The notes under the pieces were generated by a model that had not been told where the DNA came from, searched no databases, and saw nothing but the letters and a program-made list of their open reading frames with translations. The translations under genes and the position numbers were made by a program. Source: a phage. Taken from it: DNA of 64,000 bases. The stretch lies in sequence record PX853108.1; one strand, written 5' to 3'. Positions 1 through 64,000 of the stretch are shown piece after piece (positions within the stretch are counted from its first letter, which is position 1; every line of letters starts with the position of its first letter).

Positions 1-156
1 ATGGTTGAGGTATCTATCCTCTATTCATCATAGCGTTTGATACTTAAAACCTCATACAGCTTACCATTTACAAGTAATGGTCCTCCCACTTCTATGAAAG
101 CCAGACTGTGTACTATCACTGGTTCAGGTAAGCCCTTGACTGTTACATACCACATG

Positions 157-486
157 TTAATCCTTATACGCAGTTAAATAGGAGGGAGCATACACCAAGT
201 GAGGGGTTTGTAATTCATTCGTAATACCAAAGGTTAGAGAGTACTTATCCGTATTCACATGCCAGGGGGAGTACATGTAAGAGGACCATGGTAGTTCCTT
301 TCCTGGTTCAAGAACTTCTACAATAGTTTCCTTATTTAGTAATAAAGCTAATCCTTTAACTTCGTGTAGTGTTTGTTCATCCGGTACTAGGATAATAGGA
401 GTGAGCCTACCTGGTACAAGGTCTTGTAAGGTTGTATGGGTAGTGGGGTTAGAACTACGAGCATAACCTATCTTAGTAAGTTTCAT
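157..486 (-). CDS. Small early-region protein, paralog 1 of a 7-member tandem family
   Basis: 109 aa ORF; shares the motif ILVPDEQ(T/S)LHE..GL..L....E...LEPG...W....SPWH(V/L)NTDKY with ORF 932-1216 (about 50% identity over ~55 aa) and weaker versions with five neighbours. Confidence 0.5.
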   Translation of the reverse strand: MKLTKIGYARSSNPTTHTTLQDLVPGRLTPIILVPDEQTLHEVKGLALLLNKETIVEVLEPGKELPWSSYMYSPWHVNTDKYSLTFGITNELQTPHLVYAPSYLTAYKD

Positions 487-520
487 TTAATATCCTAAGT
501 GCTTGGGTTAGTAGCATATG

Positions 521-892
521 TTAACTTTTTGTGATTACATCCCAATGAGGTGGCATATTAATATCCCAAGGAAGCATCTTTCCAGATTCAAGTATTCTTA
601 CAGACCTGAAGGAGTTACCTTCTTTTACCATACTGGTTCTTACTGTTACTGGTAAGAAGATATGAAAGTAGTCACCTTCTGGTGCAAGGTAAGTATCCCC
701 TTCATTGAGAATAACTATCTTTGCATTGCTGTTAGTAAGAAGTTTATGCCCCTGTGCAAAGTCTGCTAACTCTCCTGGTTCCATTATTAGCGTTGGAGTT
801 CCATAGGTCATAATGTGGATGATTGCTTTCTCCGGTTCTGAGGAATAGTGCAGTAAGTCTGTACCATTCATACCTAAGAGCTTAACGTTCAT
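521..892 (-). CDS. Small early-region protein, paralog 2 (divergent)
   Basis: 123 aa ORF; carries IVILNEGDTY and LESGKMLPWDINMPPHW, matching the family motifs (hxhxxE.D..HE then LEPG..W..PW). Confidence 0.45.
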   Translation of the reverse strand: MNVKLLGMNGTDLLHYSSEPEKAIIHIMTYGTPTLIMEPGELADFAQGHKLLTNSNAKIVILNEGDTYLAPEGDYFHIFLPVTVRTSMVKEGNSFRSVRILESGKMLPWDINMPPHWDVITKS

Positions 893-931
893 GTTTTAGT
901 ACCTGTATCTGATAAGGAGATGTGTTTAGTT

Positions 932-1216
932 TCATTGCCTTTCCTTGTAGATTGGGGTGTTACCCTCGAAGGATAGGATGTACTTGTCTGTATTGAGATG
1001 CCAAGGACTAAAGCTACCCTGCCAGGACATAGGTGTTCCTGGTTCAAGTAGATGTACTTCTGCCTTCTTACTGTATAAGAAAAGTAATCCTTGTAATTCA
1101 TGCAGAGACTGCTCATCTGGAACCAAGATAAGTACATCAGCGTCTAGATTCGCTATATCTTTATGACGGTAGTAGTCATCCTCATGTACTGCTGAATAAA
1201 TTTTACTGATAACCAT
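932..1216 (-). CDS. Small early-region protein, paralog 3
   Basis: 94 aa ORF; LILVPDEQSLHELQGLLFL...LEPGTPMSWQGSFSPWHLNTDKY; start ATG overlaps the stop of the upstream gene (TAATG). Confidence 0.5.
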   Translation of the reverse strand: MVISKIYSAVHEDDYYRHKDIANLDADVLILVPDEQSLHELQGLLFLYSKKAEVHLLEPGTPMSWQGSFSPWHLNTDKYILSFEGNTPIYKERQ

Positions 1217-1536
1217 TAGAGGCTCTCGTCGCTAGATAAATATGAGGTAGAAGGATAGAGGGTAATAAGTCTACCTGTTAGGGTAGTAACTACCATAGGC
1301 TCAGCAGTAGATAGTACGAATACCTGTGCAAACTCAGATATCTCAACTGATGTATCTATCTTAATGAAAGTGATGGGTATGCCTAACATTAGACATGTAC
1401 CTATGAACTCATCAGCCTCTTCATTTGGTTCATATAGGATAGTAGTTCCATCCAGCTCACCATTTAAACAATCCCGTTTAGTTGCTTTACTGCGATAGCA
1501 ACTTGTACTTAGTGCAACTAATGAGTAGAAGTGCAT
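1216..1536 (-). CDS. Small early-region protein, paralog 4 (divergent)
   Basis: 106 aa ORF; ILYEPNEEADEFIGTCLML resembles the ILVPDEQ.LHE..GL core; same strand and tandem context. Confidence 0.4.
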   Translation of the reverse strand: MHFYSLVALSTSCYRSKATKRDCLNGELDGTTILYEPNEEADEFIGTCLMLGIPITFIKIDTSVEISEFAQVFVLSTAEPMVVTTLTGRLITLYPSTSYLSSDESL

Positions 1537-1539
1537 AAC

Positions 1540-1854
1540 TTACTTCCTTACATAGTAGTAACGGTATTCACCCTTCTTATAACGACTCTCCCATTGGTAG
1601 TCATCAGATACCATCATGTATGGGATAGGGTCATTGGCGTTATAGTTGGTATAGACAGAAGGAGGGATAATACATACAACCTTACGGTCATTACCTGCTA
1701 GAAAGAGTTGTCCCCTTACTTCATGGTAGTCCTCTAAGGTAGGAACCAGGATTACTTGATGGGGGTTGCTGTTCATGACTTCTTCTAAAGTGAAGTCAGT
1801 TGTGTACATAGGCTCCCTTTCAGCAAAACTGGGGATGGTCATTATGAATTTCAT
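1540..1854 (-). CDS. Small early-region protein, paralog 5
   Basis: ORF 1540-1929 trimmed to internal ATG (MKFIMT) because the longer form overlaps the 3' end of gene 1820-2218; contains VILVPTLEDYHEVRGQLFL. Start uncertain (alternatives 1842, 1809). Confidence 0.4.
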   Translation of the reverse strand: MKFIMTIPSFAEREPMYTTDFTLEEVMNSNPHQVILVPTLEDYHEVRGQLFLAGNDRKVVCIIPPSVYTNYNANDPIPYMMVSDDYQWESRYKKGEYRYYYVRK

Positions 1855-2218
1855 GATGGATTTTCCTTCCTTTAGGAATGGGTCTGAAGTAAATGGATAG
1901 TGTTTTATTAAAGACGTTATGGTCAACAATCATTTCCCAGCCAGGTACTTTATAGAATCTGATTCCTGGAAAGAATGTTTCGAAGTTCGAGTACTCAGTA
2001 AGATCATACACCTTTGGTTCAGTAAGTATCTCAGTGTTAAGTTGCAGGTTGGATAAGAAAAAAGAACCAATAATCTCGTGTGATTCCTCGCAATCAGGAA
2101 AGAATACTGATTGCCTCGGGGATAGCATCTTACTTACTACCTCTGGTTCCTCTAGGTAATATGGTTCTTGCTTGCGTAGTACACCGGTAATATCAATATC
2201 AAAAGCGTAGATGCTCAT
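1820..2218 (-). CDS. Small early-region protein, paralog 6
   Basis: 132 aa ORF; VFFPDCEESHEIIGSFFLSNLQLNTEILTEP matches the family core. Confidence 0.45.
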   Translation of the reverse strand: MSIYAFDIDITGVLRKQEPYYLEEPEVVSKMLSPRQSVFFPDCEESHEIIGSFFLSNLQLNTEILTEPKVYDLTEYSNFETFFPGIRFYKVPGWEMIVDHNVFNKTLSIYFRPIPKGRKIHHEIHNDHPQFC

Positions 2219-2231
2219 AATTGCATTCCTC

Positions 2232-2270
2232 CAGAAAAAGAAATGGGGTAGAGCCTCTCGACTCTACCCC
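2232..2270 (-). terminator. Intergenic hairpin with T-tract on the minus strand (putative intrinsic terminator/attenuator inside the paralog array)
   Basis: Perfect 9-bp stem GGGGTAGAG/CTCTACCCC (2245-2253 / 2262-2270) with 8-nt loop; minus-strand 3' flank reads TTTCTTTTTCT. Confidence 0.4.
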
Positions 2271-2418
2271 TTACCGTTTTCTATCACGGGTCAGTTCATC
2301 ACCCTAGATACATGTGTATCGTTAGCCTACTAGGTAGGAAAGGAGCCGGGCAACCCTGACTGTAGAAGTTATTAACTCTTTACGAGTACCGCCACTGTCT
2401 ACTAGGCGGCATGACTAA

Positions 2419-2709
2419 TCACATCGTCACCGTCATCCGAACACTGTCTTTGCTTCGCCTGACGGAGACACTATGAGGTAATTTTGTGAAGAACACAAGA
2501 GAGGAATGACGTTTTTCTAAAGAGTAAGTTTCTCTTGGTTCTAAGATTTTAATGCCGGGTCGATTCTCTAAAAGCATCATCCCAGCTAATTCATGATAGG
2601 TATCTTCATCGTGAGTAATGATAATATCATTTGAAAGAATACCAGCTTTGGTGTGGTCTAGTTCTTTGTATTCATCTTTAGAGTCGTGGACTCTCATATA
2701 GATTCTCAA
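2419..2709 (-). CDS. Small early-region protein, paralog 7 (first gene of the array)
   Basis: 96 aa ORF with TTG start at 2709 preceded by AAGGAG at 6 nt spacing; IIITHDEDTYHELAGMMLLENRPGIKILEP matches the core; C-terminus lacks the W..PWH motif. Confidence 0.45.
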   Translation of the reverse strand: MRIYMRVHDSKDEYKELDHTKAGILSNDIIITHDEDTYHELAGMMLLENRPGIKILEPRETYSLEKRHSSLVFFTKLPHSVSVRRSKDSVRMTVTM

Positions 2710-2880
2710 AGGTTACTCCTTTTGGGAATAGGGTCATCGGAACATTACATACTATTTAGTATCATGAACTTTTTCTATATCATGACTAAAGTGTAACTGT
2801 ATGGTATCGTTTCTTCAAGGGGTAACTCATCCCAAGAAAAGAATCTTCTTTAATAGACATAACTTTGTAGCGAGATAAGT

Positions 2881-3570
2881 ATGAGTGAACTAACTAAGCA
2901 GCAGATTATTAATGCCTTACCTGCTAACTTCAAAAACAGTGTGACCCAGGAGTTGGTAGACACAATCAACAACATAACCCAAGACCAACTGGTTGCTGAG
3001 TCCTTCCGTGAAAACTTTATCTCCTACTCTGGTGTAATGAAGGAAGGTAAGTTTAAGACACAGGACTACATGAATGCAGTTCAGTATGTGACTTACAAAC
3101 ACATGGGTTACTCAAATAAGGAAGCCTACTTCAAGACATTCCCTAACCGACAAGCAGAACTTGTTGCACGAGGAACCAGTGAGAAAGACATTAGTGCTTA
3201 TGTATCCGCTTACCACAGAGGTAAGCTAGTTAACCTCATCATGGAACAAAGTTTGGTTCCAGTGTGGATTGTGAACCAGGACAACTATCAGAAGGCAATC
3301 AACGTTCAGGTTGAACTGATGACTACAGCAGCAAGTGAAAAAGTAAGATGTGATGCAGCTAACTCTATCCTTACTCACTTAGCTAAACCGAAAGACCAGG
3401 TAACGAATATCAATCTGGACTTGAGAGAGAACTCTGGATTAACTGACCTCAAGGCAACACTTGCTGCATTAGCTGAACAGCAAATTAACGCAATCAATAG
3501 TGGTGTACCTACCAAAGAGGTTGCTGGTTCTAAACTAGTACGTGCAGATGAGGACATTACAGATGTCTGA
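2881..3570 (+). CDS. Putative terminase small subunit / packaging protein
   Basis: 229 aa ORF immediately upstream of and overlapping the terminase large subunit (ATGTCTGA overlap); first gene of the plus-strand late block. Call rests on position only. Confidence 0.3.
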   Translation: MSELTKQQIINALPANFKNSVTQELVDTINNITQDQLVAESFRENFISYSGVMKEGKFKTQDYMNAVQYVTYKHMGYSNKEAYFKTFPNRQAELVARGTSEKDISAYVSAYHRGKLVNLIMEQSLVPVWIVNQDNYQKAINVQVELMTTAASEKVRCDAANSILTHLAKPKDQVTNINLDLRENSGLTDLKATLAALAEQQINAINSGVPTKEVAGSKLVRADEDITDV

Positions 3571-5152
3571 GTTAATTAAACAGGAACTAGATGAATGGCT
3601 AGACCAGGTGGATTACTCCCACCTTAATTCGTCTAACTATGTTCCTAGTCAGTTTGCTCTTACCTTTGCCAACTTTATTAAGTTGGTTAATGGTAAAGAG
3701 GGTGAATCCAACAAAACACCTCCAGTTCACCTGAAGATGCTGGATAAGATGATTAGTCCTAACCAGTATGTAGTTAACCTGTGCTTCCGTGGTGCAGGTA
3801 AGACTGCTGTGTTTATGGAATACTTTACTTTGTTCCTGGCAGTGTTTGGACACTTACCAAGTCTGGGTAAAGTAGAAGGGATGATTTACGTATCTGACTC
3901 AATGGATAACGGTGCTAAGTCTGCACGTAAGAACATTGAGTTTCGTTATAAGAATAGTGAGTTCCTACAGCAATGGATACCTGAAGCTACCTTTACGGAT
4001 AACCTATTAGAGTTTCGTAATGTAGAAGGACATCGACTTGGTGTTAAGCTGTTCGGTGCTAAGACAGGTCTTCGTGGTACGAAGATATATGGTAAACGCC
4101 CAACACTCTGTGTACTGGATGACTTGATTAGTGATGGTGATGCTAACTCCAAGACTAGCATGGAAGCTATTAAGGATACTGTTTATAAAGGTGTGAACCA
4201 TGCTCTTGACCCAACCCGTCGTAAAGTAATCTTCAACGGTACTCCCTTTAATAAGGAAGACATTATCATTGAAGCGGTAGAGTCTGGTGCATGGGATGTC
4301 AACGTATGGCCTGTGTGTGAGAAGTTCCCTTGTAGTAGGGAAGAATTTCAGGGTGCATGGGATGACCGTTTCTCTTACGACTATATTAAAGCCCAATATG
4401 ACATGGCAGTTAAGACGGGTAAGCTGGCAGGCTTCTATCAGGAACTTATGCTCCGTATTAGCTCTGAAGATGAGAGACTGGTTCAGGATAGTGAAATTAG
4501 ATGGTATAGCAGACAGCAACTATTAAGGATGAAGTCCTGCTACAACTATTACATTACAACTGACTTTGCTACTTCGGAGAAACAGACCAGTGACTACAGT
4601 GTCATATCAGTTTGGGCTTATAGTTCTAATGGAGATTGGTTCTGGGTTGATGGTGTGGCTAATCGTCAGCTTATGGATAAAAACTTTGATGATCTGTTCC
4701 GTCTGGTTCAAGAATACCAACCACAAAACGTTGGAGTCGAAATCACAGGACAACAGGGTGGATTCATCTCTCTCCTTCAGAAAGAAATGATTAACCGTAA
4801 TGTCTTCTTTAACTTTGCATCCTCCGAGGGTGGTAAGCCTGGCATACGTCCTGTAACCTCTAAGCTGTCACGTTTTAACCTGGTAGTTCCTTGGTTCAAA
4901 GCTGGTAAGATGTACTTCCCAGAAGAGTTGAGAGATTCAACTATCATGGGTCTGTTCATGGGGCAGATTAAACTAGCTACCATTAATGGAATCAAAGGTA
5001 AGGATGACTGTATTGATACTATCTCTATGCTGGGTTATCTCAATCCTTGGAAACCACAAGCAGGTATGACTATGGTGGATAACAAGGGTGACCCAATGTG
5101 GGATGACGAAGAAGAAGATAGTGTTAACCCACTACGTTCATACATTGTGTGA
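3563..5152 (+). CDS. Terminase large subunit
   Basis: ORF 3542-5152 begins at GTG; first ATG with an RBS (GAGGA) is 3563. Deviant Walker A (CFRGAGKT), Walker B-like LCVLDDLISD, size ~530 aa, position at head of structural block. Confidence 0.8.
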   Translation: MSELIKQELDEWLDQVDYSHLNSSNYVPSQFALTFANFIKLVNGKEGESNKTPPVHLKMLDKMISPNQYVVNLCFRGAGKTAVFMEYFTLFLAVFGHLPSLGKVEGMIYVSDSMDNGAKSARKNIEFRYKNSEFLQQWIPEATFTDNLLEFRNVEGHRLGVKLFGAKTGLRGTKIYGKRPTLCVLDDLISDGDANSKTSMEAIKDTVYKGVNHALDPTRRKVIFNGTPFNKEDIIIEAVESGAWDVNVWPVCEKFPCSREEFQGAWDDRFSYDYIKAQYDMAVKTGKLAGFYQELMLRISSEDERLVQDSEIRWYSRQQLLRMKSCYNYYITTDFATSEKQTSDYSVISVWAYSSNGDWFWVDGVANRQLMDKNFDDLFRLVQEYQPQNVGVEITGQQGGFISLLQKEMINRNVFFNFASSEGGKPGIRPVTSKLSRFNLVVPWFKAGKMYFPEELRDSTIMGLFMGQIKLATINGIKGKDDCIDTISMLGYLNPWKPQAGMTMVDNKGDPMWDDEEEDSVNPLRSYIV

Positions 5153-5158
5153 GGAACC

Positions 5159-5869
5159 ATGCAGAAATTATCGGAAGTATATCGTGGCTTGGCACTAAGT
5201 ACCTTGAAGGGTACTGGTGCAGTCACTGATGACAGATTAGGCATTGAACCAGATAGCAAGCCTGAAATATTGGCAGCTATTAATGAAGGGCTGGTACGAC
5301 TACATAGTCGTTTCCCTTTAAGGACTAATAGCTGCATTGTGGAGATGAAGGAAGGTCGTACTGATTATCCCCTTCAATCCAGATATGCTTACTCCAAATT
5401 TATTAAGCCTACTCTTGAGATTCAATACCCATATATCATGGATGGGTTCATGAAACCTTTCCAGGATGATGTCATTAAAATCTTAAATGTGTTTGATAAC
5501 TCAGGGAATCGACGTAGACTGAACGACGATTCAGACCCTCATGCAATCTTTACTCCTCGGCCTGATACTATTCAGTGTATGCGACCTCGACACTTCGAGG
5601 CACTTAACGTAACTTATCAAGCTAAGCACCCTGTACTTACGGGTGATGAAGAACAGGAAGTTGATTTAGCTGATACGCTAATGACGGCACTTCATAACTG
5701 GGTGGGTTATCGTTACCACACTGGTTTGAATACTCCGGAAGCTAATGCTAAGGCAGCAGAGTATCTGCAAACATATGAAAGCATCTGTGGTGAGGTTGTT
5801 GATTACGACCTGGCTAATGGAAGTATTTCAATTACCGAAACTAAATTTGAACAACGAGGATGGCGATGA
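5159..5869 (+). CDS. Virion structural protein (tail-associated by position)
   Basis: 236 aa ORF with RBS GAGGAA; lies between terminase and the tailspike-like genes. Confidence 0.3.
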   Translation: MQKLSEVYRGLALSTLKGTGAVTDDRLGIEPDSKPEILAAINEGLVRLHSRFPLRTNSCIVEMKEGRTDYPLQSRYAYSKFIKPTLEIQYPYIMDGFMKPFQDDVIKILNVFDNSGNRRRLNDDSDPHAIFTPRPDTIQCMRPRHFEALNVTYQAKHPVLTGDEEQEVDLADTLMTALHNWVGYRYHTGLNTPEANAKAAEYLQTYESICGEVVDYDLANGSISITETKFEQRGWR

Positions 5870-8547
5870 ACGCACATACCCCCTTTGATGCAAAACAGGA
5901 TTGGACCAATCCTTACTGCCAAAACAGTTCCAATGACCCAATGGTAGATGCATTACTTGGTAATGCTTACCATGTGGTTCGTACTGTTTACTGTAACTTG
6001 GGTAACCTTAAACTTTTGTATGATTTCCTGAACCAGTATGGAATGGTTCTTGGTGTACAGTCAGAGGCAGAACTTAAAGCATTAACTACTAAAGCTAAGT
6101 ATGCACGTATCTATGGCTTTTCTCGTACAGGTGACCGGCAGGTAACTGACTACCTGTATGTGGAAGGTGATCGTACAGGCATTATCCCTGATGACCCAAA
6201 GGCAACAGGTTCATGGATTACTGTTGCTACTTCTGGTTCCACCGGTGGTGGTACTTCTTCCAGCGAAGGTGCTTACATTCCTTGGGTATACAGCAATGGT
6301 TCCGCTACTGGTGGGGAAACCACAATCAACGTACCAGATGGTACGGTAGGTGTGCCTTTCATTATTGTTAATGGCGACATGCAGTATGTAGGCCGTGGCT
6401 TTGAGTTTAATATTGACAGTCTGTCTGTAACTCTGGCTCAACCTTTAGAAGAAGGGGATGAAGTAGTATTCCTTCTGACAGGAGTGCCTGCTGTACCAGA
6501 TAATCCTAACGTTAATGACTGGGTTCAGATTAACTGGTTATACAACAATGGTGCTGCTGTAGGTGGTGAACAGGTTATTACTATTCCTTACACCTTCCAG
6601 TCTATTCCGGCTGTGTATAAGAATGGACTACGTTTGTATAAAGGATTAACTACTGAGTCCTATACTGCTGACCCAGATAACCAACGTATTTTTCTTACCG
6701 AACCACTGACAACCAATGACCGTCTGATTGTACAGATTGGAGGGGAAACACAGGTACTGGAAACATCAGACCATACTATTCAGGAAGTTGCTCGTGCAGC
6801 TAACGTTAAGGATAGTGAGGTAATTCTTAGTACTGACGTTACTCAATTCTTAAATGGTAAGAAGATTGTTTATTCTGTTAGTGAGCAGAAGGCTTATGGG
6901 TTACCTTCTTTGCCTACCAATGTGTACATTCAATCCGTAGAGAACGGTAAGCTTACATACTCCCCTGGAGCCGTGGAAGTAGATTTAGTTCCTATCCCTG
7001 GTTCCTCTGAAGAATTAAAAAATAGTTTAATATCTGATACTGGGGCTGCCATAGTGAGCACTAGTTCTGGTGCAACTGTACAAGCAGAACTTGATAATAT
7101 TACAGAGAAATTGGGGGACTCTTACCCAAATATAAGAGGTAATATTAATACACCTGCAACTGGGTATGTATTCCAACCATATACCCGCTATTACGGCGAC
7201 CATGACATTCGATACATTGGGGGCGGTAATCCTAAGTCAACTAAGCGATTTAAAAAAGATGGGCATGAAACAATAACTCTTACTGGGATTTCTACGACGG
7301 CATCTAATCCTCCAACCATATCGGTGGATACAGTTGCATATGTAAACCCTGCTAGTGCTGACCCTGATGATAGAACCTTCCCTGCAAGTATTACCTTTAA
7401 CGGCCTAGCCTTTGTAGGTGATGATGATGAGACGGGGGAAGTTGGATTAACCATCCTTCAGGGTCAGAATTTCCAGATTCAAGATTGTGGTTTTAGTAAG
7501 ACTAAACTGGCAACTTGGTTTGTAGATGTATGGATGACCAGTGTGAGTAATTCCACCTTCTTTGGGCAGGTTCGCCATGATGGAGGTACTAGCTGTTTCT
7601 ACACTAACTGTTATGCCACTGTACATGATGCCTCAGTACCACTAGGTGCATACAGAATTTCTAATATTCAGTATGGTAATATGACCTCTTGTGCCTCGGA
7701 TGGGACGATAAATGGTGCTTACTGGTTTAACGGTAATAATGGATTAACAGTTAATAACTGTGGGTCAGAAGTTCCTACCACAATGGACAGGAACTATGGT
7801 ACTGCTGCGCACTTTGAAAAAAGTAATGAGATGGTACTTACCAATTTTTATACTTTACCCGCAGAAGGTACTAACATGCTCATATCAGTAAAAGATGATA
7901 ATGAGTTAGTATTCAATAACATGATGGTATACGGTAGCCCTGATAGATACAGCCGGGATTTCTGGTTTACAGGCACGAACAATAACTTGATTATTAATGG
8001 GGGCATCTTTGGTAATCGAGGAGACTTCCCACGTATTGCCACAGACCATGCAGGAAACACTGTAATTTACAATGCTGTTAATGGTAACTCATACATATGG
8101 AAAACTAAAACAGCGGCCATCACTGCTGTATGGGAACCAAAGTACCTTTCACAGACATTGGATACTACATCTGATGTCGTATTTACGAACAGCGGTCCTG
8201 TAACAGGAGGAACACGAGATATTAAATTCACTAAGAATGGTAATACTGCTACTGTTGAATTTGATATTACTATTCCAAGTGTTTCTGGTGCAGTGGGACA
8301 ACTTCGTATAAATGGTTTGCCTTATGCTGCTGCTCAACAAGCTAGTGGTAGTGTAGCTATAGCCATTGGTTTAGGTACGGGTGTTGGTAATATTTCTTGT
8401 GCCGTTATCAGAAATGGGACTGAGATACTGTTCTATAAATCTACAACAGCAGGCGGTGTATCATCCGCACTTGTGCCATCAGACCTAACCGATGGATGCA
8501 GCCTTCGCGGTAGTATTACCTACTCCTGTGTATCCGATTGGGATTAA
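5860..8547 (+). CDS. Tail fibre / tailspike-like protein with beta-helix-type C-terminal region
   Basis: 895 aa; Gly/Thr/Asn-rich repetitive C-terminal half typical of parallel beta-helix receptor-binding proteins; internal ~70 aa module (nt ~6781-7015) homologous to the N-terminus of the next gene. Alternative start ATG 5866. Confidence 0.45.
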   Translation: MAMNAHTPFDAKQDWTNPYCQNSSNDPMVDALLGNAYHVVRTVYCNLGNLKLLYDFLNQYGMVLGVQSEAELKALTTKAKYARIYGFSRTGDRQVTDYLYVEGDRTGIIPDDPKATGSWITVATSGSTGGGTSSSEGAYIPWVYSNGSATGGETTINVPDGTVGVPFIIVNGDMQYVGRGFEFNIDSLSVTLAQPLEEGDEVVFLLTGVPAVPDNPNVNDWVQINWLYNNGAAVGGEQVITIPYTFQSIPAVYKNGLRLYKGLTTESYTADPDNQRIFLTEPLTTNDRLIVQIGGETQVLETSDHTIQEVARAANVKDSEVILSTDVTQFLNGKKIVYSVSEQKAYGLPSLPTNVYIQSVENGKLTYSPGAVEVDLVPIPGSSEELKNSLISDTGAAIVSTSSGATVQAELDNITEKLGDSYPNIRGNINTPATGYVFQPYTRYYGDHDIRYIGGGNPKSTKRFKKDGHETITLTGISTTASNPPTISVDTVAYVNPASADPDDRTFPASITFNGLAFVGDDDETGEVGLTILQGQNFQIQDCGFSKTKLATWFVDVWMTSVSNSTFFGQVRHDGGTSCFYTNCYATVHDASVPLGAYRISNIQYGNMTSCASDGTINGAYWFNGNNGLTVNNCGSEVPTTMDRNYGTAAHFEKSNEMVLTNFYTLPAEGTNMLISVKDDNELVFNNMMVYGSPDRYSRDFWFTGTNNNLIINGGIFGNRGDFPRIATDHAGNTVIYNAVNGNSYIWKTKTAAITAVWEPKYLSQTLDTTSDVVFTNSGPVTGGTRDIKFTKNGNTATVEFDITIPSVSGAVGQLRINGLPYAAAQQASGSVAIAIGLGTGVGNISCAVIRNGTEILFYKSTTAGGVSSALVPSDLTDGCSLRGSITYSCVSDWD

Positions 8548-8601
8548 TATTTATATAGCCTCCGTAACTGGAGGCTTACTTAGAAAAACAAAGAGGTTGT
8601 T

Positions 8602-10485
8602 ATGAACGAAATGTTCTCACAAGGTGGTAAAGGTTCAACTGGTATTCTTACCAATAAGCAAGCCATTGCCCGTAAGTTTGGTGTTAAGCAGAATGAAGTA
8701 GTCTACTTTTCTGTAGGTGTAGACTTAGGTGGATACAAAGTCATTTATGATAAGACTACTCAACGTGCTTACTCATTGCCCGTACTTCCAGTAGGAACCA
8801 CTGCTGTAAGTCTCAGTGAGCAGGCAGTCCTGGTTCATTCAGCAGGTACAGTTGATTTGGGTGAACTGGCTGCTACACGTAGGGAATTCGTAAGCCTGTC
8901 TGATACGTTTGCTACTGGTTTGGTAGTGAATACTCGAAATGAGATTCTGATGCATGATGGTATAGGTTATACCTATTTAGGTGCTCTACCTGTAACTATT
9001 GCCGCAGGAACTAACCCTGTCGGTAATTCTGACTGGAAGGCTCAGACAGACCCATATTTACGCACAGACTTGGCTAGTTCTGATGTAAACAAAGGCGCAT
9101 CGATTATCAACACTACTTCTGGTTTAAACGTTCAGGAGTCGCTAAACACCCTGAGGTTATCGGCTACCGCGAGTTCTATTTCGGCCAATCTGGCTTTAGG
9201 CTCCGCAAAAGTTATTGACTCCGTATCCAGTGCCGATTCTTTTATCCTCCCATCCTTCGCTACGTTAGAAGGGGGAGATAATTTCTTAACCGGCTTCATA
9301 GGAACCTCATACCAGAAAAACAAAACTATTCGTAAATCAAGTAATACAACTGTTACGTTAACAAACCAAGACCCCAGCGCTGGGAGTCAATCCGTGGACG
9401 CGGTTGTATACCAAGACCCGGCATGGCCAGGTGGCGCTGTATTTCCTCAAAAATCGGCATTAAAGCATATTACTATTGAGGGTAACTCTGCTGCTAACCC
9501 TAGTCAGGCCGGTTTTTTTGTATTACAAGGCGGAGTAGTTGACATTGAGAATGTGGATTTCATCAACTGCACCTATGCGATATGGGCTAAAGATATCTGG
9601 CAAAGCCGCATCTCCAGAGTATTCTCCAACAACGGAAAGATTCGCCTTGATAACGGTACGTCTGTTGTACTAACAGGATGTGGGTTGGCTTCTGCCGATA
9701 CTACAAGAACAGGCGCATTTGATCTTACGGGCATGAAGTATTCAACGCTTATTGGTTGTACATCAGACCATACTACCAATACTGCCTATTCATTCGATGC
9801 TTGTGAAGGAATTGTGCTGGACGCTTGCGGATGTGAGGGGGCCAACACCACAACAGCTAATTCTGGAACGGCTCTGGCTTTTAAAGATAACAATCATAAT
9901 ATAGTGGTCAACGCTTTCACATGTTTCCCGGTAGCTGACCAAGGCCCCGCTTTGATATCATTCGGTAGTAACAACCAGGTAACCCTAAACTCGTTCGAGG
10001 TTATACCAGGAATTACATATAATGGGGACATATACCTTTATGGGGCTAATTCTCATATCACTATAAACGGGGGACGCTTTGGTTCAGACGGCAATGCTAT
10101 GCCTATTGTAACGGCTTCGGCTAATGCCATTGGCTCCACTATAACATATCATCACCGCAGGGGTATTACGTATACATACACAGTAACAGCCGCAGGAATT
10201 GTAACTCCGGTACAACATTTCCGCCCTATTGTGTCTGCTGTTATTAACTCTGATGGTACTGTTAGAAGCGGTTTCGGCGTTAATAATGTAACTAAAAATA
10301 GCACAGGTTCTTACACTATTAATTTCACTAGTGAGATTGCCACGGGATATGCGATCCAACATTTATCCTCATTTGGATTTGTGCAGGTGAGCGTTTTCGA
10401 CTCAACAACACTAACGGTATTATTCCTTGACCCAAGCAAAACACCAACTGATACGGACTTCTCGGTTAATATAGCTGGCTGGTAA
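8602..10485 (+). CDS. Tailspike-like protein, pectate-lyase-like beta-helix (putative depolymerase)
   Basis: 627 aa; RBS AAGAGG; N-terminal module (nt ~8665-8866) shared with gene 5860-8547; Asn/Cys-rich repeats (ITIEGNSAA...VDIENVDFINCTYAIWAK...) suggest a right-handed beta-helix. Confidence 0.45.
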   Translation: MNEMFSQGGKGSTGILTNKQAIARKFGVKQNEVVYFSVGVDLGGYKVIYDKTTQRAYSLPVLPVGTTAVSLSEQAVLVHSAGTVDLGELAATRREFVSLSDTFATGLVVNTRNEILMHDGIGYTYLGALPVTIAAGTNPVGNSDWKAQTDPYLRTDLASSDVNKGASIINTTSGLNVQESLNTLRLSATASSISANLALGSAKVIDSVSSADSFILPSFATLEGGDNFLTGFIGTSYQKNKTIRKSSNTTVTLTNQDPSAGSQSVDAVVYQDPAWPGGAVFPQKSALKHITIEGNSAANPSQAGFFVLQGGVVDIENVDFINCTYAIWAKDIWQSRISRVFSNNGKIRLDNGTSVVLTGCGLASADTTRTGAFDLTGMKYSTLIGCTSDHTTNTAYSFDACEGIVLDACGCEGANTTTANSGTALAFKDNNHNIVVNAFTCFPVADQGPALISFGSNNQVTLNSFEVIPGITYNGDIYLYGANSHITINGGRFGSDGNAMPIVTASANAIGSTITYHHRRGITYTYTVTAAGIVTPVQHFRPIVSAVINSDGTVRSGFGVNNVTKNSTGSYTINFTSEIATGYAIQHLSSFGFVQVSVFDSTTLTVLFLDPSKTPTDTDFSVNIAGW

Positions 10486-10490
10486 AACTA

Positions 10491-10515
10491 AGGCCCCAAA
10501 GGGGGCCTTTCTTGT
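10491..10515 (+). terminator. Intrinsic terminator after the tailspike gene
   Basis: Stem AGGCCCC/GGGGCCT with AAAG loop followed by TTTCTTGT, 6 nt after the stop codon. Confidence 0.6.
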
Positions 10516-10741
10516 ATAGAGTTTACTGTTTGCATTACCCTAATAGATACTGCTGTTAGGGTGATTACTTGTCCGGATATGTTAAACATATCTAGCTGAA
10601 TACCATCCACCATGAATGGGTCTGTTGAACCAAGTGTGTATGTAGCTAATACATTGTCTCTGTTAGCAATGTCCGTACCTTGTACCTTAACACTAACATC
10701 TGAACATACTACTGTAGTTCCATTGGTTCATCTTGTTTGTG

Positions 10742-10777
10742 TTGCCATTCCCTTACCGTGCCAGCACTTCTTATAAT
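10742..10777 (+). promoter_or_regulatory. Candidate late promoter (perfect -10 TATAAT, no convincing -35)
   Basis: TATAAT at 10772-10777 in a ~380 bp ORF-free gap about 115 nt upstream of the lysis cassette; a missing -35 fits N4-type late promoters, which depend on the phage SSB. Confidence 0.2.
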
Positions 10778-10892
10778 AGTTCCTAGGGCAGACACTATGT
10801 CTGGATGTACCTCATCATACTAAGTATTATCTAATGGTCATCTTATGATATGACCCTATTGGGGTTCCTAACTACACAACTACGGTAATATT

Positions 10893-11222
10893 ATGAATGA
10901 ATCGGGTGAACTGCTTCTAGTCAGACTGGAGGAACGATTGAAGACTCTGTTTGATAACCAGGCAAGAGACAGACAGGACCGTGAGAAACTGGAGGAAACT
11001 CTGGTAGAACTACGGGATTCAATCAATGACATAGGTAATAGATTAAAGAATGTGGAGGATAGCTTAGCTAAGAATGAACCTACTATTGAAGAGTTCATCA
11101 CCATTAAGCATAAAGTTGTTGGTGCTGGAATTTTTGGTAAGTGGGTATGGGCTGGGGCAGGTGCAATTATCGGTGTATTAGCTGCTGCAAGACGGGAGAT
11201 ATTCGCATGGTTCGCAGGCTGA
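10893..11222 (+). CDS. Membrane-anchored coiled-coil protein (lysis-associated; antiholin/holin-like)
   Basis: 109 aa; charged coiled-coil N-terminus and one C-terminal hydrophobic Gly/Ala-rich segment (VVGAGIFGKWVWAGAGAIIGVLAAA); first gene of the lysis cluster. Confidence 0.35.
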   Translation: MNESGELLLVRLEERLKTLFDNQARDRQDREKLEETLVELRDSINDIGNRLKNVEDSLAKNEPTIEEFITIKHKVVGAGIFGKWVWAGAGAIIGVLAAARREIFAWFAG

Positions 11223-11467
11223 GAAGAAAAGTAGAGTTAGTACCCAACTGGAAAAGGTGCTGGAAGTGGGCATCCATTCAGATTAGTACCGTTGGCTTAA
11301 TTTTATTTTCTGCCATAGATATTATCCAACCAATGATGACAGGATTACCTCGTCACATCCTGGAAGATATTCCCCATGGTTCCAATATTGCAATTGCACT
11401 GTTTGCCTTGAACATCATAGGCAGATTAATACGATTCCGACCAAAGGAAGATTCTCATGAAAGCTAA
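11207..11467 (+). CDS. Holin candidate (two predicted TM segments)
   Basis: ORF 11141-11467 trimmed to ATG 11207, which overlaps the upstream stop; two hydrophobic segments; stop overlaps the endolysin start (ATGA). Confidence 0.4.
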   Translation: MVRRLRRKVELVPNWKRCWKWASIQISTVGLILFSAIDIIQPMMTGLPRHILEDIPHGSNIAIALFALNIIGRLIRFRPKEDSHES

Positions 11468-12092
11468 ACAGAAACTTGCTGCGAAAGGTGGTGCAGTGGG
11501 AGGAGTTGTCGCTGCTATCCTGGGGGCAGTGTTTTATATGGAAGGGGGATATGTAAACAATCCTCGTGACCCAGGTGGTGAAACTAATCATGGTATTACC
11601 CAAGCAGTAGCTAAGACCCACAAAGAAGTTCTGGCTACTGAATACGGTTGGGATGGTTCTATGAAAGGTTTATCTAAAGAGATGGCTGCTGAGATATACA
11701 TTGATGACTACGTACTTAAGCCTAACTTCGTAGCCTTCGCTGATATATCTCCTGCTGTAACACATAAGCTGGTAGATGCTGGTGTTAACACTGGTGTAAC
11801 CCGTCCTGCTAAGTGGTTGCAATTATCTCTTAATGAGATGTCCCGTAATGGCAAAGACTACCCTAAAATACAGGTTGATGGTAAAGTCGGTACAAGTACT
11901 GTTAATGCATATAAAGCATTACAGAAAAAACGAGGCAAAGTTGAAGCATGTAAAGTAATGATTAAGTTACTTGATGCTAAACAACTGAACCACTACACCT
12001 CATTAAACATGCCAGACTTTACGTATGGTTGGGTAGCTAACCGAATAGGCAATGTGCCACTGGAGGCATGTAATGAAGATGCTAATCTCTAA
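11457..12092 (+). CDS. SAR-type endolysin, N-acetylmuramidase (GH108-like)
   Basis: 211 aa; N-terminal weak Gly/Ala-rich hydrophobic segment (signal-anchor-release-like) followed by EGGYVNNPRDPGGETNHGIT, the EGGY catalytic motif of GH108 muramidases; RBS AAAGGAAG. Confidence 0.75.
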   Translation: MKAKQKLAAKGGAVGGVVAAILGAVFYMEGGYVNNPRDPGGETNHGITQAVAKTHKEVLATEYGWDGSMKGLSKEMAAEIYIDDYVLKPNFVAFADISPAVTHKLVDAGVNTGVTRPAKWLQLSLNEMSRNGKDYPKIQVDGKVGTSTVNAYKALQKKRGKVEACKVMIKLLDAKQLNHYTSLNMPDFTYGWVANRIGNVPLEACNEDANL

Positions 12093-12579
12093 AGGTTGGC
12101 CTTATCTTCTGGTGGTGGTCCTAGGGGCCACCATTTACTTTTGGGGTAATTCCAATGGACAGTCTACTGTTCAAAAGAAGTGGGATGACCAAAAGGTTGA
12201 AGATCAGAAGGCAATGCAAAAACTACAGGACAAATACAATGCTCTCCAAAGAAACCATAGTTATGAAGTCGGGTTACTCACTTCCCGGTTGCAGACGGCT
12301 GAGAGTAATTACGCAAGCGAGCTTGCTCGCGTTAGCAATGATTACGACAGCCGGATGCAACAGTCTGAAAGACGAGCATCGGTATATAAACGTCAAGCCG
12401 AAGCCGGAACCTTTGAGTGCAGAAGTCTTGCAAGCCATGCAGCCAGACTCGACAACAGTCTTGAAGAAGGCAGACGTTTGGTTGAAGAACTCCGGGCAAC
12501 TGTTAGACTCCGTGACAGCCAACTAATTGAGTTGGGTAAACAGATTCAGGCTGACCGTAAACTTTTTGAACAGGAATAA
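12073..12579 (+). CDS. i-spanin (Rz-like)
   Basis: ORF 12052-12579 trimmed to ATG 12073 (GGAGG at 6 nt); N-terminal TM helix then long charged coiled-coil; directly follows the endolysin. Confidence 0.55.
12263..12526 (+). CDS. o-spanin (Rz1-like), embedded in the +1 frame of the i-spanin gene
   Basis: Within ORF 12155-12526: hydrophobic leader ending in lipobox-like TTAGC, then proline-rich mature region ([11 protein letters not shown]); start codon uncertain (12239 or 12263). Confidence 0.45.
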   Translation: MKSGYSLPGCRRLRVITQASLLALAMITTAGCNSLKDEHRYINVKPKPEPLSAEVLQAMQPDSTTVLKKADVWLKNSGQLLDSVTAN

Positions 12580-12581
12580 CT

Positions 12582-14852
12582 ATGGAACACCAAGACACTT
12601 TTAAGCCTTTACCAGACCCGGCTCAATCAGAGAAGTTAACGGACTGGAAGAAGGAACCAAGTATCCAATTGCTGAAAGGTGATTTGGAATCGGCTAAACC
12701 TGCTCACGATGCAATCATGGCTCAGATTCGTGAGTGGAATGATTTAATGGAAGTTAAGGGTAAGGCTAAACCCCCAAAGGTTAAAGGACGTTCGCAAGTC
12801 CAACCTAGACTGGTTCGCCGTCAGGCAGAATGGCGTTATGCACCATTGTCTGAACCATTCCTCTCATCCAATAAACTCTTTAAGGTAACTCCTGTTACTT
12901 TTGAAGATGAGTTAGCTGCACGTCAGAATGAATTAGTTCTTAACTACCAATTCCGTACCCAGCTTAATAAAGTAAAACTAGTGGATGATTACGTACACAG
13001 TGTCGTAGATGACGGTACTGGTATTGCTCGTATTGGTTGGGAACGTAAGACTGTTAAGATTAAAACAGAAACCCCAGTCTTCCAGTTGTATCCAATTGAG
13101 AACCAGGAACAAGCAGATATTCTTCAGCAGGCTTTACAGCTTCAGGCAGAGAATCCTCGTGAGTATGATGAAACAATGCCGGAAGATATTAAGGAAGCTG
13201 TTAACTACTTCAATGAAACTGGAGAAGCTACCTATGCAATCCAGACAGGTGTTACTGAAGTAGAAGTTGAAAAAGCATTGGTTAACAGACCTACTGTTGA
13301 AATGCTTAATCCTAATAACGTAGTCATTGACCCAAGCTGTAATGGTGATTTGGATAAAGCTCTGTATGCAGTTATCTCATTTGAGACTTGCAAAGCAGAC
13401 CTCATGAAGAACAAGGACCGTTATCACAACCTGGATAAGATTGACTGGGAAAGTTCTAGTCCTATGACTGACCCAGACCATGAAAGTAAAACTCCTGGTG
13501 ACTTCCAGTTTAAGGATGCACTTCGTAAGAAAGTCATTGCTTATGAATACTGGGGATTCTACGACATTAATGATGATGGTTCACTGGAACCAATTGTTGC
13601 TACCTGGATTGGTTCTACCCTTATTCGTATGGAGAAGAACCCATTCCCTGACGGTAAGTTACCGTTGGTAGTTGTTCCTTACATGCCCCGTAAACGCGAA
13701 CTCTACGGTGAAGCTGATGCTGAACTGTTAGGAGATAACCAAGCAATTCTTGGTGCAACTATGCGTGGGATGATTGACCTATTAGGTAGAAGTGCAAACG
13801 GTCAACGTGGTTATCCTAAAGGGATGTTAGATACCCTGAACCGACGTCGATATGATGATGGACAAGACTATGAGTACAACCCAATGCAGGGCAATCCTAG
13901 TCAGGCCATTATGGAGCACAAGTTCCCGGAATTACCTCAGTCAGCAATAGTAATGACTCAGATGCAGAACCAGGAAGCAGAAGCACTAACTGGTGTTAAA
14001 GCATTCTCTGGTGGTGTAACTGGTGCAGCTTACGGAGATGTGGCTGCTGGTATTCGTGGTGCACTTGATGCAGCATCCAAACGTGAGATGGCAATTCTTC
14101 GCCGATTAGCTAAAGGTATGGCAGACATTGGTACTAAGATTTGTGCAATGAATGCTGTGTTCTTATCTGAGAAAGAAGTAGTACGTATTACTAATGAACA
14201 GTATGTAGAAATTAACCGAGAAGACCTTAAAGGTAATTTCGATATTGAGGTTGATATTAATACTGCTGAAATTGATAACCAGAAATCCCAGGACTTGAGC
14301 TTCATGGTTCAAACATTAGGTAATACAGTTGACCAGACTATTACGTTATCTCTTGTAGCTAAGATTGCAGAACTTAAACGTATGCCAGACCTTGCACATG
14401 AATTACGTACCTGGAAACCACAACCAGACCCTATGGAAGAACAGCTTAAGCAATTAGCAATTCAGAAAGCACAGCTTGAGAATGAAGAGTTGAAAAGTAA
14501 GATTGCACTTAATAATGCTAAGGCTAAAGAAACTATTTCTAGTGGTGACCTTAAAGACCTGGATTATCTGGAACAAGAATCTGGTACTAAACATGCTCGT
14601 GATATGGAAAAACAAAAAGCACAATCTCAAGGAAACCAGAACCTTCAAATAACTAAGGCGTTGACAACACCTACTAAAGAAGGTGAAACTACCCCCAACA
14701 TATCTGCTGCTGTCGGATATAACGCTTTGACTAACGGGAACTCTTTACAGGAACGTGACTTAGCTGCACAGCAAGACCCGACTTATTCACTAAGTTCCCA
14801 GTATTATGACCCTAGCCAAGACCCAGCATCGGCTCTTGGTATGAACTTATAA
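12582..14852 (+). CDS. Portal protein
   Basis: 756 aa; RBS AGGAA; size and position (lysis cassette upstream, scaffold and capsid downstream) match N4-type portal. Confidence 0.65.
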
Positions 14853-14865
14853 GGCAGACCTTCAC

Positions 14866-15210
14866 ATGAGTAAAGAATCAACAATCGCAGGACTGGAACA
14901 TCGACTGGAAGCTGCTAAAGGTGCAGTTGCACATGCAGAAGATGTACGTAAACTTCTGGAGAATCCACTGTTCCGTAAAGTAATCCTTCGTCAGTTCTGT
15001 GTAGAAGATTGTGCACGTTACGTGCAGGAGTCTGGTGACCCACTGCTTGAACCTAATAACCGTGCAGATGCACTCAACATGGCTCAAGCTGCTGGTCACT
15101 TACGTCGTTGGCTCGACCTCGCCATTCGTATGGGTGAGAATGAAGCTGACGTTATTCTACAGGTAGAAGAAGAACTCGACGCAGTTCGTGCTGAACCTGA
15201 AGACGAATAA
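14866..15210 (+). CDS. Hypothetical head-assembly-region protein
   Basis: 114 aa ORF between portal and scaffold-like gene; no recognised motif. Confidence 0.35.
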   Translation: MSKESTIAGLEHRLEAAKGAVAHAEDVRKLLENPLFRKVILRQFCVEDCARYVQESGDPLLEPNNRADALNMAQAAGHLRRWLDLAIRMGENEADVILQVEEELDAVRAEPEDE

Positions 15211-15229
15211 TTAACCGGAGATATTTCTT

Positions 15230-16450
15230 ATGACTACGGAAGCTGCAACCACAGCTTCCGACATTCTCGCAATGTCGGATGATGAGATTCTGAATATGGA
15301 AGCCCCAGCTATTATTGCTGAGGAAGATACTTCCACTCAGAACAACCCAGAAACCAACGGCGTACAGACTCCTGATGAAGAAGTTGACACCTCTGCTGTT
15401 GAAGACCTACCAACCGAAGAAACCTCCCCTGAAACTGATCCAGATGAAGATGATTCAGCAAATTCTTTAACTTCTGATAAAGTTGATGATAAAGTTGTTG
15501 ACACAGAAGTTGATAGTAACGGTAAGCCGATTACTGAAGCTGAACCTTCTACTACTGAACCAGGCCAGGAACAGAAAGAAGAAGGCAAACAGTCTGAAGG
15601 TCTGCCTGCTGACTTCAACTATAAGGAAGGTTATGAGAAGTTGATGGCTCCTTTTAAAGCTAACGGCAAAATGATTACTCCCCGTTCTCCGGAGGAGGCC
15701 ATTAGCCTGATGCAGATGGGTGCTAACTATACTCGTAAGATGCAAGAACTTCAGCCGTACCGTAAGGTAATGCTGATGTTACAGAACAACGGTTTAATGG
15801 ATGAGGAAAAACTTTCTTTCCTGATTGACCTGGATAAGAAGAATCCTGAAGCCATTAAAAAGTTGTTGAAAGACTCTGGTACAGATCCTCTGGACTTTAA
15901 TCCTGATGAGGAAATTAACTACCAGGGTGGCAATTACCGTGTTACAGACACCGAAGCAGATTTTGCAACCGAAATTGACGACTTAAAGTCTACTCAAGAA
16001 GGACAAGCTACATTAGGTGTTATTAGCTCGACATGGGATGCTGCCAGTAAAGATGCTCTTTATCAGAATCGTGGCTTACTCCACACCATTCACGAACAAC
16101 GTGAGAATGGTATTTATGACACCATTGCTAACGAAGTGAATCGTCTTCAGGTGTTGGGTCAGATTCCGGTAGGTACTCCGTTTATTCAGGCTTATAACTA
16201 CGTTGGTAACCTCCTTGCACAACAGGGAGCATTTAACCAAGTGGCTAAGCCTGAGCCAGTACAAGCAGTTAAACCAGCTGTTCAGCCGGTAGTGCGTGTA
16301 GCACGACCTAAGCAGACTCTGGCTAATAACGAGCAAGCTAAAGCAGCTTCCCTTAATCGGGCTGCTACACGTAAAGCAACACCTATTGTAAACCCACTCG
16401 CTATGAGTGATGAAGATTTCGCTAAACTCCCAGTACCGGGTAGTCTTTAA
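15230..16450 (+). CDS. Scaffolding-like protein (highly acidic N-terminus)
   Basis: 406 aa; RBS GGAG; Asp/Glu/Thr-rich low-complexity N-terminal ~130 aa, then helical region; immediately upstream of the capsid gene. Confidence 0.45.
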   Translation: MTTEAATTASDILAMSDDEILNMEAPAIIAEEDTSTQNNPETNGVQTPDEEVDTSAVEDLPTEETSPETDPDEDDSANSLTSDKVDDKVVDTEVDSNGKPITEAEPSTTEPGQEQKEEGKQSEGLPADFNYKEGYEKLMAPFKANGKMITPRSPEEAISLMQMGANYTRKMQELQPYRKVMLMLQNNGLMDEEKLSFLIDLDKKNPEAIKKLLKDSGTDPLDFNPDEEINYQGGNYRVTDTEADFATEIDDLKSTQEGQATLGVISSTWDAASKDALYQNRGLLHTIHEQRENGIYDTIANEVNRLQVLGQIPVGTPFIQAYNYVGNLLAQQGAFNQVAKPEPVQAVKPAVQPVVRVARPKQTLANNEQAKAASLNRAATRKATPIVNPLAMSDEDFAKLPVPGSL

Positions 16451-16466
16451 ACAGGAATGAGATGAT

Positions 16467-17669
16467 ATGTTAAACTATAACGCTCCAATTGACGGTCAGA
16501 AATCTAGCATTGATGGTGCTGGTTCCGACCAGATGAATACCTATTACTGGCTGAAGAAAGCTATTATTCAGTCCCGTAAAGACCAGTATTTTATGCCTCT
16601 GGCTAACACCGTTAACATGCCGAAGAACTACGGTAAGACTGTTAAGGTGTATGAGTACGTTCCTCTGCTCGATGATAAGAACATTAACGACCAGGGCATT
16701 GATGCTAATGGTGCTACCATCGTTAACGGTAACCTGTACGGTTCTTCTAAAGACGTTGGTAACATCACTTCTAAACTGCCCCTGCTGTCAGAGAATGGTG
16801 GTCGAGTTAACCGCGTAGGTTTTACTCGTCTGGCTCGTGAAGGCTCTATTCATAAGTTCGGTTTCTTCTACGAATTTACCCAAGAGTCTCTGGACTTCGA
16901 TTCTGATGACCAACTGAAAGAACATCTGTCCCGTGAACTGATGAACGGTGCCGTACAGTTGACTGAAGCTGTTCTCCAGAAAGACCTGCTGGCTGCTGCC
17001 GGTACTGTACTGTATGCAGGTGCTGCTGTCTCTGATGCTACCATCACCGGTGAAGGTTCTACCCCGTCTGTAGTTTCTTATAAGAACCTAATGCGTCTTG
17101 ACCAGATTCTTACTGAGAACCGTACTCCGACCCAGACTACTATCATCACTGGTTCTAAACTGACAGATACCAAAGTACTTGGTGGTACTCGTGTAATGTA
17201 CGTTGGTTCTGAACTGGTTCCAGAACTGAAAGCGATGAAAGACCTGTTCGGTAACAAAGCATTCATCGAAGTTCAGCACTATGCTGATGCTGGTACTCTG
17301 ATGAATGGTGAAATCGGTTGTATTGATAAGTTCCGTATTATCCAGGTTCCTGAGATGCTGCATTGGGCAGGTGCTGGTGCACAGGTTGGCACTAACCCTG
17401 GCTACCGTTCTTCCATGGTTGGTGGTCAGGAACACTACGACGTATTCCCGATGCTGGTAGTTGGTGATGACTCCTTCTCTACCATTGGCTTCCAGACTGA
17501 TGGTAAGTCTGTTAAGTTCACCATCATGACTAAGATGCCGGGTAAAGAAACTGCTGACCGTAATGACCCGTATGGTGAAACTGGCTTCAGTTCTATCAAG
17601 TGGTACTATGGTATCCTGGTTAAACGTCCAGAACGTCTGGCTCTGATTAAGACTGTTGCTCCTCTGTAA
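16467..17669 (+). CDS. Major capsid protein
   Basis: 400 aa; follows the scaffold-like gene and is followed by a strong hairpin; codon usage looks highly expressed. Size and position match N4-type MCP. Confidence 0.65.
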
Positions 17670-17686
17670 TAGTCCGAAATAAAACA

Positions 17687-17706
17687 AGGGGGACATAAGT
17701 CCCCCT
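17687..17706. terminator. GC-rich hairpin after the capsid gene (terminator or RNA-stability element)
   Basis: Stem AGGGGGAC/GTCCCCCT with ATAA loop; the U-tract is on the minus-strand side (TGTTTTATTT), so the plus-strand terminator role is uncertain. Confidence 0.4.
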
Positions 17707-17736
17707 CTTAATAAAACTAAATGAACCACAGGAAAT

Positions 17737-18375
17737 ATGAACATGAGCATTAACGATAAACCGACCACTGACGTAGAAGTAAACGTACAGGGCAACGAAG
17801 ATACCGTTAACGATATTGCAATGCCTAGCGAACTTGAAGTTCTTAAGCAACGTGCAACGTTGATGAATATCAAGTTCTCTAACAACATTTCCGTTGAAAA
17901 GCTTCGTGAGAAGATTGAAGCTGCACAGGTAAAAGATGAACCAGTAGTAGAAGCTGCTGTTAATCCACTGGGTGCTAACCAAGAAGCTGGTGTTAAGAAG
18001 ATGACTCTGGGTCAGAAGATTCGTGCAGAACAGACTCGACTGATTCGTGTACGTATCCAGAACCTTGACCCTAAGAAGAAAGACCTGCCTGGTGAGATTA
18101 TCACCGTAGCTAACGAATACATGGGTACTGTACGTAAGTTTGTTCCGTTCGGTGAAGTAACCGACAATGGTTATCATATTCCGTACTGTATCTACGAGTT
18201 CCTTAAAGAGCGTAAGTTTATCAACATTACGACCCGTAAAGGTAAGAATGGCTTACCGGATATCCGTGCAACAGAAGCACGCGAGTTCTCCATTGAAGTA
18301 CTGCCTCCGTTGACTGAAGCTGAATTAGCTCAACTGGCTCAAGCACAGATTGCTGCTGGTAGCCTTAACGATTAA
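17737..18375 (+). CDS. Virion structural protein
   Basis: 212 aa; RBS AGGAAAT; located between capsid gene and a terminator. Confidence 0.4.
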   Translation: MNMSINDKPTTDVEVNVQGNEDTVNDIAMPSELEVLKQRATLMNIKFSNNISVEKLREKIEAAQVKDEPVVEAAVNPLGANQEAGVKKMTLGQKIRAEQTRLIRVRIQNLDPKKKDLPGEIITVANEYMGTVRKFVPFGEVTDNGYHIPYCIYEFLKERKFINITTRKGKNGLPDIRATEAREFSIEVLPPLTEAELAQLAQAQIAAGSLND

Positions 18376-18396
18376 CGTATAAGCTACAGTTCAACA

Positions 18397-18433
18397 CGGC
18401 TCACTGGGGTAACTCCGTGGGCCGTTTCTTTTT
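18397..18433 (+). terminator. Intrinsic terminator
   Basis: Stem CGGCTCAC/GTGGGCCG (one G-U pair) followed by TTTCTTTTT. Confidence 0.6.
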
Positions 18434-18445
18434 GAACCAAGAGGA

Positions 18446-19288
18446 ATGATTATGTCTTGTTCTGCTGAGGTAGAAGCTAACCGACTCTTAGAAGAGTTAA
18501 CTAAGGGTGATGACTTTACCCTTCCTGATATTGATATGTCCGGTCCTGAATGGGATATACCTGGTGGAGATGCTTCTCCAATCTTTGGTGCTATTTCTAA
18601 AGTAACTAATGAATCCCTTACTACCCGTGAAGTAGGTGGCAGTGGTACGTTTGATGCATTAATGGAATCTGCACACAATCACCTTAAGGCTGAGTTTAAG
18701 GCTAACCGTATTACTGGTGGTGAATATACCAAAGCATACATTGCTATGATGGAATCCTGCATGAGTAATGCTGTTCAGTTCTTACTTGGCCGTGACCAGG
18801 CATACTGGGCTGCTGCACTGGCACAGATTCAGGCAGTTACTGCTCGTGTTACATTGGCAACTTCTAAAGCACAGTTTGTACTGGCTAAGATTCAGGCACT
18901 GTCTGCTAAGAGTGAATATGCTCTTACTAAGATGAAGATTGCTACTGAGTCTGAGACATACTGTGCTGCATTGTTTAACGCCAGTCAGATGTTACCTCAA
19001 CAGCTTAAGCTGGTTACTGAGCAAACCGAATCACAACGTGCACAGACACTAGATACACGTAGTGATGGTGCTACTGTTACTGGTTCTGTAGGTAAACAGA
19101 AAGAACTGTACTCCCAACAGATTACTTCTTACCAACGTGATGCAGAGGTTAAGGCATCTAAGCTGTTTACTGATGCATGGATTACTCAGAAGACTATTGA
19201 TGAAGGCTTGAACCCACCAAATGGTTTCACTAACGCAAGTATTGATACCATTCTGGCCAAGCTGAAGTCTAACAACGGGCTGAACTAA
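18446..19288 (+). CDS. Virion structural protein
   Basis: 280 aa; RBS AAGAGGAA; Ala/Gln-rich helical sequence; structural block context. Confidence 0.4.
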
Positions 19289-19289
19289 T

Positions 19290-21944
19290 ATGGGCTTATT
19301 CAGTGGGAAGACCAAAGTATACGTAGCATCCTCTGTCTATAACATGGCAGGGGATATACATAAACGTCCTAACTATATGAAGACTGTAGTCATTGGTAAC
19401 ATTGTTTCCAATACAGGATTCACTATGGCAGATACTATCTCTGATAGTTATCTGAATGGACCAGGTATTCGTATGCGACTGTTCTCCAGCTGGAGTAAGA
19501 ACCACTATGATTCAGAAGTTGGTATGGCAGGTTCTTCATTGGGTGTACTGGCTAAGATTGATCCTACTGTAATAGAGGGTCAAATTACACCTCCTGCTGG
19601 GGAATCTGTTTATGTTCAGGCAGCAGAGATTGGCTTTGCTGACTTTGAGCAATGGTGTGACCAGTATCTTTATGAGAATGCACCCAGTCGAATCATGGAA
19701 CGATTCGACGTAGACATTGATGAAGATACTAATGAAATTACTATGACCTCCCTGGATGGAGGTTCTACTATTAAATTCACGCCTACTAACTTTGAACCAG
19801 GTGCTTTGTATCTCTATGCTGATTACTCTTTCTATAAATCTCCTGTTACTAATCCGCCAGTAGTAGGACCAACTACTGTCTATGATAGTGAGGATGACTT
19901 ACCATCTACTTTGTTATGGACTACCATCTCAAGTGACACAACAGCTAATACAACTAATCTTACCAAGACAATACATACCCATTCTGTTTACTCTGATGGT
20001 AGACCAGATGAAGACAGTACTGTTACTGAACCAAGTGTGGATAACTGGAACTCTTACGTTAAGGTCTACCGTAGAGGATTTACCGAGAAACCTGATGACG
20101 TAACTGTAGTTGTATCTGACAGGGTAATGACTCATAAAAAGTTCGGTGAGATTCAATCAAGTACTACTGTAACTACTAATGTAGTTGATATAGGTGGTGG
20201 TGTTACTCGTACTGACACAATTACTACAACCACAGAGACACTGGTTCGTAAGTATTCATCTCAGACTACTCGTACTGATACTGAGATGACTGCTGTTGGC
20301 ACACCTAAGATGCTTATTTATAAACAGAATTCCGGTAACGTTGTACTGGATTCACTGTTTGAAACCGAGGCTACTGACAACCGATTCTACCCATTCATTC
20401 CAATCAGGAATGATAAACAATGGGTAGAGAATGACCCAATCTACCCACACTGTAAGAAAGCTCTTTATAAAGCTACTGGTGGAAAAATTGATAAGGTAGT
20501 GACAGAACTTAAGAAGAATAAGGATATAGGTGATATTCAGTACATTTACGGTACATTCGGTGTATCTCTTAATACCCCAGAGGATACTGCTAAGGAATAC
20601 ATCTACCGTTTCTTTCAGATGGCTACTGAAGCATTCCCACCTGACCCAACCTACCCGACTTTGGAAGCAGTAATTGCAGGTTATCAGGCAGCTAATGATG
20701 CAGTTGATGCATATGTAGAATGGTGGAACAGGACGGAAGGGCACACTATTGGAACTCCCCCACCACTGCCAGAATACCCTGTCATACCTAAGCGAGAGTT
20801 TAGGGTACACAGTAATAAACACTACAAGTACGATATGACCATTGGTTGGAATTACGTGTCTGAAACTACCCACTCAGGACAAGCATGGTCTGGTGCTAAG
20901 CAGGGTCAACTTCGATCCAGGTATGCAGGAGATATAACTCTTACTCGCAAGAATATACGTACTGCTAGTAACTCAGGTTCAACTAAGAAGCTGGAGGTAA
21001 CTACTACGTTCTATTCAATGCAGGAGTATGAGTTGCTTTGGCAGGATGGTAATGACACTTACCGTAAACTCAGAGTACTGGGCCTAAATCACAATAACAG
21101 AGTATATAAGAATAAGTCAGTACATATTGATGTTGCCGGGGCAATGGGTGATGCAGAGGAGAGTGGATTCATTATTCCATTACACACTAACATCTACCGT
21201 TCCATGTCACTGGTTCGAAGTACTCAGCTATCTACTGCCTGTTCCTACTTAGTGATGAACTCATATAAGAAGGTTAAGAAGAAATGGTATCAGACTGGGG
21301 CATTTAAGATTGTTGTTGTTGTGGTCGCTGTGGTTATCTCTGTATTTACAGCTGGTGCTGGTGGTGCAGGTATACTTGGAGCGTATGGTGCAGTTGGTGC
21401 ATCTCTGGGTTTTGTTGGATTAGCTGCTGTAATAGTCGGTGCTGTAGCAAACGCCATTGCTGGAATGATTCTGGTATCTATTATCACTAAAGTATCCGCC
21501 TCACTGTTCGGTGATAAACTCGGTTTTATTATTGCAGCTATTGCTTCAATGGTAGCTATGAATGTTGGTACTGCATTGTCTACTGGTACATCATTATCTA
21601 CCTTAGCTAGTGAAATGATGAATGCCCAAAACATTATGCAGCTTACCAGTTCAGTAGGTAATGGTATTAGTCAGTATATTAATGCATCTACGGCTGCTAC
21701 TATTCAGAAAGCAGAGAAAGTAATGCAGCAGTACAATACTGATATGATGGCAATCAATAAGCAGTATGAAGAGATGTTTGGTACTGCTGGGCAGGGTGTA
21801 ATTGACCCAATGCAATTCGTGTCAATGGAGTCACTGGATTCATTCTTATCCCGTACTCTCATGACTGGTTCAGATATAGCTGACTTGTCTCTAGACATGA
21901 TTGGCAACTACTCTGACATGACCCTTAATACAGACCTTGTTTAA
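19290..21944 (+). CDS. Large internal virion protein with C-terminal Gly/Ala-rich multi-TM region (putative ejection/channel protein)
   Basis: 884 aa; residues ~670-780 (nt ~21300-21600) form consecutive hydrophobic glycine-zipper-like segments (FKIVVVVVAVVISVFTAGAGGAGILGAYGAVGASLGFVGLAAVIVGAV...). Confidence 0.4.
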   Translation: MGLFSGKTKVYVASSVYNMAGDIHKRPNYMKTVVIGNIVSNTGFTMADTISDSYLNGPGIRMRLFSSWSKNHYDSEVGMAGSSLGVLAKIDPTVIEGQITPPAGESVYVQAAEIGFADFEQWCDQYLYENAPSRIMERFDVDIDEDTNEITMTSLDGGSTIKFTPTNFEPGALYLYADYSFYKSPVTNPPVVGPTTVYDSEDDLPSTLLWTTISSDTTANTTNLTKTIHTHSVYSDGRPDEDSTVTEPSVDNWNSYVKVYRRGFTEKPDDVTVVVSDRVMTHKKFGEIQSSTTVTTNVVDIGGGVTRTDTITTTTETLVRKYSSQTTRTDTEMTAVGTPKMLIYKQNSGNVVLDSLFETEATDNRFYPFIPIRNDKQWVENDPIYPHCKKALYKATGGKIDKVVTELKKNKDIGDIQYIYGTFGVSLNTPEDTAKEYIYRFFQMATEAFPPDPTYPTLEAVIAGYQAANDAVDAYVEWWNRTEGHTIGTPPPLPEYPVIPKREFRVHSNKHYKYDMTIGWNYVSETTHSGQAWSGAKQGQLRSRYAGDITLTRKNIRTASNSGSTKKLEVTTTFYSMQEYELLWQDGNDTYRKLRVLGLNHNNRVYKNKSVHIDVAGAMGDAEESGFIIPLHTNIYRSMSLVRSTQLSTACSYLVMNSYKKVKKKWYQTGAFKIVVVVVAVVISVFTAGAGGAGILGAYGAVGASLGFVGLAAVIVGAVANAIAGMILVSIITKVSASLFGDKLGFIIAAIASMVAMNVGTALSTGTSLSTLASEMMNAQNIMQLTSSVGNGISQYINASTAATIQKAEKVMQQYNTDMMAINKQYEEMFGTAGQGVIDPMQFVSMESLDSFLSRTLMTGSDIADLSLDMIGNYSDMTLNTDLV

Positions 21945-21957
21945 CAGGAGAATCCCC

Positions 21958-22401
21958 ATGGATTTGTCATTCTTAACAGGCAACCAAACCCCACAGCCAG
22001 CTGCTATGTCTTGGATGTCTAATAACAATCAGAACTTTAATACCCCGGCTATGAACTATAACCCTGGTGCAACTATTGGCATGGGTACGAATTTGGGTAC
22101 ATCTGCTTCTACTCCTTTCATGTCTGGCTCAGCTGGTCAATTGGGCATGAACGTACCTACCTTCCAACTAGGACTGGGTGCTCTTGGCTCATTAGCTAAT
22201 ATCTATAGTGGTTTCCAGGCTAATAAATTAGCTAAAGACCAGTTGAACTTTGCTAAGAGTGTTACTAACACTAACCTGAATAACCAGATTAAGTCTTATA
22301 ACACTGCACTGGAAGACCGTGCTCGTAGCCGTGCTGTTGCAGAGAACCGTGACCAATCCACTGCTGATGCTTATATTGCAGCTAATAAATTAACCCGTTA
22401 A
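21958..22401 (+). CDS. Small virion protein
   Basis: ORF 21937-22401 trimmed to ATG 21958 (AGGAGAA at 6 nt); Gly/Ser/Asn-rich. Confidence 0.4.
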   Translation: MDLSFLTGNQTPQPAAMSWMSNNNQNFNTPAMNYNPGATIGMGTNLGTSASTPFMSGSAGQLGMNVPTFQLGLGALGSLANIYSGFQANKLAKDQLNFAKSVTNTNLNNQIKSYNTALEDRARSRAVAENRDQSTADAYIAANKLTR

Positions 22402-22413
22402 TAGGAAACCATC

Positions 22414-24369
22414 ATGGCTCAAATTACATGGCGTAATGTTGATGCACCTAACTTCTCTGGAGTTGGTGACAGCATTCGTACATTTGGCAACATGATTGGT
22501 AACGCTACCTCCGGCTTAAGTGATGCACTGGGTAATTTCCAGAACGCTGCCAAGCAGGAGGCTGGCAATGCCGTCATGATGAATGCTATGCGATACCAAG
22601 ACCCTACTGAGTATCGTAATGCTTTGGCATCTGGTGCATTGTTTCAGGGGGTTGACCCTTCATTGGTAAGCCAGCGTACTCTTCAGAATCTGGATGAGCG
22701 AGCAGGTACTCTTCTGACTCAGCAAGGTCAGCAGGGAACCAATGACTACAATGCTTATAATTTTGGTCGCTTAAAGGATGTTAACTCTGCATTAGATAAT
22801 GCATCTCCAGCTATTCGTTTACTGTCTGAGGCTTATCAGTCTGGTGACCAGAACCGTATTAATGCTGCATTGGGTCAGACTCGTGATGCATTATCTGCAC
22901 TTCCTGCTGACCAACAACTGGATTTGTTGAGTCGTCTGCAAGGTCAAGGCGGTCAGGCTATTAACCAAGCACAGAACCGTTTTGATTTGGGAGTGGCTCA
23001 ACGTAATGATGCTGATAGTCAGGCAGCTATGGGTGTAATGTCACAGATTACTCGTGGTGCTGAGAATGCTGACGATGCCCGTATTCTGGCAGAGTCTTAT
23101 AGTAAGCATCTGTCTCCGGTTGCCCAGGCACGTTTACAGGAAATGCTTGCACGAGCATATCCGGGTGTTTACGGTAACAATGTTGGCGCTACATCTGCTC
23201 CTGGTACTGCTGGTACTCGTCAAGGTTCTCCTTACGATGTTACTTACCAATTTGCTGGTACATCTACTCCTATTACTCAGATGAGTATTGGTGATGTAAT
23301 TAAGCACCAGGATAGTATGAAGACGAACCAGGGTGCTTCACCTGTTGGTGCATTCCAGATTAACCAAGCTACTCTACTAGACTTCGCTCCCAAAGTTCTC
23401 GGTTCAGATTGGCAAAGCCAGCCTCTTTCTCCAGAGAACCAGGATAAGATTGGTAAGGCTATCTTCGAGGCTCGTAAGAATGGTAACCTTAAAGATACCT
23501 GGGCTGCTTTACCTAACTCTACCCCAGGTGCTTATAAGGATATGACTTGGGAACAGATTAAGCCTGTTATTGCTCAAGCTGAGGTAGGGGCTGACCCACT
23601 GGCTATGATTCAGAATAATCAAGGTAATCAGGCAGTATCTACTCTGGCTACCGGTATGATTGGTACTCGTTCTATGGAGGACAATGCTGGAAGTATTGCT
23701 CCTGATTATTTACCTGCCTTAAATGACACCTCTACTGTTGGGGAGGTTGCTAATAGATTACTGGAGGGTGATTTTAAGGGGGCAGATAAAAAATGGGTTG
23801 TGGCTCGTATTAGTGATATCGCTCAACGTGCTAATGTATCCCCTGCTATGGCAGGTGTTGTTGTTCAACGTGCAATGACTAATGCACCAGAAAGTTATAC
23901 AGGGCGTCTTATTGATTATCTAACCATAGGACAAACCCCAGAAGCCGGTAATGGCTTGCGTCTTAATGATGCTGCTGTAGACCAAATGGTTGAGGGGTTA
24001 AAACGTGGTGAACCCCTTGAAGCAAGTGTTCGTAACCTTGGTCGTGCTCAGGCTATGCAGAACATTCAGGCAGCACAGACTGCATATGATGCTGCTGTAG
24101 CTGCACTGACAAATACCCAGAATAAGATTGCTACTGGGCAGACAGCACTCACTGCGTTACTTCCGTCACGACAGGAACAAGTGCGTAGAGCTGCTGAAAT
24201 GCTTAAAAATGCACAAGGCCAAGTCCAGGCTGACCCACAAAACCTGGCTCCACGTAACTTTCGGTCACAGGCTTCCGTAGATCGAGAGGCTGAGAAAGAA
24301 AACCAGGAGCGTGCTATACGGTATATACGCCAAGCCCAGGGCATACCTGGGTATGTGAAAATGCCTTAA
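22414..24369 (+). CDS. Internal virion protein with lytic-transglycosylase-like (SLT-type) motif
   Basis: 651 aa; RBS AGGAAA; contains DSMKTNQGASPVGAFQINQAT, resembling the SLT signature ES-x7-SPVGA-(GLMQ) but with Asp in place of the catalytic Glu. Confidence 0.4.
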   Translation: MAQITWRNVDAPNFSGVGDSIRTFGNMIGNATSGLSDALGNFQNAAKQEAGNAVMMNAMRYQDPTEYRNALASGALFQGVDPSLVSQRTLQNLDERAGTLLTQQGQQGTNDYNAYNFGRLKDVNSALDNASPAIRLLSEAYQSGDQNRINAALGQTRDALSALPADQQLDLLSRLQGQGGQAINQAQNRFDLGVAQRNDADSQAAMGVMSQITRGAENADDARILAESYSKHLSPVAQARLQEMLARAYPGVYGNNVGATSAPGTAGTRQGSPYDVTYQFAGTSTPITQMSIGDVIKHQDSMKTNQGASPVGAFQINQATLLDFAPKVLGSDWQSQPLSPENQDKIGKAIFEARKNGNLKDTWAALPNSTPGAYKDMTWEQIKPVIAQAEVGADPLAMIQNNQGNQAVSTLATGMIGTRSMEDNAGSIAPDYLPALNDTSTVGEVANRLLEGDFKGADKKWVVARISDIAQRANVSPAMAGVVVQRAMTNAPESYTGRLIDYLTIGQTPEAGNGLRLNDAAVDQMVEGLKRGEPLEASVRNLGRAQAMQNIQAAQTAYDAAVAALTNTQNKIATGQTALTALLPSRQEQVRRAAEMLKNAQGQVQADPQNLAPRNFRSQASVDREAEKENQERAIRYIRQAQGIPGYVKMP

Positions 24370-24385
24370 AATACTTCATACTAAT

Positions 24386-24410
24386 AAAAGCCCTACGGGG
24401 CTTTTTTCTT
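24386..24410 (+). terminator. Intrinsic terminator upstream of the vRNAP gene
   Basis: Stem AAAAGCCC/GGGCTTTT with TACG loop, followed by TTCTTT. Confidence 0.7.
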
Positions 24411-24472
24411 TAACTGGCTTACTGTAGAGTAAGTTACCTATATACGATATAAGTTTGAATAGGAAACATGCT

Positions 24473-27400
24473 ATGTCAACATTTGACCGTCTGGCAGGTT
24501 TCGCAGACAGCATCACTAATGCTAAGCAAGTCGATGTCTCTACTGCAACCTCCCGGAAGCAAGCTGCACAGGGGCAAAGCCCTTTCCAATTAACCCCAGA
24601 TAATGCTTACAATCTACAGACTGGACGAGTAGGTAATCTTGGAATCGGTGCATACGAACCAGGTTCACTTCAGGCAGATTTCACTCAAGCCTCCCCCTTA
24701 GAAATCATTAATAAATATGGTAATGAGCAAGGTCTACAGATTCTTAATAGTCGAGCTAATGCTGCTGATGCTGTACGTCAGGACTTATCTAAACAACGTA
24801 CTAACGCAGAAGCATTTGGCGATATCCTTTCTGGTGTTGGTCTTGGTGTTGCTAATACCCTTGGGGGCATTGCTGCTCTTGGCACAGGCTTGGTCAATGA
24901 TAATGCCGGGGCATCCATTGCTTCCGGTCTTGACTGGTTGAATAAAGGTGTACACAACCTACAGTCCGATGCACTGAATGCTCGCCGTAATGTAGTACAG
25001 AACCAGAACGTAATATCTGCACAGGAAAATGAGAAACTCTATAAGCAAGATATTGCTAAAGGAGAAAGCGAACTCGTTGCTTCCCTGTCTCGCATTGGTC
25101 GTGATGCTTACGATTCTGTTGCTAATACCCTGTCTAACGGCATGGCTGCTACTGATGGTATTGCTGAAGGTGTAGGTTCTCTGTTTACTGGTGGCCCATT
25201 AATCCGTGGTGTATCTGCACTCGGTAAGGTAATGGTAGGTGGAGATAAAGCTGTTAAGGGTATTACCTTAGCTGCTGAGTTAGGTTCACGTCCTGCACGG
25301 ATTGCACAGTCTGCTGGTCGTGTTGCTGCACCTGCTATAGCAATTGGTGGTATGGAAGCTGGTGGTGCATACCAACAGACTGCTAATGAAATTATGGAAA
25401 TGCCATTCAGTGAACTGGCTGCTAAATCTCCAGTATACCAACAGCATATTAAAGATGGTTTATCTCCTGAAGAAGCACGTCGTCAGACTGCATCTGAAAC
25501 AGGTATTACTGCTGCTGGCTTAACTGCTCCAGTTGCTGCTCTTACTGGTCCACTGGTATCCAAGTTTGAACTTAACCCACTCAAGGTAGGTTCACTGGCT
25601 GGTGCTGGTTCTAACATGCTGCGTGAGACTGTAGAAGAAGGTATCCAGTCTGGTACAAGTCAGTTCGCACAAAACACTGCAATCAAGGAAAATGTTGATG
25701 CATCTCGTGACATCCTCAAAGGTGTAGGCGAACAAACTGGTCTTGGTGCATTGTATGGCTTTGGTTCTGCTGGGGTTGCTCAAGCTCCTGGTGCAACTGT
25801 TAAGGCTGCTGGTGCTGCCGTTGGTCCTGCTGTACGTACTACCCTGGCTGGTGCTTCTTTGGCTGGTAAGGCACTAGCAAAAGTAGCCTCCCCTATTACT
25901 AACATCCTGGTTCAGCGTGGTGAAGAAGTAGCTAAACGTAACGAACAGGCATCTCCTGTATCTGATGCTACGGTTAATGCTGCTGCACAGGAAGCTACTG
26001 CTCAGGCAGAACAGGCCCAGGCAACCGTACAGGAAGCAGTAGATGCAATGGATATTTCTCCAGAAGAGAAAGCTGCTGCTACCCAGTATGCTGCTGACTT
26101 AACTCAGGTAATGAAGTTTGATCCAGTAGAACTGGAACAAGCTAGCCCTACAGTCCGTGAAGCTGTTTCTGGTTCCACTAACCGTGTTGAAGCTATTCAG
26201 AAGATGGCTGACCTGGTTAATACTGCCGAAGACCCTAACGTTCAAATGGAAGCTGCAATCCAGATGTACGACAACATCATGTCTATGGATAGCTTCATTA
26301 ACCGTGACCCAGGTGCTCTGGCTAATCTGGAACAAGGCTCTCCTGCTGCTAATATCGTTGACCAATTCTCTGGCCTGATGGCTAACGTTCAGAATACACC
26401 GAAAGTACTTCGTGCATTCCGTGCTATTCATTCCATGATTCAGGAACAGGCAGAAGCAGGTAAACTGAAAGCTACTGAAGAAGCTAACCAAGCCCAGGCA
26501 AACAATATTGCCATGGCTGCTGATATGTCTCCAGAAGTACTGGATGCAGATTCAGTAAACATGGTTCTGAAACATGCAAGTGAAGGTAAGATTACACTGG
26601 GGAATCGTCAGCGTGCTGCCCTGCAATCTGCTGCTGCCTTGTTACAGGGTGCACGAGAATTTGACGCTAAAGCAGAAGAACTAGGCTTACGTCCTCAAGA
26701 CATTGTTAGTAAACAGATTAAAACCGACGAGTCTCGTTCTAATGAAGGCCAGTACTCTGCGTTGCAACATGCTAAACGCATTCGTTCTGCGTACAACTCT
26801 GGTAACTTCGATTTGGCTTCCGCTTATCTCGACGACTTTATGAAGTTCGCCCAGCACATGCAGAATAAGGTCGGAGCGTTGAATGAGCATCTGATTTCTG
26901 GGAATGCGGATAAGAATAAGTCTGTCCATTATCAGGCTCTTACTCCCTCCCGTGAATGGGTACGTAGTCGTACTGGCCTCGGTGTCAATCCGTATGATAC
27001 CAAGTCTGTTAAGTTTGCCCAGCAAGTAGGACTGGAAGCCAAGACCGTAGCTGATATTGCTAACGCACTTGCTACGGCTTACCCGGAGCTTAATGTTTCT
27101 CATGTTAAGGTTACCCCATTGGATTCCCGTTTGGACAAGCCTGCTGCCCAAGTAGTTAAAGAGTTCCGTCAGGGCAATCTTGATGCTGCTCAATCCCAAC
27201 AGACCAATGAACCAGTGAATCAGGTTGATGAATCTCCTGTTACAAAACAGGAACCAGTTACCCCTACTGTACAGACTAAACCCTCTGTTAGTGAAGCTGT
27301 TAAAACAGAACCTACTATTAAAGAGTCTAAACCACAGACTGCAAAAGAACCTGAGAACCAGTCTGAAAAACAGGATGCTGTTGAACAGCCTACTGAATCT

Positions 27401-30400
27401 GAAAGGGATGCTTATGTAAAAGAGAATACTATTTCTCAAGAAACTCTTAATAAGTATGGTGACCGTAGGGAGAGTCCTTGGCTATTTGCTGATGGTACTG
27501 TTGTTGGTTCCAATGGTGACCATATCAGCCTGTCTGATGTATTTGGTCATGATGGTTATCGTGACATGTCTTTGGATACTGGTGCTGTACGTTCTACTTT
27601 CTACAAAGGAAGTGAGCAACCGTTCGTATCCCTGCAATTGTTTGATAATCAGAAGCTAACTGCTGAACAATTCAATACTGTTCAATCATTCGTAGAAGCA
27701 AACAATGCACTGATTCAGATTGGTGTAGATACATCTGGGCTTAATACCAATAACGTTGAGAAAGAAGAAGTATCACTGGCTCAACTGAAAGCAGACTATA
27801 CCGTTGGTGGTAAACCCCTATCTCAAATGGAAACAGTGTTCCCTGTCTATAACAATGAAAAGACATCGAACCAGTTCCTTAAAGCATTTTCTCTACCAGA
27901 GGAGCCTAAGTCTCGTACCATTGGTTCTGAATCTCCTTTGACTGATGTTAAGAAAGCACTGTCTTCTGCTGCCCGCTTTGAAGCATTCACTCAAAAAGAA
28001 AATAACGCACTCACGAGTGATGTGATTAAGCGTTACCAGGATTTGTTTGATTTTGGTGAAACTTTGAAGACCACTCTGTCTGACCGTCTGGCTAAGTTCC
28101 TTGCTAACAAGAACGTTGGTAAACGTTTTGCAGAAGGTACTGAGGCTAACCGTTGGGTGGGTGGTAAGTTACTTAACATCGTAGAGAAAGATGGTGATAC
28201 CTTTAAGTTCAACGACCAGTTGTTAGAGACTGCTGTACTTGCAGGTTTGCAATGGCGACTAACTGCTACACAGAATGCTGCTGTTAAAGACATGAAAGAC
28301 GTAGCTGCTATTACTGGTGTGGAAGCATCTCTGCTACCAGAAGGTATCCTCGCAGAGTTTGAGAATGCTCAAACCTTAGTAGAGGCTACTAACTCACTGG
28401 CTCAGAAGATTGAATCCTATTGGGGGCTTAATCGTAATGCTGATGCACCATTGGGTTATACCAAGGGTATCCCAATGGCAATGGCTACAGAGATTCTGTC
28501 TTCTCTCATTGAGATGGGTGAAGTTAAAGAGTCCATGCTGGATGTGTCTGAGATTGACCCAGAATCTAATAAGACCGTTGGTTTGTATACCATTGAGAAG
28601 TTAGATGATAACGATGCCATTAATAAATTCCCTACTGCTATTGAGGAAGCAGTCCTTCTAGAACCAGTAGAGAAATTGTACTTGGGTGATGATATTCCTT
28701 CAGTGGCTCAAACTCAGTTACGTAACCCGGCTGTCAAGAATACCCCGGAACAGAAAGCTGCTCTTAAAGCAGAACAGGCTACTGAGTTCCGTGTACACAT
28801 GCCCATGGTTAACTTCTATGAAGCATTGGGTCGTGACAACATTCTGGAATTGATGGGTGCTGGTGCTCTTAACCCAGAATTGCTGAATGTGAATACTGCT
28901 AAATCTCTGGAAGGTAAAAACCTGTCCGTGTCTATGGCATATGATTCCTTGTTTGGTGTTATCAATCAGATTAAGGAACAGGAGAATGGACTGGATACAC
29001 CTATTCACTATGGTTACAACATGACCCGTGTAGGTCGTATGCAGATGCTTGGTAAAAATAACCCACAATCCAGTAAGCTGGTCCGTGAAGCAATCTTACC
29101 AACCTTCTCTACCATCGACTTGAGCAATGAAAACAGTCAAACGTTCTCCGATTTCCAGTTAGGTCTGGCTCAGGCATTGGGCATCAAAGTTCATAAAATG
29201 TCTCGCGAAGTTATGTCAGATGAACTGACTAAAGCTCTGGAAGGTAAACTGAAACCTGCCGTTGATATGATGGTTGAGTTTGATAAGTCTGGACACTTAC
29301 CTACTGATGCAGTGGATATTCTGAAGACCTCTTTGGGTAATGATAAATCATTTGTAGCTCTCATGGCTCTTATGGAATATGCCCGTTACCTTAACAGTGA
29401 TGACCGTGCCAACTTTAATACCCCACTGTACGTTGAAGCTGATGGTGTAACCAACGGACCAATCAACGCAATGGTATTAATGACTGGTGGTAAGTTCACC
29501 CCAGACTGGATTAAGAATACTGCTAAAGGTGGCTTGTTCTTCGGTAAAGCTGGCAAGACTATGAACGAGCATCATTCGCACGAGGACAGTGTTGACCTGT
29601 ATGAAGCATCCACTAATGGTCTGCAACAAGCACTGAATGAATTACGTAGTACTTACCGTAACAACGTTCCTGTTATGAACCAGATGAACCATCTCCAGAA
29701 ATTAATGGACCTGTTCATTAAAGATTTCAATCTTAAGGAAGATGGTACTCTGGACCTGAAACGTGGTATTGCGAAAAACCCACTGACCATTACCATTTAT
29801 GGTTCTGGTGCTCGTGGTATTGCTGGCAAGATGGTTAGTGCAATTACTGATACCATCTACGAACGCTTCAGTGACGTTCTACAAGCTCGTGCTGCTGACC
29901 CTAGCATTTCACCAGCTATGGCTATGTTTGGTAAGGAGGCTGCGTCTGAGGCTGATGCTCAGGCTATGCTGGATACTTTCCTTACTTCTATGGAAGCATT
30001 GACTGGCAATGTTCCGGTTATGCGTAAAGGTGAGTTGTCTATTCAGCAGGTAGAAGGTGCTCTGACCGGTAAATTAGACCCTCAGAAGTTTACTGTATCA
30101 GGCAATGCTCTGAAGAATTTACAAGAGAACATGCTTCACTTGTTCGTTGAACCAATGCGTACTGGTATCCGAAATACTGTTGGCGAAGGTTTGATGTACT
30201 CTACTGAGAATTTGCAGAAGGCTACCCAGATTCAGTCTCTGGTATTGCAGGATATGTTCCAACAGGCAGTACAGGCTAAGCTGGCAGAAAAAGAAAAAGA
30301 CCCAACATGGAAGAAAGGTGATTTCTTAACACAGAAAGAACTGAATGAAATCCAGAATAGCTTAGCTCCACTGGCTCCAATGATTGAGACTGGTTCACAG

Positions 30401-33400
30401 ACTTTCTACATTGCTGGTAGTGAGAATACTGATGTTGCTAACCAAGTATTGGCTACTAACTTAGATGACCGTATGCGTGTACCAATGAGCATCTATGCTC
30501 CTTCACAGGCAGGCGTTGCAGGTATTCCGTTTATGACCATCGGTACTGGTGATGGCATGATGATGCAGACCCTTTCTACTATGAAAGGTGCTCCGAAGAA
30601 TACCCTGAAAATCTTTGATGGTATGAACATTGGTATCAACGATATCACCGATGCAAGCCGTAAAGCTAATGAGGCTGTATATACTTCCTGGCAGGGTAAC
30701 CCTATCAAGAATGTTTATGATTCCTTTGCTAAGTTCATGAAGAATGTAGACTTCAGTAAACTGTCTGATGAAACCAAACAGGCTATCGCTAAGTCTGCTC
30801 TGGAGTATGACCAGCGTGAGGGTGCTACCGATGACCTGTTACGTGTTGGTGCTGAACAGATTGAACGTAACCTGCGTAACATTGCTTTGGGTGTAGATAT
30901 TCGTCACAAGGTAATGGACCAGGTACAGGTCACCGTTGACCAGATGGCTGCTGTTGGTGCTCCTTACGTGAACAACGGTAAAATCTCTCTGGAAGGTCTG
31001 ACTGTAGACCAGCAAGTAGCTAAGCTGAACGAACTGTTTGATGCTGAATTAAACAAACGTCGTGATGCAGTTCGTGCTGCTAAAGCAGAACCAGTGAAAG
31101 AAGTACCGGCTATGGAGAAGGTTGGTCGTGTACTGAAGTCTGGTGTACGTCTGTTGTCTAATACTGCCATTACTAAGCTGGCTAAAGAGATGTCTCCTGA
31201 ACAGCAAGCAGTATTGAAAGAAATACAGAAATCCCTCGCTGCTAAAGACTATAAGGTTGTTTACGGTACACCTGCTCAACTGGATGCTTATGCTATTGAG
31301 AAGAATATTACTCGCCCAGCACCGGAAGATATTGAAGCTGCTGAAGCTGGTAATGCATATGGCTGGACTAACTTTGAAGATAAGACCATCTACTTAGTTA
31401 CCCCTTCCTTAGAGACTCTGGTTCATGAATTGGTACATGCTACTACTTTTGAATCTGTACTGGCTCATTATGAGGGTACTCCTAATGAAGCAGTACAGAA
31501 TATTGAAGACCTGATGAACCAGTTCCTTACTCTGGATGTTAAGGATGAATCTCCGGCTGTACGTGAAGCGTATGCCGATGCACTGAATACCATTAATGGT
31601 CATTTGTCTAATGGCTTCATTGAACCCGCAATGGCTAAAGCTGCTGCATTGAACGAGTACATGGCTTGGGGTTTAACCAACCGTGAACTGATTAGCAAGC
31701 AGAAGAAAACTACTGCACTTAAAACTATGGTTCAGGCTGTATATGAAGCAATCAAACGTCTGGTATTTGGACGTAAGAAAGCTCCAGCTAATGCAGATGA
31801 TATGTTCTCTGGCTTACTGTTTAACTCTGCTGTAGTAATGCGTGGGCAAGCTCCTACTGCTGCTGTAGCTAAAGACACTACTCTGTTCCATAACAAAGCA
31901 TATGGTGACAATACTCGTCTGGAAGAGTTAGGTAAGACCTTTGATAAACTGATTACTGACTACATTGGTTCAGAACCAGTACAGCAAGTAATTCGTAAAG
32001 GTAAATTCTCTGATGCAGTAGTGAATGCAACTAAAGTAACCCGTGATGTTCAGGCTCATGGCTTCACCATGAATATGCAGGAACAACGCCTCTTCACTAA
32101 CATTGTTGCTGCATTGGCTACTGAGGCTGCTATTAACCCTGCTGCTCTTGCTCGTGCACAGGAATACTACACGCATGTTACTAAAAACCTGACTGTTGAA
32201 GCATTTATGGCTGACCCTGATAGTACTAACCCTGCTGACCGTTATTATGCACAGCAGAAGTTCGATACTATCATGGGTGCTAACAACATTGAGTTTGATG
32301 CACAAGGTCGTTCTTCCTTACTGCCTACCTTTGTTGGTCTGGCTATGGTAAGTGAAGAAGTACGTAAGGTTCTGGCTGATATTCCTGTTATGAAAGCAGA
32401 TAAGAAATCAGGCAATACTGTTGACGCAATGCTGACTAACATTGGTACTGCTGCAATGGCTAGCCTGAATGCTCGTGTAGCAGGTGATACTAAAGCCACT
32501 AACGTACAGGAAGGTATGGATGCACTGGCTCAGACAATCATGCAGACCAGTCTTAATGCAGAATCCTTCTATGATTCCGTTGCTACCCCTACTGGTAATG
32601 CTATCGACCGTGCTAACCAGTATCTGGTGGATTCTATTGATGTACTGTCTACCCGTGCTTTGGAAGGTGCTCGTGAAGTTGCAGCTAATACCAAGAACCC
32701 GTTGGTTAAAGGTGCTGCTCATGCTGCACAATTGGTAGCTGCTATTGCTACAGAGAAGAATGGTGCAATCGTAGCCGAAGGTGTTATGGCTGCAATGAAC
32801 CAGGGTAAAGTATGGCAACCCTTCCATGACCTGGTTAATGACATAATCGGACGTACTAAGAGCAATGCTTCTGTATACGATTTGATTAAAGCAGTTCGTG
32901 CACAGGTACAGGCTGACCGTCAACAGTTCCGTGAACACTTGCCTACCACTATCGCATCCAAGTTCAGCCGTAAGCTGACTAATGATGAGTGGAAAGCAAT
33001 GCATACAGGTATGGGTAAAACTGACTTAGCTGTTCTGCGTGACACTATGTCTCTGGATGAAATCCGTGACCTGCTGTCTGACCAAAAGATTGTTGACCGT
33101 GAGGTTAATAAACTGGAAGCAGATTTGCAGAAACAAGCAGGACGTAACTGGCCTCTGATTAGTCGTAAATCTAAGCAACTGGCTCAGTACATGATTAATG
33201 GTACGGTTGGTAATAACCTGTTGCGTAATGCTACTGCAATTTCTCGTTTACTGGGTGAACGTAAGACTACACGTTCTGTTGTAGATGTAGCTCAACTGGA
33301 TAAACTCATTACCCTGTATGCACTGGAAGCAATGAATAAAACTGACCGTGAGATGTTATCTTCACTGGCTCAGACAGAAATTGAAGGTATGGACTTTGCT

Positions 33401-35227
33401 ACTTCTTACCTGGTTGGTCAGCGTAAAGATGAAATGGCTAAAGCTAAGTCTGATAGTCGTGCAACCCTGAACCAGTACAAAGGGTATATTCCTGGTGAGA
33501 ACAAACAGGGTGTTAACCTGATTGTTGCTGAAGATAGTCAGTTTGCTGATTTGATTGAGAAATCCTATGTACGACTGGGTACTTATCAGGGTAGCTCTGC
33601 TAATCGTGGTCCAGCACGTAGTTACTACTTTGCACCGGTACAGGCACAGGCTCCATTCTCACAAGGTATCCTACAGAACGTTCGCAATACTGCTGGTGGC
33701 GTAGACCTTGGCACAGGCTTTACGATGGGAACCATGGTAGCTGGTCGTATTACTGACAAGCCTTCTGTAGACCGTATCACTAAAGCACTGGCTCGTGGTG
33801 AACGCGGTAATGAACCACTGCTGCCTGTATATGATGCCAATGGTAATGTGGTTGCTTACGAGCAATCCATTGACCCTAACATGCTGAAGCACATCGAAGG
33901 TGAGAACCATCTTGCTCGTGCAATTGGTGTATGGCGTGGTCGTCAGGTGGAAGAAGCTAAGGCTCAGCGTTTCAACGATATGCTGATTGAGAACCTGCAT
34001 AGCATGTACGAGAACGACATTAAGATGTCTGCTTCTAATAAGTCCCAGTACGTTAACCTTCTTGGTTCGAAACTGGACCCAGTAACTGCCGATGCTCTTA
34101 AACTGATGAACAGTGAAACTCGTCAGAAAGCAGAAAGTCTGTTTGGACCGGGTGAGTTGTGGGTACGTCGTGACATGCTCAACGATGCACTGGGTTATCG
34201 TGCAGCTTCTGTTGGTGATGCCTGGTCTGGTAATTCTCGTTGGTCCCCAGAAACACTAGATACCTTCAAGAAAGCTATGCTGGGTGTCTTTGGAAACCGT
34301 GCTTATAAGTACGTAATGGGTGGTGAGAATCTGGTTCAAAACTTAGTTAAAGAAGCCAAGACTCTGATTGTAGTTAAGTCAGTAGTCGTACCTGCTGTTA
34401 ACTTCCTGGCTAACCTTTACCAGATGGTTGCTCGTGGTGTACCTGTTAAGAACATTGCTAAGAGCATCCCACAGAAAACTGCTGAGATTAATCAGTATCT
34501 GAAATCTCGCCTGCGTCAGGTAGATGCAGAAGCAGAATTACGTGCAGCTACTAACCCTAACCAGATTCGTAAGCTGAAGGCTGAGATTCAGTCCATCACG
34601 GATAGCCATAAGCGTTTGAGTATCTGGCCTCTGTTAGAAGCTGGTGAGTTTTCTTCAATTGCAGATGCTGGTATTGGACGTGATGACATCCTGATTACTG
34701 AAGGTAAACTTCACGAATACATGGAAAAGCTGGCTGATAAGTTGCCTAAGTCTGTACGTAATGCTGGTCGTTATGCACTTATCACTAAGGATACTGCTCT
34801 CTTCCAGGGTATCCAGAAGACGGTTGAGTACTCTGACTTTATTGCTAAAGCAATCATCTATGATGAACTGACTCAGCGTAAAGGTAAGACCCGAGAAGAA
34901 GCACTCGGACGTGTAACGGAAGAGTTCATTAACTATGACCGTTTGCCTGGCCGTTTCCGTGGGTATATGGAAAGTGTTGGTCTGATGTGGTTCTACAACT
35001 TTAAGATTCGTTCTGCAAAAGTTGCAGTGTCCATGATTCGTAACAACCCAGTACATGCTGCTATGGCTATGTTGGCTCCAACTCCTACCATGTTTGGTAA
35101 CGTTGGTCTGCCTATTAAGGACAACATCTTTAGTATTGCTGCACAGGGCAACCTCGGTTACTCCTTCGGATTCGGTATGGGCTTACGTGCCCATACCCTG
35201 AACCCGTGGCTCAACCTCACTAACTAA
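24473..35227 (+). CDS. Virion-encapsidated RNA polymerase (N4 gp50-like giant vRNAP)
   Basis: ORF 24455-35227 begins at TTG; first ATG with RBS AGGAAA is 24473 (~3,584 aa). Central region has T7-like motif A (ADGVTNG, nt ~29423), motif B (RGIAKNPLTITIYG, nt ~29762) and motif C (IFDGMNIG, nt ~30611). Confidence 0.85.
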   Translation: MSTFDRLAGFADSITNAKQVDVSTATSRKQAAQGQSPFQLTPDNAYNLQTGRVGNLGIGAYEPGSLQADFTQASPLEIINKYGNEQGLQILNSRANAADAVRQDLSKQRTNAEAFGDILSGVGLGVANTLGGIAALGTGLVNDNAGASIASGLDWLNKGVHNLQSDALNARRNVVQNQNVISAQENEKLYKQDIAKGESELVASLSRIGRDAYDSVANTLSNGMAATDGIAEGVGSLFTGGPLIRGVSALGKVMVGGDKAVKGITLAAELGSRPARIAQSAGRVAAPAIAIGGMEAGGAYQQTANEIMEMPFSELAAKSPVYQQHIKDGLSPEEARRQTASETGITAAGLTAPVAALTGPLVSKFELNPLKVGSLAGAGSNMLRETVEEGIQSGTSQFAQNTAIKENVDASRDILKGVGEQTGLGALYGFGSAGVAQAPGATVKAAGAAVGPAVRTTLAGASLAGKALAKVASPITNILVQRGEEVAKRNEQASPVSDATVNAAAQEATAQAEQAQATVQEAVDAMDISPEEKAAATQYAADLTQVMKFDPVELEQASPTVREAVSGSTNRVEAIQKMADLVNTAEDPNVQMEAAIQMYDNIMSMDSFINRDPGALANLEQGSPAANIVDQFSGLMANVQNTPKVLRAFRAIHSMIQEQAEAGKLKATEEANQAQANNIAMAADMSPEVLDADSVNMVLKHASEGKITLGNRQRAALQSAAALLQGAREFDAKAEELGLRPQDIVSKQIKTDESRSNEGQYSALQHAKRIRSAYNSGNFDLASAYLDDFMKFAQHMQNKVGALNEHLISGNADKNKSVHYQALTPSREWVRSRTGLGVNPYDTKSVKFAQQVGLEAKTVADIANALATAYPELNVSHVKVTPLDSRLDKPAAQVVKEFRQGNLDAAQSQQTNEPVNQVDESPVTKQEPVTPTVQTKPSVSEAVKTEPTIKESKPQTAKEPENQSEKQDAVEQPTESERDAYVKENTISQETLNKYGDRRESPWLFADGTVVGSNGDHISLSDVFGHDGYRDMSLDTGAVRSTFYKGSEQPFVSLQLFDNQKLTAEQFNTVQSFVEANNALIQIGVDTSGLNTNNVEKEEVSLAQLKADYTVGGKPLSQMETVFPVYNNEKTSNQFLKAFSLPEEPKSRTIGSESPLTDVKKALSSAARFEAFTQKENNALTSDVIKRYQDLFDFGETLKTTLSDRLAKFLANKNVGKRFAEGTEANRWVGGKLLNIVEKDGDTFKFNDQLLETAVLAGLQWRLTATQNAAVKDMKDVAAITGVEASLLPEGILAEFENAQTLVEATNSLAQKIESYWGLNRNADAPLGYTKGIPMAMATEILSSLIEMGEVKESMLDVSEIDPESNKTVGLYTIEKLDDNDAINKFPTAIEEAVLLEPVEKLYLGDDIPSVAQTQLRNPAVKNTPEQKAALKAEQATEFRVHMPMVNFYEALGRDNILELMGAGALNPELLNVNTAKSLEGKNLSVSMAYDSLFGVINQIKEQENGLDTPIHYGYNMTRVGRMQMLGKNNPQSSKLVREAILPTFSTIDLSNENSQTFSDFQLGLAQALGIKVHKMSREVMSDELTKALEGKLKPAVDMMVEFDKSGHLPTDAVDILKTSLGNDKSFVALMALMEYARYLNSDDRANFNTPLYVEADGVTNGPINAMVLMTGGKFTPDWIKNTAKGGLFFGKAGKTMNEHHSHEDSVDLYEASTNGLQQALNELRSTYRNNVPVMNQMNHLQKLMDLFIKDFNLKEDGTLDLKRGIAKNPLTITIYGSGARGIAGKMVSAITDTIYERFSDVLQARAADPSISPAMAMFGKEAASEADAQAMLDTFLTSMEALTGNVPVMRKGELSIQQVEGALTGKLDPQKFTVSGNALKNLQENMLHLFVEPMRTGIRNTVGEGLMYSTENLQKATQIQSLVLQDMFQQAVQAKLAEKEKDPTWKKGDFLTQKELNEIQNSLAPLAPMIETGSQTFYIAGSENTDVANQVLATNLDDRMRVPMSIYAPSQAGVAGIPFMTIGTGDGMMMQTLSTMKGAPKNTLKIFDGMNIGINDITDASRKANEAVYTSWQGNPIKNVYDSFAKFMKNVDFSKLSDETKQAIAKSALEYDQREGATDDLLRVGAEQIERNLRNIALGVDIRHKVMDQVQVTVDQMAAVGAPYVNNGKISLEGLTVDQQVAKLNELFDAELNKRRDAVRAAKAEPVKEVPAMEKVGRVLKSGVRLLSNTAITKLAKEMSPEQQAVLKEIQKSLAAKDYKVVYGTPAQLDAYAIEKNITRPAPEDIEAAEAGNAYGWTNFEDKTIYLVTPSLETLVHELVHATTFESVLAHYEGTPNEAVQNIEDLMNQFLTLDVKDESPAVREAYADALNTINGHLSNGFIEPAMAKAAALNEYMAWGLTNRELISKQKKTTALKTMVQAVYEAIKRLVFGRKKAPANADDMFSGLLFNSAVVMRGQAPTAAVAKDTTLFHNKAYGDNTRLEELGKTFDKLITDYIGSEPVQQVIRKGKFSDAVVNATKVTRDVQAHGFTMNMQEQRLFTNIVAALATEAAINPAALARAQEYYTHVTKNLTVEAFMADPDSTNPADRYYAQQKFDTIMGANNIEFDAQGRSSLLPTFVGLAMVSEEVRKVLADIPVMKADKKSGNTVDAMLTNIGTAAMASLNARVAGDTKATNVQEGMDALAQTIMQTSLNAESFYDSVATPTGNAIDRANQYLVDSIDVLSTRALEGAREVAANTKNPLVKGAAHAAQLVAAIATEKNGAIVAEGVMAAMNQGKVWQPFHDLVNDIIGRTKSNASVYDLIKAVRAQVQADRQQFREHLPTTIASKFSRKLTNDEWKAMHTGMGKTDLAVLRDTMSLDEIRDLLSDQKIVDREVNKLEADLQKQAGRNWPLISRKSKQLAQYMINGTVGNNLLRNATAISRLLGERKTTRSVVDVAQLDKLITLYALEAMNKTDREMLSSLAQTEIEGMDFATSYLVGQRKDEMAKAKSDSRATLNQYKGYIPGENKQGVNLIVAEDSQFADLIEKSYVRLGTYQGSSANRGPARSYYFAPVQAQAPFSQGILQNVRNTAGGVDLGTGFTMGTMVAGRITDKPSVDRITKALARGERGNEPLLPVYDANGNVVAYEQSIDPNMLKHIEGENHLARAIGVWRGRQVEEAKAQRFNDMLIENLHSMYENDIKMSASNKSQYVNLLGSKLDPVTADALKLMNSETRQKAESLFGPGELWVRRDMLNDALGYRAASVGDAWSGNSRWSPETLDTFKKAMLGVFGNRAYKYVMGGENLVQNLVKEAKTLIVVKSVVVPAVNFLANLYQMVARGVPVKNIAKSIPQKTAEINQYLKSRLRQVDAEAELRAATNPNQIRKLKAEIQSITDSHKRLSIWPLLEAGEFSSIADAGIGRDDILITEGKLHEYMEKLADKLPKSVRNAGRYALITKDTALFQGIQKTVEYSDFIAKAIIYDELTQRKGKTREEALGRVTEEFINYDRLPGRFRGYMESVGLMWFYNFKIRSAKVAVSMIRNNPVHAAMAMLAPTPTMFGNVGLPIKDNIFSIAAQGNLGYSFGFGMGLRAHTLNPWLNLTN

Positions 35228-35233
35228 ATGAAA

Positions 35234-35255
35234 AAGCCCCTCTAATGAGGGGCTT
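35234..35255. terminator. Bidirectional intrinsic terminator at the plus/minus convergence point
   Basis: Stem AAGCCCCTC/GAGGGGCTT with TAAT loop, 7 nt after the vRNAP stop; the minus-strand side has a TTTTTCATTT tract. Confidence 0.6.
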
Positions 35256-35290
35256 CTGCTAGTACTCATACTTGATGTGCTGTAAAGGAT

Positions 35291-35524
35291 TTAATCACAT
35301 TTTTTCCACATCTTAGGCTTACGCCCTTCACTTGGAAATTTACCAGTCTCTTTAATCTTCCGTAGCATTTCCTCTGATGGGAACCACAGGAATGAGAAGT
35401 AAAGTTTCTTAGCTACGTAACGAGTTACTCCTAGTTTCTCTGCGATTTCATCAAATGAATATGTACGAACAGTATTGTTGAGAATGGCTTCACGAACAAC
35501 AGAGGTAATAGATACTTGTGTCAT
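35291..35524 (-). CDS. Small DNA-binding (HTH-like) protein
   Basis: 77 aa; FDEIAEKLGVTRYVAKK resembles a helix-turn-helix; last gene of the minus-strand block. Confidence 0.4.
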   Translation of the reverse strand: MTQVSITSVVREAILNNTVRTYSFDEIAEKLGVTRYVAKKLYFSFLWFPSEEMLRKIKETGKFPSEGRKPKMWKKCD

Positions 35525-35545
35525 GCTATTTTCCTATAAATGAGA

Positions 35546-35566
35546 AAGCCCTCACTAGGAGGGCTT
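35546..35566. terminator. Second hairpin terminator (plus-strand oriented T-tract) inside the minus-strand block
   Basis: Stem AAGCCCTC/GAGGGCTT with 5-nt loop, followed on the plus strand by GTTTTGTTTTGG. Confidence 0.45.
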
Positions 35567-35647
35567 GTTTTGTTTTGGCTTCATGAGCCTTACTACTTTG
35601 TCGGGTAGTTCAGTACCTTTCGGTAAAAACTACCTTACACCTTTGAA

Positions 35648-36028
35648 TCAGATTGTACAACCACCACCGTCACAGGTATTGTTCTCTGCAAAGGAAGCCA
35701 GAGCCTTAGCAGTCTCTTCTTTCTCATGTAGTGCCTGACGTAGCAGGTAACCCTCTAATTCCCAAATCTTATTGAATGCATTTTCATATGCATACTGACG
35801 GCCCTTTTGCTCATCATAGATAGTCGGGTCTACACAGGCAGATACGCCTTCGACTTTGAATCCATTTTCCAGAATTATTACACAATAGGTTACCAGACCC
35901 AGGTTAGCCAAATCATCTGCCGGTAGTGCAGAGGGGTCAACGAATGCAGACTTCACTGCATCTGCACCATTAAAATAGTAGACGCTCTTAATCTTAGATT
36001 CGATTGCTTCTTTACTTACTGTTGCCAT
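35648..36028 (-). CDS. Hypothetical protein
   Basis: ORF 35648-36040 trimmed to the internal ATG (MATVSKE); C-terminal Cys-rich tail (CDGGGC). Confidence 0.4.
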   Translation of the reverse strand: MATVSKEAIESKIKSVYYFNGADAVKSAFVDPSALPADDLANLGLVTYCVIILENGFKVEGVSACVDPTIYDEQKGRQYAYENAFNKIWELEGYLLRQALHEKEETAKALASFAENNTCDGGGCTI

Positions 36029-36174
36029 TATTAGCCTCATAGAGTGGTTTGAGTTTGTACTTAAACATGACTGCGTTGTTATAGGCTACGCTACCTGCAA
36101 ATACCAAGTATTTATGTCCTCGATTATCCGTTACCTCATAGGCATACGGGGTAGAGATTAGGTCAATCATAACT

Positions 36175-36450
36175 TCAGCTTAGTGTTGTTGATTTAACAT
36201 AGGTTTCCCGGAATATATCCGGTTTACAAGGATATAACTCCCCATGTATGCCCTGGATAATATAGTCATTAGGTGAAGCAGTTAAGATACCCTCCAAGGT
36301 TCTAATACATAATTTACTATCATTCCCAGAGAACCAGACTACCCCATTACGAAGGGCATCTACTATCCAAGCTGGTTCTTTGTTCAGATTAAGACTTCCG
36401 TCCCATTGAAAAGCTTCAATCTCAACAGGTTTTTTACGATATTTAGCCAT
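36175..36450 (-). CDS. Hypothetical protein
   Basis: ORF 36175-36558 trimmed to ATG 36450 (MAKYRKKPVEIEAFQWDG), which has AGGAGA at 7 nt; the longer form would run through a terminator hairpin. Confidence 0.45.
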   Translation of the reverse strand: MAKYRKKPVEIEAFQWDGSLNLNKEPAWIVDALRNGVVWFSGNDSKLCIRTLEGILTASPNDYIIQGIHGELYPCKPDIFRETYVKSTTLS

Positions 36451-36467
36451 AGTATTTCTCCTACTTT

Positions 36468-36497
36468 CAAATAAAAAAGTCCCTCCGAAGAGGGACT
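36468..36497 (-). terminator. Intrinsic terminator (minus strand) downstream of the tRNA region
   Basis: Stem AGTCCCTC/GAGGGACT with CGAA loop; the minus strand reads the hairpin followed by TTTTTTATTT. Confidence 0.6.
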
Positions 36498-36754
36498 TAG
36501 TAGCTTTAACGCAGCTAACGAGGCTTGTATGAGTGCTAGGATTTGTAACTCCCAGCATATCCCCACCGTTTTAGCTGACGGCAAACAGAGATTGATAGTC
36601 TCAGAGGATACTTTACTCAGGCGAGTATTATAGTCTACTCATACTCACACTACCCTAACGGGTAGTATGTTTGCAATACCTAGAGTGCCGGACTGTCTCA
36701 CCGGCATTGTCTTTAGAGTGCAATGCAATCAGGACTATGTTCTCTATTAATGAG

Positions 36755-36828
36755 TACCCACTACTGGATTTGAACCAGTGACCTTCCGATTATTAGTCGG
36801 TTGCTTTCCCCGTCTAAGCTAAGTGGGC
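36755..36828 (-). tRNA. tRNA, hand-folded anticodon AAT (Ile?); no encoded CCA
   Basis: Minus-strand sequence GCCCACT-TA-GCTT-AGACGGGGA-AAGC-A-ACCGA-CTAATAA-TCGGA-AGGTC-ACTGG-TTCAAAT-CCAGT-AGTGGGT-A: 7-bp acceptor (G1-U72), D arm, T arm with TTCAAAT loop, 7-nt anticodon loop with U33 and A37. A34 is unusual. Confidence 0.7.
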
Positions 36829-36833
36829 ATAAA

Positions 36834-36909
36834 TGGTTACCCGGACAGGATTCGAACCTGTGTCCTAGTTGGTTTACTAGTGGGGCTTTACCACTAAGCC
36901 TACCGGGTA
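36834..36909 (-). tRNA. tRNA-like gene with encoded CCA but non-canonical anticodon arm
   Basis: Minus-strand TACCCGG-TA-GGCT-TAGTGGTAA-AGCC ... ACAGG-TTCGAAT-CCTGT-CCGGGTA-A-CCA: perfect acceptor, D and T arms; the anticodon region CCACTAGTAAACCAACTAGG folds only as a 5-bp stem with 6-nt loop or 4-bp stem with 8-nt loop. Confidence 0.6.
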
Positions 36910-37493
36910 TTAATGAGTGAGTCACGCCAGACTTTAACTGGCTCCTTCTTCGCAATCCTTACATACCCCTACATAATTATTGCGTTAAGCTTTTTTGTTT
37001 AAGTTTAAGTGAAGGCGTTCTTGCTGACTCATAATAGGTTGGGCGTTTGACGAATGACTAGTTCGTTACTACCCGTTTGCCATAAGTACCTGGCGACTTT
37101 GGTTTGAGGTGGGAGTCCGAGTCCTGTACAGCCTTACCGTTCACACATTGGCAGCGTATCTAGAATAGCACTTCCGGCAACTGGATTTAACTGTTACACC
37201 TCAAATCTGGTAGGGGCGTCCAGAAGTCTCATCTGGTACTTACGCCGTCGTATGGTTACGACTTACCCCCATAATCTTTCTAATTCAGAGTAGCACTGCT
37301 CCACGTTTGGCCTTTGAACTCCGGGATGGATTAGTGCAATGCTACTTTGAATTAGTTGTCAGGGATTCCACCTGGCTCCATCTGTTTTTATAGTCACTCA
37401 GATATCGTCTGGACTCTTTACTATGGGACTCACCGGCTACTTAGAGTAACTACGGTAAATATTATTCCACAGCTTACATTGATGTCGCATCCC

Positions 37494-37577
37494 ATCAAAG
37501 AGTACACTAGCACTGGGCCACGCATAAGTGGGCATCGGCCTTCCTCCCACAGCTAATCTACTAATGTACTCATTGAT
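37494..37577. repeat. Repeat unit A bounded by 17-bp imperfect terminal inverted repeats
   Basis: 5' end ATCAAAGAGTACACTAG and 3' end CTAATGTACTCATTGAT are reverse complements at 15 of 17 positions; followed by a GC hairpin at 37582-37608. Confidence 0.5.
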
Positions 37578-37749
37578 TGGCCCCCCGTTTCTAATACATG
37601 GACGGGGGAACTCCACGGTCGTTTGATAATCAGGACGACTCACTCCTGACTGACGCTTGGCTTATTAGGCTGCCATCAGAACAACATCATCGTTTGCATT
37701 TATGTTATTGGTTCGTTTCTAAAAAACCGCATAATCGCTTACGAAAACT

Positions 37750-37850
37750 ATCAAAGAGTACACTAAGCACAGGTAGCTATCCTGCCGTCTTCTCCACCTA
37801 CACCGGCTACAGTGTAAACCTCCGCACGTTAGCTTAATGTACTCATTGAT
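37750..37850. repeat. Repeat unit B, second copy of the TIR-bounded element
   Basis: 5' ATCAAAGAGTACACTAAG and 3' CTTAATGTACTCATTGAT (16 of 18 complementary); ends nearly identical to unit A, interior diverged but shares CTTC(C)TCC(C)AC. Confidence 0.5.
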
Positions 37851-38035
37851 AGGATGTCATAATAGGGGAGGGAGGACGAGTCCCTCTTTACCCTATGATT
37901 TAGTTTGCATGTAAGACCTAACAATTCGATGCTGTAGGTAGCTATGCTATCCGACATTTAACCCAGCCCATATAGGGGCTTATGTGATTAAAATGCTCAA
38001 CATTGAGCGGTTAGTTGATAAGGGATCTGAAGCCT

Positions 38036-38063
38036 TATCCCAAAGATACTAACCTTTGGGATA
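38036..38063. other. Perfect 10-bp stem hairpin in the ORF-free region
   Basis: TATCCCAAAG-ATACTAAC-CTTTGGGATA; neighbouring hairpins at 38080-38105 (AATGGCC / CCTATAGGGAGA loop / GGCCATT) and 38164-38194 (CTGACG...GGGG-GGCCA-CCCC...CGTCAG). Confidence 0.4.
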
Positions 38064-38582
38064 TAGCCTAAGATTCAGAAATGGCCCCTATAGGGAGAGG
38101 CCATTGATTAACCCGAATGTTGCTTTACCTTTTATGTGATAACCCATTCTTAAAATAGTCTAGCTGACGGATGGGGGGCCACCCCTAGCGTCAGTGCCAT
38201 ACGGCAAAGATTAAGTTAAGAAAGGTTATGATAGGAGTTCCTATCTCAAAGGATTCTAACAGAACCCTTCACGATATTAACTACTCAACGTGAAATTCTT
38301 TGATTCCCTCGACAGGTTCTACACCCCAGGAAAAAGCTAACTTTTCCATTTAATTTTGATTGAACCAATGGACTGGGGAGAGTATTCCAATCCACTGGTT
38401 CGGTTGTTGTTGTTACTCTGGCGGCTTGTCACCACCGTTTTTATCACTGAGTTTCCAAAGTATAAGCACAGTGATGATAAATGCTATGTATGGAGCCGAC
38501 ACGTCCAGAATCCTGATAAGCAATAGCATCAGAATTACGAACACTACCACAAATAGCAGCAGCTTCTGAGCCACCTACCAGA

Positions 38583-39023
38583 TTAACTACGTTTAAGGCC
38601 AGCGAACAGTGAAGGCTTAGTAGCAGGTTTCTCTGCTGGTTCTTCAGCCTTAACTTCTTCCTGCACAACTTCTTCTTGTGCTTCTGGTTCAGTCACTGCT
38701 TCTTCTTTAGGTTCCGGCGTAGAACTCTCGTTCTGACCACCAGTAGAGGTCTGGGTTTCTTCTACCTTTACCTCTTCAACTACTTCTTCCGGCTCTGATT
38801 CTACTGGACGGTGTTTAGCTTCTTGTGGGTTCTTACGAGAACGACGAGTTTTCTTCTCTACTCCCACGGGTGGGGTATCTTCGTGAACCTCTTCGTTGAT
38901 GCCTACGGAGGCTGTACCATCTGCATTGATGACAATATTAACGTCACCAGCAAGATTGATTTGATCATCGACATAAGCCTGTACAGCAGCTTCTACTTCG
39001 GACTGGTTCAAAATGATTTGCAT
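38583..39023 (-). CDS. Acidic low-complexity protein (hypothetical)
   Basis: 146 aa; C-terminal half extremely Glu/Pro/Val-rich (EEVVEEVKVEETQ...); first gene downstream of the ORF-free region on the minus strand. Confidence 0.45.
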   Translation of the reverse strand: MQIILNQSEVEAAVQAYVDDQINLAGDVNIVINADGTASVGINEEVHEDTPPVGVEKKTRRSRKNPQEAKHRPVESEPEEVVEEVKVEETQTSTGGQNESSTPEPKEEAVTEPEAQEEVVQEEVKAEEPAEKPATKPSLFAGLKRS

Positions 39024-39024
39024 A

Positions 39025-39579
39025 TTACGCCTTTAATAACTTAATAAGGTTCTGGAAAGCTGGGAGATTTACACCAGCATGGATTGCACCGATTGCATCA
39101 GCTAAGTGCTCATTCTTATTCAGAAGTTTGCCCTTCTTATCTGTGAGCCAGTTGGCTTCAGGATAGAAGGCATGAGCAGCACGAATCATCGTGTCTTTGG
39201 ATGCGGTTTTATCACCGACCAGTGCAAGTTTGTTTTCAATTGGGGATACTTCAAAGATTGGACAACCCAATGCACGAAATGCACCTATTAATCCTACGCA
39301 TACTCCATAGGATTTCATACCATTAGCAGACTGGGAGCCTACTGGTACTTCTACGAATACTGCTTTAGCAGACCGTAACCATTCCTCACAACCAAGAAAC
39401 AAATCGTGAGCGGCTTGTATATCTTTGGAGTTGGTTCGAACTTGTTTGTTGTGGTCAACTTCAGTTTGAACCAGTTTAAGTTCGACCTGCTCGAAGACGC
39501 CGGACTCAATGTCCAGCGTCCCACGAGCTAAACCCCAATTGCGGAGACTAATGTCTGCACCAACAATTGGGATTTTCAT
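39025..39579 (-). CDS. RuvC-like Holliday junction resolvase
   Basis: 184 aa; N-terminal IVGADISLRNWG (catalytic Asp), FVEVP, and C-terminal HLADAIGAIHAG resemble RuvC-fold motifs. Confidence 0.5.
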   Translation of the reverse strand: MKIPIVGADISLRNWGLARGTLDIESGVFEQVELKLVQTEVDHNKQVRTNSKDIQAAHDLFLGCEEWLRSAKAVFVEVPVGSQSANGMKSYGVCVGLIGAFRALGCPIFEVSPIENKLALVGDKTASKDTMIRAAHAFYPEANWLTDKKGKLLNKNEHLADAIGAIHAGVNLPAFQNLIKLLKA

Positions 39580-40376
39580 TAACGTTTACCGAACAGTGAT
39601 TTACCACCAGCAGGAGTAGTACTCGTGCCAGCACCTGGTTTAGGAGGTAAGCCACCTTTACCATTACCACCAGCAGAACTCTTAGTCTTGTCGCGAGTTT
39701 TGCCTTTGTTCTTCTCCAGCCATGCTGCGTAGAATACAGCCAGTTCTGGGGTCAGCTCTTTTTCAGCCTTCTCTGCTTCCTGAGCCTCGACGACTGTGAC
39801 CAGCAGTTCCGGGTGAAACACTTTCTGAATCTCGTTTACTTCACGGGTTTCACCGGAGTCAACGTAGCCGTTGTCACCTTTAACCTGCTTGGATTCCAGA
39901 ACTTTTTCCAGAGCGAAGGTAACAGTCTGGTTTACCAGATCAACTGGAACCATGACAGACTTATTAACTTCTGCTTTAGCATCGAAATCGTAGACTTTAA
40001 CAATCTTCTCTTCGAAGTCTGCTTCAGGCAGTTCAGTACCAGTAGCCATTAGCATCATGTCGTTAATGACAGTGTAGCCAGGCAAGAAGTATTCTTTACC
40101 GTTCTTCTCGTAAGTAGGCTTGTTGCCTTTAGCATTACCAGAAGTGAAATATACCTGAGCACGGAACTCACCAGCAGGTACGCCATCTGAGTTTTTCATG
40201 TCATCAATGATTAACTGCATCCAGTCTGCCCCAGAGTCAGCTTTGCCTACGTAAGCTACTTTTACATTACCGGTGTAGATATCGGTTTCTTTTGCACCGA
40301 AGCCACCTCCACCCAGAGAGTCTTTAACAGCTTCAACGTTTTTGGTTTTTTCTTTCAGATTACTGAACAATGACAT
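39579..40376 (-). CDS. Single-stranded DNA-binding protein (N4 SSB-like)
   Basis: 265 aa, the length I recall for N4 SSB; Gly-rich N- and C-terminal tails; sits between the resolvase and the recombination ATPase. Assignment by position and composition only. Confidence 0.45.
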   Translation of the reverse strand: MSLFSNLKEKTKNVEAVKDSLGGGGFGAKETDIYTGNVKVAYVGKADSGADWMQLIIDDMKNSDGVPAGEFRAQVYFTSGNAKGNKPTYEKNGKEYFLPGYTVINDMMLMATGTELPEADFEEKIVKVYDFDAKAEVNKSVMVPVDLVNQTVTFALEKVLESKQVKGDNGYVDSGETREVNEIQKVFHPELLVTVVEAQEAEKAEKELTPELAVFYAAWLEKNKGKTRDKTKSSAGGNGKGGLPPKPGAGTSTTPAGGKSLFGKR

Positions 40377-40415
40377 ATGATTTTCCTAATAAGTGATTAA
40401 CAACCAGGCAAACAC

Positions 40416-41168
40416 TTAAGCGTAGTATTCAGCCAGATGGTCTAAGAGTTTCTGGGCATCGTTATCAATGTAAGTCTCGGACTTATCGAACATACCCATT
40501 GGGGAACGAAGTCGTTTGCCAACAGACTTCTTGGTTGGACGGGTCTGGAATACGTGTTTATAGCCTAAGTCACGTTCTTCTTCCGTAATTTCTAGCATCT
40601 TGTTTCCGTACTTCTCCAGTTCTTTAATGTCTACACGTTCTGCGTAAACCACTGTAGAGAAGTAGGCTTCAAGCCCGTTATTCTTAAGAGAACCTTTCAC
40701 TGGGATGAATGTTTTCATCACACCGGCAGCTTCATCAAGTTCGTCTTTAGCATGTGCAGTAATGATTACTGGCTTACCAAACTTAACGACTTTCTGTTGC
40801 AGCAGTATCTTAAAGAACTGTGCAAAATCCCCCCATGCTTTCTGCGTATTTGCAGAAGGCAATACGTACTGGGATTCCAGCATATCCATCATAAAGGTTG
40901 CTGAGTCAATGATGATACCATCAACATCATCTGCCATTTCTCCACCAGGAGATGCAACATCAAATGCTTCCCAGATTTGGTAAGGGTCTTCAATGTTGTA
41001 AGTATTGAACTTGTTACGGAAAGGCAGACGCTTACCTGCTTCAGTATTCAGATAGAGCCAGCGTTCCTGGTTCCGGATGTTACGCAGTGATGCTGATTTA
41101 CCACTCGCAGAGAATCCTGCAATCAGGATTAGCTGAGTGTTCATATCATTGGGAATTGCTTCGGACAT
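40416..41168 (-). CDS. RecA-fold ATPase (AAA_24 / Sak4-like recombination protein)
   Basis: 250 aa; Walker A GFSASGKSA and Walker B IIIDSA. Confidence 0.5.
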   Translation of the reverse strand: MSEAIPNDMNTQLILIAGFSASGKSASLRNIRNQERWLYLNTEAGKRLPFRNKFNTYNIEDPYQIWEAFDVASPGGEMADDVDGIIIDSATFMMDMLESQYVLPSANTQKAWGDFAQFFKILLQQKVVKFGKPVIITAHAKDELDEAAGVMKTFIPVKGSLKNNGLEAYFSTVVYAERVDIKELEKYGNKMLEITEEERDLGYKHVFQTRPTKKSVGKRLRSPMGMFDKSETYIDNDAQKLLDHLAEYYA

Positions 41169-41224
41169 TATTTTTCCTCATTTAATTTAGGAGTCCTTCA
41201 AACCAAAGAAAGACTCCCGTTTGC

Positions 41225-43378
41225 TTACTTGCCAGCGAAGCGTTTAGCCACGGTGACCATTACGGTTGCATTCAATTCATCATCTGGTAATGGATTAGCC
41301 AGTTTCTTATTGAATGAGTGGACGGCTTGCTGTACTTGGGCAAAATCCCAACCACTGTCAACCAATGCCAGTGCGTACTTAATCATTTGATTATTACGAT
41401 TACCGGTAGCAATACGACTAGCGAACCAACGCTCCAGATTATCCAAGGACTGTACTTCCTTCATCTGGTTCCGGAACTGCTCGTTCTTACTAGTACGAGG
41501 AATAAAGTCACGCACGTCCAACAGATTTGCTTCAAGGTTGTAATGATAAGAACCAGTCTCGCAGGACATCCATTTCTTGGCTCGTTGGTTAGCAGATTCA
41601 TCCGTTTCGAATGGTAGCCAAGACATAACGTTATTCATGAACTCTTTGTATTCCTCGGTGTCGAGGTGTAACTCATAGTTCATTGGAATAATCAGTCGGA
41701 AGCGGTTCTCTTCATCAGAATGACGCTTAGTGGTATAGGTCATGAACTTATATTCCTTCATTAGTTCATGGCACGTATGCAGTGGTACTCCACCATCACA
41801 GTCAATAACAATCATGTTAAATCCTGGAATAACGTTCTCTTCAGAACGGTGTCCATTCTTCATGTGATGGTTTACCCAGTGCATACCGGGAGCTTGGGTT
41901 AATACATGCAACTGGTCGAACGGTACACGTTCACCAATGTAGTCATAAGCAAAGCTATCACTATATGCCACTATCATCTCATTGATGTCAGTCTCTTTCA
42001 GAGTCTCACCACGGAAGAACTCAATACCTTCGTTGAAGGTTTTCTTAATGATGATGTGCTGTTTGTAGCCCCATGCTGTAGCAAGGGTCATCATCTCATT
42101 ACGAGCTGCATTGCCACTCTTATAGAACGGCAATGACTCTAGTAAGTCAGCATGAGTCACTTCTTTACCTACAGAGGCAATGTACTTAGCCAGCTTCACA
42201 TAGGCTTTCTCACGATTGAGAATACCCTGGAATGCTGCTCCAGATTCTTCTACAAGCAAAATTGCTTGTTTAAGATGAGACATCTCAATGAATGAACTCT
42301 GGTCAACAAATGCCAGTGCTCCAGCTAGTTTAAGTGCTTTGAAGTAACGGTGGGAGATTTCAGCCTTACGAATTTCTTCGTGGTCAGCCATAGCTTCTGC
42401 TTGTTTCTCACAATCAATTTTGTAAGTAATCAGAGCAATCCCCACTGCATCTTCTACAACCATCTTAAAGCCAAACAGGTTCGGGTCAGCCAGACTATGG
42501 AAGTGGTTAGCCCACTTACCAAGAGACTGTACGTTATCCTGCTTAATCAGGTTACGGTAGATTTCTTCCGGAGACATTGTTGCATGTGCTCGTTTGTCTA
42601 AATGCCCAATGGCAAACAGACAGCGACGTGCATATCCTGTATCGAGGAAGTCATAGAACTGGTCTTCAGTCTGACCACCATCCAGTAGCTTACTTGGTGT
42701 ACCAAACAACAACAGGTTAGCTGGAGTCTTACCATCCAGTTCTTCACCACGAACACTTTCAGCAGTGTTTTTGGTTAGCTTCTGCTTAACCTTACCCTGG
42801 TCATATAATTCCAGGAACAGGGTTAACACATCTGTGTTAGCCAGCAGGTTCGAACCAATTTCATCAATCTGAAGGTTGATTGAACCACACCCAGCCATTA
42901 ACAGCTTATGACGTAGCTGTTTAACTGCTGGTGGAGTACCAGAGTCAAACGTAAACGGATATGCCCCGGCACGTTTATACTCTGCTTCAACTTTATCAAA
43001 CTCATCATTCTGGTCTGTACCTTGACGAGCAGCACGTTCGTTAGCAATCTTCCATAAACGGTCATTTGCAATGACGGGCATGGTGTCTTCCATAAAGCGT
43101 TTACGGAAGCCAGTCATGAACCCGTCTTCAATAATATTTACCGAGTGACCTTTACCGAAACCAGATGTAGCCAACGCAATGGCGTAGATGTTTACCGGCA
43201 GGTCACCACGGTCTTTAGTTACAATGGTTGCACCCATGCAGGATGCCATTTTAGCCAAGAAGTAGGCTACTTCGACACGGAAAAATCCCCGGTCATTATT
43301 CTGGGTTTTATTGCAGAGCACATCTACGATTTCTTCAATCGCTGGATGGTGACTGATGCCAGTAAGGTCGATACTCAT
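41225..43378 (-). CDS. DNA primase (AEP-type prim-pol domain with PriCT-like C-terminus)
   Basis: 717 aa; N-terminal P-loop-like ATSGFGKGHS; C-terminal half has IVIDCDGG (DxD) and PLHTCHEL (His motif) as in archaeo-eukaryotic primases, then a PriCT-like tail. Confidence 0.5.
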   Translation of the reverse strand: MSIDLTGISHHPAIEEIVDVLCNKTQNNDRGFFRVEVAYFLAKMASCMGATIVTKDRGDLPVNIYAIALATSGFGKGHSVNIIEDGFMTGFRKRFMEDTMPVIANDRLWKIANERAARQGTDQNDEFDKVEAEYKRAGAYPFTFDSGTPPAVKQLRHKLLMAGCGSINLQIDEIGSNLLANTDVLTLFLELYDQGKVKQKLTKNTAESVRGEELDGKTPANLLLFGTPSKLLDGGQTEDQFYDFLDTGYARRCLFAIGHLDKRAHATMSPEEIYRNLIKQDNVQSLGKWANHFHSLADPNLFGFKMVVEDAVGIALITYKIDCEKQAEAMADHEEIRKAEISHRYFKALKLAGALAFVDQSSFIEMSHLKQAILLVEESGAAFQGILNREKAYVKLAKYIASVGKEVTHADLLESLPFYKSGNAARNEMMTLATAWGYKQHIIIKKTFNEGIEFFRGETLKETDINEMIVAYSDSFAYDYIGERVPFDQLHVLTQAPGMHWVNHHMKNGHRSEENVIPGFNMIVIDCDGGVPLHTCHELMKEYKFMTYTTKRHSDEENRFRLIIPMNYELHLDTEEYKEFMNNVMSWLPFETDESANQRAKKWMSCETGSYHYNLEANLLDVRDFIPRTSKNEQFRNQMKEVQSLDNLERWFASRIATGNRNNQMIKYALALVDSGWDFAQVQQAVHSFNKKLANPLPDDELNATVMVTVAKRFAGK

Positions 43379-43890
43379 TTGATTAATCCTACGCTCTTAT
43401 TAGTGACGGCATATTCTCCGAAGTATTTTACGGCAGCTAAGTCATACGCTTTGGCTGCTTCAATTGCTTCCAGGAATACACCTAAATGAATTGATTTACG
43501 GTTTACTTTGATTTTGGCTAAGTAGTTACCCCTGAACTTAGTAACACCCATAAAACCACTGGTGTTGTTTTTATTCAGTCCACGGTTAGCACCATTGGTG
43601 CTTTTATCCGCTTCCCTTAGATTGTCTATCCAGTTGTGGTGACGTATGGTGTCTTTATGGTCTATTAAACCAGTAGGCCACATACCGTACACGTACAACC
43701 AAGCTAACCTATGAGCAGCTTCCCGTTTGGAATCAACTGTTATGTAGAGATAACCGTCACTGTTATTGAGCGACCCAGCAACACTACCGACAGGTGTTCG
43801 GTTACTGAGGGAGATGCGGCGAGTAAATATCCCAGTAAGTGGGTCATAATGCAGCAACTCTTTTAGCCGTTGCTGAGTCAGCTTAATCAT
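43375..43890 (-). CDS. HNH homing endonuclease with C-terminal AP2 DNA-binding domain
   Basis: ORF 43375-43947 trimmed to ATG 43890 (MIKLTQQRLKELL), which overlaps the upstream stop as ATGA; HNH core HRLAWLYVYG...IDHKD...N..NLREA; AP2-like SGFMGVTKFRGNYLAKIKVNRKSIHLGVFLEAIEAAKAYDLAAVKYFGEYA. Confidence 0.75.
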   Translation of the reverse strand: MIKLTQQRLKELLHYDPLTGIFTRRISLSNRTPVGSVAGSLNNSDGYLYITVDSKREAAHRLAWLYVYGMWPTGLIDHKDTIRHHNWIDNLREADKSTNGANRGLNKNNTSGFMGVTKFRGNYLAKIKVNRKSIHLGVFLEAIEAAKAYDLAAVKYFGEYAVTNKSVGLIK

Positions 43891-44867
43891 GATGGAAAAT
43901 ATCTCTCTCTTTGTTTGCAAATGGACGCGACAGGGCAGTATAGACAACGCTTAACCTGCCCCTCCACGACCTTGATAGCACCCTTGCCACCTTTTTCAGC
44001 CATGAAGATACGAGCAGATGCCATATCGTCAAAGTTTTTAGTACTTCTGGCTCCAGGTACATCTACCTTAGAAGCATCAGAGAAGTATTTGAACTGTGGC
44101 TCTGTTCGCCACAACTCCTCGTCAGTACATTCAGGAATTTCCTCTTCAGGTGCATTCCAGTACTTCTCAATGAGGTGAATCTTCTCTTCTACCCAACGTT
44201 CAGTCTTATCGACAGATAGCAACGGAATATCCTTATGCATAATACGATTAGCAGGATAGTTCGGATTGCTATTAGCCATGTGCTTCATGAAGTCAGTGAA
44301 GATGTAGTTAATACGAATTACATCCTCGGTAATGATGTCGTTGTGAATCCAACGATACAAGCTGCCTTGCATCTTGTGTTCATCATCACGGGAACCAGCA
44401 ACCCAGGAATAGGTTGAAGTAGACTTAAAGTCCTGCAACAGACCTTCTGTTACGATGTCGAACTTACCACCGATAGTCCAACCCTTAACTACCCTGGTTC
44501 CACGTTGTTCAATGTAGATTGGGATAAGGTCAGGGTTAGCATCAAAGTCTGCTTCGGTTGGGTTAATGACTACTGCATCAATTACTCGTTGAGGATATCC
44601 CAACTTCTTCAATGCAGTTTTATGGCCTAACTTCCAGGCTTTCTCGATAGAATCATGTAAACCAGTACCCATTGATGTGGAGACAAAATCCATAACATCA
44701 ATCGACTGGTCACTAAGATCTACACGATGTTTCATGACGATTTGCTTAATAGGCTTAAGCAATGTAGTAACAGACAGGTACTTAGGATTGTCTACGTAAT
44801 CATACTCGTCATGTAATAGCCATACAGCCAGAGCCAGTGAAACATCATGGTTGTTGGTTATCTTCAT
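43887..44867 (-). CDS. PD-(D/E)xK nuclease, Cas4/RecB-like
   Basis: 326 aa; FDIVTEG...QDFK motif and C-terminal CLYCPVASIC (Cx2Cx5C) as in Cas4/RecB-family exonucleases. Confidence 0.5.
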   Translation of the reverse strand: MKITNNHDVSLALAVWLLHDEYDYVDNPKYLSVTTLLKPIKQIVMKHRVDLSDQSIDVMDFVSTSMGTGLHDSIEKAWKLGHKTALKKLGYPQRVIDAVVINPTEADFDANPDLIPIYIEQRGTRVVKGWTIGGKFDIVTEGLLQDFKSTSTYSWVAGSRDDEHKMQGSLYRWIHNDIITEDVIRINYIFTDFMKHMANSNPNYPANRIMHKDIPLLSVDKTERWVEEKIHLIEKYWNAPEEEIPECTDEELWRTEPQFKYFSDASKVDVPGARSTKNFDDMASARIFMAEKGGKGAIKVVEGQVKRCLYCPVASICKQRERYFPS

Positions 44868-45129
44868 TATAAGCCTTTTTCAATATGCGATTGGCATAGT
44901 GCACAATCTTCTCTGAGTCGTACACAGAAGAGTTTCCAGGTTTACCATTACCCATACGGGCAGCAGCATTTCGCCACAGAGCTTTAAAGGCACAACCTTC
45001 ATCGAAGGTCATGCCCAGTGCTTGGATAATATCCTCACACTCTGCTTGGTATGGCTCTTGCTCTTCCCGTTGGGGATTCTTAATTAGAACTACATAGTAG
45101 TTATTAAGACCACCGGAGAGCTTAGTCAT
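44845..45129 (-). CDS. Hypothetical protein
   Basis: 94 aa ORF; start overlaps the stop of the upstream gene (ATGA at 45129). Confidence 0.4.
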   Translation of the reverse strand: MTKLSGGLNNYYVVLIKNPQREEQEPYQAECEDIIQALGMTFDEGCAFKALWRNAAARMGNGKPGNSSVYDSEKIVHYANRILKKAYNEDNQQP

Positions 45130-45434
45130 TATTTATCCTTAGGAATCATGTTTGCCTGGAACTCTGGTTCAGACATCAGACCCAGGTTGCTAAGAGACAG
45201 ATAAACAATGTCTTTCAAGTCAACTGAGGTATCGAAACGCTGGTCCAGACTAATCTTCATGGAGTGATTGGCACGGGCCAAATCTTTATAAGTCACATAA
45301 GGTTCATCAGTGAGCAACATTGTGTTCATGGTAAGCAGGGAACCATCATCCACTTTAGGAAGTTGGAAGACTACCTGTGCTGCTACCATCCAATGATATT
45401 TTCTGACTACAGTTTCTTTAGTACTTTTGGTCAT
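45129..45434 (-). CDS. Hypothetical protein
   Basis: 101 aa ORF; translationally coupled to the DNA polymerase gene. Confidence 0.4.
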   Translation of the reverse strand: MTKSTKETVVRKYHWMVAAQVVFQLPKVDDGSLLTMNTMLLTDEPYVTYKDLARANHSMKISLDQRFDTSVDLKDIVYLSLSNLGLMSEPEFQANMIPKDK

Positions 45435-48010
45435 GCGAATGCCTTTTGAATTATTTGATGAACTTCTTCTGGGGTAGCGTGATTTGGAATTTCAATCTCG
45501 TTAGCCCACGTTGGGTAGAACAAGGATAGTTCCCCACCCAAACCAACTTCTGGATGAGCAATATCAGGATGATCTTGCCAGTTAACAGCTTCAACCAAGT
45601 GCTTGTTCGTGAACTGCAAGGTATCCATGTTGTCACGAATCATGAAGTACTGGGCATCATGAATATGAATACTAGGACGAATATCTAACCTGAACTCACT
45701 GGCTCTGACTTTACGCATAAACTCTGAACCAGCACGGTTATTCAGTAGACACCAGCTTTGCCCTAAAGCATTACCAGCAGTTCTGCCTTCTGCTTCTGCT
45801 TCATACGGAGTCTTACATGTCCCACGTAAAACCTGAGCCAGTAAAGGAGTACGCACTCTCAAACCGAATGCGGCAGTAACATAACCAGTTTTGGCAGCTT
45901 CGTCCAGTTTAGCCTGAACCCACATGTCGCTAACTACATAGAGGTCGTGATAACGTTTCTCTGTAGTCTTAGCCTTTTCTTCAGAGAAGCCACAGTTTTT
46001 CATTAAACCCATATACGTACCACCATAAGTAAGCAAGAAGGTTGGAGCCTTCGAGTCACTACGTAATGATTTGTACTTATGCTGGATGGAGTTAATGGAT
46101 TCTACTGTGTCTTCGATATCTGGCATCTGCTCACCGAAGTAAGCATATGCACGGAGACTGTGCCCATCATAACCATCGGTATATACCTTAAGCTTCTGTG
46201 GGTCTTTAGTAGTTAAAGCTGAGATACGGTCTTCAAGGCTTGCAAAGTCCAGTCCACAAAAGATCCAACCTGGTGGGGCTTCGAAGCATTTTTTAATCTT
46301 CTTGGCATATTTGGAGCCAGACGGTATGGTTTGCAAGTTTGGCTCGGAGGCAGATAATCTACCAGAAACCGTTCCCCCCAGATTGAGGTTGCCGAATAGA
46401 TAGTGCCAGCCATCCGGTCCTGGTTGTGCATTCCTGAAAGCCGGGATGAAGCTAGTGATAATCTTATCCACGAGCTTATAGTCGATAAGTGCATTGAGCA
46501 GTTCCTTAACATCTTCACTCTGCGTATGTGTACGCAGTGCTTTAATAGTGTCACCGTCAGTAGCAGGTTGCTTGCTCTTAGTAAGACCAAGAACTGGTAA
46601 GCCAATATAATCAAATAACAGCTTCTGTAGTTGTGGACCAGAGTTTGGATTAAACTCGATGTCACAGTCAGCAAGCGTTACTTGCTTCTTCTTGAGCTTA
46701 GCATTCTTATCATCTACCCATTCCTGACGAAGCATCAGGGTAAAGTTCTTCATGAGCTTAGACTCACGAATAGTTTTCAGAGCTTGGTTCCTGTCAGTTT
46801 CCATCTCCTTAGCTACTTGGTTAACGGTATCCATATTCATAGGCATACCGGTTAATTGCATCTGGATGATGTCTTCACAAGCTGGCTTAAAGATGTTGTT
46901 GTAAACATCTAGCTGGTCATCAGCAATTAGAGTATCCCAGTGCTTCTCGTAGGTGTACCAGGTACACAAACCATCAATGAGGTTGTAGCGTAACAGCTGC
47001 TCATTGGGGATAAGACAAATGTCTTTAATATCATCCTGAGCATAGTTACCAGCATACTCCTGAGCCTGGTCTTTCAGACTAAGGTGATTGCCAGCACAAC
47101 TATTAGTAGCCAGATAGGTGATTAACTTAGTGCAATCCCAGTTACGTAGCATGATTTCCATGCCATGCAGTAAGCCTTCCGTATCAATCAGGTTATCCAT
47201 GAATAACTGATAGATGAGTACGTACACGTCATAGCTAATGTTGTGATACATCTGCCGTTGGGTGTACTTAATAAAGAACTCACGTAGAAGATTTCGAACA
47301 ATATCATTTCTGTTGATACGCCCATAAGGTGCTTCAGTAGCCCCAGGGATTGGCTCGTAGTCCACATTAAAGGCTATGCCTTGTGTCTTACTCCAACAGA
47401 GTGTAATTGTCCCTATACCGGCGTTATAGTGCTTTAAACCAAATGCCTCAATGTCTATAGCTAATGGCTTATTCATCTCAAGCAACTGGTCTAGCCAGGC
47501 TTTAATTTTCTCTGGAGTATCTGGATAGGCTTCAAACTCAATGATTCCCTGACCTGGTTCAGCATACTGTCCACGTATGTGGTTAAGTAATGCATCCATA
47601 CCCTGAGCAATCTTAGATTTCACTACAGGTGGATCATAGAAGACCTGCCTGTAGCTGGGTGCATAGATAACCTTCTGTTTACCCCATACTGAGTCACAAA
47701 CATAGCCGAGGTTAGCCTCTGCTTTAGCCTCTTTAGTCAGTATTTTGAAGTAGTCAGAATCGGTACAGATAATGTATTGAGTCTCTGCATCATCCAGTAC
47801 TTGTTGCAGTTCCTGCTGTATGAACTCTTTAATTTCCCTTGCAGGAGTCTTCTTCTTGCCTGGGGCAGAATGAAGTTCAATGAAGATGAAATCTTCCATG
47901 CTTAGGTCATTAGGCAGCAGGTAGGTTTTAATCATCTCCTCCCTTCGGATTTGATGACCGAGGATAGCAATAGGATACTTACCCGTATCTTGAGAGGTGA
48001 TGTAACGCAT
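45431..48010 (-). CDS. DNA polymerase, family A, with 3'-5' exonuclease domain
   Basis: 859 aa; Exo I-like LAIDIEAFG; motif A GLDFASLEDRI; motif B SDSKAPTFLLTYGG (K...YG); HD motif IHIHDAQ. Confidence 0.85.
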   Translation of the reverse strand: MRYITSQDTGKYPIAILGHQIRREEMIKTYLLPNDLSMEDFIFIELHSAPGKKKTPAREIKEFIQQELQQVLDDAETQYIICTDSDYFKILTKEAKAEANLGYVCDSVWGKQKVIYAPSYRQVFYDPPVVKSKIAQGMDALLNHIRGQYAEPGQGIIEFEAYPDTPEKIKAWLDQLLEMNKPLAIDIEAFGLKHYNAGIGTITLCWSKTQGIAFNVDYEPIPGATEAPYGRINRNDIVRNLLREFFIKYTQRQMYHNISYDVYVLIYQLFMDNLIDTEGLLHGMEIMLRNWDCTKLITYLATNSCAGNHLSLKDQAQEYAGNYAQDDIKDICLIPNEQLLRYNLIDGLCTWYTYEKHWDTLIADDQLDVYNNIFKPACEDIIQMQLTGMPMNMDTVNQVAKEMETDRNQALKTIRESKLMKNFTLMLRQEWVDDKNAKLKKKQVTLADCDIEFNPNSGPQLQKLLFDYIGLPVLGLTKSKQPATDGDTIKALRTHTQSEDVKELLNALIDYKLVDKIITSFIPAFRNAQPGPDGWHYLFGNLNLGGTVSGRLSASEPNLQTIPSGSKYAKKIKKCFEAPPGWIFCGLDFASLEDRISALTTKDPQKLKVYTDGYDGHSLRAYAYFGEQMPDIEDTVESINSIQHKYKSLRSDSKAPTFLLTYGGTYMGLMKNCGFSEEKAKTTEKRYHDLYVVSDMWVQAKLDEAAKTGYVTAAFGLRVRTPLLAQVLRGTCKTPYEAEAEGRTAGNALGQSWCLLNNRAGSEFMRKVRASEFRLDIRPSIHIHDAQYFMIRDNMDTLQFTNKHLVEAVNWQDHPDIAHPEVGLGGELSLFYPTWANEIEIPNHATPEEVHQIIQKAFA

Positions 48011-48019
48011 AGCTTTACC

Positions 48020-48550
48020 TTAGAAAATCAGATGGGAAGCTGCATAGTACTCAATAGAGGGAAGAATCTTCTCATACTGTTTTATTGCCATAGGATCACC
48101 AGCAAGAGTCCAGGCTGCTTCACGAGTACGTGGCAGTTCCTTATACTTACCAGTCTGGTCTTGAGCTACCAGGCATTCAGGTAAAGCATCACGTACATCC
48201 TGATAGGACATACAACCACGCACCAGACGATATACAGTCTGGTTCACAAGGTGTACTTCCATAATCAGACGACTGGAGGCTTTCAGATACTTGTCCATTG
48301 CAGGCCACAGTTCTGGATTAAGAGTTAATCGTTCACCGTAGGTTGGAGGTCTGGAAGCATTAGAACGCTGATAGAACTCCCCTTGATAAAGGAATCCAGC
48401 TGATACATCAATACCATTGATACGGTCATTCTTATCAATGATACCGTTTAACACATTATCAAGACGAACCAGTTCTGCTAAGAACAGGTGTTTGACTATC
48501 TCACTGCTATTGGCAACTTGACCAATAGTCGCTGAACCAATCTGAGGCAT
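48020..48550 (-). CDS. Hypothetical replication-module protein
   Basis: 176 aa ORF between helicase and polymerase; no recognised motif. Confidence 0.45.
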   Translation of the reverse strand: MPQIGSATIGQVANSSEIVKHLFLAELVRLDNVLNGIIDKNDRINGIDVSAGFLYQGEFYQRSNASRPPTYGERLTLNPELWPAMDKYLKASSRLIMEVHLVNQTVYRLVRGCMSYQDVRDALPECLVAQDQTGKYKELPRTREAAWTLAGDPMAIKQYEKILPSIEYYAASHLIF

Positions 48551-48560
48551 ATATCCTCCC

Positions 48561-49871
48561 TTAGAAAGTTAGACCACCATACTTACTGGCAAGATTGCCA
48601 TAGAACACTACTCGCTTACGGGCACGAGATACAGCGACGTAAAGCAGACGGGCAACCATATCTGGTTGGCGACAGCTTGAGAGGTCATTTGCATCAATGA
48701 AGATTGTGTCGTAAGTAGAGCCTTGTGATTTATGGACAGTACATGCGTGAGTAGCACGTAGGTCTGGAATGGTTTCTTTAAGACGGAAGTAAGGTTCCCA
48801 GTTTTTCTCTTTACCTAGCCACTTAACCAAACGGTTGAAGTATTCTGGGTCAGTAGGTACTGGAACTTCACTTACAATACCACCATAACCAAGGTCCAGA
48901 GTACTATCACGAACTTCCAGTTCCAGGTCACCTGTAACCTTAATCATGCGAGTACTGCTATCCTGGTCGATGAGTTTTACGTCTTGCTCGATAGATAAAC
49001 GGTCTTCCCCACCTAAGCGAACAGCAGAGTTAGAAACTAACTGTTCACCGATGGAGTACTCGCCTACATAGCCATTAGCTTCACGAATGTAGTTATTGTA
49101 ATTAATAACTTGGTCATTTGTGTAAGCAACAATACGGCTATTGGTAGGTTGAGTGAAGTGACTGAGAACCAGTTTCTCCATCTCTTCCCCCTGTACCCAG
49201 TCAATAATGCCTGGAATACATTTAATAGGCAGGAAACCCGTCTTACCTTCCACCGTATCACGTAATTGCTGATGCAATGCTTTGAGTTCCGGTGCATCGG
49301 TACGCATCTGTTCAGTCAGATAATGTGTTGGGATATTACCTGCATACACTGGAGACTTATTCTCTTTAACAGGCAGAAGCTGAGAAGCATCGCCTACGAA
49401 TACCAGTTTGCACTGGTGAGTACCTTCACGAGCATACTTAAGTAACTGACGGTCAATCATGGATGCTTCATCTACGAAGATGATTTTGTTCTTCTTAATA
49501 TTGAATGATTTAGACGGTACGACATTAGCCTCACCGGTCTTAAAGTCATTCTTAACAATCAATCCCTGGAAGGAATGATAGGTAGATGTAGGACGTCCAG
49601 TAGCCTGAGCCAGAACTTCGGCAGCTTTGTTCGTGGTCGCAGTCATAACAACTTCGTTATACAGAGGCTTGGTTCCCATAAGGGAGCAAGTTTCCATATA
49701 TGCAGGCATTGTGTCATCAATGAGATGCGACATCAGGAATGTCTTGCCAGTTCCCCCTGGGCCACTAATATTGAATTCGGTAGCATTAGGGTTGAGCAGG
49801 AAGTCGAAGAACTCCTTCGCAACCGCTTCTTGCCCCTTGTTCAGCGGGGCTTTGGTAGGTTTGGAAAACAT
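48561..49871 (-). CDS. SF1 DNA helicase (Dda/RecD-like)
   Basis: 436 aa; Walker A GPGGTGKTF, Walker B IIFVDEASMI, C-terminal TVHKSQGSTYD. Confidence 0.75.
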   Translation of the reverse strand: MFSKPTKAPLNKGQEAVAKEFFDFLLNPNATEFNISGPGGTGKTFLMSHLIDDTMPAYMETCSLMGTKPLYNEVVMTATTNKAAEVLAQATGRPTSTYHSFQGLIVKNDFKTGEANVVPSKSFNIKKNKIIFVDEASMIDRQLLKYAREGTHQCKLVFVGDASQLLPVKENKSPVYAGNIPTHYLTEQMRTDAPELKALHQQLRDTVEGKTGFLPIKCIPGIIDWVQGEEMEKLVLSHFTQPTNSRIVAYTNDQVINYNNYIREANGYVGEYSIGEQLVSNSAVRLGGEDRLSIEQDVKLIDQDSSTRMIKVTGDLELEVRDSTLDLGYGGIVSEVPVPTDPEYFNRLVKWLGKEKNWEPYFRLKETIPDLRATHACTVHKSQGSTYDTIFIDANDLSSCRQPDMVARLLYVAVSRARKRVVFYGNLASKYGGLTF

Positions 49872-49904
49872 TAAAATCTCCAGTAAAAAACCCTCCGTAG
49901 AGGG

Positions 49905-50360
49905 TTAGATGTAAGGGGTTAAATCCGGGGGAGTGTAGTCTTTCCCTTTCATAACTTTCATATTCTCATTGAAGACAGGTTCACCATCTTCAAACTTAGA
50001 ATAGTTTGAGCGATTGACCTCAGCCAATGCTCCAGGGACATTCATCCCAAGGAAAGTACCGACGCCAGTTGCTGTAACAATCTGATCTGCCAGTGAATCC
50101 AGTAGGTTGGTACTAGCGTCAATGCGATAAGCATCGTCATTACGTTTCATACGGTTTGCCAGATTTGTAAGAGCATCCTGTGCACGTTGCAGTAATTCTG
50201 CATCGTAACTACCATTTGGATGAATGGTCTGAAGCATTTCTTCTACTTCTTCCAGATGGCAACCAATCTGGGTACTAATGTTCTTACTTGTTGGATTTGC
50301 TACTGCTTTCCGGAACCAGGCTTCCGTATTTGCCAGCGTACAAACGGATGAACTTGTCAT
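49905..50360 (-). CDS. All-alpha nucleotide pyrophosphohydrolase-like (MazG-like?) protein
   Basis: 151 aa; acidic clusters HLEEVEEM and LLDSLADQ; first 77 nt overlap the upstream HTH gene in another frame, so the real start may be ATG 50237. Confidence 0.3.
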   Translation of the reverse strand: MTSSSVCTLANTEAWFRKAVANPTSKNISTQIGCHLEEVEEMLQTIHPNGSYDAELLQRAQDALTNLANRMKRNDDAYRIDASTNLLDSLADQIVTATGVGTFLGMNVPGALAEVNRSNYSKFEDGEPVFNENMKVMKGKDYTPPDLTPYI

Positions 50361-50679
50361 GCTCAGTCTCTTGGTTAAGGTGGCGATTGTTATATGCCTC
50401 CAGAATCAAGTCTCTTACGTATGAGCGAATCTCATAAGCAGGACCAACTTGCTCTGACAGCCAATCAACCACATGGGTTGGTAAAGGTTTTAATACGTTT
50501 TCCATGAACGTCCGACGTGTGTCGGCTGGTTCAATGTTTAGAGAACGCAATCGCAAAGTAACCGTAGTGGGGTGAACCCCCAACGTCTTAGCGATAGTTG
50601 CGAGGGACAGACCAACAGCATTCATACGAATGATGTCTTCATCAGTTGCTTTGCGATTACTTCTGAATACTTTAGACAT
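50284..50679 (-). CDS. HTH DNA-binding protein
   Basis: 131 aa; helix-turn-helix-like LSLATIAKTLGVHPTTVTLRL near the N-terminus. Confidence 0.45.
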   Translation of the reverse strand: MSKVFRSNRKATDEDIIRMNAVGLSLATIAKTLGVHPTTVTLRLRSLNIEPADTRRTFMENVLKPLPTHVVDWLSEQVGPAYEIRSYVRDLILEAYNNRHLNQETEHDKFIRLYAGKYGSLVPESSSKSNK

Positions 50680-50741
50680 AGCTTATTTCCTCTTCAAATA
50701 TAGCCTCACTTTATTATAAGTGAGGCTATTTGAACAGGCTA

Positions 50742-52790
50742 TTACTTAGCAGCTTTGACCAGATTGGTAGCTAATTTAGCTTCTTCTTCAGTCAGACCCA
50801 TTGCAGTGAATGACTTCTTAGCATGACGCTTATAGTCTTGCAGAGCATGGCCTTTCTGATAGTCGGAGTACGTCGTATCGTTCAGGATGCTACGCAGATT
50901 ATCAGCATGTTTACCAGACGGAGCTACTTTAGTGGCAGCAGCAGAACGCGTAGGTTTAACTGTCTTATCCTGCTTAACAGCTTTAGGTGCAGGAATGCGA
51001 GTACTACGGATAGTAGCAATAGCGTCTACTACATCGCTACCTACATCGAATGCACCCCAGGGCTTACGAGCTTTACCACGCAGTTCTACCAGAAGGTCAG
51101 CAGCAGCTAACTTATCTTCTGGGGTTGTTGCATTGAGGAACTCTTTGACCAGTTCCTGGATTTGTTCTTTCACAGTAGGAGCCTTCTTATTAACTGGTTT
51201 AAGGTCGGTAGCTTTCACTGGTTCAGCAGCTACAGCTTCATTCAGTGACTCTTCCATGTTCAGTGCTTCTTTACTAGCAACTGTACGGAATTGTTCTACA
51301 GAACCAGATGTGAGATTAGTGTATTTGAGGTTAGTACCACGATGACCACCAACCATAATAAGTGTGGTGGGTGAACTATGGTTCCCAACAATGGCATCAT
51401 TAAGTAACTTCTTACCTACTTCTGTTTTAGACAGGTAGATACCATTGTTAACGTTATTACGTTCCTCTTCAGGCAGTTCAGCAATAATATGATACGCAGA
51501 TACACGCATCTTATTGGTGCTGTACTCAGGAACAGCAAATACATCTTCTGGTGCTACTTTACCAAGGATTGTTACGTTACCACCGAAGCTACGGATATAG
51601 CTCATGGATGCTACGTGCAGACCGTTAGAGCAGTCCTGACGACGGTCAGGGTCTACCAGGTCTTCACGTACCTGCACTTTACAGCCTACCCACTGACGGA
51701 TGTTACCTGAGTGACAGTCAACGAATACACGTTTACCATCTTCTGTTCCTTTATACTGAAGGCGTTTCAGAAACAGGATAGAACCATCATCAGCAATAGG
51801 TAGCTCAGCAGTCTCCATGAATTTCATCAGGTCTTCTACTGAGTGCAGGCGGTCTTTAATAACCGGAGCCAGACGCTCAAGGAACTTAGTAAAGCCCTTG
51901 TAGTCTTTCAGCTTGGCTGACTGACGTAAGTGTCGATGCAGGTTTTCAACTCCAGGGATAACCCCATTGTTGGTAACAGCAACAACCACTTCATCTTCCT
52001 TCACTTCAGTGTGGAAGTTAGCATCATCAGTACTAATAGCACCCAATGCAGCTAACTTCTCAGAAGCAGCAGCCAGCTTGTCCTGGTTCGCAGTTTTAGC
52101 TACTTCAATGTAAGGTGGTGGGGTATGTTTACGGCTGGTGAATACAATGTGTACTCCTTTGATGTGTTTGGCTTGTTTGGCAAACTCGCTCATTTCATCA
52201 TCAGATACTGCACGAATTGCAATAGGCCATTCCTGTGCAAGGGTACGGTTGGTATGGTCATAACCATAACGCAGTACGTCATTGATAAAACGAACCAGTG
52301 CAGGATGGTTATGGTCCTTATCCCAGCCAGTAACCCACATCAGGTTATCACGTCTGTCATAACAACCATCTGTTACAGTTACTTCTGGTTCATTAGCCTG
52401 TACAGCCAGGAAGGTATCTATAGCTTTAGACACCAGTGTCTTAGTAGGATTGCCCAGCTTAATATCTGAGACGATACGTGCAGGTGGAATACCTGTACCA
52501 TCCTGGAAGAACTCTTTCAGTTTAGCTTTGGCTACCTTGAAGAAACGGACAAATCCGTTAGTGTTCTTCTCTGCTTCCAGATACTCAGTACGCAGGCTTA
52601 CTTCTGGTGCAATGTTTACTTCTATCAAGTCTTTGGTAGTTCCCAGACCTTTGGTTTGTGCTTCAGATACAATGCGAGCAACCCGTGGGTCGCTCTGTGG
52701 GTATACAATTGTGGAGCCATCAGGCTTCCACAGTGTGAGGTTACGACTGTCAACTGCCAGTGCGATGATAGAAATCAGTTCGATTTTCAT
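50742..52790 (-). CDS. rIIB: rIIB-like protein
   Basis: 682 aa ORF immediately downstream of the rIIA-like gene; assignment by size and synteny. Confidence 0.45.
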   Translation of the reverse strand: MKIELISIIALAVDSRNLTLWKPDGSTIVYPQSDPRVARIVSEAQTKGLGTTKDLIEVNIAPEVSLRTEYLEAEKNTNGFVRFFKVAKAKLKEFFQDGTGIPPARIVSDIKLGNPTKTLVSKAIDTFLAVQANEPEVTVTDGCYDRRDNLMWVTGWDKDHNHPALVRFINDVLRYGYDHTNRTLAQEWPIAIRAVSDDEMSEFAKQAKHIKGVHIVFTSRKHTPPPYIEVAKTANQDKLAAASEKLAALGAISTDDANFHTEVKEDEVVVAVTNNGVIPGVENLHRHLRQSAKLKDYKGFTKFLERLAPVIKDRLHSVEDLMKFMETAELPIADDGSILFLKRLQYKGTEDGKRVFVDCHSGNIRQWVGCKVQVREDLVDPDRRQDCSNGLHVASMSYIRSFGGNVTILGKVAPEDVFAVPEYSTNKMRVSAYHIIAELPEEERNNVNNGIYLSKTEVGKKLLNDAIVGNHSSPTTLIMVGGHRGTNLKYTNLTSGSVEQFRTVASKEALNMEESLNEAVAAEPVKATDLKPVNKKAPTVKEQIQELVKEFLNATTPEDKLAAADLLVELRGKARKPWGAFDVGSDVVDAIATIRSTRIPAPKAVKQDKTVKPTRSAAATKVAPSGKHADNLRSILNDTTYSDYQKGHALQDYKRHAKKSFTAMGLTEEEAKLATNLVKAAK

Positions 52791-52794
52791 CAGA

Positions 52795-55362
52795 TTAGTT
52801 ACCTTTCAGTTTATTTAGACGATTACGGTAGAGGGACTTAAACCCAGGAATATCCTCTGGATTCTTCTTGAGGTGTTTTACCAAACTACCTAAGTCCAGC
52901 GTCTGTAGGATGTCATTTTTATTCCAGCTGTAGCTGAATAAACCTTTGTAACCATTAAGTATTTCAAAGTACTTATGGTTACGTGGATTAGTCATCACTA
53001 TATATGGCTCTAGGTCATCTACTGATTTAATACAATCCATTTCAACAAGTTTTTCTTTGTTGTTATGTGGTCGATTTCGTAAAAAGTCATATGCCCATTC
53101 ATATTCTGGTTTAAAAATCAGATTCTGTAATGGTTTGAAGGTTAAACCTAGTATGTCGAGGATTTCCCAGTATTCTCTGTCGTCCAATCCTACATATTCC
53201 AGAATACCAATACGGTGTTCAGTAACATATTTCTTGAAGCCTTTACTGGTAATAACTGACATCAATTTACTGTAGCGAACATCATCAATGTGGATAGCAC
53301 CACGCCGTTTGGCCTTGTTAGCCTCGATTTGATTGCGACAGACAACTGTCTCTGCTTTCATCTCATCGGATAACTCATACCATTTCCACATGGTTCCAAT
53401 TCGAGCAGTTACAGGACTACCAGAACTAATCTGATTAGCCAGTACATAGTACTTAGGCTGTTCTATCTCAACGAAACCATACTTCTCATGGAAGCTAGGA
53501 TCAGTAAAATCCTTGTCAATGTACGGTTTAGAATCCCAATCCCCACTTTTATTCCGTACAGGGGTAGTGCCGAGAACTGCATTCAATGAAATCAGAGCAT
53601 TAGTTTTACCTCCTGCTTTGGTTTTATTAGCAGCTATTGTCTTAGCTCGCTTCTCAGCAGCTAACTTAGCCTGTTCCCTGCGGTAGTTAGTCGGTTTGTC
53701 CCACTCATTATATTGAGTAAGGTCAATTACCCGATAACCCATAGCAGTGAACTTAGCTACAGCTTCCTCTGCTGCACCCTTCTTAGGACCAACAACGTGA
53801 ACAAAAGCTGTACGCTCCAGATCACCTCGGTTGTACTCAGGGAAGTATGAGAAAGAGTCTGCACAATCAGATAAACGTCGGGTAACTACAACGTTTTTGG
53901 TAGTGAATATGCCAATACTTTGGTGGGAGTTATTGTATATCCTAAAGTAGTCAGTAAGTTTACCTTTTACCAAGTCAACACGGTTACCTTGATTCATTAT
54001 GTAACCATACCACTTAATACCAGAGGTTTTCAAAGCAGCCAGCTGAGGTAAGTGCAGATGGCGATATACTAATTCCGAGAATGGGGAGTATGTACTTTCT
54101 TCACGAGTATCCTTAAGAGCACGCATAGCCTTACCATATAGTTTCTTAAGACCTGCATACTCAGGACGAGCTAATAATGCCTTATTGGATAAATTACGCC
54201 AGTGCTTGATGCGATGCTTACGTTGCTTAGCCCATAAACTAGAGGACATATAACGTTGAACAATAGGGTCTGTAACAGCAAGTAGGAAAGAAGGATATTC
54301 CCAGAAGCGAGTAGAGGATTTAGAGGCGTATTCTTCAACTTGCTTAATAGCTTCAGGAATCTTAGCCTTAATCTCTTTCTCCATACGGTCTACTAAATCT
54401 ATACACAGAGTAGTAATACCATCGTCGGTTAACTTCTGATTGGACAGCGTTTCTCGACTAGGAGCAATAGCTAGAGTATCCGGTGCAGCCTGAACTACTA
54501 AATTAGATGCTCCAATAATATTCATGAAGTTGAGAATAAGACCTACTGCCTCTTCACTAGCAGGGCTGGATACAATTGGGTACATTACGTTACCGTAACG
54601 AACGAAAATGTTACTGTTACCCATATAACCCTTATACCATCTATCAGACATATCATATGAACCAGGTTCAAATGACATACCCAGCGTATCCAGCAGAGTG
54701 TAGTCGCCTTGCTGAATGTTAATGCCTTCTTCTGTTTTAACGAGTTTAGTGGTACTTAGCTCAGCTTTAATCTCACCGTTAAACACGATTGATCTGATGT
54801 AATGCACGAAGGTATTTACGTCATGCTTACCTAACTGGAACTTAACTTCCAGACCAGATTCCTCAGTGGGAATATTGGTAACAATGGGGACAATACCAGG
54901 CTTACCATCATTCTCAATCGCAGCCTTAGCTACGTTGTATACAGACATCTTCCCTTGGTTCCATGAAGTAACCTGGAAGCTATCTGTATAAGCGAATGGG
55001 GATTTACATCCCAGACCAAAGCCACCAGTAACACTACTGTTGGCTTTCTTAGTAGATGCACCATAGACACCATAAATGGAGCCAATGAGTTCATCCGGGA
55101 TTCCGTTACCGTAGTCACGGAAGGTAATAAAGTTGTCTTTATCAATGGTAATACGAATAGGGGTATCAGTCTTACCTGCTTCAATATGAGCATCCCAACT
55201 GTTACAGATAGTCTCACGAACTACTGCCAAAGTAGGATTGTTATACAAGGAAGTACTTAATACATGGAAGAATGCCGGGTCATCAGAGATGCCAAAGGCA
55301 ATTGTTTCTTTGCCACCCAGTGTCGCTGAGGTAGCTACTTCATTGGTATCTGCAACTAACAT
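52795..55362 (-). CDS. rIIA: rIIA-like protein with N-terminal GHKL (histidine-kinase-type) ATPase domain
   Basis: 855 aa; N-box-like ETICNSWDA, G1-box RDYGNGIP, G2-box GGFGLGCKS within the first ~120 aa, as in T4 rIIA. Confidence 0.65.
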   Translation of the reverse strand: MLVADTNEVATSATLGGKETIAFGISDDPAFFHVLSTSLYNNPTLAVVRETICNSWDAHIEAGKTDTPIRITIDKDNFITFRDYGNGIPDELIGSIYGVYGASTKKANSSVTGGFGLGCKSPFAYTDSFQVTSWNQGKMSVYNVAKAAIENDGKPGIVPIVTNIPTEESGLEVKFQLGKHDVNTFVHYIRSIVFNGEIKAELSTTKLVKTEEGINIQQGDYTLLDTLGMSFEPGSYDMSDRWYKGYMGNSNIFVRYGNVMYPIVSSPASEEAVGLILNFMNIIGASNLVVQAAPDTLAIAPSRETLSNQKLTDDGITTLCIDLVDRMEKEIKAKIPEAIKQVEEYASKSSTRFWEYPSFLLAVTDPIVQRYMSSSLWAKQRKHRIKHWRNLSNKALLARPEYAGLKKLYGKAMRALKDTREESTYSPFSELVYRHLHLPQLAALKTSGIKWYGYIMNQGNRVDLVKGKLTDYFRIYNNSHQSIGIFTTKNVVVTRRLSDCADSFSYFPEYNRGDLERTAFVHVVGPKKGAAEEAVAKFTAMGYRVIDLTQYNEWDKPTNYRREQAKLAAEKRAKTIAANKTKAGGKTNALISLNAVLGTTPVRNKSGDWDSKPYIDKDFTDPSFHEKYGFVEIEQPKYYVLANQISSGSPVTARIGTMWKWYELSDEMKAETVVCRNQIEANKAKRRGAIHIDDVRYSKLMSVITSKGFKKYVTEHRIGILEYVGLDDREYWEILDILGLTFKPLQNLIFKPEYEWAYDFLRNRPHNNKEKLVEMDCIKSVDDLEPYIVMTNPRNHKYFEILNGYKGLFSYSWNKNDILQTLDLGSLVKHLKKNPEDIPGFKSLYRNRLNKLKGN

Positions 55363-55405
55363 TTATTTACTCTCCAGATTAAATGTTGCTTCTTGGTTAT
55401 GACTA

Positions 55406-55600
55406 TTAAGAATCTAATGCTGATTTACAGGCTTCAAAGATTACTTTACGTAATTCCCGTTCTTTTTCCGGTTCCTCATGGGGACTGTAACCAAAAGGAC
55501 TGTTTTGCATAAAACCAGCCAGAATTAGTAAATCTTCTTCAGATAGACCATCAATAGTTATGGAGTATTGGTTTTTGCTTTTTACTGTAGCGTTAGCCAT
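55406..55600 (-). CDS. Hypothetical small protein
   Basis: ORF 55406-55630 trimmed to ATG 55600 (GGAG at 8 nt). Confidence 0.35.
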   Translation of the reverse strand: MANATVKSKNQYSITIDGLSEEDLLILAGFMQNSPFGYSPHEEPEKERELRKVIFEACKSALDS

Positions 55601-55909
55601 TTCGTTTCTCCGCCATTGCTTGTAATACAAATACTACAGTGTCTGAAATTTGGTCATCAGTTGGTTCAACTAATTGACCGTTCTCGTCATACATTTCTTT
55701 CAGAAGTGCATTTAGTTCAGCCATACCAGCCAGTATCATTTCTTTACTTGGTTCCAGCCATAATTTTCGTTCCTCTGCTAGTGCAGCGATGCACATACAT
55801 AGAGAGGCAATGTTAGCTGGGCAAGCAGCAATATCACCAGTTACTGCAATCTCACTAAGTGGGACAGCTTTACCGGTTTTACTATGAATAACTTCAGGAT
55901 TAATCATGG
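55593..55909 (-). CDS. Hypothetical protein
   Basis: ORF 55593-55955 trimmed to ATG 55909, which overlaps the upstream stop (ATGA) and has GGAG at 8 nt. Confidence 0.4.
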
Positions 55910-56112
55910 ATTTGCTCCAGGTTATGGGCAGGAATAGGGAAGCATGGATAGTCACCTGTAGGGTCCAGTGTTACTGACACATGCAGTGTATTGGTCATTT
56001 GGGTTAGCATTTGAGCAGCATTGAAATCATCCTGAATACAGGCATATACAATGTCACCTTTCTCACCTTCACACATTACTGGTGTGTCTTTGATGCGGTA
56101 TTTAGCAGGCAT
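55900..56112 (-). CDS. Hypothetical small protein
   Basis: 70 aa ORF; gene-dense minus-strand context. Confidence 0.35.
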   Translation of the reverse strand: MPAKYRIKDTPVMCEGEKGDIVYACIQDDFNAAQMLTQMTNTLHVSVTLDPTGDYPCFPIPAHNLEQIHD

Positions 56113-56121
56113 ATCATTTCC

Positions 56122-56346
56122 TTATTTTTTAATAACAATGGGATTTCTGTAATTCCAGGCTCTATTAAGCTTTTCCAGCCTAAATCCTGCATATCCTGAT
56201 TCTTTAGACAGGATTTCTTCCGCAGTATCTATTGCATTAATTTTGCATAAACGCCCATCTATACAGATGTTTTTAAAACTGCCCGTAGATTCTCTGTATA
56301 TTCCATTGGAGTCTTTCTCCAACATAGTTGCATACCAACTTGCCAT
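56122..56346 (-). CDS. Hypothetical small protein
   Basis: ORF 56122-56376 trimmed to ATG 56346 (AGGAGG upstream); the longer form would start inside the A-tract of a terminator. Confidence 0.35.
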   Translation of the reverse strand: MASWYATMLEKDSNGIYRESTGSFKNICIDGRLCKINAIDTAEEILSKESGYAGFRLEKLNRAWNYRNPIVIKK

Positions 56347-56373
56347 AAGTCCTCCTGGGACAGTAATTGAAAC

Positions 56374-56401
56374 CAAAAAAAGACCTCCCGGAGGAGGTCT
56401 T
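56374..56401 (-). terminator. Intrinsic terminator (minus strand)
   Basis: Stem AGACCTCC/GGAGGTCT with CGGA loop; minus strand reads hairpin then TTTTTTT; 5 nt after the stop of gene 56406-56642. Confidence 0.6.
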
Positions 56402-56405
56402 AGGT

Positions 56406-56642
56406 TTACTTACTATTCTCTTCAATGAAGCGTCTCATACGTTTCTTTGCTTCATCATGTTCCTTAATGGCTACATAGTCTCGTGCATAATAATATACAC
56501 ACCATAGGCCAAGAACACATGCAGAGAAGCGAGCCACCACGAAGAACATCTCTTCTAGGCTCTGAGCATTATGTAATGAAAATACAAATTCCAGAACCAG
56601 GATGATACTTACAATCATTGCTTGAATAGCTAAGCGTTTCAT
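56406..56642 (-). CDS. Small membrane protein (2 predicted TM segments)
   Basis: 78 aa; two hydrophobic segments and a basic C-terminus. Confidence 0.4.
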   Translation of the reverse strand: MKRLAIQAMIVSIILVLEFVFSLHNAQSLEEMFFVVARFSACVLGLWCVYYYARDYVAIKEHDEAKKRMRRFIEENSK

Positions 56643-57583
56643 TCAGTAATAGTCTCACCAGGGATTAATTTACGGAACTGGATAAAGTGGAGTAGGTTGC
56701 CTGAGTACAGATTCCCCTCTTTATCCATGGAAGTAACACCTTGTTCCCATGTAACTGGGTTCATGTTATTCACGTACTTCTCACTAAGGTTCATGGGCGT
56801 AGCTTGATGTTCCGTTGGGGAAGCATGAATAGGTTGGTTTTCAACTAATTTAGCAAATAAACTAAGGTCTTCTTCAATAGTAGATGGACGTCCTTCAAAG
56901 TTGTTATAGGAAGCACGAGCACAGCGTGCAGCACTTACTTTGAGAAGTAGTCCATGCACTTCTGCATCACTTGGTTCATCACGTGTAATTCGATTACGTT
57001 TGCAGAAATTGTAAGCCCCAACACGATCAATATGAGCAATATATGGCAGATGCCATTGCCCATATGGTAATGCCCTTGGCGTACTTTCTTCATGTGCCTT
57101 ACGCATTGCTTGAGCCAGTTCACGAATCTCTGGTTGTGCATCTTTGTGGTCACGCAATCCATAGAAATTAGCCCAGCTAGTTGAAGTTACCACTACACGG
57201 ATATGAGTGAAGGGTTCCAGAATACGGTTAACAATCTGCTTATGCACTTGCCCACGACGCAGCATTTCTGCATAGGTAGCAACACTAGATGCAGCCTGTT
57301 CCCAGATAAAAATTGCATCACTGCGTTGGTCTTCAGATAGCTCTTCAAATGCCTGCATACCTTTCTGGTTCTTACCCCAGTGACTAGGCATCACTGGTTC
57401 ATTACGAACCTGTTCGATGAACTTAGAAGTAGGGATAGCACGACTGCTTGAAGCGTTACGGTTAAATACACGGTGGGTCATAAATTCACTGTGAATGAAT
57501 CGGGGATAAACCAATTCAAAGGTTGTGATACGAGTTCCTGTTTCTGGATGAACGGAATCTGCAATAACTGATGCCTTAATCAT
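56639..57583 (-). CDS. thyX: Flavin-dependent thymidylate synthase (ThyX-like)
   Basis: 314 aa; FMTHRVFNRNASSSR fits the ThyX signature (R/T)HR-x7-S-x-R. Confidence 0.5.
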   Translation of the reverse strand: MIKASVIADSVHPETGTRITTFELVYPRFIHSEFMTHRVFNRNASSSRAIPTSKFIEQVRNEPVMPSHWGKNQKGMQAFEELSEDQRSDAIFIWEQAASSVATYAEMLRRGQVHKQIVNRILEPFTHIRVVVTSTSWANFYGLRDHKDAQPEIRELAQAMRKAHEESTPRALPYGQWHLPYIAHIDRVGAYNFCKRNRITRDEPSDAEVHGLLLKVSAARCARASYNNFEGRPSTIEEDLSLFAKLVENQPIHASPTEHQATPMNLSEKYVNNMNPVTWEQGVTSMDKEGNLYSGNLLHFIQFRKLIPGETITE

Positions 57584-58026
57584 TAGAATGACCTTAGATA
57601 GTTGGTGATACCACTTCTCGTCTCTGTGATTCTCTTAACCTGAACGTATACCAGCTTAAACTCACTACGAGGTAGTTCTTGTAATACTGCCACACCTTCA
57701 GTAAGGGCCACAGAACACGCTACAGCGGTTTCTTCTTTAAAGGAGTACAAGTCTTCATACATGAGGGCTTCATACTCTTTACGGAGCATACAGAGAGCAT
57801 CTCTTGCTTTATCACTTACTTCTTGTGAACCAGCAGACATAGCTAAGCTGTATATGATAAAGACTTGTTCAAAAACAAAGTCCAGTAATTTATCAGGGTT
57901 GCTAGTACCCATAAATAATTTTGTTGTGTAGGAACGAGCTTTACTGTTGAGTTCATACTCATCCTCTATGCCTTTATTGTAAAGAACAGGATTTCGTTCC
58001 CTTTTTCTTAGGAATGGGATACGCAT
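57583..58026 (-). CDS. Hypothetical protein
   Basis: 147 aa ORF; stop overlaps the thyX-like start. Confidence 0.45.
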   Translation of the reverse strand: MRIPFLRKRERNPVLYNKGIEDEYELNSKARSYTTKLFMGTSNPDKLLDFVFEQVFIIYSLAMSAGSQEVSDKARDALCMLRKEYEALMYEDLYSFKEETAVACSVALTEGVAVLQELPRSEFKLVYVQVKRITETRSGITNYLRSF

Positions 58027-58406
58027 TAGTATTTACTACCTCTTCTATACCAGGGGTAGTGGTGAGTAGTGCTTTTACTTTTGAACACATCCTTAGTACG
58101 GGGGTTCTTTTGTATTTGAGCCAGATAAAGTTGTGTATCGTCTTTACACGGGTTAAGCCAGAACTTATCTATGATTCGGTCTACCTTAGATTTCAGATGA
58201 GGTTCTGGGGGAATGTATGAAGGAAATGATCTGCTAGTGGCCCATTTTTTCTGAATAAGAACCTGCATTGTTGCATAAATATCTGCTTCAATTTCATTAT
58301 CCACCCGGTCATGGATAGCTTTACCCAAAGCAAGCATTGCAGTTTGTTCCAGCTTACCGAAGTCCATCCCTTGAAAGATAGACTTACCATTTTGTCTGTT
58401 TGACAT
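58026..58406 (-). CDS. Hypothetical protein
   Basis: 126 aa ORF, preceded by a terminator hairpin. Confidence 0.45.
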   Translation of the reverse strand: MSNRQNGKSIFQGMDFGKLEQTAMLALGKAIHDRVDNEIEADIYATMQVLIQKKWATSRSFPSYIPPEPHLKSKVDRIIDKFWLNPCKDDTQLYLAQIQKNPRTKDVFKSKSTTHHYPWYRRGSKY

Positions 58407-58422
58407 AAGAGTACCTGTAATT

Positions 58423-58448
58423 AAAAAAGCCCACGGGTTAGGTGGGCT
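58423..58448 (-). terminator. Intrinsic terminator (minus strand)
   Basis: Stem AGCCCAC/GTGGGCT with 7-nt loop; minus strand then reads TTTTTT. Confidence 0.55.
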
Positions 58449-58523
58449 TGGGTTAGGAGATGGATAAGCAATGAGCTGGAAGTAACTTCCACAAGCACCA
58501 CTATGTAATGATGCTTAGATTAG

Positions 58524-58766
58524 TTACTCTGCTTTACTGCCACCATTGGTTTGAACAACAGTTACATTTGTAACCTGGTTCTGACCTTTGTTGGACAGTG
58601 ACCAAATCAGTGCTACTACCCAGAATACTAGTGACCAGCCTAATACGATATTAAGCACACCAATACCCCACTTAGAGGCATGGCCTCGTGAAAAAGCAAT
58701 GATAGTAGGGATAAGGTATACAGCTAATACAAATAACAGAACAAGGATTGCTGCTAAAGATTCCAT
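58524..58766 (-). CDS. Superinfection-immunity-like (Imm family) small membrane protein
   Basis: ORF 58524-58802 (GTG) trimmed to ATG 58766 (AGGAA at 5 nt); PTIIAFSRGHASKWGIGVLNIVLGWSLVFWVVALIWSLS matches my recollection of the Imm superinfection-immunity family pattern. Confidence 0.5.
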   Translation of the reverse strand: MESLAAILVLLFVLAVYLIPTIIAFSRGHASKWGIGVLNIVLGWSLVFWVVALIWSLSNKGQNQVTNVTVVQTNGGSKAE

Positions 58767-58839
58767 GATGGTTCCTATGTGGGGTTGAGTTAGTTTCTTC
58801 ACAAATAGCCCAGCATAGTTGGGCTATTTAGGCAGTTAC

Positions 58840-59049
58840 TTACTCAGCATCTTTGCTTGCAGGAGCAAGAGCTTTCTTCAGGTAATTACGTACTGAACGA
58901 TAGGTTTCTTTGGTTTCTATATAGTTATTATCTACAAATATGACGCGTGCATGGTCAGACTGTGGAATCTGTTCTACTGCAATTACATTTGCAGCATTAA
59001 TGGTTAAGCGTACATCTGAGGTTGCATGAGTTACTTGAAATACTGACAT
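58840..59049 (-). CDS. Hypothetical small protein
   Basis: 69 aa ORF between the dCTP-deaminase-like gene and a hairpin at 58804-58828. Confidence 0.35.
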   Translation of the reverse strand: MSVFQVTHATSDVRLTINAANVIAVEQIPQSDHARVIFVDNNYIETKETYRSVRNYLKKALAPASKDAE

Positions 59050-59058
59050 GAGTTTTCC

Positions 59059-59565
59059 TTATTTACTGCTTCTTGCAGCTACTGGTTTGTTTTCCTGGTT
59101 CTGATACTTGCCATTGTAATTAGCAGGTTCCTGAACCAGATGAAATAATACTTGAGCTATCCCAGAACCAGCCGGGATATGCAATTTCTTGCGACCATGA
59201 TAGACCAGTTCAAGAGTCAGATACCCTTTCCATCCTGGTTCTATTACGGTATTGAACACAGATAATGCACGTCTTGCCCATGTAGACTTATCGTGAACGA
59301 TAGCTACACAGGACGGGGACATGTTGAACTTCTCAATTGCTGAAGCTAATGTGAATTTACCGAAATGTCGTGATACTTGATTTCCATCAACAACCTTCAC
59401 CATTGGAATCAACCCAAATAAGCGATAAAAGGTAATATCTTGTTTGATACGAATATCATAACCAGCTTCACCTAATCCATAGCTTACACCATGCTCTGAT
59501 ATCTTATGGTCTGGGACATCCAGCAACTGAGATGAACGATAAAGAGAATTACCATTAACAACCAT
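59059..59565 (-). CDS. dcd: dCTP deaminase / dUTPase-fold protein
   Basis: 168 aa; VIEPGWKGYLTLELVYHG resembles the Dcd/dUTPase beta-barrel motif (D/E-P-G-F/W-x-G ... LE). Confidence 0.45.
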   Translation of the reverse strand: MVVNGNSLYRSSQLLDVPDHKISEHGVSYGLGEAGYDIRIKQDITFYRLFGLIPMVKVVDGNQVSRHFGKFTLASAIEKFNMSPSCVAIVHDKSTWARRALSVFNTVIEPGWKGYLTLELVYHGRKKLHIPAGSGIAQVLFHLVQEPANYNGKYQNQENKPVAARSSK

Positions 59566-60770
59566 TATTTCATTCCTTTAGGGATATGAACTACCTCCCC
59601 AAAAGGTACGGTAGCATTAGGATTATTCAGAACACACCAGATGATAGGAATATCAAATGGCAGTTCTTCCATTGGATGAACATACATATCGGAGAATATG
59701 ATTGCAGCGGTTGGCTTATTCTTAATAATCCACTCGCGTACTGGTTCCAGGTTTGTACCACCACGACCGGTAATCTTAATCTCTTCAAAAGTATCTTCTT
59801 CAGTGATGTCCATCTCTTCTTGAATAATATCGTCGAAGGTAATTAGGGACATCTTCTTAGGATTGAACTGGCTCTTAACGTAGGCAACCTCTGAGTTAAA
59901 ACGCAGAGAATCAGCACTACTAATAGAACCAGATACATCCTCAAAGTAGGCTAGGTGTCGCAGACGTCCTTCGTCATCTTCCAGCGAAGGTAGATAGATG
60001 TCAGTGTAACGACGGTTAGGTCTGGCCCACGTATAGTGTGTATCATCAATGTCGGTAAAGAAGTTCATCAGAACTTCTTGCCATGGAACCACTGGTTTAA
60101 GGAATTGGGTAATGACCTCTTCCATACGACCAGCACCTTTACCGGGCATCTGTCCACCAGCCATCTTCTGGCTCTGCATTGCACGTACTACGTTGTTGAC
60201 GACAGCACCCTGGGACTGCCCCGAAGAGGGGGATTTCATGTCGCCAGCAAGACCTGCTCCAGCACCCCCTGACGGCTTCTGCCTTTTCTGAGGGTTCTTC
60301 ATCAGGTCATCGTAGATGTCTTCTTCGACCCATCCTTTATATTGAGGATCTTTGCAAATGCCTTCATTAATACCAGTGAACTTGTAACCATCCTCTTCTA
60401 ACTGAAGGTTAATGAAGTGGTCACATGCCTGGTTCCAGACTTCTGGGTCACGGCTTCCACGACGAATGTCATGTAGATATGCTACATGCCATAGTTCATG
60501 CATAAGCACCGTTTCTCTTGCATCTGGACACATCCAGATAAAGAAGTCTGGGTTGAAATGGAGTTCTATCCCATCAGTACATGCAGTGGGACAATTCTCA
60601 CGTTTCCATGAGAACTTAAGACTACACAGTAATGAACCAAAGAACGCAGCAGACTTGCCTAGGAAAGCCTGAGCCTGAATACGGTCATACTCACGCATGA
60701 GTTGTTCATCACTAAGTGTGTGCTGAGGAAATTGGTTCATTATTTTATCCGTGAATGTAACGAGAGACAT
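59565..60770 (-). CDS. VWA-domain protein with N-terminal HExxH metallopeptidase-like motif (MoxR partner)
   Basis: 401 aa; HELWH near the N-terminus; MIDAS-like DVSGSIS in the C-terminal half; overlaps the upstream AAA ATPase gene. Confidence 0.6.
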   Translation of the reverse strand: MSLVTFTDKIMNQFPQHTLSDEQLMREYDRIQAQAFLGKSAAFFGSLLCSLKFSWKRENCPTACTDGIELHFNPDFFIWMCPDARETVLMHELWHVAYLHDIRRGSRDPEVWNQACDHFINLQLEEDGYKFTGINEGICKDPQYKGWVEEDIYDDLMKNPQKRQKPSGGAGAGLAGDMKSPSSGQSQGAVVNNVVRAMQSQKMAGGQMPGKGAGRMEEVITQFLKPVVPWQEVLMNFFTDIDDTHYTWARPNRRYTDIYLPSLEDDEGRLRHLAYFEDVSGSISSADSLRFNSEVAYVKSQFNPKKMSLITFDDIIQEEMDITEEDTFEEIKITGRGGTNLEPVREWIIKNKPTAAIIFSDMYVHPMEELPFDIPIIWCVLNNPNATVPFGEVVHIPKGMK

Positions 60771-61797
60771 TAGCAGCAGCCTTACGCCATTCAGGTGTAG
60801 CCTGAATTTCTGGTAATGCTTTGCCTACTGTACGGAAGTACAGAATTTTATGAGTGAACGTTTTAAAGCGTTCAATGTACTGAAGAACATCAACAAAGTT
60901 CTCTTCAGTAGTTTTGTTAGCCAGATGGTTAACGGTAGCCCAGCACAGATTGTTATCTTCCGGTAGTGCACAGCCCAGTGGGTCTTTGACTACCTTCTCA
61001 ATCGTAATGATACGATTATATACCTGAGTAAACTGAATAAATTCTGTAGCCTTACCAGCAGTAACGTGACCTGCATAGTAGATAGAATCTTCGTCAGGCA
61101 GAGCACCTTCTGGCTGATTCTTGAGGTCTTTGTTAACAAAGTCCCAGGTACGTGGGCAACAGAATGTTTTGTTCTTATGAGCTGGGTCGAAGTCATGCAG
61201 GTAACCTGGGTTAGCATGTAAGAATGCAACCAGACGTTCATCCCATTGCTGAGGAATCATTACGTCTTCAACAAAGATGTCGAAGTTAAGTTCCATTTCA
61301 AAGTGAACCACACGAGACTGCATTGCAGTACCTAGTGGGTTAACAATGGCACGGTCAGTAGCTTTGTTACCTGCACAGACAATCATCACATTAGGATGAA
61401 GTTTTTTCTGACCAGTCATACGGTCTAGAATCAGTTTATATGCAGCAGCTACTACTTCTTTCTTAGCGGAGTTGAACTCATCTAGGAATAATAGCCAGCC
61501 ATTATAACCTTCGGGTACTTCATCCCCCTCAATCGGGAATAGGTCAGCGAATGGAATAAACTCTGCACGGTCACCATTACGGAATGGTAGACCAGAAAGA
61601 TCTTCTGGGGCAGAAGTAGACAGACGGTGGTCAATTAACTTCATACCAAATTCTTCTGCAATAGAACGAATGATTGCAGATTTACCCATACCTGGGGATG
61701 AAGTCAGGAACGGTACGTTACCTGCTTTTAAGGCACGAATAATAAAGTTACGAGCTTGACGTGAATTACATACAGTCAAGGAGTCAATGCTTGTCAT
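60745..61797 (-). CDS. MoxR-like AAA+ ATPase
   Basis: 350 aa; Walker A SSPGMGKSA and Walker B LLFLDEFNSA. Confidence 0.7.
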   Translation of the reverse strand: MTSIDSLTVCNSRQARNFIIRALKAGNVPFLTSSPGMGKSAIIRSIAEEFGMKLIDHRLSTSAPEDLSGLPFRNGDRAEFIPFADLFPIEGDEVPEGYNGWLLFLDEFNSAKKEVVAAAYKLILDRMTGQKKLHPNVMIVCAGNKATDRAIVNPLGTAMQSRVVHFEMELNFDIFVEDVMIPQQWDERLVAFLHANPGYLHDFDPAHKNKTFCCPRTWDFVNKDLKNQPEGALPDEDSIYYAGHVTAGKATEFIQFTQVYNRIITIEKVVKDPLGCALPEDNNLCWATVNHLANKTTEENFVDVLQYIERFKTFTHKILYFRTVGKALPEIQATPEWRKAAANVSRYIHG

Positions 61798-61831
61798 TTA
61801 CTTACTCTCCTAAAGCTAATGGGATTACTGA

Positions 61832-62161
61832 TTAAGATTTGGTGCAGGGATATGCCTTATGTACTGAGTACACAATAATTTGGGATGTATTCTTCAATTT
61901 AAGGATTGCAGAGTCATAAATAACTACTTTGGCAATCTTAGGCAAAATGACTGAGTATTTGATACCTTCTGGAACACAGTTATCTGTGCTCTCTATGTAA
62001 GAGATCATACTGCCCATGAAGAACCCTTGCCCGAACGCATCACGGGTGTCGTCCAGGTAAGCCTGAGCACCTTCCAGAATTGGTTCTGGTTCAATTGCTT
62101 GTGCATTTGGGGCCAAAGCTATCAGTGCAGCTACTGCAACACCTTTAAGTAAAGTTTTCAT
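61832..62161 (-). CDS. Secreted/periplasmic protein (signal peptide)
   Basis: 109 aa; N-terminal MKTLLKGVAVAALIALAPNAQA looks like a Sec signal peptide with an AQA cleavage site. Confidence 0.45.
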   Translation of the reverse strand: MKTLLKGVAVAALIALAPNAQAIEPEPILEGAQAYLDDTRDAFGQGFFMGSMISYIESTDNCVPEGIKYSVILPKIAKVVIYDSAILKLKNTSQIIVYSVHKAYPCTKS

Positions 62162-62347
62162 TTAGTTACCTTTCATTTCATTGAGTTGAAGTACACCGAT
62201 AGGGGTTAATGACCACCCAAGACCAGCATTGAACTGTACTAAGCCCAGCTTCTTAAGAGACTGTGCGGTTTTGTTATTACGGTTGCTGGTGGCAGAGCCA
62301 CCTTGAACCATACGAAGGAAGATTGCCTGGGACTGGGTAAGTTTCAT
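62162..62347 (-). CDS. Hypothetical small protein
   Basis: 61 aa ORF, tightly packed with neighbours. Confidence 0.3.
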   Translation of the reverse strand: MKLTQSQAIFLRMVQGGSATSNRNNKTAQSLKKLGLVQFNAGLGWSLTPIGVLQLNEMKGN

Positions 62348-62532
62348 TTCTTCTCCGGTATGAACTGCATTACACAGTTTTGATTACGAGGGATATTAAG
62401 TTCACATTCATGCTTGAGGGTTTGAGTTACGGAGTTTGGAGTAGAACCAAAGTAGGTATTAGAAATAGCTACAAATCCTGCACCTATTAAACCACCCAGC
62501 AAGAATGAGAAGAATGCAATTTCTTTATACAT
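62344..62532 (-). CDS. Small membrane protein
   Basis: 62 aa; hydrophobic N-terminus FFSFLLGGLIGAGFVAI; preceded by a terminator. Confidence 0.35.
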   Translation of the reverse strand: MYKEIAFFSFLLGGLIGAGFVAISNTYFGSTPNSVTQTLKHECELNIPRNQNCVMQFIPEKK

Positions 62533-62557
62533 TTCCTGTCTCCAGAATGTTTAAGTC

Positions 62558-62587
62558 AAAAAAAGACCTCCCTTCAATAGGGAGGTC
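62558..62587 (-). terminator. Intrinsic terminator (minus strand)
   Basis: Stem GACCTCCC/GGGAGGTC with 7-nt loop; minus strand then reads TTTTTTT. Confidence 0.6.
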
Positions 62588-62637
62588 AAACTTGAGGGTT
62601 TCATTTCAGGGTTTATAACCCCAAACAAAGGATACTC

Positions 62638-63471
62638 TTATTCTGCAACAGTAACAGCGATGGTTACATCGACCGTACCGTTGGTAACTACTACAGAAGT
62701 AGCTTCACCAGCAGCCACTGGTTTAACTGTCAGTACGTTGCCAGCAATGGTAGCTGTAGCACGGGCAGAATCTGGAGCAGTCTTGATAGACAAAGCACCA
62801 GCAGAAGAGCCAACAGGCATAGCAACAATTGTTACAGTCTTACCAGCAGCAAGATCGGCAGCAACAGACAGAGCCAGTGAAGCAGGAGTAGCTACCAGTG
62901 AGCTTGCTTCGTAGTAGCCTATAGCTAACAGCGACTCATCTTCTACCGTGGTTCCATTAGCATCGGTAACAATCACTTTATAAGTACCAGCAGAAGCAGC
63001 TGTTACATCATTAAGAGTCAATGTTGCAGTAGCAGCAGATGGGTTAGTACTGGAGCTAATATCAGCGAATACTGCACCAGCGGTATCAGCTTTGAATTGC
63101 CATTTATAAGTAAAGGGTGCTTTACCACCTGCTACATCAACATGCCAGTTGATGTTTTCACCTTCAATAGCGGAGACTACACGAGGCAGTTTGGTAGCAA
63201 TAGTCAGTCGTGGAGTAGCTTTCATATCAATAGAAATAGACTGCATATCCACGATGTTGTTAGGCCAGAAGCCTTCTTCAGCTGGGTTTTTAGCAGAACG
63301 TTTATATAACAAATCACGAACACCATGAAAGATAACTAAGCTATCTGGGTAAGTGGCATCCGGGTGTACAAAAGTACCCACTTCTACGGAATCCTCTGGG
63401 ATAGAACCACTGGCATCTAGTACAGTTGCAACGTTAGTGGTTTTGTTAAAACCTACTTTCAAAGTTGGCAT
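62638..63471 (-). CDS. Ig-like domain protein (capsid-decoration-type)
   Basis: ORF 62638-63630 trimmed to ATG 63471 (GAGGA at 8 nt); Thr/Ala/Val-rich beta-strand repeats (TYKVIVTDANGTTV, VTIVAMPVGSSAG) typical of Ig-like folds; follows the RNA polymerase gene as the decoration protein does in N4. Confidence 0.45.
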   Translation of the reverse strand: MPTLKVGFNKTTNVATVLDASGSIPEDSVEVGTFVHPDATYPDSLVIFHGVRDLLYKRSAKNPAEEGFWPNNIVDMQSISIDMKATPRLTIATKLPRVVSAIEGENINWHVDVAGGKAPFTYKWQFKADTAGAVFADISSSTNPSAATATLTLNDVTAASAGTYKVIVTDANGTTVEDESLLAIGYYEASSLVATPASLALSVAADLAAGKTVTIVAMPVGSSAGALSIKTAPDSARATATIAGNVLTVKPVAAGEATSVVVTNGTVDVTIAVTVAE

Positions 63472-63545
63472 ATCAATTTCCTCATAAGTAAATAGCAGGA
63501 TTAGTATACATGATGAATAAAAATAAAAACCCTCCAAAAGGAGGG

Positions 63546-63761
63546 TTAGTTGTTTACACAGTAGATAGCAAAAGCTATCCATCCTGCCATTACAAAGCAA
63601 CCAAGTGAGTATGCTCCATAATAGTAGCAAGCAAACTTAGACTTGTGGGCATGAACTATTGTAGACAGAGCCAGTACAGATAAAACTATCAGTATTAGCT
63701 GAAAGATTACTTCAAAAGGGATTAGCATAGTTGTTACCTCCAAGCAAAAAATAAGCCTCAC
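63546..63761 (-). CDS. Small membrane protein
   Basis: 71 aa with two hydrophobic segments; start uncertain. Confidence 0.3.
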   Translation of the reverse strand: MRLIFCLEVTTMLIPFEVIFQLILIVLSVLALSTIVHAHKSKFACYYYGAYSLGCFVMAGWIAFAIYCVNN

Positions 63762-63785
63762 TCCCGAAGGAATGAGGCTAGTTTA

Positions 63786-64000
63786 TTAACTTAATGCATA
63801 ATCTGTTTCAAGAATGTCCTGCCAGAGGCTGTCATCCAGTTTACCAGCAGAGAACTCTTGCCCCAGTACCTGAGACAGGATGAAGCCCAGTAAGTCACTC
63901 TTAGCAATGTCAGACAGAATCTGATTGTACTGACGACGCAAGTCATTACCGTAGTTAGGATGGCAACGGAAGCAGTCATGTACAGTCATTACAGGGAATG
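63786..64000 (-). CDS. T7-like single-subunit RNA polymerase, C-terminal fragment (gene continues beyond the window end)
   Basis: C-terminus ...SAGKLDDSLWQDILETDYALS parallels the T7 RNAP C-terminus (...KGNLNLRDILESDFAFA); VHDCF resembles motif C (HD). The ORF is open to the window edge. Confidence 0.55.
   Translation of the reverse strand, partial: FPVMTVHDCFRCHPNYGNDLRRQYNQILSDIAKSDLLGFILSQVLGQEFSAGKLDDSLWQDILETDYALS

Follow-up and report, generated by a model that had tools for sequence, protein, structure and literature searches.

A candidate circularly permuted lambda-lysozyme-like domain in the gp51-type ejection protein of an N4-like coliphage

Does the periplasmic-tunnel ejection protein of an N4-like phage carry a peptidoglycan-cleaving domain, and if so, of which kind? 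In phage N4 this role is filled by gp51, the only such protein for which decameric tunnel assembly and membrane channel activity have been demonstrated, and a 2026 structural study of the N4 ejectosome reported that the ejection proteins appear to be without peptidoglycan hydrolase activity and carry no peptidoglycan-hydrolase signature (PMC13434306). The literature searched, which did not extend to the zymogram survey of Moak and Molineux (2004), contained no report of muralytic activity or of a lysozyme-like domain in N4 gp51. The initial annotation of the DNA analysed here, a window of 64,000 nucleotides of phage DNA (record PX853108.1), had flagged in a 651-aa virion protein a motif likened to the signature of SLT (GH23) enzymes, with Asp in place of the catalytic Glu, and had proposed an attenuated or binding-only domain.

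The window derives from a G7C/N4-like coliphage, its best DNA match being a G7C-like coliphage, and the gene order gp53-gp52-gp51-vRNAP is common to the window, N4 and other Schitoviridae (Table 1). Using phmmer, the 651-aa ORF matched N4 deltaC-gp51 (PDB 11mn) across aa 1-357 (E = 2.6e-132), and it matched PHROG 6126 over residues 1-649 (E = 1.8e-297); by these matches the protein is a periplasmic-tunnel ejection protein of the N4 gp51 type.

Table 1. Coordinates in the window of the ejection cassette and of the features of the gp51 homolog.
Feature	Position	Strand	Basis
gp53 homolog, 884 aa, tail plug	19290..21944	+	ORF list, PHROG, synteny; PMC13434306
gp52 homolog, 154 aa, outer-membrane ejection protein	21937..22401	+	ORF list, PHROG, synteny; PMC13434306
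CDS of 651-aa homolog of N4 gp51 ('66 kDa protein')	22414..24369	+	ORF list, phmmer, PHROG 6126
aa 52-255, counterpart by homology of the 'leg-fold' tunnel part resolved in N4 gp51	22567..23178	+	Alignment to 11mn
Gly/Ala/Ser/Thr-rich linker, aa 256-272	23179..23229	+	Low pLDDT at model N-terminus, family composition
Predicted lambda-lysozyme-like domain in circularly permuted order, aa ~273-393 (~120 aa)	23230..23592	+	AF2, hhalign
Flagged motif DSMKTNQGASPVGAFQINQAT, aa 300-320	23311..23373	+	ORF translation, family alignment
C-terminal helix W379-EQIKPVIAQA-E390-V, proposed relocated catalytic helix	23548..23586	+	AF2, conservation, helix HMM
Virion RNA polymerase (vRNAP), gp50 homolog, 3590-aa ORF	24455..35227	+	ORF list, synteny with N4 and other Schitoviridae

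Structure prediction, proposed with the initial annotation as a check, returned a lysozyme-like fold for the region that follows the linker. When supplied with a 45-sequence alignment, AF2 modelled this domain at pLDDT 85.3 and pTM 0.79, with a core of 90-98, as a lysozyme-type alpha+beta fold superposable in the model on the lambda lysozyme R (a GH104 lytic transglycosylase; PDB 1AM7); single-sequence AF2 of the full protein gave pLDDT below 50 in the domain region and was uninformative there. Foldseek searches with the model matched phage baseplate hub/gp5-like proteins and a SAR endolysin transglycosylase in BFVD and nothing significant in the PDB, where the top entry was leech destabilase (E = 1.7). 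Profile comparison, the other proposed check, did not bear out a link to SLT in Pfam but pointed to the lambda R family: hhalign aligned the gp51-type profile to a nine-sequence lambda R family profile over 66 columns (96.4%, E = 1.1e-9) and to lambda R alone at P = 1.7e-4, and relatives of the domain matched PHROG 90 'endolysin' at 1e-5 to 1e-7. The motifs GxGxYQ, SPxxQD and WASLP were brought together in the family alignment, where the lambda family has GxGRYQ, FSPxSQD and WASLPGAGYGQ at its core, the elements in common with lambda lysozyme being G-x-G-x-Y-Q, S-P-x-x-Q-D and W-A-S/A-L-P...G-x-Y. Profiles and model together mark the domain as homologous to lambda lysozyme and GH104-like in fold. 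As with the lambda-lysozyme-like domain of the cyanophage A-1(L) baseplate hub (PDB 8KEA), the gp51 domain forms part of a virion protein and not of a soluble endolysin. Identity is about 20%, too low for Pfam or HMMER to pick up. In Pfam hmmscan, neither the whole protein nor 13 domain sequences hit a lysozyme or SLT family, the only match being one to the Rpf-like transglycosylase-like domain PF06737 that did not reach the gathering score (27 bits); a domain HMM run against PDB sequences recovered only N4 gp51 itself and one spurious GH66 match, and the lone NCBIfam match, to RipA, was far below threshold, lay in the C-terminal long-helix region and is probably compositional.

The final helix of the domain reads TWEQIKPVIAQAE-VG and ends in E390 (codon GAG, 23581-23583; E392 in N4), 90 residues downstream of the flagged Asp; in the AF2 model it spans H122-134 at a pLDDT of about 95. 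Conservation was counted in 151 representatives, clustered at ≤50% identity, among the matches listed, with about 1,700 weaker members outside this sample. E390 is kept in 150 of the 151 and is the sole invariant Glu of the family, W379 is kept in 138, and 150 of the proteins have a single helix of this kind, in every case following the core. A Glu conserved to this degree at the C-terminus of a helix, with S/V/T-G next in the chain, corresponds to the catalytic signature of the lysozyme superfamily. Hydrophobic residues at -4, -5 and -8 relative to E390 match those in the catalytic helices of lambda R, T4 lysozyme (T4L) and Slt70, and we infer that E390 would act as the general acid. Position 344 is D or E in 147 of 151, within a conserved Q-D motif also present in lambda R, and may provide a second acid or a helix cap; the D275 column (D112/N32) does not hold an obligatory acid.

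In lambda lysozyme the catalytic Glu19 ends an N-terminal helix just before G-T and YDV, whereas the gp51 domain lacks a collinear Glu and carries its helix-Glu element at the C-terminal end; it differs further in an extra helix (aa 292-301) between the YDV and GxxQ motifs. The window has Pro263 at the position collinear with Glu19, where the family shows P/A/G or a gap, and there is no N-terminal helix; 12 proteins begin no more than 11 aa before YD, and family-wide G/A/S/P/T/N/Q make up 80% of the 25 aa upstream of this motif. Distant relatives, by contrast, carry a near-identical helix, TWEQIKRGIFAGE-SGG, at the N-terminus. Two groups of uncharacterised phage or prophage proteins, P0160/P0163 and P0156/P0157/P0162, share core homology with the gp51 domain at 98-99.7% by hhalign; the former begin 'TWEQIKRGIFAGESGGDY' and the latter have 'FDSIIRAEGT' ahead of the YD/YN motif. 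The helix of these canonical-order relatives is as in gp51 (W-E-x-I-[KR]-x-x-I-x-x-G-E-S-G-G) but stands N-terminally, before Y-[DNG], and their domain ends in G-A-W-E-G-[FY]-K, with no C-terminal helix after it.

An HMM of the gp51 C-terminal helix matched the N-termini of P0160 (12.7 bits) and P0163 (10.4 bits), against a maximum of 8.3 in 1800 shuffles, and gave no significant match to the lambda R family and none on the lambda C-terminal helix. With the helix placed ahead of the rest of the gp51 profile, the hhalign score for P0160/P0163 rose from 84.6 to 103.7 (E from 2.4e-14 to 6.5e-18) and E390 fell on their Glu, while the P0156 subgroup showed no gain from the permutation (98.3 vs 96.5). 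In profile alignment the helix Glu of the canonical-order relatives falls on lambda Glu19, so that by chained alignments E390 would be the equivalent of Glu19, and the gp51 domain looks like a circular permutation that has kept the catalytic Glu. The data show homology to lambda lysozyme, the fold, the pattern of conservation and the shift of the helix along the sequence; a place for E390 in the three-dimensional cleft, enzymatic activity and a part in ejection are deduced. Compared with P0005 ('MRAEGTAGKDPYNVV') and lambda ('SEGTDNGRQKTRNHGYDV'), the linker segment APGTAGTRQGS is possibly a vestige of an ancestral 'AEGT' catalytic motif, in which Pro263 would have replaced the Glu.

The alternative closest to the initial annotation, an SLT (GH23)-type domain attenuated by replacement of the ES-motif Glu with Asp300, must be judged highly improbable. 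The peptide DSMKTNQGASPVGAFQINQAT is present in the 651-aa ORF and includes a genuine G-x-x-Q element, for beside D300 (codon GAT, 23311-23313) it holds the invariant G307, G312, Q315 and T320, and G312-A-F-Q315 (pattern G-A-[YF]-Q; G in all 151 and Q in 150) corresponds both to GRYQ of lambda lysozyme and to GLMQ of SLT. Motifs of the GLMQ type are common across the lysozyme superfamily, however, and so do not discriminate between its families. The reported identity of spacing fails because it rests on an SPVGA pentapeptide found only in the N4/G7C subgroup, whereas the consensus for the family is GSSAxGAYQI; with the E. coli Slt70 signature taken as ES-x7-SPVGASGLMQI, alignment of Q315 with the Q of GLMQ displaces D300 by three residues from the SLT Glu. 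Nor does the column hold a conserved acid in the family alignment: it is R71/K45/Q14/D5 (Arg or Lys in 116 of 151) and varies even among 13 isolated N4-like phages (D,D,A,S,T,T,A,K,K,N,S,E,D). A D-to-E variant, the experiment originally suggested, would test nothing, since Arg and Lys predominate here. Pfam SLT (PF01464) was unmatched at E up to 10 by the whole protein and 13 domain sequences, and the best fold and profile matches lie with the lambda lysozyme family (GH104). What survives of the earlier interpretation is the lysozyme-like domain; the SLT assignment and the catalytic Asp do not, and attenuation is at odds with an invariant Glu on a relocated helix of catalytic type.

Equally hard to sustain is the view that the lysozyme resemblance arose by chance and that this part of the tunnel protein is a linker, flexible or disordered, that adopts no defined fold. 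It would agree with the low single-sequence pLDDT and with cryo-EM of N4 deltaC-gp51, in which residues 52-255 were resolved and those beyond 255 disordered, but the construct comprised residues 1-359 (PMC13434306) and ends inside the lysozyme-like domain, so that such disorder is to be expected. Against it also stand the confident alignment-based model, the hhalign match to the lambda R family and the occurrence of the domain in 1828 cluster representatives. Catalytically dead lysozyme-like domains do exist, and a more serious, though still unlikely, alternative is a module that has kept the lysozyme fold but not the ability to cleave, its canonical catalytic helix having been lost and E390 retained for structure or ligand binding; it would bind peptidoglycan to anchor or position the tunnel, or be purely structural or serve in oligomerisation. 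This would account for the Pro or Gly/Ala-rich sequence where Glu19 should be, and the gp51 helix might be equivalent to the C-terminal helix that lambda R itself has, ending in xAGG; the lack of a hydrolase signature in the N4 ejection proteins (PMC13434306) fits as well. Against it stands the retention, almost without exception, of a Glu with the superfamily's catalytic signature, and the gp51 helix matches the N-terminal catalytic helix of the canonical-order relatives and not the lambda C-terminal helix, where the corresponding position is variable (E/D/K/K/T/E/K/R).

We favour, as the fairly probable reading, a permuted lambda-lysozyme-like domain that follows the gp51 'leg', uses E390 as general acid and cleaves peptidoglycan during ejection. 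The domain comes directly after the tunnel-forming region, the chain running from the Gly/Ala-rich linker into it right at the (P)YDV motif, and the helix ending in the catalytic Glu, the first element in lambda lysozyme and the canonical-order relatives, would be the last in gp51 (W379...E390-V-G). After ejection, the 10-12 gp51 copies of the trans-periplasmic tunnel would each present one domain at the peptidoglycan and cleave glycan strands locally, probably, as lambda R does, by lytic transglycosylase activity, letting the tunnel, vRNAP and DNA pass. A cryptic lysozyme-type domain with an invariant Glu would offer a testable answer for the N4 ejectosome and may explain how the cell wall is cut. 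The broader proposal, that at least 1828 clusters (50% identity) of phage entry proteins carry a permuted lambda-lysozyme-type domain and that in N4-like phages it supplies the peptidoglycan cutting so far missing from the ejectosome, as a ring of 10-12 active sites on gp51, we regard as evenly balanced.

A precedent for a cell-wall enzyme on an ejected protein is provided by T7 gp16, an internal podophage protein of the trans-envelope channel with an N-terminal lytic transglycosylase domain, reportedly described as muralytic by Moak and Molineux in 2000 and functionally analogous to the domain proposed here; a T7 mutant in this activity is reported to show its defect on stationary-phase or low-temperature cells. 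The T7 domain is a canonical GH23 SLT with an ES motif on an inner-membrane/cytoplasmic component, whereas that of gp51 would be GH104-like, permuted and carried by a gp15-like periplasmic-tunnel protein. Helix A of T4L, which is N-terminal, packs against the C-terminal lobe, and engineered permutants that carry it at the C-terminus fold and are active, showing that this fold class tolerates such a relocation. Those permutants are laboratory constructs of a GH24 enzyme, while gp51, if the reading holds, would be a case in which the lysozyme fold was circularly permuted in nature, within a large family of phage proteins.

The count of 1828 comes from an exhaustive search of representatives at 50% identity, and the family carries no annotation in Pfam or NCBIfam; it could serve as an annotation template for hundreds of entries now labelled 'virion structural protein' or 'hypothetical protein', in Schitoviridae and tectivirus-like elements, next to tape-measure genes and among polyvalent proteins. 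Among its members are a virion gene of a PRD1-like tectivirus, a gene directly after a tape-measure gene and a 3094-aa polyvalent protein, all of which are expected to encode proteins that enter with the DNA. tblastn of the tectivirus member, P0003, against PRD1 gave no match; in role and size we take it to resemble the PRD1 virion-associated transglycosylase P7, an equivalence judged from position. P0003 is a standalone domain of 261 aa with a hydrophobic C-terminus, encoded on a PRD1-like tectivirus contig, with a spike-like gene on one side and an M15 peptidase on the other.

The window derives from a G7C-like (Gamaleyavirus) N4-type coliphage, and the DNA of its 651-aa ORF shares 95% identity with Escherichia phage PD205 and ~85% with G7C and PhAPEC7. 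The encoded protein is a homolog of N4 gp51, the '66 kDa protein': residues 1-357 match 11mn at E 2.6e-132 (phmmer, PDB sequences), the match to PHROG 6126 'virion structural protein' has E 1.8e-297, and the order gp53-gp52-gp51-vRNAP is common to the window, N4, RiverRider, Pokken, inbricus, Axy24, and JWAlpha. N4 gp51 is ejected and makes a decameric periplasmic tunnel; in the 1-359 construct, the resolved residues were 52-255 only (PMC13434306). As listed, the gp52-homolog ORF starts at a TTG at 21937, sharing 8 nt with the 3' end of the gp53 homolog (21937-21944); its product begins MFNRRIPMDLSF, so an internal Met may be the true start. The vRNAP ORF is likewise listed from a TTG (24455-24475), and an ATG 7 codons downstream (MSTFDRLAG...) is the likelier start. 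In NCBIfam, the coiled-coil part of RipA is matched far below threshold (E 1.5e-4; 21 bits, where the cutoff is 625); this match is probably compositional but marks a coiled-coil-like C-terminal region of the gp51 homolog, where long helices are predicted at residues 535-605.

Features of the gp51 homolog and its surroundings, with residue conservation among 151 family representatives (window protein numbering)
Feature	Nucleotides	Strand	Residues	Conservation
884-aa and 154-aa ORFs, upstream
gp51-homolog ORF, 651 aa, containing flagged peptide	22414..24369	+
Linker (256-272) plus lysozyme-type domain	23179-23592		256-393
Flagged peptide DSMKTNQGASPVGAFQINQAT, in 651-aa ORF	23311-23373	+	300-320
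RipA coiled-coil match	24019-24291		536-626
3590-aa ORF, downstream
D300			300	R71/K45/Q14/D5
G307			307	149/151
G312			312	151/151
Q315			315	150/151
T320			320	150/151
W333			333	144/151
Q343			343	151/151
W363			363	150/151
W379			379	138/151
E390			390	150/151

The initial annotation read the flagged peptide, which is indeed present, as an SLT-like motif with D300 in place of the catalytic Glu. This position is not conserved among the family representatives (see table) and reads D,D,A,S,T,T,A,K,K,N,S,E,D in 13 isolated phages; D300 is thus not a catalytic residue. The likeness of SPVGA to Slt70 proved to be a subgroup peculiarity, the family consensus being GSSAxGAYQI. Conservation, profile, and fold data contradict both the Asp-for-Glu SLT model and a chance motif, while the broader proposal of a domain targeting peptidoglycan during ejection holds up.

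Pfam and HMM-versus-PDB-sequence searches returned no lysozyme family for the domain. Because it looked like lambda R, the phage lambda lysozyme (GH104), by eye, the resemblance was tested by hhalign, giving P 1.1e-3 and 1.7e-4 against lambda R alone with domain alignments of 13 and 45 sequences, respectively. Against a lambda R family alignment of 9 sequences assembled from phage records, the probability rose to 96.4% (E 1.1e-9), with paired motifs GAFQI/GRYQL, SPENQD/SPKSQD, and WAALP/WASLP. Relatives of the domain matched PHROG 90 'endolysin' at 1e-5 to 1e-7. An AF2 model of residues 258-400 built from the 45-sequence alignment (pLDDT 85.3, pTM 0.79) had no significant Foldseek match in PDB; in BFVD, matches beyond gp51 homologs were phage baseplate hub/gp5-like proteins, a 'Peptidase M15B' multidomain protein, a SAR endolysin transglycosylase, and a putative muramidase. 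Other lysozyme-superfamily members ranked lower for the model: RpfC (3.5), DslA (3.4), phiKZ gp144 (2.8), and EtgA (2.7). By model and profiles, the domain has a lysozyme-like fold, with lambda lysozyme as its nearest counterpart.

In lambda R, the catalytic Glu19 lies in SEGT...GYDV, whereas the window protein has APGTAGTRQGSPYDV at the collinear position, with Pro263 replacing Glu; in the wider family this stretch is a Gly/Ala-rich linker, and the N-terminal helix is absent from the gp51-type domain. This loss would suit a binding-only or structural module whose C-terminal helix corresponds to that of lambda, a reading we consider possible but less likely. The C-terminal helix of the lambda family ends xAGG, the corresponding residue being variable, and the HMM of the gp51 helix gives no match to it. 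The gp51-type helix (TWEQIKPVIAQAEVG in the window; residues 379-391, pLDDT ~95 in the AF2 model) ends with E390, the sole invariant acid of the family, followed by S/V/T-G (ESG 43, EVG 40, ETG 12). Exactly one such helix occurs in 150 of 151 family members, always C-terminal to the core, and 12 members begin <=11 residues before the YD motif.

Searching with the 45-sequence alignment retrieved distant relatives in canonical order, with the helix-Glu element N-terminal: P0160 begins MPTWEQIKRGIFAGESGGDYGALFG..., P0163 resembles it, and P0156, P0157, and P0162 carry ...FDSIIRAEGTAKYGDPYNTSL..., their Glu aligning with lambda Glu19. All five domains finish at GAWEG(F/Y)K and lack a C-terminal helix, and their core is homologous to that of the gp51 type (99.7%, E 4.6e-26). 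The gp51-type helix HMM matches P0160 residues 3-19 (12.7 bits) and P0163 residues 14-29 (10.4 bits), above all 1800 shuffled controls (maximum 8.3). With the helix columns placed first in the gp51 profile, hhalign scored P0160/P0163 at 103.7 (E 6.5e-18, 114 columns), up from 84.6 (E 2.4e-14, 101 columns), and E390 fell on their Glu; against the P0156 group, the permuted alignment reaches through the Glu with the score unchanged. The simplest reading of these sequences is that duplication and truncation produced a circular permutation, in which the catalytic helix moved and its Glu was kept, and E390 would lie in the cleft. A permuted lambda-lysozyme-type domain with Glu390 is better supported than the Asp-for-Glu SLT reading. 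One relative, P0005 (L013 2950-6160), starts MRAEGTAGKDPYNVV, at the catalytic Glu without the preceding helix, just 17 nt past an 813-aa ORF; the gene may have been split or frameshifted, or the helix may come from the upstream product.

In the literature searched, no paper was found to describe gp51 as muralytic or as carrying a lysozyme-like domain. The gp51 homolog of phage SP5M is labelled 'lysozyme containing protein' in GenBank (MT682708), indicating that an annotation pipeline flagged a homolog earlier. Aligned with the window protein, the N4 deltaC-gp51 construct (1-359; PDB 11mn) ends opposite residue 357, mid-domain and just past helix 340-354, deleting W363 and the helix with the invariant Glu; truncation inside the domain plausibly accounts for the reported disorder past residue 255.

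We infer that the domain is enzymatically active, with lytic transglycosylase chemistry, and acts in ejection. By homology, the tunnel would form after ejection through the leg-fold region (residues 52-255), and a linker (256-272) would tether one lysozyme-type domain per subunit. The T7 gp16 LT domain and the lysozymes of phage hubs offer analogies for the proposed role of these domains, which would cut glycan strands at the point where the tunnel passes through the murein. Relatives occur in other proteins expected to enter with DNA, namely PRD1-like tectivirus, tape-measure-adjacent, and polyvalent proteins. P0003, a standalone 261-aa protein with a hydrophobic C-terminus, is encoded on a PRD1-like tectivirus contig (L014 8001-8786) that also has P3 capsid and PRD1_DD genes. 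Its neighbors are a 442-aa spike-like gene on one side and one for an M15 peptidase on the other, an arrangement repeated on L015, and it may be analogous to P7, the entry transglycosylase of PRD1. The gene for P0162 (301 aa) lies directly 3' of a TMP_2 tape-measure gene in a phage tail cluster (L019 6122-8906), which suggests a tape-measure-associated muralytic domain. The 3094-aa polyvalent protein P0129 carries the domain at residues 372-507 together with LPD23 and a DUF6782 metallopeptidase, in line with the injected polyvalent proteins fused to 'lysozyme' that Iyer et al. describe (2017, PMC5512222).

When 1.84 billion cluster representatives were searched exhaustively with HMMER, 1828 proteins were recovered at E <= 1e-3 (674 at E <= 1e-10), most commonly gp51-like (550-800 aa, domain at ~270-420), with standalone 240-320-aa proteins, proteins with a C-terminal domain, and the polyvalent P0129 as other types. 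By tblastn, residues 256-429 were found in 135 phage records, every one Schitoviridae, infecting Escherichia, Klebsiella, Shigella, Xanthomonas, Stenotrophomonas, Achromobacter, Erwinia, Burkholderia, and some Pseudomonas. The same phage collection yielded no match in P. aeruginosa N4-like phages (DEV, LIT1, LUZ7 types); for the N4-like phage ZC03, one paper instead reports a lytic transglycosylase domain on an 831-aa virion protein of its own. Muralytic function may reside on different virion proteins in different Schitoviridae lineages. Among isolated phages, the only match beyond Schitoviridae was a weak one to P0003 (tblastn, E 3e-3) in the 200-kb jumbo Xanthomonas phage X1 (OQ427096.1 87050-87328).

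Follow-up and report, generated by a model that had tools for sequence, protein, structure and literature searches.

Putative intrinsic terminators with changing stems at conserved gene junctions in the middle block of a G7C-like coliphage

Three short inverted repeats in the middle gene block of an N4-like coliphage are, with a probability that we put at about 0.88 from their sequence features, Rho-independent (intrinsic) transcription terminators acting in the sense RNA of that block. They lie in a 64,000-nucleotide stretch of phage DNA (record PX853108.1), hereafter the window, which belongs to a G7C-like phage (Gamaleyavirus, Schitoviridae), as judged by 93-94% DNA identity to Gamaleyavirus genomes and a collinear annotation. 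The middle block, with genes for replication and nucleotide metabolism, occupies the minus strand from 35.2 to 64 kb, roughly 29 kb of co-directional genes, and is convergent with the virion RNA polymerase gene on the plus strand, which ends at 35227. The terminator reading is carried by the structures themselves, their excess over chance, their placement by strand and in gaps between genes, and their conservation with compensatory changes. As elements, the three sites would be ordinary hairpin-plus-U-tract terminators with nothing unusual about them, the only mildly unusual point being that the middle block favours CCUC/GAGG stems.

Site 1 consists, on the minus strand, of a hairpin at 36498..36477 (AAGTCCCTC-TTCG-GAGGGACTT; 9 bp, C(UUCG)G loop) and a U-tract at 36476..36467 (TTTTATTT). 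Site 2, on the same strand, spans 56373..56401 and comprises a hairpin at 56401..56380 (AAGACCTCC-TCCG-GGAGGTCTT; 9 bp, C(UCCG)G loop) and the U-tract TTTTTGG, and site 3, likewise minus, spans 62558..62587, with its hairpin at 62587..62565 (GACCTCCCT-ATTGA-AGGGAGGTC; 9 bp, 5-nt loop) followed by TTTTTTTG, which provides 7 U. All three stems are perfect and G+C-rich (5-6 G-C pairs), they enclose loops of 4, 4 and 5 nt, and each leads into 6-7 consecutive T (the stem-closing T counted) and then into more T-rich sequence. The first-pass annotation had placed minus-strand terminator-type structures at these three positions, and all were found (36477-36498, 56380-56401 and 62565-62587). It had further described a shared plus-strand A-tract and CCTCC stem, a pattern that can indeed be seen, but the A6 is no more than the U-tract read on the opposite strand, and the motif's final C is, at site 1, a loop nucleotide and not part of the stem. 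A separate upstream A-tract on the transcribed strand is absent from sites 1-3, which should therefore be one-directional terminators. Segments of ~41-43 nt, comprising the hairpin and short flanks, fold as RNA at -15.0, -18.2 and -19.7 kcal/mol for sites 1, 2 and 3 (z-scores of -3.6, -4.3 and -4.6), with 0 of 200 shuffles folding equally well, and the hairpin energies range from -13.6 to -15.9 kcal/mol. Judged by features, that is, these energies and the presence of about 7 U, the three would be strong terminators. At sites 2 and 3 the folds also draw outer helices, AAACC/GGUUU and UCAAG/UUGA, which relatives do not keep and which were taken as chance.

Each site stands immediately upstream of a gene start, as the same annotation had it, the distance from hairpin to ATG being 26, 33 and 32 nt (start codons at 36450, 56346 and 62532), with a normal Shine-Dalgarno in between, 5-9 nt before the ATG. 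Site 1 ends a tRNA/non-coding stretch and precedes a 91-aa ORF (36175-36450), site 2 begins 4 nt past the stop codon of a 78-aa ORF (56406-56642) downstream of the thymidylate-synthase gene, and site 3 follows the stop codon of a Hoc-like decoration gene (62638-63471) by 50 nt. That the GGAGG of the 3' arm might serve as the ribosome-binding site of the next gene was rejected, since every gene has its own Shine-Dalgarno and the arm is ~30 nt away. No sigma-70 promoter was predicted between terminator and gene at sites 1-3, where there is no room for one, and Rfam at gathering score returned only two tRNAs in the 35-64 kb region. Sub-threshold Rfam matches at site 1 (STnc100, Phe leader, CRISPR repeat) were driven by the terminator hairpin itself.

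The three focal sites are a subset of about ten equivalent elements in the middle block, at 63779, 63547, 62587, 58449, 56401, 50726, 49906, 36498, 35566 and 35256. The predicted terminator at 63746..63779 (minus strand, as are those that follow unless stated) reads AGCCTCATTCC-TTCG-GGAGTGAGGCT and then TATTTTTT, with 11 bp including one G-U pair, and its versions in relatives are AGCCTCACTCC, GGCCTCATACC or AGCCACTCC. The one at 63520..63547, which immediately precedes the leader of the Hoc-like gene, reads AACCCTCC-TTTT-GGAGGGTT and then TTTATTTT, and the alignment of relatives has, at the same place, the stems AACCCACC, AGCCACCC, GCCCCATACC and, in N4, AAGGCTATCCC. A further candidate at 58419..58449, after a superinfection-immunity-like ORF, lacks CCTC (AAGCCCAC-CTAACCC-GTGGGCTT, then TTTTAATT) and has an N4 counterpart at 13109-13125. 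The element following rIIB (50695..50726, hairpin 50703-50726; GCCTCACTT-ATAATA-AAGTGAGGC) is a weak or doubtful terminator on account of its poor U-tract (TATATTTG); its hairpin is conserved with compensatory changes in relatives (CCCTCACTT, GCTCCAGT in N4, and GCCTCAGT). Just before the helicase gene and overlapping the upstream stop codon lies 49881..49906 (AACCCTC-TACG-GAGGGTT, then TTTTACTG), whose N4 counterpart is GAGCCGCCC-ATATA-GGGCGGTTT. The hairpin at 35538..35573 (AAGCCCTC(C)) was flagged on both strands and may act in both directions, and the last predicted terminator of the block, 35225..35256 (GAAGCCCCTC-ATTA-GAGGGGCTTT), sits at the convergence with the virion RNA polymerase gene and corresponds to 34497-34514 in N4. 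All the elements occupy gaps between co-directional genes, after stop codons, and in most cases just 11-33 nt separate them from the ribosome-binding site or start codon that follows. A T-rich tail directly follows the stem in nine of the ten, and UNCG closed by C-G accounts for 4 of the 6 four-nucleotide loops among them, counted on the sense-strand reading only.

Such elements are far more frequent than chance would have them. A strict scan of 35228-64000 (perfect stem of at least 7 bp with at least 4 G-C pairs, and a T-rich tail), controlled with 200 dinucleotide shuffles, gave 8 matches on the sense strand versus 0.055 +/- 0.23 in the shuffles, and a single one on the antisense strand. The pattern CCTC-N3-9-GAGG-N0-4-TTTT occurs at five distinct places between 35231 and 63544, all on the minus strand (12 overlapping matches versus 0.2 expected). 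The T7 class II termination signal ATCTGTT was neither enriched nor avoided (13 occurrences, 12.9 expected).

For 8 of the 10 positions the collinear junction in N4 also carries a terminator, mostly with a different stem sequence: the counterparts of sites 1 and 2 are at 33577-33606 and 14830-14850, and the equivalent of site 3, after gp17, is AGCCCTCC-TTGTG-AGGGCT. Across the orthologue alignment of site 1, 94.8% of cells are paired (31-70% in shifted controls), four pairs are changed on both sides, several changes yield G-U pairs that are able to pair only in sense RNA, and the U-tract is invariant, with the run CTTTTTTATTT that follows the site unchanged even in N4. In close relatives the CCTCC of site 1 is swapped for CCCCTAGAG, CCCCTGGAG, CCCCCTGT or GCCCCCTAG. 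The site 2 stem is invariant in Gamaleyavirus and in loci L007-L009 while its loop varies (TCCG, TTCG, TACA), and the corresponding junction of other genera shows TGCCTCC, GACCCGC, GACCCAC and even 5' arms rich in G. The site 3 element is kept in Gamaleyavirus loci; in other genera the junctions of sites 2 and 3, and that of the element upstream of the Hoc-like gene, hold stems of another sequence. The commonest tetraloop in the terminators of relatives is TTCG; UNCG loops closed by C-G have an extra stability that is specific to RNA. Since the stems diverge by compensatory changes and G-U pairs, and a number of loops are of the C(UNCG)G type, selection acts on an RNA hairpin in the sense transcript, and the thing conserved is the hairpin with its U-tract, not the sequence of the stem. 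The sites have a design in common rather than an evident descent, though one 16-mer, GGGAGGTCTTTTTTTG, recurs exactly at sites 2 and 3 and is absent from the rest of the window (0.05 expected).

The proposal, made in the first-pass annotation, of a conserved attenuator family is supported only in part. Conservation at the same gene junctions in related phages holds. A family in the sense of sequence is not supported, as CCTCC is not conserved at site 1 and the stems of site 2 differ in other genera, and neither is attenuation as a form of regulation: when the preceding 100 nt are folded along with it, the hairpin is retained in the minimum-energy and centroid structures alike, its 5' arm has no competitor, and no leader peptide or antiterminator is evident upstream of sites 1-3, where the sequence is either tRNA-like or the final part of a coding gene.

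Which polymerase the sites stop, and how efficiently, is inferred. RNA polymerase would transcribe the U-tract, a 9-bp G+C-rich hairpin, capped in some cases by a C(UNCG)G tetraloop, would form in the nascent RNA, and the transcript would be released. The enzyme on the block would mainly be the two-subunit T7-like RNA polymerase II of N4-like phages, with any host polymerase reading the block as second candidate. Together with about seven equivalents, the three sites would split the roughly 29-kb co-directional block into about ten units, in keeping with the earlier suggestion that the middle region is divided into transcription units; terminators would bracket the Hoc-like decoration gene and close a long unit that starts with the helicase gene, includes the SSB gene and reaches the tRNAs. 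As gaps of 11-33 nt to the next ribosome-binding site or start codon leave no room for a conventional promoter, downstream genes would have to be reached by partial read-through or from very short AT-rich RNAP II promoters. This counts against the terminator reading to some extent, because terminators of the strength suggested by these features would leave unexplained how downstream genes without visible promoters are expressed. T7 RNA polymerase and the host polymerase respond to hairpin/U-tract signals, and N4-type RNAP II would have to do likewise.

Stems of the CCUC/GAGG type with a C-rich 5' arm mark the middle block, and are absent as a mark of the late block and of sampled E. coli terminators. 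In the strict-scan set, 7 of 8 elements have CCTC in the 5' arm and none has CG, versus 0 and 16, respectively, of 29 strong terminators from 150 kb of E. coli K-12. Throughout several N4-like lineages, the 5' arm in the block read by the phage's own T7-like polymerases is almost always C-rich and G-poor and often contains CCUC (by counts of unique arms, which are not independent), and a GAGG-type 3' arm adjoins the U-tract. Late-block terminators, read by the host polymerase, never have CCUC, and in roughly half of them the arm polarity is reversed, a pattern similar to that of the host's own terminators. It is conceivable, if on balance improbable, that this make-up is a polymerase signature rather than an accident, with the related possibility that hairpin and T-run also seed initiation by RNAP II; if true, the signature would define what the heterodimeric N4-type RNAP II needs to terminate. 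To our knowledge, termination by N4-type RNA polymerase II has not been characterised so far, and the difference between middle and late stems offers a cheap, testable lead on it.

Hairpins so close to gene starts might also be, or double as, promoter elements of phage RNA polymerase II, each ending one transcript and starting the next in or after its T-rich tail. Middle promoters of the phage LUZ7 have been described as G+C-rich hairpins (at least 6 bp of stem, 3-4 nt of loop) that precede the start site by about 15 bp (PMC9163698), a geometry that stem and loop match at sites 1 and 2, while N4 RNAP II promoters, reported as minimal AT-rich elements from -7 to +2 (PMC4496689), are loosely fitted by T-runs with an A after them. 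In most gaps no other promoter could be accommodated, and the invariance after site 1 of the run noted above, even in N4, points the same way. We nonetheless consider a promoter role rather unlikely, given that the G-U changes and UNCG loops indicate a sense-strand RNA hairpin and not a DNA hairpin, in whose template strand G-U pairs would be A-C mismatches. Moreover, LUZ7 starts prefer G, whereas here ~15 nt from the loop centre is inside the T-run, and the authors of the LUZ7 work call the middle promoters of N4, to which the window phage is close, sequence-specific, unlike those of LUZ7. Nor do the sites resemble the hairpin promoters of the N4 and KP8 virion polymerases (5-bp stem, 3-nt loop; GTTGC-TTC-GCAAC, GAAGC-TCC-GCTTC), which in KP8 have the common flank ...TATGGA. 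An N4-type virion-RNAP promoter (5-7-bp stem, 3-nt loop, conserved flank, early genome end) was accordingly rejected for sites with 9-bp stems, 4-5-nt loops and a T-run.

Stable C(UUCG)G hairpins are known between cistrons of phage T4, and this, along with the rIIB hairpin (50703-50726), kept with compensatory changes yet without a good U-tract, would suit hairpins that act mainly as protectors of RNA 3' ends against exonucleases, or as RNase processing sites, instead of as transcription stops. We give this little credence, as a pure stabiliser would not need the T-rich tail present in nine of ten elements or a U-tract invariant in orthologues, and in reporter assays the LUZ7 analogue does stop transcription (PMC10204088). 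A terminated RNA ends in a protective hairpin, so the roles are in any case not exclusive. Even less probable, in our estimate, is an origin of the sites as copies of a small palindromic element, repeated or mobile (REP-like) and dispersed over the block, which would make them alike by common descent and not by function. Sites 2 and 3 do have the stem GACCTCC/GGAGGTC in common besides their 16-mer, and AACCCTC...GGAGGGTTTTT is common to 49906 and 63547, but the likeness ends at stem and T-run, with loops and flanks differing; CCTCC at site 1 is not conserved, and the same element with shared flanks was not seen at non-orthologous places of related genomes. Every site has instead a positional counterpart with a different stem in other genera, so the sites are old and evolve in place, though some limited copying or homogenisation may have linked sites 2 and 3 within Gamaleyavirus.

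Read as terminators, the elements map the transcription units of the middle block in a G7C-like phage and provide a set of short, probably strong, one-directional terminators usable as parts, as has been done for LUZ7. They would insulate, on both sides, a capsid-decoration gene inside the replication block, and they illustrate how terminator positions persist across N4-like genera while stems turn over. Current understanding is unchanged by these results.

Known systems resemble the sites to different degrees. Transcription attenuators (trp/thr/his leaders, riboswitch terminators) likewise place a terminator upstream of a coding region in the same direction, but the sites have no leader peptide, alternative antiterminator pairing or known ligand or protein site, and the terminator directly follows the stop codon of the upstream gene. 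Canonical E. coli Rho-independent terminators and the class I T7 T-phi likewise combine a short-looped, G+C-rich stem with a U-tract of 6-8, the 5' arm being as a rule rich in C and the 3' arm in G, and T-phi also ends in ...GAGGGGUUUUUUG; unlike at canonical E. coli terminators, the polymerase expected at the window's sites is a split T7-like enzyme. The N4 terminators at collinear junctions (14830-14850, 33577-33606, 7620-7638 and others) hold the same positions by orthologous genes, namely after the thymidylate-synthase homologue gp30, before gp48 and after gp17. Their hairpin-plus-U-tract design is the same, several having CCTCC stems too (TTGCCTCC, AGAAGCCTCCGG, AGCCCTCC, GCCCTCC), whereas stem sequences, stem lengths and loop sizes differ. 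These N4 elements are predicted, and we know of none that has been individually mapped. A mapped case, which by analogy favours the terminator reading, is T31 of the N4-like Pseudomonas phage LUZ7, located by ONT-cappable-seq with a termination efficiency of 91% (PMC9163698, PMC10204088); it also ranked with the strongest terminators when assayed with reporters in E. coli (PMC10204088 Table 1). LUZ7 differs from the window phage in subfamily and host, the gene junction is not orthologous, and 3' ends were measured for T31 whereas the window's sites are predicted from sequence. The two phages have the same three-polymerase programme, and T31, placed in a gap between middle-block genes of the same direction with an ATG following some 24 nt on, is almost identical in design to site 1: AACCCCUC-UUCG-GAGGGGUU in the one and AAGUCCCUC-UUCG-GAGGGACUU in the other, with a U-run following in both, each between co-directional early/middle-block genes and about 25 nt before the next start codon.

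Searches with 5-kb and 25-kb pieces of the region returned many matches, at about 93-94% identity, to Escherichia phages of the genus Gamaleyavirus (G7C-like; Schitoviridae, Enquatrovirinae), among them ZQ2, St11Ph5, Bp4 and pSb-1, and gene order in the window is collinear with the annotations of ZQ2 and phage N4. Late and structural genes run from 2881 to 35227 on the plus strand and end with that for the 3590-aa virion RNA polymerase (24455-35227), while the middle genes lie on the minus strand from 35291 to 64000; the first of these in reading order include genes for a Hoc-like decoration protein, an ATPase, dCTP deaminase, thymidylate synthase and rIIA/rIIB, and the later ones those for helicase, DNA polymerase, primase, SSB, a RuvC-like resolvase and two tRNAs. 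In N4, the middle block is transcribed by the phage heterodimeric T7-like RNA polymerase II with gp2 and gp1, and the late block by the host sigma-70 polymerase with the phage SSB as activator (PMC4496689).

Three hairpins with U-tracts, site 1 (36498-36477, AAGTCCCTC-TTCG-GAGGGACTT-TTTTATTT), site 2 (56401-56380, AAGACCTCC-TCCG-GGAGGTCTT-TTTTTGG) and site 3 (62587-62565, GACCTCCCT-ATTGA-AGGGAGGTC-TTTTTTTG), lie in the minus-strand sequence exactly where the first-pass annotation had placed them, the A-run on the plus strand being the complement of the minus-strand U-tract. Their folds have z of -3.6 to -4.6 (0/200 shuffles as good) and, as had been claimed, they sit upstream of gene starts, the next start codon following each by 26-33 nt with an ordinary ribosome-binding site between. 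Judged from sequence, they are real, conserved, ordinary intrinsic terminators. In the middle block, two independent scans and a strict scan with shuffles defined about ten elements of this kind in the sense orientation, lying at 63779, 63547, 62587, 58449, 56401, 50726, 49906, 36498, 35566 and 35256. All are placed in gaps separating co-directional genes and they split the block into about ten units, in line with the proposed division into transcription units. Eight have a perfect stem of 7 bp or more (strict scan; 0.055 expected by chance), and the opposite strand of the block yields a single scoring hairpin; the same scans found no strong terminator in one long stretch, roughly 49.9-36.5 kb, which begins at the helicase gene, takes in the SSB gene and reaches the tRNAs. 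Papers on N4-like genomes routinely predict about 17-18 such terminators (PMC6027278).

The minus-strand hairpin after rIIB (50703-50726) is conserved, with compensatory changes among GCCTCACTT, CCCTCACTT, GCTCCAGT (N4) and GCCTCAGT; its U-tract is weak, with a tail of TATATTTG or TATCTTTG, so it may be a weak terminator, a processing site or a stabiliser. Hairpins 35546-35566 and 35233-35256 stand at the junction between the middle block and the end of the gene for the virion RNA polymerase, the former scoring as a terminator on both strands and the latter having a plus-strand tail that is not T-rich. A small minus-strand gene block at the window's left end has a very stable hairpin (2245-2270, minus, -20.7 kcal/mol), GGGGTAGAGTC-GAGA-GGCTCTACCCC, followed by ATTTCTTT.

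Loci of relatives, retrieved from the neighbourhoods of the thymidylate-synthase and SSB genes and scanned as the window was, bear on how the hairpins act. The site 2 stem is invariant in all fetched G7C-like loci and in two lineages further removed, with a variable loop (TCCG, TTCG, TACA); other genera have at this junction a terminator whose stem differs (TGCCTCC in N4, GACCCGC, GACCCAC), and more distant phages have G-rich 5' arms. Site 1 orthologues keep the stem base and U-tract, with a top that is variable both in sequence and in length (9-13 bp); in their alignment 94.8% of cells pair against only 31-70% in shifted controls, both sides have changed in four pairs, and several changes give G-U pairs, functional only in the sense RNA. 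UNCG loops closed by C-G account for 4/6 of the 4-nt loops in the window, in the sense reading only, and N4 has a terminator at 8/10 positions at collinear junctions. These patterns indicate that selection acts on the hairpins and that they function at the RNA level. They may have a promoter role like that of the LUZ7 middle-promoter hairpins (LUZ7 being an N4-like Pseudomonas phage), but such RNA-type conservation makes this less likely, as does the T-run that occupies the expected start position; the virion-polymerase hairpin promoters are clearly different. A pure RNA-stabiliser role would leave the invariant U-tracts unexplained, and the orthologous positions are at odds with a mobile repeat.

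The first-pass description of the sites is right, and the proposal of a conserved attenuator family holds in outline but is overstated. No sign of regulated attenuation was seen: with upstream context the hairpin is kept in both minimum-energy and centroid folds, in which no competitor for its 5' arm was found. CCTCC is replaced at site 1 in close relatives and is not a conserved requirement, so that a common design is the better description of what links the sites. Sites 2 and 3 nevertheless have in common the stem GACCTCC/GGAGGTC and an exact minus-strand 16-mer, GGGAGGTCTTTTTTTG (56374-56389 and 62557-62572; nowhere else in the window, 0.05 expected), with unrelated flanks and loops. This could be due to convergence or to local copying, and copying between the two terminators within the G7C-like lineage is possible because the N4 stems differ at both places.

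The Hoc-like capsid-decoration gene (62638-63471, minus) lies within the replication block with a terminator on each side (62558-63547). Its 57-nt leader contains a -10-like element, TATACT here and CATAAT in N4 as in several further lineages, which suggests a separate promoter for this virion protein, possibly read by the host polymerase. Sigma-70-type promoter-like sites are rarer than in shuffles, both in window 30000-64000 (26 vs 35.6 ± 5.9; 24 vs 44.4 ± 8.3) and in N4 (L002, 1-35000; 31 vs 57.2 ± 6.9; 17 vs 47.9 ± 8.1), as would be expected if these genomes avoid host promoters. Upstream of site 1, some 2 kb of minus strand (36499-38580) has no convincing ORF; it holds a tRNA-Ile (36754-36828), a second tRNA with an odd anticodon loop (36834-36909), a sub-threshold tmRNA-like match (37665-37768) and, just before site 1, a well-folded tRNA-like remnant (about 36505-36590; z = -3.5 for a 134-nt segment that takes in the site 1 hairpin as well). 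Relatives have differing tRNA sets annotated in the matching region.

CCTC/GAGG stems are common among middle-block terminators, with CCTC in the 5' arm of 7/8 strict window terminators vs 0/29 in a 150-kb sample of E. coli K-12, where 16/29 have arms containing CG. Among contigs in which both blocks could be sampled (late blocks fetched via the capsid gene), unique arms had CCTC in 14/33 middle-block vs 0/26 late-block cases and G-rich 5' arms in 3/33 vs 11/26, and by lineage CCTC occurred in the middle block of 5/10 and the late block of none, small and phylogenetically non-independent counts that make the difference a lead, not a finding. Reversed polarity, with a G-rich 5' arm, is frequent in late-block hairpins; one directly after the major capsid gene (17686-17707) reads AAGGGGGAC-ATAA-GTCCCCCTC in the sense direction, with a poor T-run, and in one relative GGGGAGG-ATTA-CCTCCCC occupies the same place.

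The mapped terminators of LUZ7 show the same split in polarity. One of them, T31 (AACCCCUC-UUCG-GAGGGGUU plus a U-run), is the closest known match to the present elements and likewise sits between co-directional middle-block genes; mapped during infection, it terminates with 91% efficiency and is among the strongest terminators in E. coli reporter assays (PMC10204088). In LUZ7, operon structure is shaped by read-through at many termination sites (PMC9163698).

What the first reader, a model, noticed from the sequence alone, without database searches (positions are those of the whole stretch)
36743..37850. Recurring ACTCATT(A/G)AT motif flanking both tRNAs and ending both repeat units
On the minus strand (C/T)ACTCATTAATA lies immediately 5' of tRNA 36834-36909 and immediately 3' of tRNA 36755-36828; on the plus strand GTACTCATTGAT forms the 3' TIR of both repeat units. 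Four occurrences in ~1.1 kb suggest a shared promoter or processing signal.
Basis: seen in the sequence. Interest (0 to 1): 0.5.

Follow-up and report, generated by a model that had tools for sequence, protein, structure and literature searches.

The report
Stem arms bracketing phage RNA modules
The repeated 10-mer is the two strands of a conserved RNA stem, plus look-alike tRNA trailers, that bracket small tRNA-like modules around an unannotated tmRNA-like tag-coding RNA in an N4-like phage; it marks RNA module borders rather than a promoter.

Summary
In detail: ACTCATTRAT occurs 4 times in 64 kb (0.45 expected), all within 1.1 kb. The window is a Gamaleyavirus (N4-like) genome. The motif lies in a ~1.9-kb non-coding island read on the minus strand, between gp46- and gp48-like middle genes.

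The two plus-strand copies are the complements of the 5' arms (CUAUCAAUGAGUAC) of 19-21-bp closing helices. These helices close two stem-closed modules, U2 and U1. Their 3' arms (GUACUCUUUGAUAG) are two more, imperfect, same-strand copies. Across 17 distinct relatives the helix covaries (95% paired; G.U 33 cells versus A.C 5), so it is a minus-strand RNA structure.

The two minus-strand copies are AU-rich trailers after a tRNA-like module and after tRNA-Ile. They resemble the 3' arm, but the exact 10-mer is not kept in the nearest relatives.

U2's 3' arm ends exactly where a tmRNA-like tag module begins (tag ANDDVVLMAA**). Other phages have a promoter or a terminator at that point.

The motif is absent upstream of other genes, so a shared promoter is unlikely. 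A border or processing role is plausible but no transcript ends have been mapped. The tag module occurs in about 400 phage records, is unannotated, and has no recognisable tRNA-like domain.

The parts
37748..37852 (-). Unit U2: stem-closed module of 105 nt. The closing helix is CUAUCAAUGAGUACAUUAAGC / GCUUAGUGUACUCUUUGAUAG (20 bp plus one U.U mismatch). The core is tRNA-sized and variable between relatives.
   Evidence: The helix covaries in 17 relatives.
37832..37852 (-). 5' arm of U2. Its plus-strand reading contains motif copy 37841-37850 (+).
37748..37768 (-). 3' arm of U2. It contains ACUCUUUGAU (37750-37759) and ends at GAUAG|UUUUCGU, the first bases of the tag module.
37580..37752 (-). 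tmRNA-like tag module: a pseudoknot-like region, then the resume codon GCA, a 10-codon tag, the stop codon inside a hairpin, a further hairpin and a pseudoknot.
37662..37697 (-). Tag reading frame GCA AAC GAU GAU GUU GUU CUG AUG GCA GCC UAA UAA = ANDDVVLMAA**
37494..37577 (-). Unit U1: stem-closed module of 84 nt with the same arms, AUCAAUGAGUACAUUAGUA / UGCUAGUGUACUCUUUGAU. Its interior is 90% identical to the unit that lies upstream of the tag in relative L131.
37568..37577 (+). Motif copy 3, the complement of the U1 5' arm.
37494..37503 (-). ACUCUUUGAU in the U1 3' arm, a same-strand imperfect copy.
37280..37355 (-). Unit UA: a third stem-closed module with diverged arms, CUAAUUCAAAGUAGCAUUGC / GCAGUGCUACUCUGAAUUAG.
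37023..37038 (-). Leader CCUAUUAUGAGUCAGC of the tRNA cluster. It resembles the unit 5' arm and is complementary to the tRNA-Ile trailer.
   Evidence: duplex -10.5 kcal/mol, P=0.002; invariant in Bp4 and nithesis
36919..37038 (-). Large tRNA-like module: closing stem UGAGUCA/UGACUCA, T-arm-like GCCAG UUAAAGU CUGGC, and CUC where CCA would be.
36909..36918 (-). Motif copy 2: trailer of the tRNA-like module and leader of the odd tRNA.
36834..36909 (-). Odd tRNA with an 8-nt anticodon loop and an encoded CCA. It is absent from Bp4.
36754..36828 (-). tRNA-Ile (anticodon AAU), with no encoded CCA.
36746..36755 (-). Motif copy 1: discriminator A, then CUC, then AUUAAU, forming the tRNA-Ile trailer.
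36477..36498 (-). Intrinsic-terminator-like hairpin plus U run that ends the non-coding island.

Best explanation
The motif is not a DNA signal used four times. It is the sequence of a conserved leader/trailer 'frame' around the RNA modules of a polycistronic stable-RNA cluster transcribed from the minus strand. In units U2 and U1, the leader (CUAUCAAUGAGUAC) and the trailer (GUACUCUUUGAUAG) pair into a helix of about 20 bp with a conserved U.U mismatch. This helix closes a variable, tRNA-sized core. The tRNA cluster (tRNA-like module, odd tRNA, tRNA-Ile) carries a diverged copy of the same leader, and two copies of the trailer (ACUCAUUAAU) follow its members. Shown: the helix exists as a minus-strand RNA structure under selection, and it sits exactly at module borders. 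Inferred: the helix isolates the folding of each module. Also inferred: the helix, together with the AU-rich single-stranded trailers, gives host endonucleases cutting sites at the module borders (an RNase III-type cut in the duplex; RNase E, RNase Z/BN or RNase P at tRNA ends). This would release the tRNAs and define the 5' end of the neighbouring tmRNA-like tag RNA. The identical arms also offer homology for swapping cores between positions and between phages.
For: Strand and context: the flanking genes, both tRNAs, the terminator and the tag frame are all on the minus strand. No PHROG family matches the spurious ORFs in the island. Structure: both units fold better as minus-strand RNA (-31.7 and -37.3 kcal/mol, z -3.7 and -3.5) than as plus-strand RNA (-24.0 and -27.9). 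Covariation: in 17 distinct units from N4-like phages, 95.3% of cells are paired versus 86.8% in shuffles (0 of 500 reach the observed value). Nine pairs change on both sides, and slid controls give 34-52%. G.U cells number 33 against 5 A.C cells, and the mismatch column is U.U in 14 of 17. Border position: the 3' arm ends at GAUAG|UUUUCGU, 62 nt before AUGCAAACGA, in every N4-like relative, while the interior varies from 76 to 145 nt. At the same point Akira has a TTGACA-17-TAGATT promoter-like site and P1 has a terminator-like hairpin. Cassette behaviour: at least 9 interior types occur in one frame, and the window's U1 interior sits upstream of the tag in L131. tRNA link: the U2 3' arm aligns to the tRNA-Ile 3' end plus trailer (UAGUG..GUACUC.UU.AUAG; P=4.5e-4 per random 24-mer). 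The cluster leader pairs with the tRNA-Ile trailer (-10.5 kcal/mol, P=0.002). Some units in relatives carry a canonical T arm directly before the 3' strand, and annotators call such units tRNA-Cys, tRNA-OTHER or pseudo-tRNA.
Against: No RNA ends, cleavage data or expression data exist for this island, so the processing step is inference from anatomy. The lower 14 bp of the helix are almost invariant, so most covariation comes from the upper stem. I also chose each 5' arm by best pairing, which inflates the paired percentage somewhat. The tRNA-flanking 10-mers are not kept in the nearest relatives: ACUUAUUAAU in Bp4, ACUUUUUAAU in nithesis, and CUCAUUUAU where the odd tRNA is missing. The similarity of the tRNA-like module's trailer to the arm is not significant on its own (P=0.05). 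The Rfam tRNA model does not recognise the unit cores. Several relatives have no unit downstream of the tag module, and Akira-type phages have none upstream, so the frame is not obligatory.
Confidence: 0.6

Rival explanations
1. The helix is a functional part of a phage-encoded, split or permuted tmRNA. It would be the equivalent of tmRNA helix P2/H2, which in permuted tmRNA genes closes the tRNA-like domain just upstream of pseudoknot 1. In this reading it joins a tRNA-like unit to the tag module.
For: The helix abuts the pseudoknot-like region before the resume codon with fixed spacing. ARAGORN with relaxed thresholds calls a permuted tmRNA here, and Rfam tmRNA_permuted gives its best sub-threshold hit here. 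Some units in relatives carry a T arm with the UUCAACU loop. The tag frame is under coding constraint.
Against: The window's U2 interior has no T arm, no CCA and no acceptor halves in the permuted order. Where a T arm exists, it is in the standard order, not the permuted one. No acceptor stem with G3.U70 was found within 800-1000 nt of any tag module. Akira-type phages start transcription right at the tag module with no upstream unit.
Confidence: 0.15
2. A DNA-level element: terminal inverted repeats of a miniature mobile element, or recombination sites (attC-like) for exchanging small cassettes.
For: The units have inverted-repeat ends and variable interiors. The same interior occurs at different positions in different phages. 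The whole island is a mosaic shared with unrelated phages.
Against: G.U outnumbers A.C 33 to 5 in the helix, which favours one RNA strand. The sequence shows no target-site duplication: U2 is flanked by ACGAAAA and GATGTCA, and U1 by GCATCCC and TGGCCCC. No copies occur elsewhere in the 64 kb. The annotated neighbourhoods of the relatives looked at (Bp4, nithesis) list no transposase or integrase. The 3' arm is fused in fixed register to a structured RNA.
Confidence: 0.1
3. Only the two tRNA-flanking copies are a signal: an AU-rich 3' trailer cut by RNase E or RNase Z/BN. Their likeness to the unit arms is coincidence or a relic of a duplication.
For: The trailers read discriminator A, then CUC or CCA, then AUU(A/U)AU after three successive tRNA-type genes. 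The AUUAAUAG part is kept in relatives while ACUC varies. The similarity of the tRNA-like module's trailer to the arm is weak.
Against: The similarity of the tRNA-Ile end and trailer to the U2 arm extends over 18 aligned bases. The cluster leader is complementary to the trailer in the same arrangement as the unit arms, including an unpaired U.
Confidence: 0.1
4. A promoter for N4 RNA polymerase II, as a shared middle-gene promoter.
For: The known minimal N4 RNAPII promoter is short (-7 to +2) and AT-rich (PMC4496689). The motif contains AUUAAU.
Against: There is no copy upstream of any other gene in 64 kb, which covers most of a ~72-kb genome. One-mismatch hits lie inside ORFs and are not enriched. 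Two copies are on the wrong strand for a minus-strand transcription unit. The copies lie at 3' ends of RNA genes as often as at 5' ends.
Confidence: 0.03
5. Chance recurrence of a short AT-rich word.
For: The word is only 10 nt with one degenerate position, and it was found by eye.
Against: 0 of 100 shuffles reach 4 copies. All copies fall in 1.1 kb, at module borders. The unit arms are conserved and covary in relatives.
Confidence: 0.02

Closest known systems
Leader-trailer processing stems of stable-RNA operons (RNase III stems around 16S/23S rRNA; RNase III sites of phage T7 early RNA)
   Same: Sequences flanking a stable RNA pair into a duplex of about 20 bp with an internal mismatch. The duplex sits at the border between units of a polycistronic transcript.
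   Different: Cleavage has not been shown here. The enclosed RNAs are only 60-110 nt, and the same frame is reused for different small cores.
tRNA-type punctuation of polycistronic RNA (phage T4 tRNA cluster with its stable RNAs C and D; RNase P-made C4 RNA of phage P1; from my own knowledge)
   Same: tRNAs and tRNA-like hairpins are strung together with other small RNAs in one transcript, and their ends are made by tRNA-processing enzymes.
   Different: The unit cores are not recognised by the Rfam tRNA model. Their leaders and trailers are base-paired, which ordinary tRNA precursors are not.
tmRNA (ssrA), including the circularly permuted two-piece genes (Rfam RF00023, RF04321)
   Same: The neighbouring module has a GCA resume codon and a 10-codon tag that starts AN(D/E) and ends (A/V)A. 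Its stop codon lies inside a hairpin, and covarying pseudoknots follow. A closing helix lies just upstream, as P2 does in permuted genes.
   Different: There is no recognisable tRNA-like domain, no G3.U70 and no CCA in the right place. The Rfam score is 33.4 bits, below the gathering score of 47. ARAGORN at default settings is negative. Nucleotide similarity to E. coli ssrA is not significant outside the tag.
STnc100 / PasD prophage sRNAs (Rfam RF02076; bioRxiv 10.64898/2026.05.13.724894)
   Same: These are stem-closed small RNAs in the same kind of phage or prophage non-coding island. In P1, Akira and HK633, an STnc100-like module follows a unit of the GGUAAGAGC type.
   Different: The window's own match is only 24 bits against a gathering score of 47, and it rests on the closing stem and the terminator. 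It is a different module from U1 and U2.
Miniature inverted-repeat elements and integron attC sites
   Same: These have imperfect inverted repeats with unpaired bases around a variable centre.
   Different: Here there is no target duplication and no dispersed copies, and the annotated neighbourhoods of the relatives show no recombinase. There is also a strand-specific excess of G.U pairs.

Membership tests
tRNA (Rfam RF00005) | Cloverleaf scoring above the gathering score of 29 bits | tested here: met
   36755-36828 scores 64.8 bits and 36837-36909 scores 42 bits. ARAGORN agrees. This applies to the two tRNAs only.
tRNA (Rfam RF00005) | Units U1, U2 and UA recognised as tRNA | tested here: not met
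   No tRNA hit at E<=10 on 36900-38400, nor on the T-arm-bearing units of L125.
tmRNA / permuted tmRNA (RF00023, RF04321) | Tag reading frame with a resume codon, no start codon, and a stop codon in a hairpin | tested here: met
   ANDDVVLMAA**. All 19 distinct sequences have 10 codons plus UAA. The synonymous share is 26.5% in this frame versus 3.9% and 12.8% in the other frames.
tmRNA / permuted tmRNA (RF00023, RF04321) | Pseudoknots flanking the tag | tested here: inconclusive
   The downstream pseudoknots covary in the class B relatives (98.5% paired, 5 pairs with changes on both sides). The window's own (class A) downstream pseudoknot was read by eye only. The upstream helix is nearly invariant, and its second stem shifts register between groups.
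tmRNA / permuted tmRNA (RF00023, RF04321) | tRNA-like domain: acceptor stem with G3.U70, T arm and 3' CCA, joined to the tag domain | tested here: not met
   None in the window. No G3.U70 acceptor near any of 61 tag modules.
tmRNA / permuted tmRNA (RF00023, RF04321) | Score at or above Rfam's gathering score | tested here: not met
   33.4 bits against 47.
RNase III processing stem | Duplex of about two helical turns formed by flanking sequences | tested here: met
   20 of 21 positions paired in U2 and 18 of 19 in U1. The helix covaries.
RNase III processing stem | Cleavage by RNase III in vivo or in vitro | not testable with these tools
   Needs RNA-end mapping in rnc+ and rnc- hosts.
N4 RNAPII middle promoter | Recurs upstream of middle transcription units | tested here: not met
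   All exact copies lie in the island. One-mismatch hits are not enriched and lie inside ORFs.
N4 RNAPII middle promoter | Initiation by RNAPII at an AT-rich -7 to +2 element (PMC4496689) | not testable with these tools
Primary 5' ends are needed.
Miniature inverted-repeat transposable element | Target-site duplication and dispersed copies | tested here: not met
   The flanks differ, and no copies occur outside the island.
STnc100 (RF02076) | Score at or above the gathering score of 47 bits | tested here: not met
   24 bits at 36467-36674. P1 reaches 33.9 bits.

The most novel reading that the evidence does not exclude
The conserved helix is the joint of a modular phage tmRNA. In this reading, enterobacterial phages (N4-like, P1, lambdoid, Vi1-like and others) encode their own trans-translation template. 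Its tag (AN[DE]xxx[LM]x[AV]A) is added to proteins on stalled ribosomes. The tRNA-like units held in the leader/trailer frame supply, or dock, the tRNA-like half. The motif would then be the piece that holds a split tmRNA together, or releases its parts.
Probability: 0.2. Interest if true: 0.9.

Novelty: new variant of a known kind. Interest (0 to 1): 0.6.

Why it matters
The motif itself turns out to be structural: a reusable paired leader/trailer frame around small tRNA-like RNAs. That frame explains why annotation pipelines scatter 'tRNA-Cys', 'tRNA-OTHER', pseudo-tRNA and short hypothetical proteins over this region in N4-like phages. The larger point is what the frame borders. It abuts a structured RNA with an ssrA-like tag frame under coding constraint. 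This RNA is present in about 400 phage records (including P1 and lambdoid phages) and in 157 of 5426 complete E. coli genomes. It is unannotated in the records listed. It is not among the phage tmRNAs named in the 2014 tmRNA census (PMC4131195), and the default detectors used for the 2025 database expansion (PMC11915505) do not pick it up here. If it works as a template, phages would be re-programming ribosome rescue or protein tagging. If it is a decoy, it would be a new way of interfering with the host tmRNA-SmpB system. Either possibility can be tested directly.

Tried and rejected
- A viral-contig scan with the 14-mer ATCAAAGAGTACAC returned 120 stretches. Nearly all were chance matches, though L057, L073, L106 and L119 turned out to be N4-like.
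- A genome-contig scan with the tag-module pattern gave 15 hits. Only 2 are real: Rouxiella and Pantoea.
- Literature searches found nothing on these elements. I searched for N4-like plus tmRNA, tmRNA-like, phage tmRNA, the unit sequences and the tag peptides. The tmRNA database papers name phage tmRNAs only from mycobacteriophages and Bacillus phage G.
- I looked for a consensus sequence of N4 RNAPII promoters and found only 'AT-rich, -7 to +2'.
- I tried to read U2 as the tRNA-like domain of a permuted tmRNA. Its interior has no T arm or CCA in the needed order.
- I tried to close the tag module with the U2 3' arm and the U1 5' arm. This is possible in the window, but the downstream arm is missing in about half of the relatives.
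- Pairwise alignment of the tag module to E. coli ssrA is not significant beyond the tag.
- Covariation for the helix upstream of the tag is uninformative because the columns are invariant.
- The Rfam tRNA model on units carrying T arms gave no hit.
- PHROGs searches on the ORFs overlapping the island gave no meaningful hit.
- I considered hammerhead and HDV-like ribozymes because of the CUGAUGG sequence and the nested pseudoknots. I dropped them: the core sequence does not fit, and no Rfam ribozyme family hit at E<=10.
Full report
**Where the window comes from.** The region is 94% identical to Escherichia phages PD38, Bp4 and ECBP1 (Schitoviridae, Gamaleyavirus). In the window the virion RNA polymerase gene is on the plus strand (24455-35227). 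The homologues of N4 middle genes gp43-gp49 are on the minus strand. The finding lies in a stretch of about 1.9 kb without credible genes (about 36470-38350). This stretch sits between a gp48-like gene and the orf34/35-like genes. Its short ORFs match no PHROG family. The island ends with a strong terminator-like hairpin on the minus strand at 36498-36477.

**The observation.** ACTCATTRAT occurs four times, at exactly the stated places. Shuffles give 0.45 on average, and none of 100 reaches four. The two tRNAs are real: Rfam gives 64.8 and 42 bits, and ARAGORN calls tRNA-Ile(AAU) plus an odd tRNA. The two 'repeat units' with inverted ends are also real. Relaxing the pattern to ACTCWTTRAT gives eight exact matches, six of them in 36746-37850. 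Allowing one mismatch gives 32 hits against 22.9 expected; the hits outside the island lie inside ORFs. The clustering is therefore real, and the word is not a genome-wide signal.

**What the plus-strand copies are.** On the minus strand the units read CUAUCAAUGAGUAC...GUACUCUUUGAUAG. The arms pair over 21 positions in U2 (37852-37748, 20 pairs) and 19 positions in U1 (37577-37494, 18 pairs). Each helix has one U.U mismatch. The plus-strand 'motif' is simply the complement of the 5' arm. The 3' arm, ACUCUUUGAU, is the same-strand relative of the tRNA-flanking copies. A third unit, UA (37355-37280), has diverged arms of the same type. Both U1 and U2 fold more stably as minus-strand RNA.

I collected the homologous unit from 17 distinct N4-like phages and contigs.
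- 95.3% of helix cells are standard pairs, against 86.8% after shuffling partners (0 of 500 shuffles reach this).
- Nine pairs show changes on both sides.
- Slid controls give 34-52%.
- G.U pairs number 33 against 5 A.C, so the helix is selected on the minus-strand RNA, not as DNA.
- The mismatch is U.U in 14 of 17.

Two caveats apply. The lower 14 bp hardly vary, so covariation comes mostly from the upper stem. I also picked each 5' arm by best pairing.

**The interiors are cassettes.** The arms are almost constant. The enclosed core differs in length (76-145 nt in total) and in sequence, with at least nine types among the 17. The window's U1 core is 90% identical to the core that sits upstream of the tag module in contig L131. 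Bp4 has a different tRNA-like element at the U1 position; its authors annotated it as tRNA-Cys(aca). Some cores in relatives carry a canonical T arm placed directly before the 3' strand. Examples are UUAGG-UUCAACU-CCUAA in the Klebsiella N4-like group and GAGGG-UUCGAAU-CCCUA in a P1 unit. The cores are tRNA-sized or mini-tRNA-like. The Rfam tRNA model does not recognise them, however, so 'tRNA-like' is meant loosely.

**What the minus-strand copies are.** Three tRNA-type genes follow one another.
- A large tRNA-like module (37038-36919) has a T-arm-like GCCAG-UUAAAGU-CUGGC.
- The odd tRNA follows.
- tRNA-Ile comes last.

Each ends with discriminator A, then CUC or CCA, then AUU(A/U)AU. Motif copy 36918-36909 is the trailer of the first module and the leader of the odd tRNA. 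Copy 36755-36746 is the tRNA-Ile trailer.

The alignment with Bp4 and nithesis shows that the exact word is not kept. The tRNA-Ile trailer is ACUUAUUAAU in Bp4 and ACUUUUUAAU in nithesis. Bp4 lacks the odd tRNA altogether; in the window that 79-nt segment is flanked by CAUUAAU and CAUUUAU.

The trailers do resemble the unit 3' arm. UAGUG(GG)UACUC(A/U)UU(A/G)AUAG aligns over 18 bases for tRNA-Ile (P=4.5e-4 per random 24-mer). The other trailer reaches only P=0.05. The tRNA cluster also has a leader, CCUAUUAUGAGUCA (37038-37025), which looks like the unit 5' arm. It can pair with the tRNA-Ile trailer (-10.5 kcal/mol, P=0.002), leaving one unpaired U near where the units have their U.U. I read this as the same leader/trailer frame around a three-gene payload. 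This part rests on one genome lineage and modest statistics.

**What lies between the units.** Rfam's permuted-tmRNA model gives its best sub-threshold match at 37768-37665 (33.4 bits, gathering score 47). The match is driven by the sequence AUAAAU GCA AAC GAU GAU GUU GUU CUG AUG GCA GCC UAA UAA, that is ANDDVVLMAA**. ARAGORN finds it only with relaxed thresholds.

The 170-nt module is shared with about 400 phage records from unrelated groups. In the loci I examined:
- In the N4-like phages the module is preceded by a unit whose 3' arm ends at its first bases.
- In phiMAM1 (Ackermannviridae) it lies in a tRNA region.
- In P1 it lies between dmt and tRNA-Asn.
- In the lambdoid HK633 it lies downstream of PR'/qut.
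- In Akira and Bas78 it lies next to the tail genes.

It also occurs in 157 of 5426 complete E. coli genomes, with nothing annotated under the listed matches. Among species-representative genomes, only Rouxiella and Pantoea hits are genuine.

In 61 loci there are 19 distinct tag sequences encoding 12 peptides.
- Every one has 10 codons followed by UAA.
- All start AN(D/E) and end (A/V)A.
- Synonymous differences make up 26.5% of codon differences in this frame, against 3.9% and 12.8% in the other two frames.
- The stop codon lies in a hairpin.
- In the class B relatives the hairpin and two pseudoknots downstream covary: 98.5% paired and five pairs changed on both sides. The window's own class A pseudoknot is supported by eye only.
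- The helix upstream of the resume codon is invariant and so uninformative.

This is the architecture of a tmRNA messenger-like domain. I found no tRNA-like domain with G3.U70 attached to it or near it. Similarity to E. coli ssrA is not significant outside the tag. The 2014 tmRNA census names phage tmRNAs only from mycobacteriophages and Bacillus phage G. No paper in the library contains these tag peptides.

**How the motif most likely works.** In every N4-like relative the unit's 3' arm ends at GAUAG|UUUUCGU, 62 nt before AUGCAAACGA. At that same nucleotide, Akira- and Bas78-type phages have a promoter-like site, TTGACA-17-TAGATT. P1 has a terminator-like hairpin with a U run. HK633-type phages have a homologous unit with arms AUCAGGUAAGAGCA/UGUUCUUUCCGAU. 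Downstream of the module, most non-N4 phages carry another unit of that second type, often followed by an STnc100-like tRNA-like minihelix. The helix therefore marks a border of the tag RNA.

My best reading is that the paired leader/trailer isolates each module's fold. It would also present a duplex of about 20 bp, and AU-rich single-stranded trailers next to the true tRNAs, to host processing enzymes. The polycistronic transcript would then be cut at module borders. The structure and the placement are shown; the cutting is inferred.

The identical arms would also promote exchange of cores, which fits the cassette pattern.

**Rivals.**
- A role of the helix inside a split tmRNA (equivalent to helix P2) remains possible and is the most interesting reading. 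The window's unit lacks the required parts, however.
- A DNA-level mobile element is disfavoured by the G.U excess, the lack of target duplications and the lack of dispersed copies.
- A shared RNAPII promoter is disfavoured by distribution and by strand.
- Chance is excluded.

**Novelty.** Leader-trailer stems and tRNA-type punctuation are known kinds of signal. A constant frame reused for varied small tRNA-like cores, flanking a tmRNA-like tag module, appears not to be described in the sources I could search. I rate it a new variant of a known kind. The interest comes mainly from the neighbouring tag module.

Noticed in passing
window 37580-37752 (-): Unannotated tmRNA-like tag module (tag ANDDVVLMAA**) with covarying pseudoknots in relatives. 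It is shared by about 400 phage records, including P1, lambdoid, Vi1-like and N4-like phages, and by 157 of 5426 E. coli genomes. No tRNA-like domain with alanine identity was found.
   Followed up: partly
window 36834-36909 (-): Odd tRNA with an 8-nt anticodon loop (UAAACCAA) and an encoded CCA. It is present in the window and in nithesis but absent from Bp4. The 79-nt indel is flanked by CAUUAAU and CAUUUAU.
   Followed up: partly
window 36919-37038 (-): Large tRNA-like module with a degenerate T loop (UUAAAGU) and CUC in place of CCA. Relatives carry similar modules with a perfect 7-bp acceptor stem, a canonical T arm and A-CCA. In these, 96-153 nt lie between the acceptor 5' strand and the T stem (L057, L127, L131, L001, L002).
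   Followed up: partly
window 37280-37355 (-): Third stem-closed unit (UA) with a 19/20-bp closing helix and an acceptor-like GCAUUGC/GCAGUGC. A variant with different arms (CCAAUUCGAGGU...) occupies the same position in L127, L129 and L131.
   Followed up: partly
window 36467-36674 (-); L133 1165-1285 (-): Sub-threshold matches to the prophage sRNA family STnc100 (24 bits in the window, 33.9 bits in P1). In P1, Akira and HK633 this tRNA-like minihelix directly follows a GGUAAGAGC-type unit, and in HK633 it ends in G-CCA.
   Followed up: partly
window 37857-38045, 37110-37415, 37362-37415: The island is a mosaic. Separate blocks match Kuravirus phages (SU10, Bas87), phage N4 itself (95%), and Klebsiella prophage-like and T7-like phages. 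Their roles are unknown.
   Followed up: no
window 36754-36828 (-): tRNA-Ile has the anticodon AAU (A at the wobble position) and no encoded CCA. Both are unusual for bacterial tRNAs (from my own knowledge).
   Followed up: no
window 38025-38074 (-): Long hairpin with 21-nt arms and an 8-nt loop near the start of the island. Other small hairpins lie at 38083-38104 and 38160-38199.
   Followed up: no
window 36450-36558 (-): The gp48-like ORF is listed from an ATG at 36558. That start lies upstream of the terminator-like hairpin. An ATG at 36452-36450 preceded by AGGAGA looks like the real start.
   Followed up: no
L001 (Bp4), about 233 nt upstream of the tag, RNA sense: Bp4 has an extra 72-nt tRNA-like element, called tRNA-Ala(cgc) by ARAGORN, inserted just upstream of unit U2. 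The window lacks it.
   Followed up: no

Follow-up and report, generated by a model that had tools for sequence, protein, structure and literature searches.

The interval at 36500-36660, on the minus strand of the 64,000-nucleotide stretch of DNA analysed here (the window), appears with a probability of roughly 60% to be the distal half of a 3' external transcribed spacer (3' ETS), that is, the trailer of a phage cluster of tRNA and non-coding RNA genes. A preliminary description had proposed at this place a small RNA of its own, about 140 nt long and transcribed from a TATAAT. Part of that proposal stands, in that covariation, agreeing folds and the fold z-score all point to a non-coding, highly structured minus-strand RNA element that ends at a terminator. 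The self-contained unit starting from TATAAT is not supported; the structure starts after tRNA-Ile (36754) and not at 36620. As judged from the comparison of related genomes, which defines the location, fold, conserved loop, modular exchange and dispensability of the element, the RNA has probably been processed from the trailer of a tRNA operon and is probably not a small RNA with its own promoter.

The window comes from a Gamaleyavirus, an N4-like coliphage. Region 36400-38700 is matched by 172 phage records, most of which are Escherichia phages of the genus Gamaleyavirus (Bp4, ECBP1, PD38, St11Ph5, and G7C). The genes beyond the virion RNA polymerase lie on the minus strand, and the trailer has the orientation of the middle genes, the late genes running the other way. 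Between the stop of the gene at 38583-39023 and the terminator there is no ORF longer than approx. 80 amino acids, and the same stretch of 1.7-2.3 kb is found in every relative with enough flanking sequence, including one whose neighbour protein is just 51% identical. When the trailer was compared by blastn with 5,426 genomes of E. coli, no match was returned, and the trailer was thus not copied from a host small RNA. A survey of the open-access literature returned no relevant description of non-coding RNAs or transcriptomes for Gamaleyavirus or N4. The features that frame the trailer are as follows:

24455-35227, plus strand: ORF of the virion RNA polymerase of an N4-like phage, 3,590 aa
36834-36909, minus strand: aberrant tRNA-like gene with a 6-nt anticodon loop (ARAGORN 'tRNA-??? 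(ac)'; Rfam tRNA, 42 bits)
36754-36828, minus strand: tRNA-Ile, anticodon AAU, the last tRNA before the trailer (ARAGORN; Rfam tRNA, 64.8 bits)
36469-36498, minus strand: intrinsic terminator with a 9-bp stem, a UUCG loop, and the tract UUUUUUAUUU
36448-36462, minus strand: ribosome-binding site AGGAG (36462-36458) and ATG (36450-36448) of a 91-aa gene
36469-38412, minus strand: ORF-poor cluster, corresponding to 32112-33632 of the N4 record NC_008720 (8113-9633 of our N4 locus, L047), in which nothing is annotated

The non-coding trailer begins where tRNA-Ile ends (36754) and extends over approx. 285 nt up to the terminator. Its position is that of a 3' ETS: it lies directly 3' of tRNA-Ile, is separated from it by no terminator (the scan gave no minus-strand terminator-like site between the tRNAs and 36498), and ends at an intrinsic terminator; phage Moo19 shows the same order. 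The CCA of tRNA-Ile is not encoded, its discriminator A being followed by CUC, and the wobble position of its AAU anticodon is A. The tRNA calls at 36754-36828 and 36834-36909 come and go among relatives, which carry Ile, Cys(ACA), Ala, Thr, or Val.

The strong terminator noticed earlier is real: a 9-bp stem, AAGUCCCUC-UUCG-GAGGGACUU (36498-36477), is followed by UUUUUUAUUU down to 36469. Of the 10 terminator-like sites in 35000-40000, a region for which shuffled sequences give 3.6 +/- 1.8, it is one of the strongest, and it is kept in all relatives and in N4 with changed, covarying stem sequences. The next gene does start approx. 18 nt past the terminator, as had been noticed, with its ATG (36450-36448) lying 18 nt beyond the U-tract; the 91-aa product has no Pfam match. 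The claim that the interval holds no ORF is true in substance, since the frames at 36175-36558, 36384-36584, and 36529-36633 represent an upstream read-through extension of the 91-aa gene or short chance frames, and relatives replace or delete the stretches that they overlap in non-triplet blocks. At least four different genes (the 91-aa gene, a gp48-like gene, a 52-aa gene, and others) lie downstream of the kept trailer and terminator in relatives. As the downstream gene varies while the trailer is kept, the trailer belongs to the upstream unit. Most minus-strand intergenic gaps have a GC-rich hairpin and U-tract directly ahead of the next ribosome-binding site, and at least six cases other than this one make it the usual layout of these gaps. 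Such hairpin/U-tract sites may be both terminators and start signals for a phage polymerase.

The anatomy of the trailer was defined by comparing the window with approx. 50 related loci taken from phage records, IMG/VR, and metagenomes. Against shuffled sequences, the fold z-score of the trailer is -5.06 for the minus strand vs -3.33 for the plus strand. The hairpins previously noticed inside the interval are real and covary. From tRNA-Ile towards the terminator, the modules are as follows, all on the minus strand:

36681-36746, minus strand: module A, a closing stem UAGAG/CUCUA around the hairpin GCCGG-UGAGACAGU-CCGGC (36705-36687)
36646-36669, minus strand: module B, a variable hairpin CAUACUACCC-GUUA-GGGUAGUGUG, seen in the folds
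36623-36640, minus strand: module C, hairpin GAGUA-GACUAUAA-UACUC, seen in the fold
36557-36611, minus strand: module D, a three-way junction, seen by covariation and in independent folds
36611-36604 and 36564-36557, minus strand: outer stem of module D, GUAUCCUC/GGGGAUAU
36602-36588, minus strand: first hairpin of module D, GAGA-CUAUCAA-UCUC
36592-36598, minus strand: heptaloop CUAUCAA of module D, made of invariant columns (CYAUCAA across relatives)
36581-36566, minus strand: second hairpin of module D, CCGU-CAGCUAAA-ACGG
36535-36556, minus strand: module E, hairpin GCUGGGA-GUUACAAA-UCCUAGC, seen in the folds, in the window and PD205 only
36527-36650, minus strand: long-range helix of GUGUGAGU (36650-36643) and ACUCAUAC (36534-36527), seen in the minimum-energy and centroid folds
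36501-36517, minus strand: module F, hairpin UAGCU-GCGUUAA-AGCUA, seen in the folds

Module A is present in all relatives, including N4, to which it is 83% identical. Its hairpin has compensatory changes at three pairs and occurs in the versions GCCGG/CCGGC, ACUGG/CCAGU, and, in N4, AUUGG/CCAAU, and its closing stem reads AGCAG/CUGCU in G7C-type phages; RNAalifold, when run on a MAFFT alignment of the module, misses this closing stem through a gap shift. Module A directly follows the last tRNA both in the window and in Moo19, which has five tRNAs of which the last is tRNA-Ile; in N4, which has four tRNAs, module A and the trailer come after further non-tRNA blocks and not directly after the tRNAs. 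The site of module B is occupied by other hairpins in relatives. In the window, the fourth pair of module C is U-A; ZQ2 has U-G at this point, and Bp4, St11Ph5, pSb-1, and phi G17 have C-G. In other lineages, the module is replaced by GGAG-AAUAGGAA-CUCC or AGUG-AAGGUAA-CACU. In PD205, a G-U pair of module E has become G-C. The long-range helix encloses modules C, D, and E as one domain; it is specific to the window and is not kept in PD205 or Bp4. Module F carries a compensatory change, UGACU/AGUCA, in G7C-type phages. The modules are exchanged as blocks or deleted between genomes whose flanks are approx. 93% identical: B to E are missing from U1G and nithesis, D and E from phi G17, and D from N4 and two metagenome loci. 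In the minimum-energy fold of the whole trailer, the 5' strand of module A is paired with the 3' strand of the CUAUCAA hairpin; this pairing was rejected, as it is unsupported by the relatives.

Across relatives, module D consists of a loop stem of 3-4 bp, usually accompanied by a second, variable hairpin, inside an outer stem of 5-15 bp. The heptaloop is CCAUCAA in KP8 and in one further locus (L015). Fifteen stem versions occur in three genera (Gamaleyavirus, Moovirus, and Kaypoctavirus), several of which share ancestry because the relatives are closely related overall. In an alignment registered by hand on the loop and the pairing, so that the pair counts lean towards structure, 91.1% of cells are paired vs 58.8% in shuffles, and 11 of the 12 pairs show changes on both sides, i.e., are compensatory. 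The covariation score is 0.859 vs 0.247 in shuffles, none of the 500 shuffles reaches 0.859, and sliding the partners out of register lowers pairing to 35-48%. A control that is free of alignment bias was obtained by folding each variant alone; this recovered the architecture in 11 of 14 single-sequence folds vs 0-2 of 300 flank shuffles. Of the 50 related loci, 39 have the CYAUCAA hairpin, and its distance from the hairpin of module A, which lies 5' of it, is 82-98 nt in every case; just 8 such hairpins occur elsewhere in 606 kb. The G-U pairs of the module are on the minus strand. Owing to the covariation, the independent folds, the fixed position, the strand of the G-U pairs, and the z-score, the structure of module D is considered real and is assigned to the minus-strand RNA. 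Module D is absent from N4, U1G, nithesis, phi G17, and two metagenome loci, and it is therefore dispensable; because several viable relatives have lost it, the element is accessory and not essential. The RNA motif is new, and the kind of locus that carries it is a known one.

The main alternative concerns the TATAAT, which is indeed present on the minus strand at 36632-36627. The hexamer might be a -10-only promoter for host sigma-70, possibly activated late like the late promoters of N4, which are weak, activator-dependent sigma-70 promoters (PMC4496689). It would then give a primary RNA of approx. 150 nt (from about 36620 to 36470) containing modules D, E, and F and the terminator, with a start approx. 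7 nt downstream of TATAAT, just before module D. The related phage LUZ7 does make late intergenic small RNAs (PMC9163698). A perfect TATAAT is also rare in this genome: the window holds 11 copies vs 48 +/- 6 in shuffles, a four-fold depletion that suggests selection against host -10 hexamers. The hexamer is kept in the window, Bp4, St11Ph5, ZQ2, pSb-1, phi G17, and one further locus (L035), which could mean that it is used, and other lineages have AT-rich hexamers (TTAAAT, TAAAAT) at the same place; N4 RNAPII promoters are defined only as an AT-rich stretch from -7 to +2 (PMC4496689). Against a promoter, there is no usable -35 (the earlier description had called it weak), for the hexamers at 16-18 bp spacing (GGTAGT, GGGTAG, and AGGGTA) match TTGACA at just 1-2 of 6 positions; a TG extended -10 is absent (the preceding bases are GAC); and a consensus promoter scan makes no call at TATAAT. 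The promoter-like sites in 35000-40000 are at shuffle level (7 vs 8.4 +/- 2.6). TATAAT coincides with the loop of module C plus the first base of its 3' arm, and the bases that flank it covary as a hairpin, although this covariation amounts to a single pair and is only suggestive. A start at this point would cut off hairpin C and the 5' strand of the closing helix (36650-36643), which lies upstream of TATAAT, and the hexamer faces the same way as the middle genes and not as the late genes. Module D occurs without the TATAAT module in PD205 and in the G7C, IME11, Bas96, Moo19, and KP8 types, and most of the 39 loci that bear it lack TATAAT; in PD205, a D and an E almost identical to those of the window follow a different module C that lacks TATAAT. 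A second TATAAT (50718-50713) likewise sits in a hairpin loop before a gene, AGCCUCACU-UAUAAUA-AAGUGAGGCU (50680-50741, minus strand). Because it is absent from most relatives that have the same junction, TATAAT is unlikely to be a required promoter and is better read as the loop of hairpin C, and a sigma-70 start at this site is on balance unlikely.

The trailer might also be a decaying leftover of the tRNA cluster that has no function of its own, its hairpins being relics or a protection of the upstream tRNAs against 3' exonucleases. The region is mosaic, parts of it are deleted in the viable phages U1G, nithesis, phi G17, and N4, the tRNA genes of the cluster come and go, and ARAGORN in its lax mitochondrial mode calls module D a reduced tRNA. 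That call is limited to a setting that also yields three antisense false calls in 287 nt, however, and decay would leave unexplained a seven-base loop that stays fixed while its stems have been rewritten 15 times in three genera, compensatory changes that keep pairing, and the fixed position of the module; a mere block to exonucleases would not need a conserved loop. A functionless remnant is accordingly given a low probability. It is very improbable that the trailer is a cis-acting leader, i.e., an attenuator or riboswitch controlling read-through of the terminator into the downstream gene. The terminator that immediately follows the structured junction does end 18 nt ahead of the start of a gene, but this gene varies between relatives in which trailer and terminator are the same, a hairpin and U-tract ahead of a ribosome-binding site is the usual layout here, and a conserved pairing alternative to the terminator was not seen. 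N4 promoter hairpins have a stem of 5-7 bp and a loop of 3 nt. They bear on the least probable of the alternatives, in which the hairpins act as single-stranded DNA and serve as a signal for a phage polymerase, a primase, or an origin. Conservation limited to complementarity and a loop would suit such a signal, yet the stems of 3-4 bp with a loop of 7 nt are unlike those N4 hairpins, the G-U (in DNA, G-T) pairs are found on one strand only, and the element is flanked by tRNAs on one side and a terminator on the other, both on its own strand. The N4 virion polymerase does use DNA hairpin promoters, and RNAPII of LUZ7 may recognise hairpins too (PMC4496689, PMC9163698).

The trailer is the 3' end of an ORF-poor cluster of tRNAs and non-coding RNA, 1.5-2.3 kb long, whose place in the genome is the same in N4 as in Gamaleyavirus, Moovirus, and Kaypoctavirus. 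In N4, it corresponds to an unannotated gap of 1.5 kb between gp47 and gp48, in which four good tRNAs (Rfam, 50-77 bits) are interleaved with blocks common to this window. One of these blocks, 37198-37110 (minus strand), contains no tRNA and is 98.9% identical over 89 nt to positions 33231-33319 of the N4 record, a much higher value than for the blocks next to it. The closing stem that flanks the block covaries (UUGAGGUG/CACCUCAA vs GUGGGAUG/CAUCCCAC), the block has no Rfam match, and only some relatives carry it; either tight constraint on an RNA or a recent exchange of this piece could account for it. A second non-tRNA block, 37415-37349 (minus strand), is 91% identical over 68 nt to 32803-32870 of the N4 record. 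Two elements of approx. 90-105 nt, at 37852-37748 and 37579-37492 (minus strand), are each closed by a stem of about 16-18 bp (AUCAAUGAGUACAUUA ... UAGUGUACUCUUUGAU), and N4 has an analogous long-stem element of different sequence. In the first (37852-37748), CUAUCAA opens the stem and UUGAUAG, which is exactly complementary to the loop of module D, closes it; a weak permuted-tmRNA match at 37665-37768 (33 bits; gathering score 47) overlaps the 3' end of this element.

At the 5' border of the cluster, directly after the upstream gene, a hydrophobic ORF of 53 aa with a GTG start (38413-38574, minus strand) shows approx. 70% nucleotide identity with N4. It has no Pfam match but is probably a real small membrane protein, so that the non-coding stretch begins at about 38412. 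Just inside this border, at 38363-38400 (minus strand), there is a 14-bp hairpin, AACCAGUGGAUUGG ... CCAGUCCAUUGGUU, of which relatives have the compensatory versions GUCCCCUUU/GAAGGGGAU and GUGGGCAGG/CCUGCCCAC. A stretch overlapping it, approx. 38285-38395 (minus strand), seems to be the deletion-damaged remnant of a small ORF whose start codon is kept in relatives (it begins MNKFTIHWLNGKVSSF...).

The trailer does not fall into an Rfam family. Rfam searches, run both with the gathering score as cut-off and with E values up to 10, recovered only the two tRNAs. Weak matches to STnc100, CRISPR-DR46, the Phe leader, and Ysr49 were rejected, since all rest on the terminator hairpin; that to STnc100 (RF02076) reaches 24 bits vs a gathering score of 47, with its aligned identities mostly in the terminator. 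The tRNA model (RF00005, threshold 29 bits) has no match in 36440-36753 at E up to 10, and ARAGORN in its standard, relaxed, and tmRNA modes finds nothing on the trailer. The reading of module D as an 'Asp(atc)' tRNA, which is the lax mitochondrial call mentioned above, was discarded as noise. Covariance models of GOLLD and ROOL match neither the window at the gathering score nor 36300-38800 at E up to 10. A complement of the loop, UUGAUAG, lies at 37754-37748. A kissing pairing with UUGAUAG/UUGAUGG in the closing stems of the two upstream long-stem elements was considered and rejected: the co-occurrence is not strict, and one related locus (L037) has module D without a complement. Among phage mRNAs, no loop complement lies near a start codon.

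The closest parallel in position is the leuZ 3'ETS of E. coli and Salmonella, which is also non-coding, lies directly 3' of the last tRNA of a polycistronic unit, ends at the intrinsic terminator of the operon, and is cut from the tRNA precursor by RNase E (PMC5222698). The two RNAs share no similarity in sequence or structure, however, and the phage trailer is approx. 5 times longer, is multi-modular, and contains a conserved hairpin loop. Phage-encoded stable RNAs other than tRNAs are exemplified by species 1 and 2 (rnaC/rnaD) of the tRNA cluster of T4, which belong to the same unit as the phage tRNAs and whose function has long been unknown; T4 is of another phage family, so homology is not expected. 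GOLLD and ROOL are large structured non-coding RNAs found beside tRNA genes in phages and prophages. Each has a single large conserved fold, whereas the phage trailer is made of small modules that are exchanged or lost singly. Module D itself resembles a tRNA anticodon stem-loop or a reduced tRNA in its seven-base loop, short stem, and acceptor-like closing stem, and CUAUCAA shows the pattern of U33 and a purine at position 37. Unlike tRNAs, which keep U33, it has C at loop position 2 in KP8 and L015; it also lacks a T-loop, a D-arm, and CCA, and it fails the tRNA models. LUZ7, an N4-like Pseudomonas phage, likewise produces short intergenic non-coding transcripts, some of which are seemingly processed, but these come from a different genome position (between the late genes orf69 and orf70) and from a different genus (PMC9163698).

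On the reading of the trailer as a 3' ETS, transcription would come from upstream, run in the same direction as the middle genes across the tRNA-like gene and tRNA-Ile, and stop at 36498-36469. Since CCA is not encoded in tRNA-Ile, maturation of the 3' end of this tRNA requires a cut, and the likely site would be the AU-rich, single-stranded ACUCAUUAAUA just after the tRNA, with RNase E or RNase BN/Z as the putative enzyme. The cut would free a trailer RNA of approx. 285 nt or smaller stable pieces; we infer co-transcription with the tRNAs and release by tRNA 3' processing, and likewise the 5' end and the stability of the product. The loop CYAUCAA would be the functional contact for a protein or RNA partner: as the stems change freely and need only pair, function would presumably be exerted through the loop. 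It may be speculated, at a low probability, that the CYAUCAA junction is a trans-acting RNA with an anticodon-loop-like heptaloop bound by a host or phage factor, acting either as a decoy for a tRNA-targeting nuclease or modification enzyme or as a kissing partner of an RNA of the cluster.

If the CYAUCAA junction does act in trans, the whole ORF-poor tRNA region of 1.5-2.3 kb in N4 and its relatives would be an island of structured RNAs, so far undescribed, which pass between phages in the manner of accessory genes. Although N4 serves as a model phage, its gp47-gp48 region, in which tRNAs are interleaved with conserved non-tRNA blocks, is unannotated in the reference record. The motif that the trailer contributes to this region is backed by covariation; its loop is fixed, and its stems are exchanged rapidly. 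The occurrence of the motif in three genera and its loss in some isolates is the pattern expected of an accessory element for interaction with the host. If the trailer is functional, trailer-derived RNAs would be extended from bacterial tRNA operons to phages.
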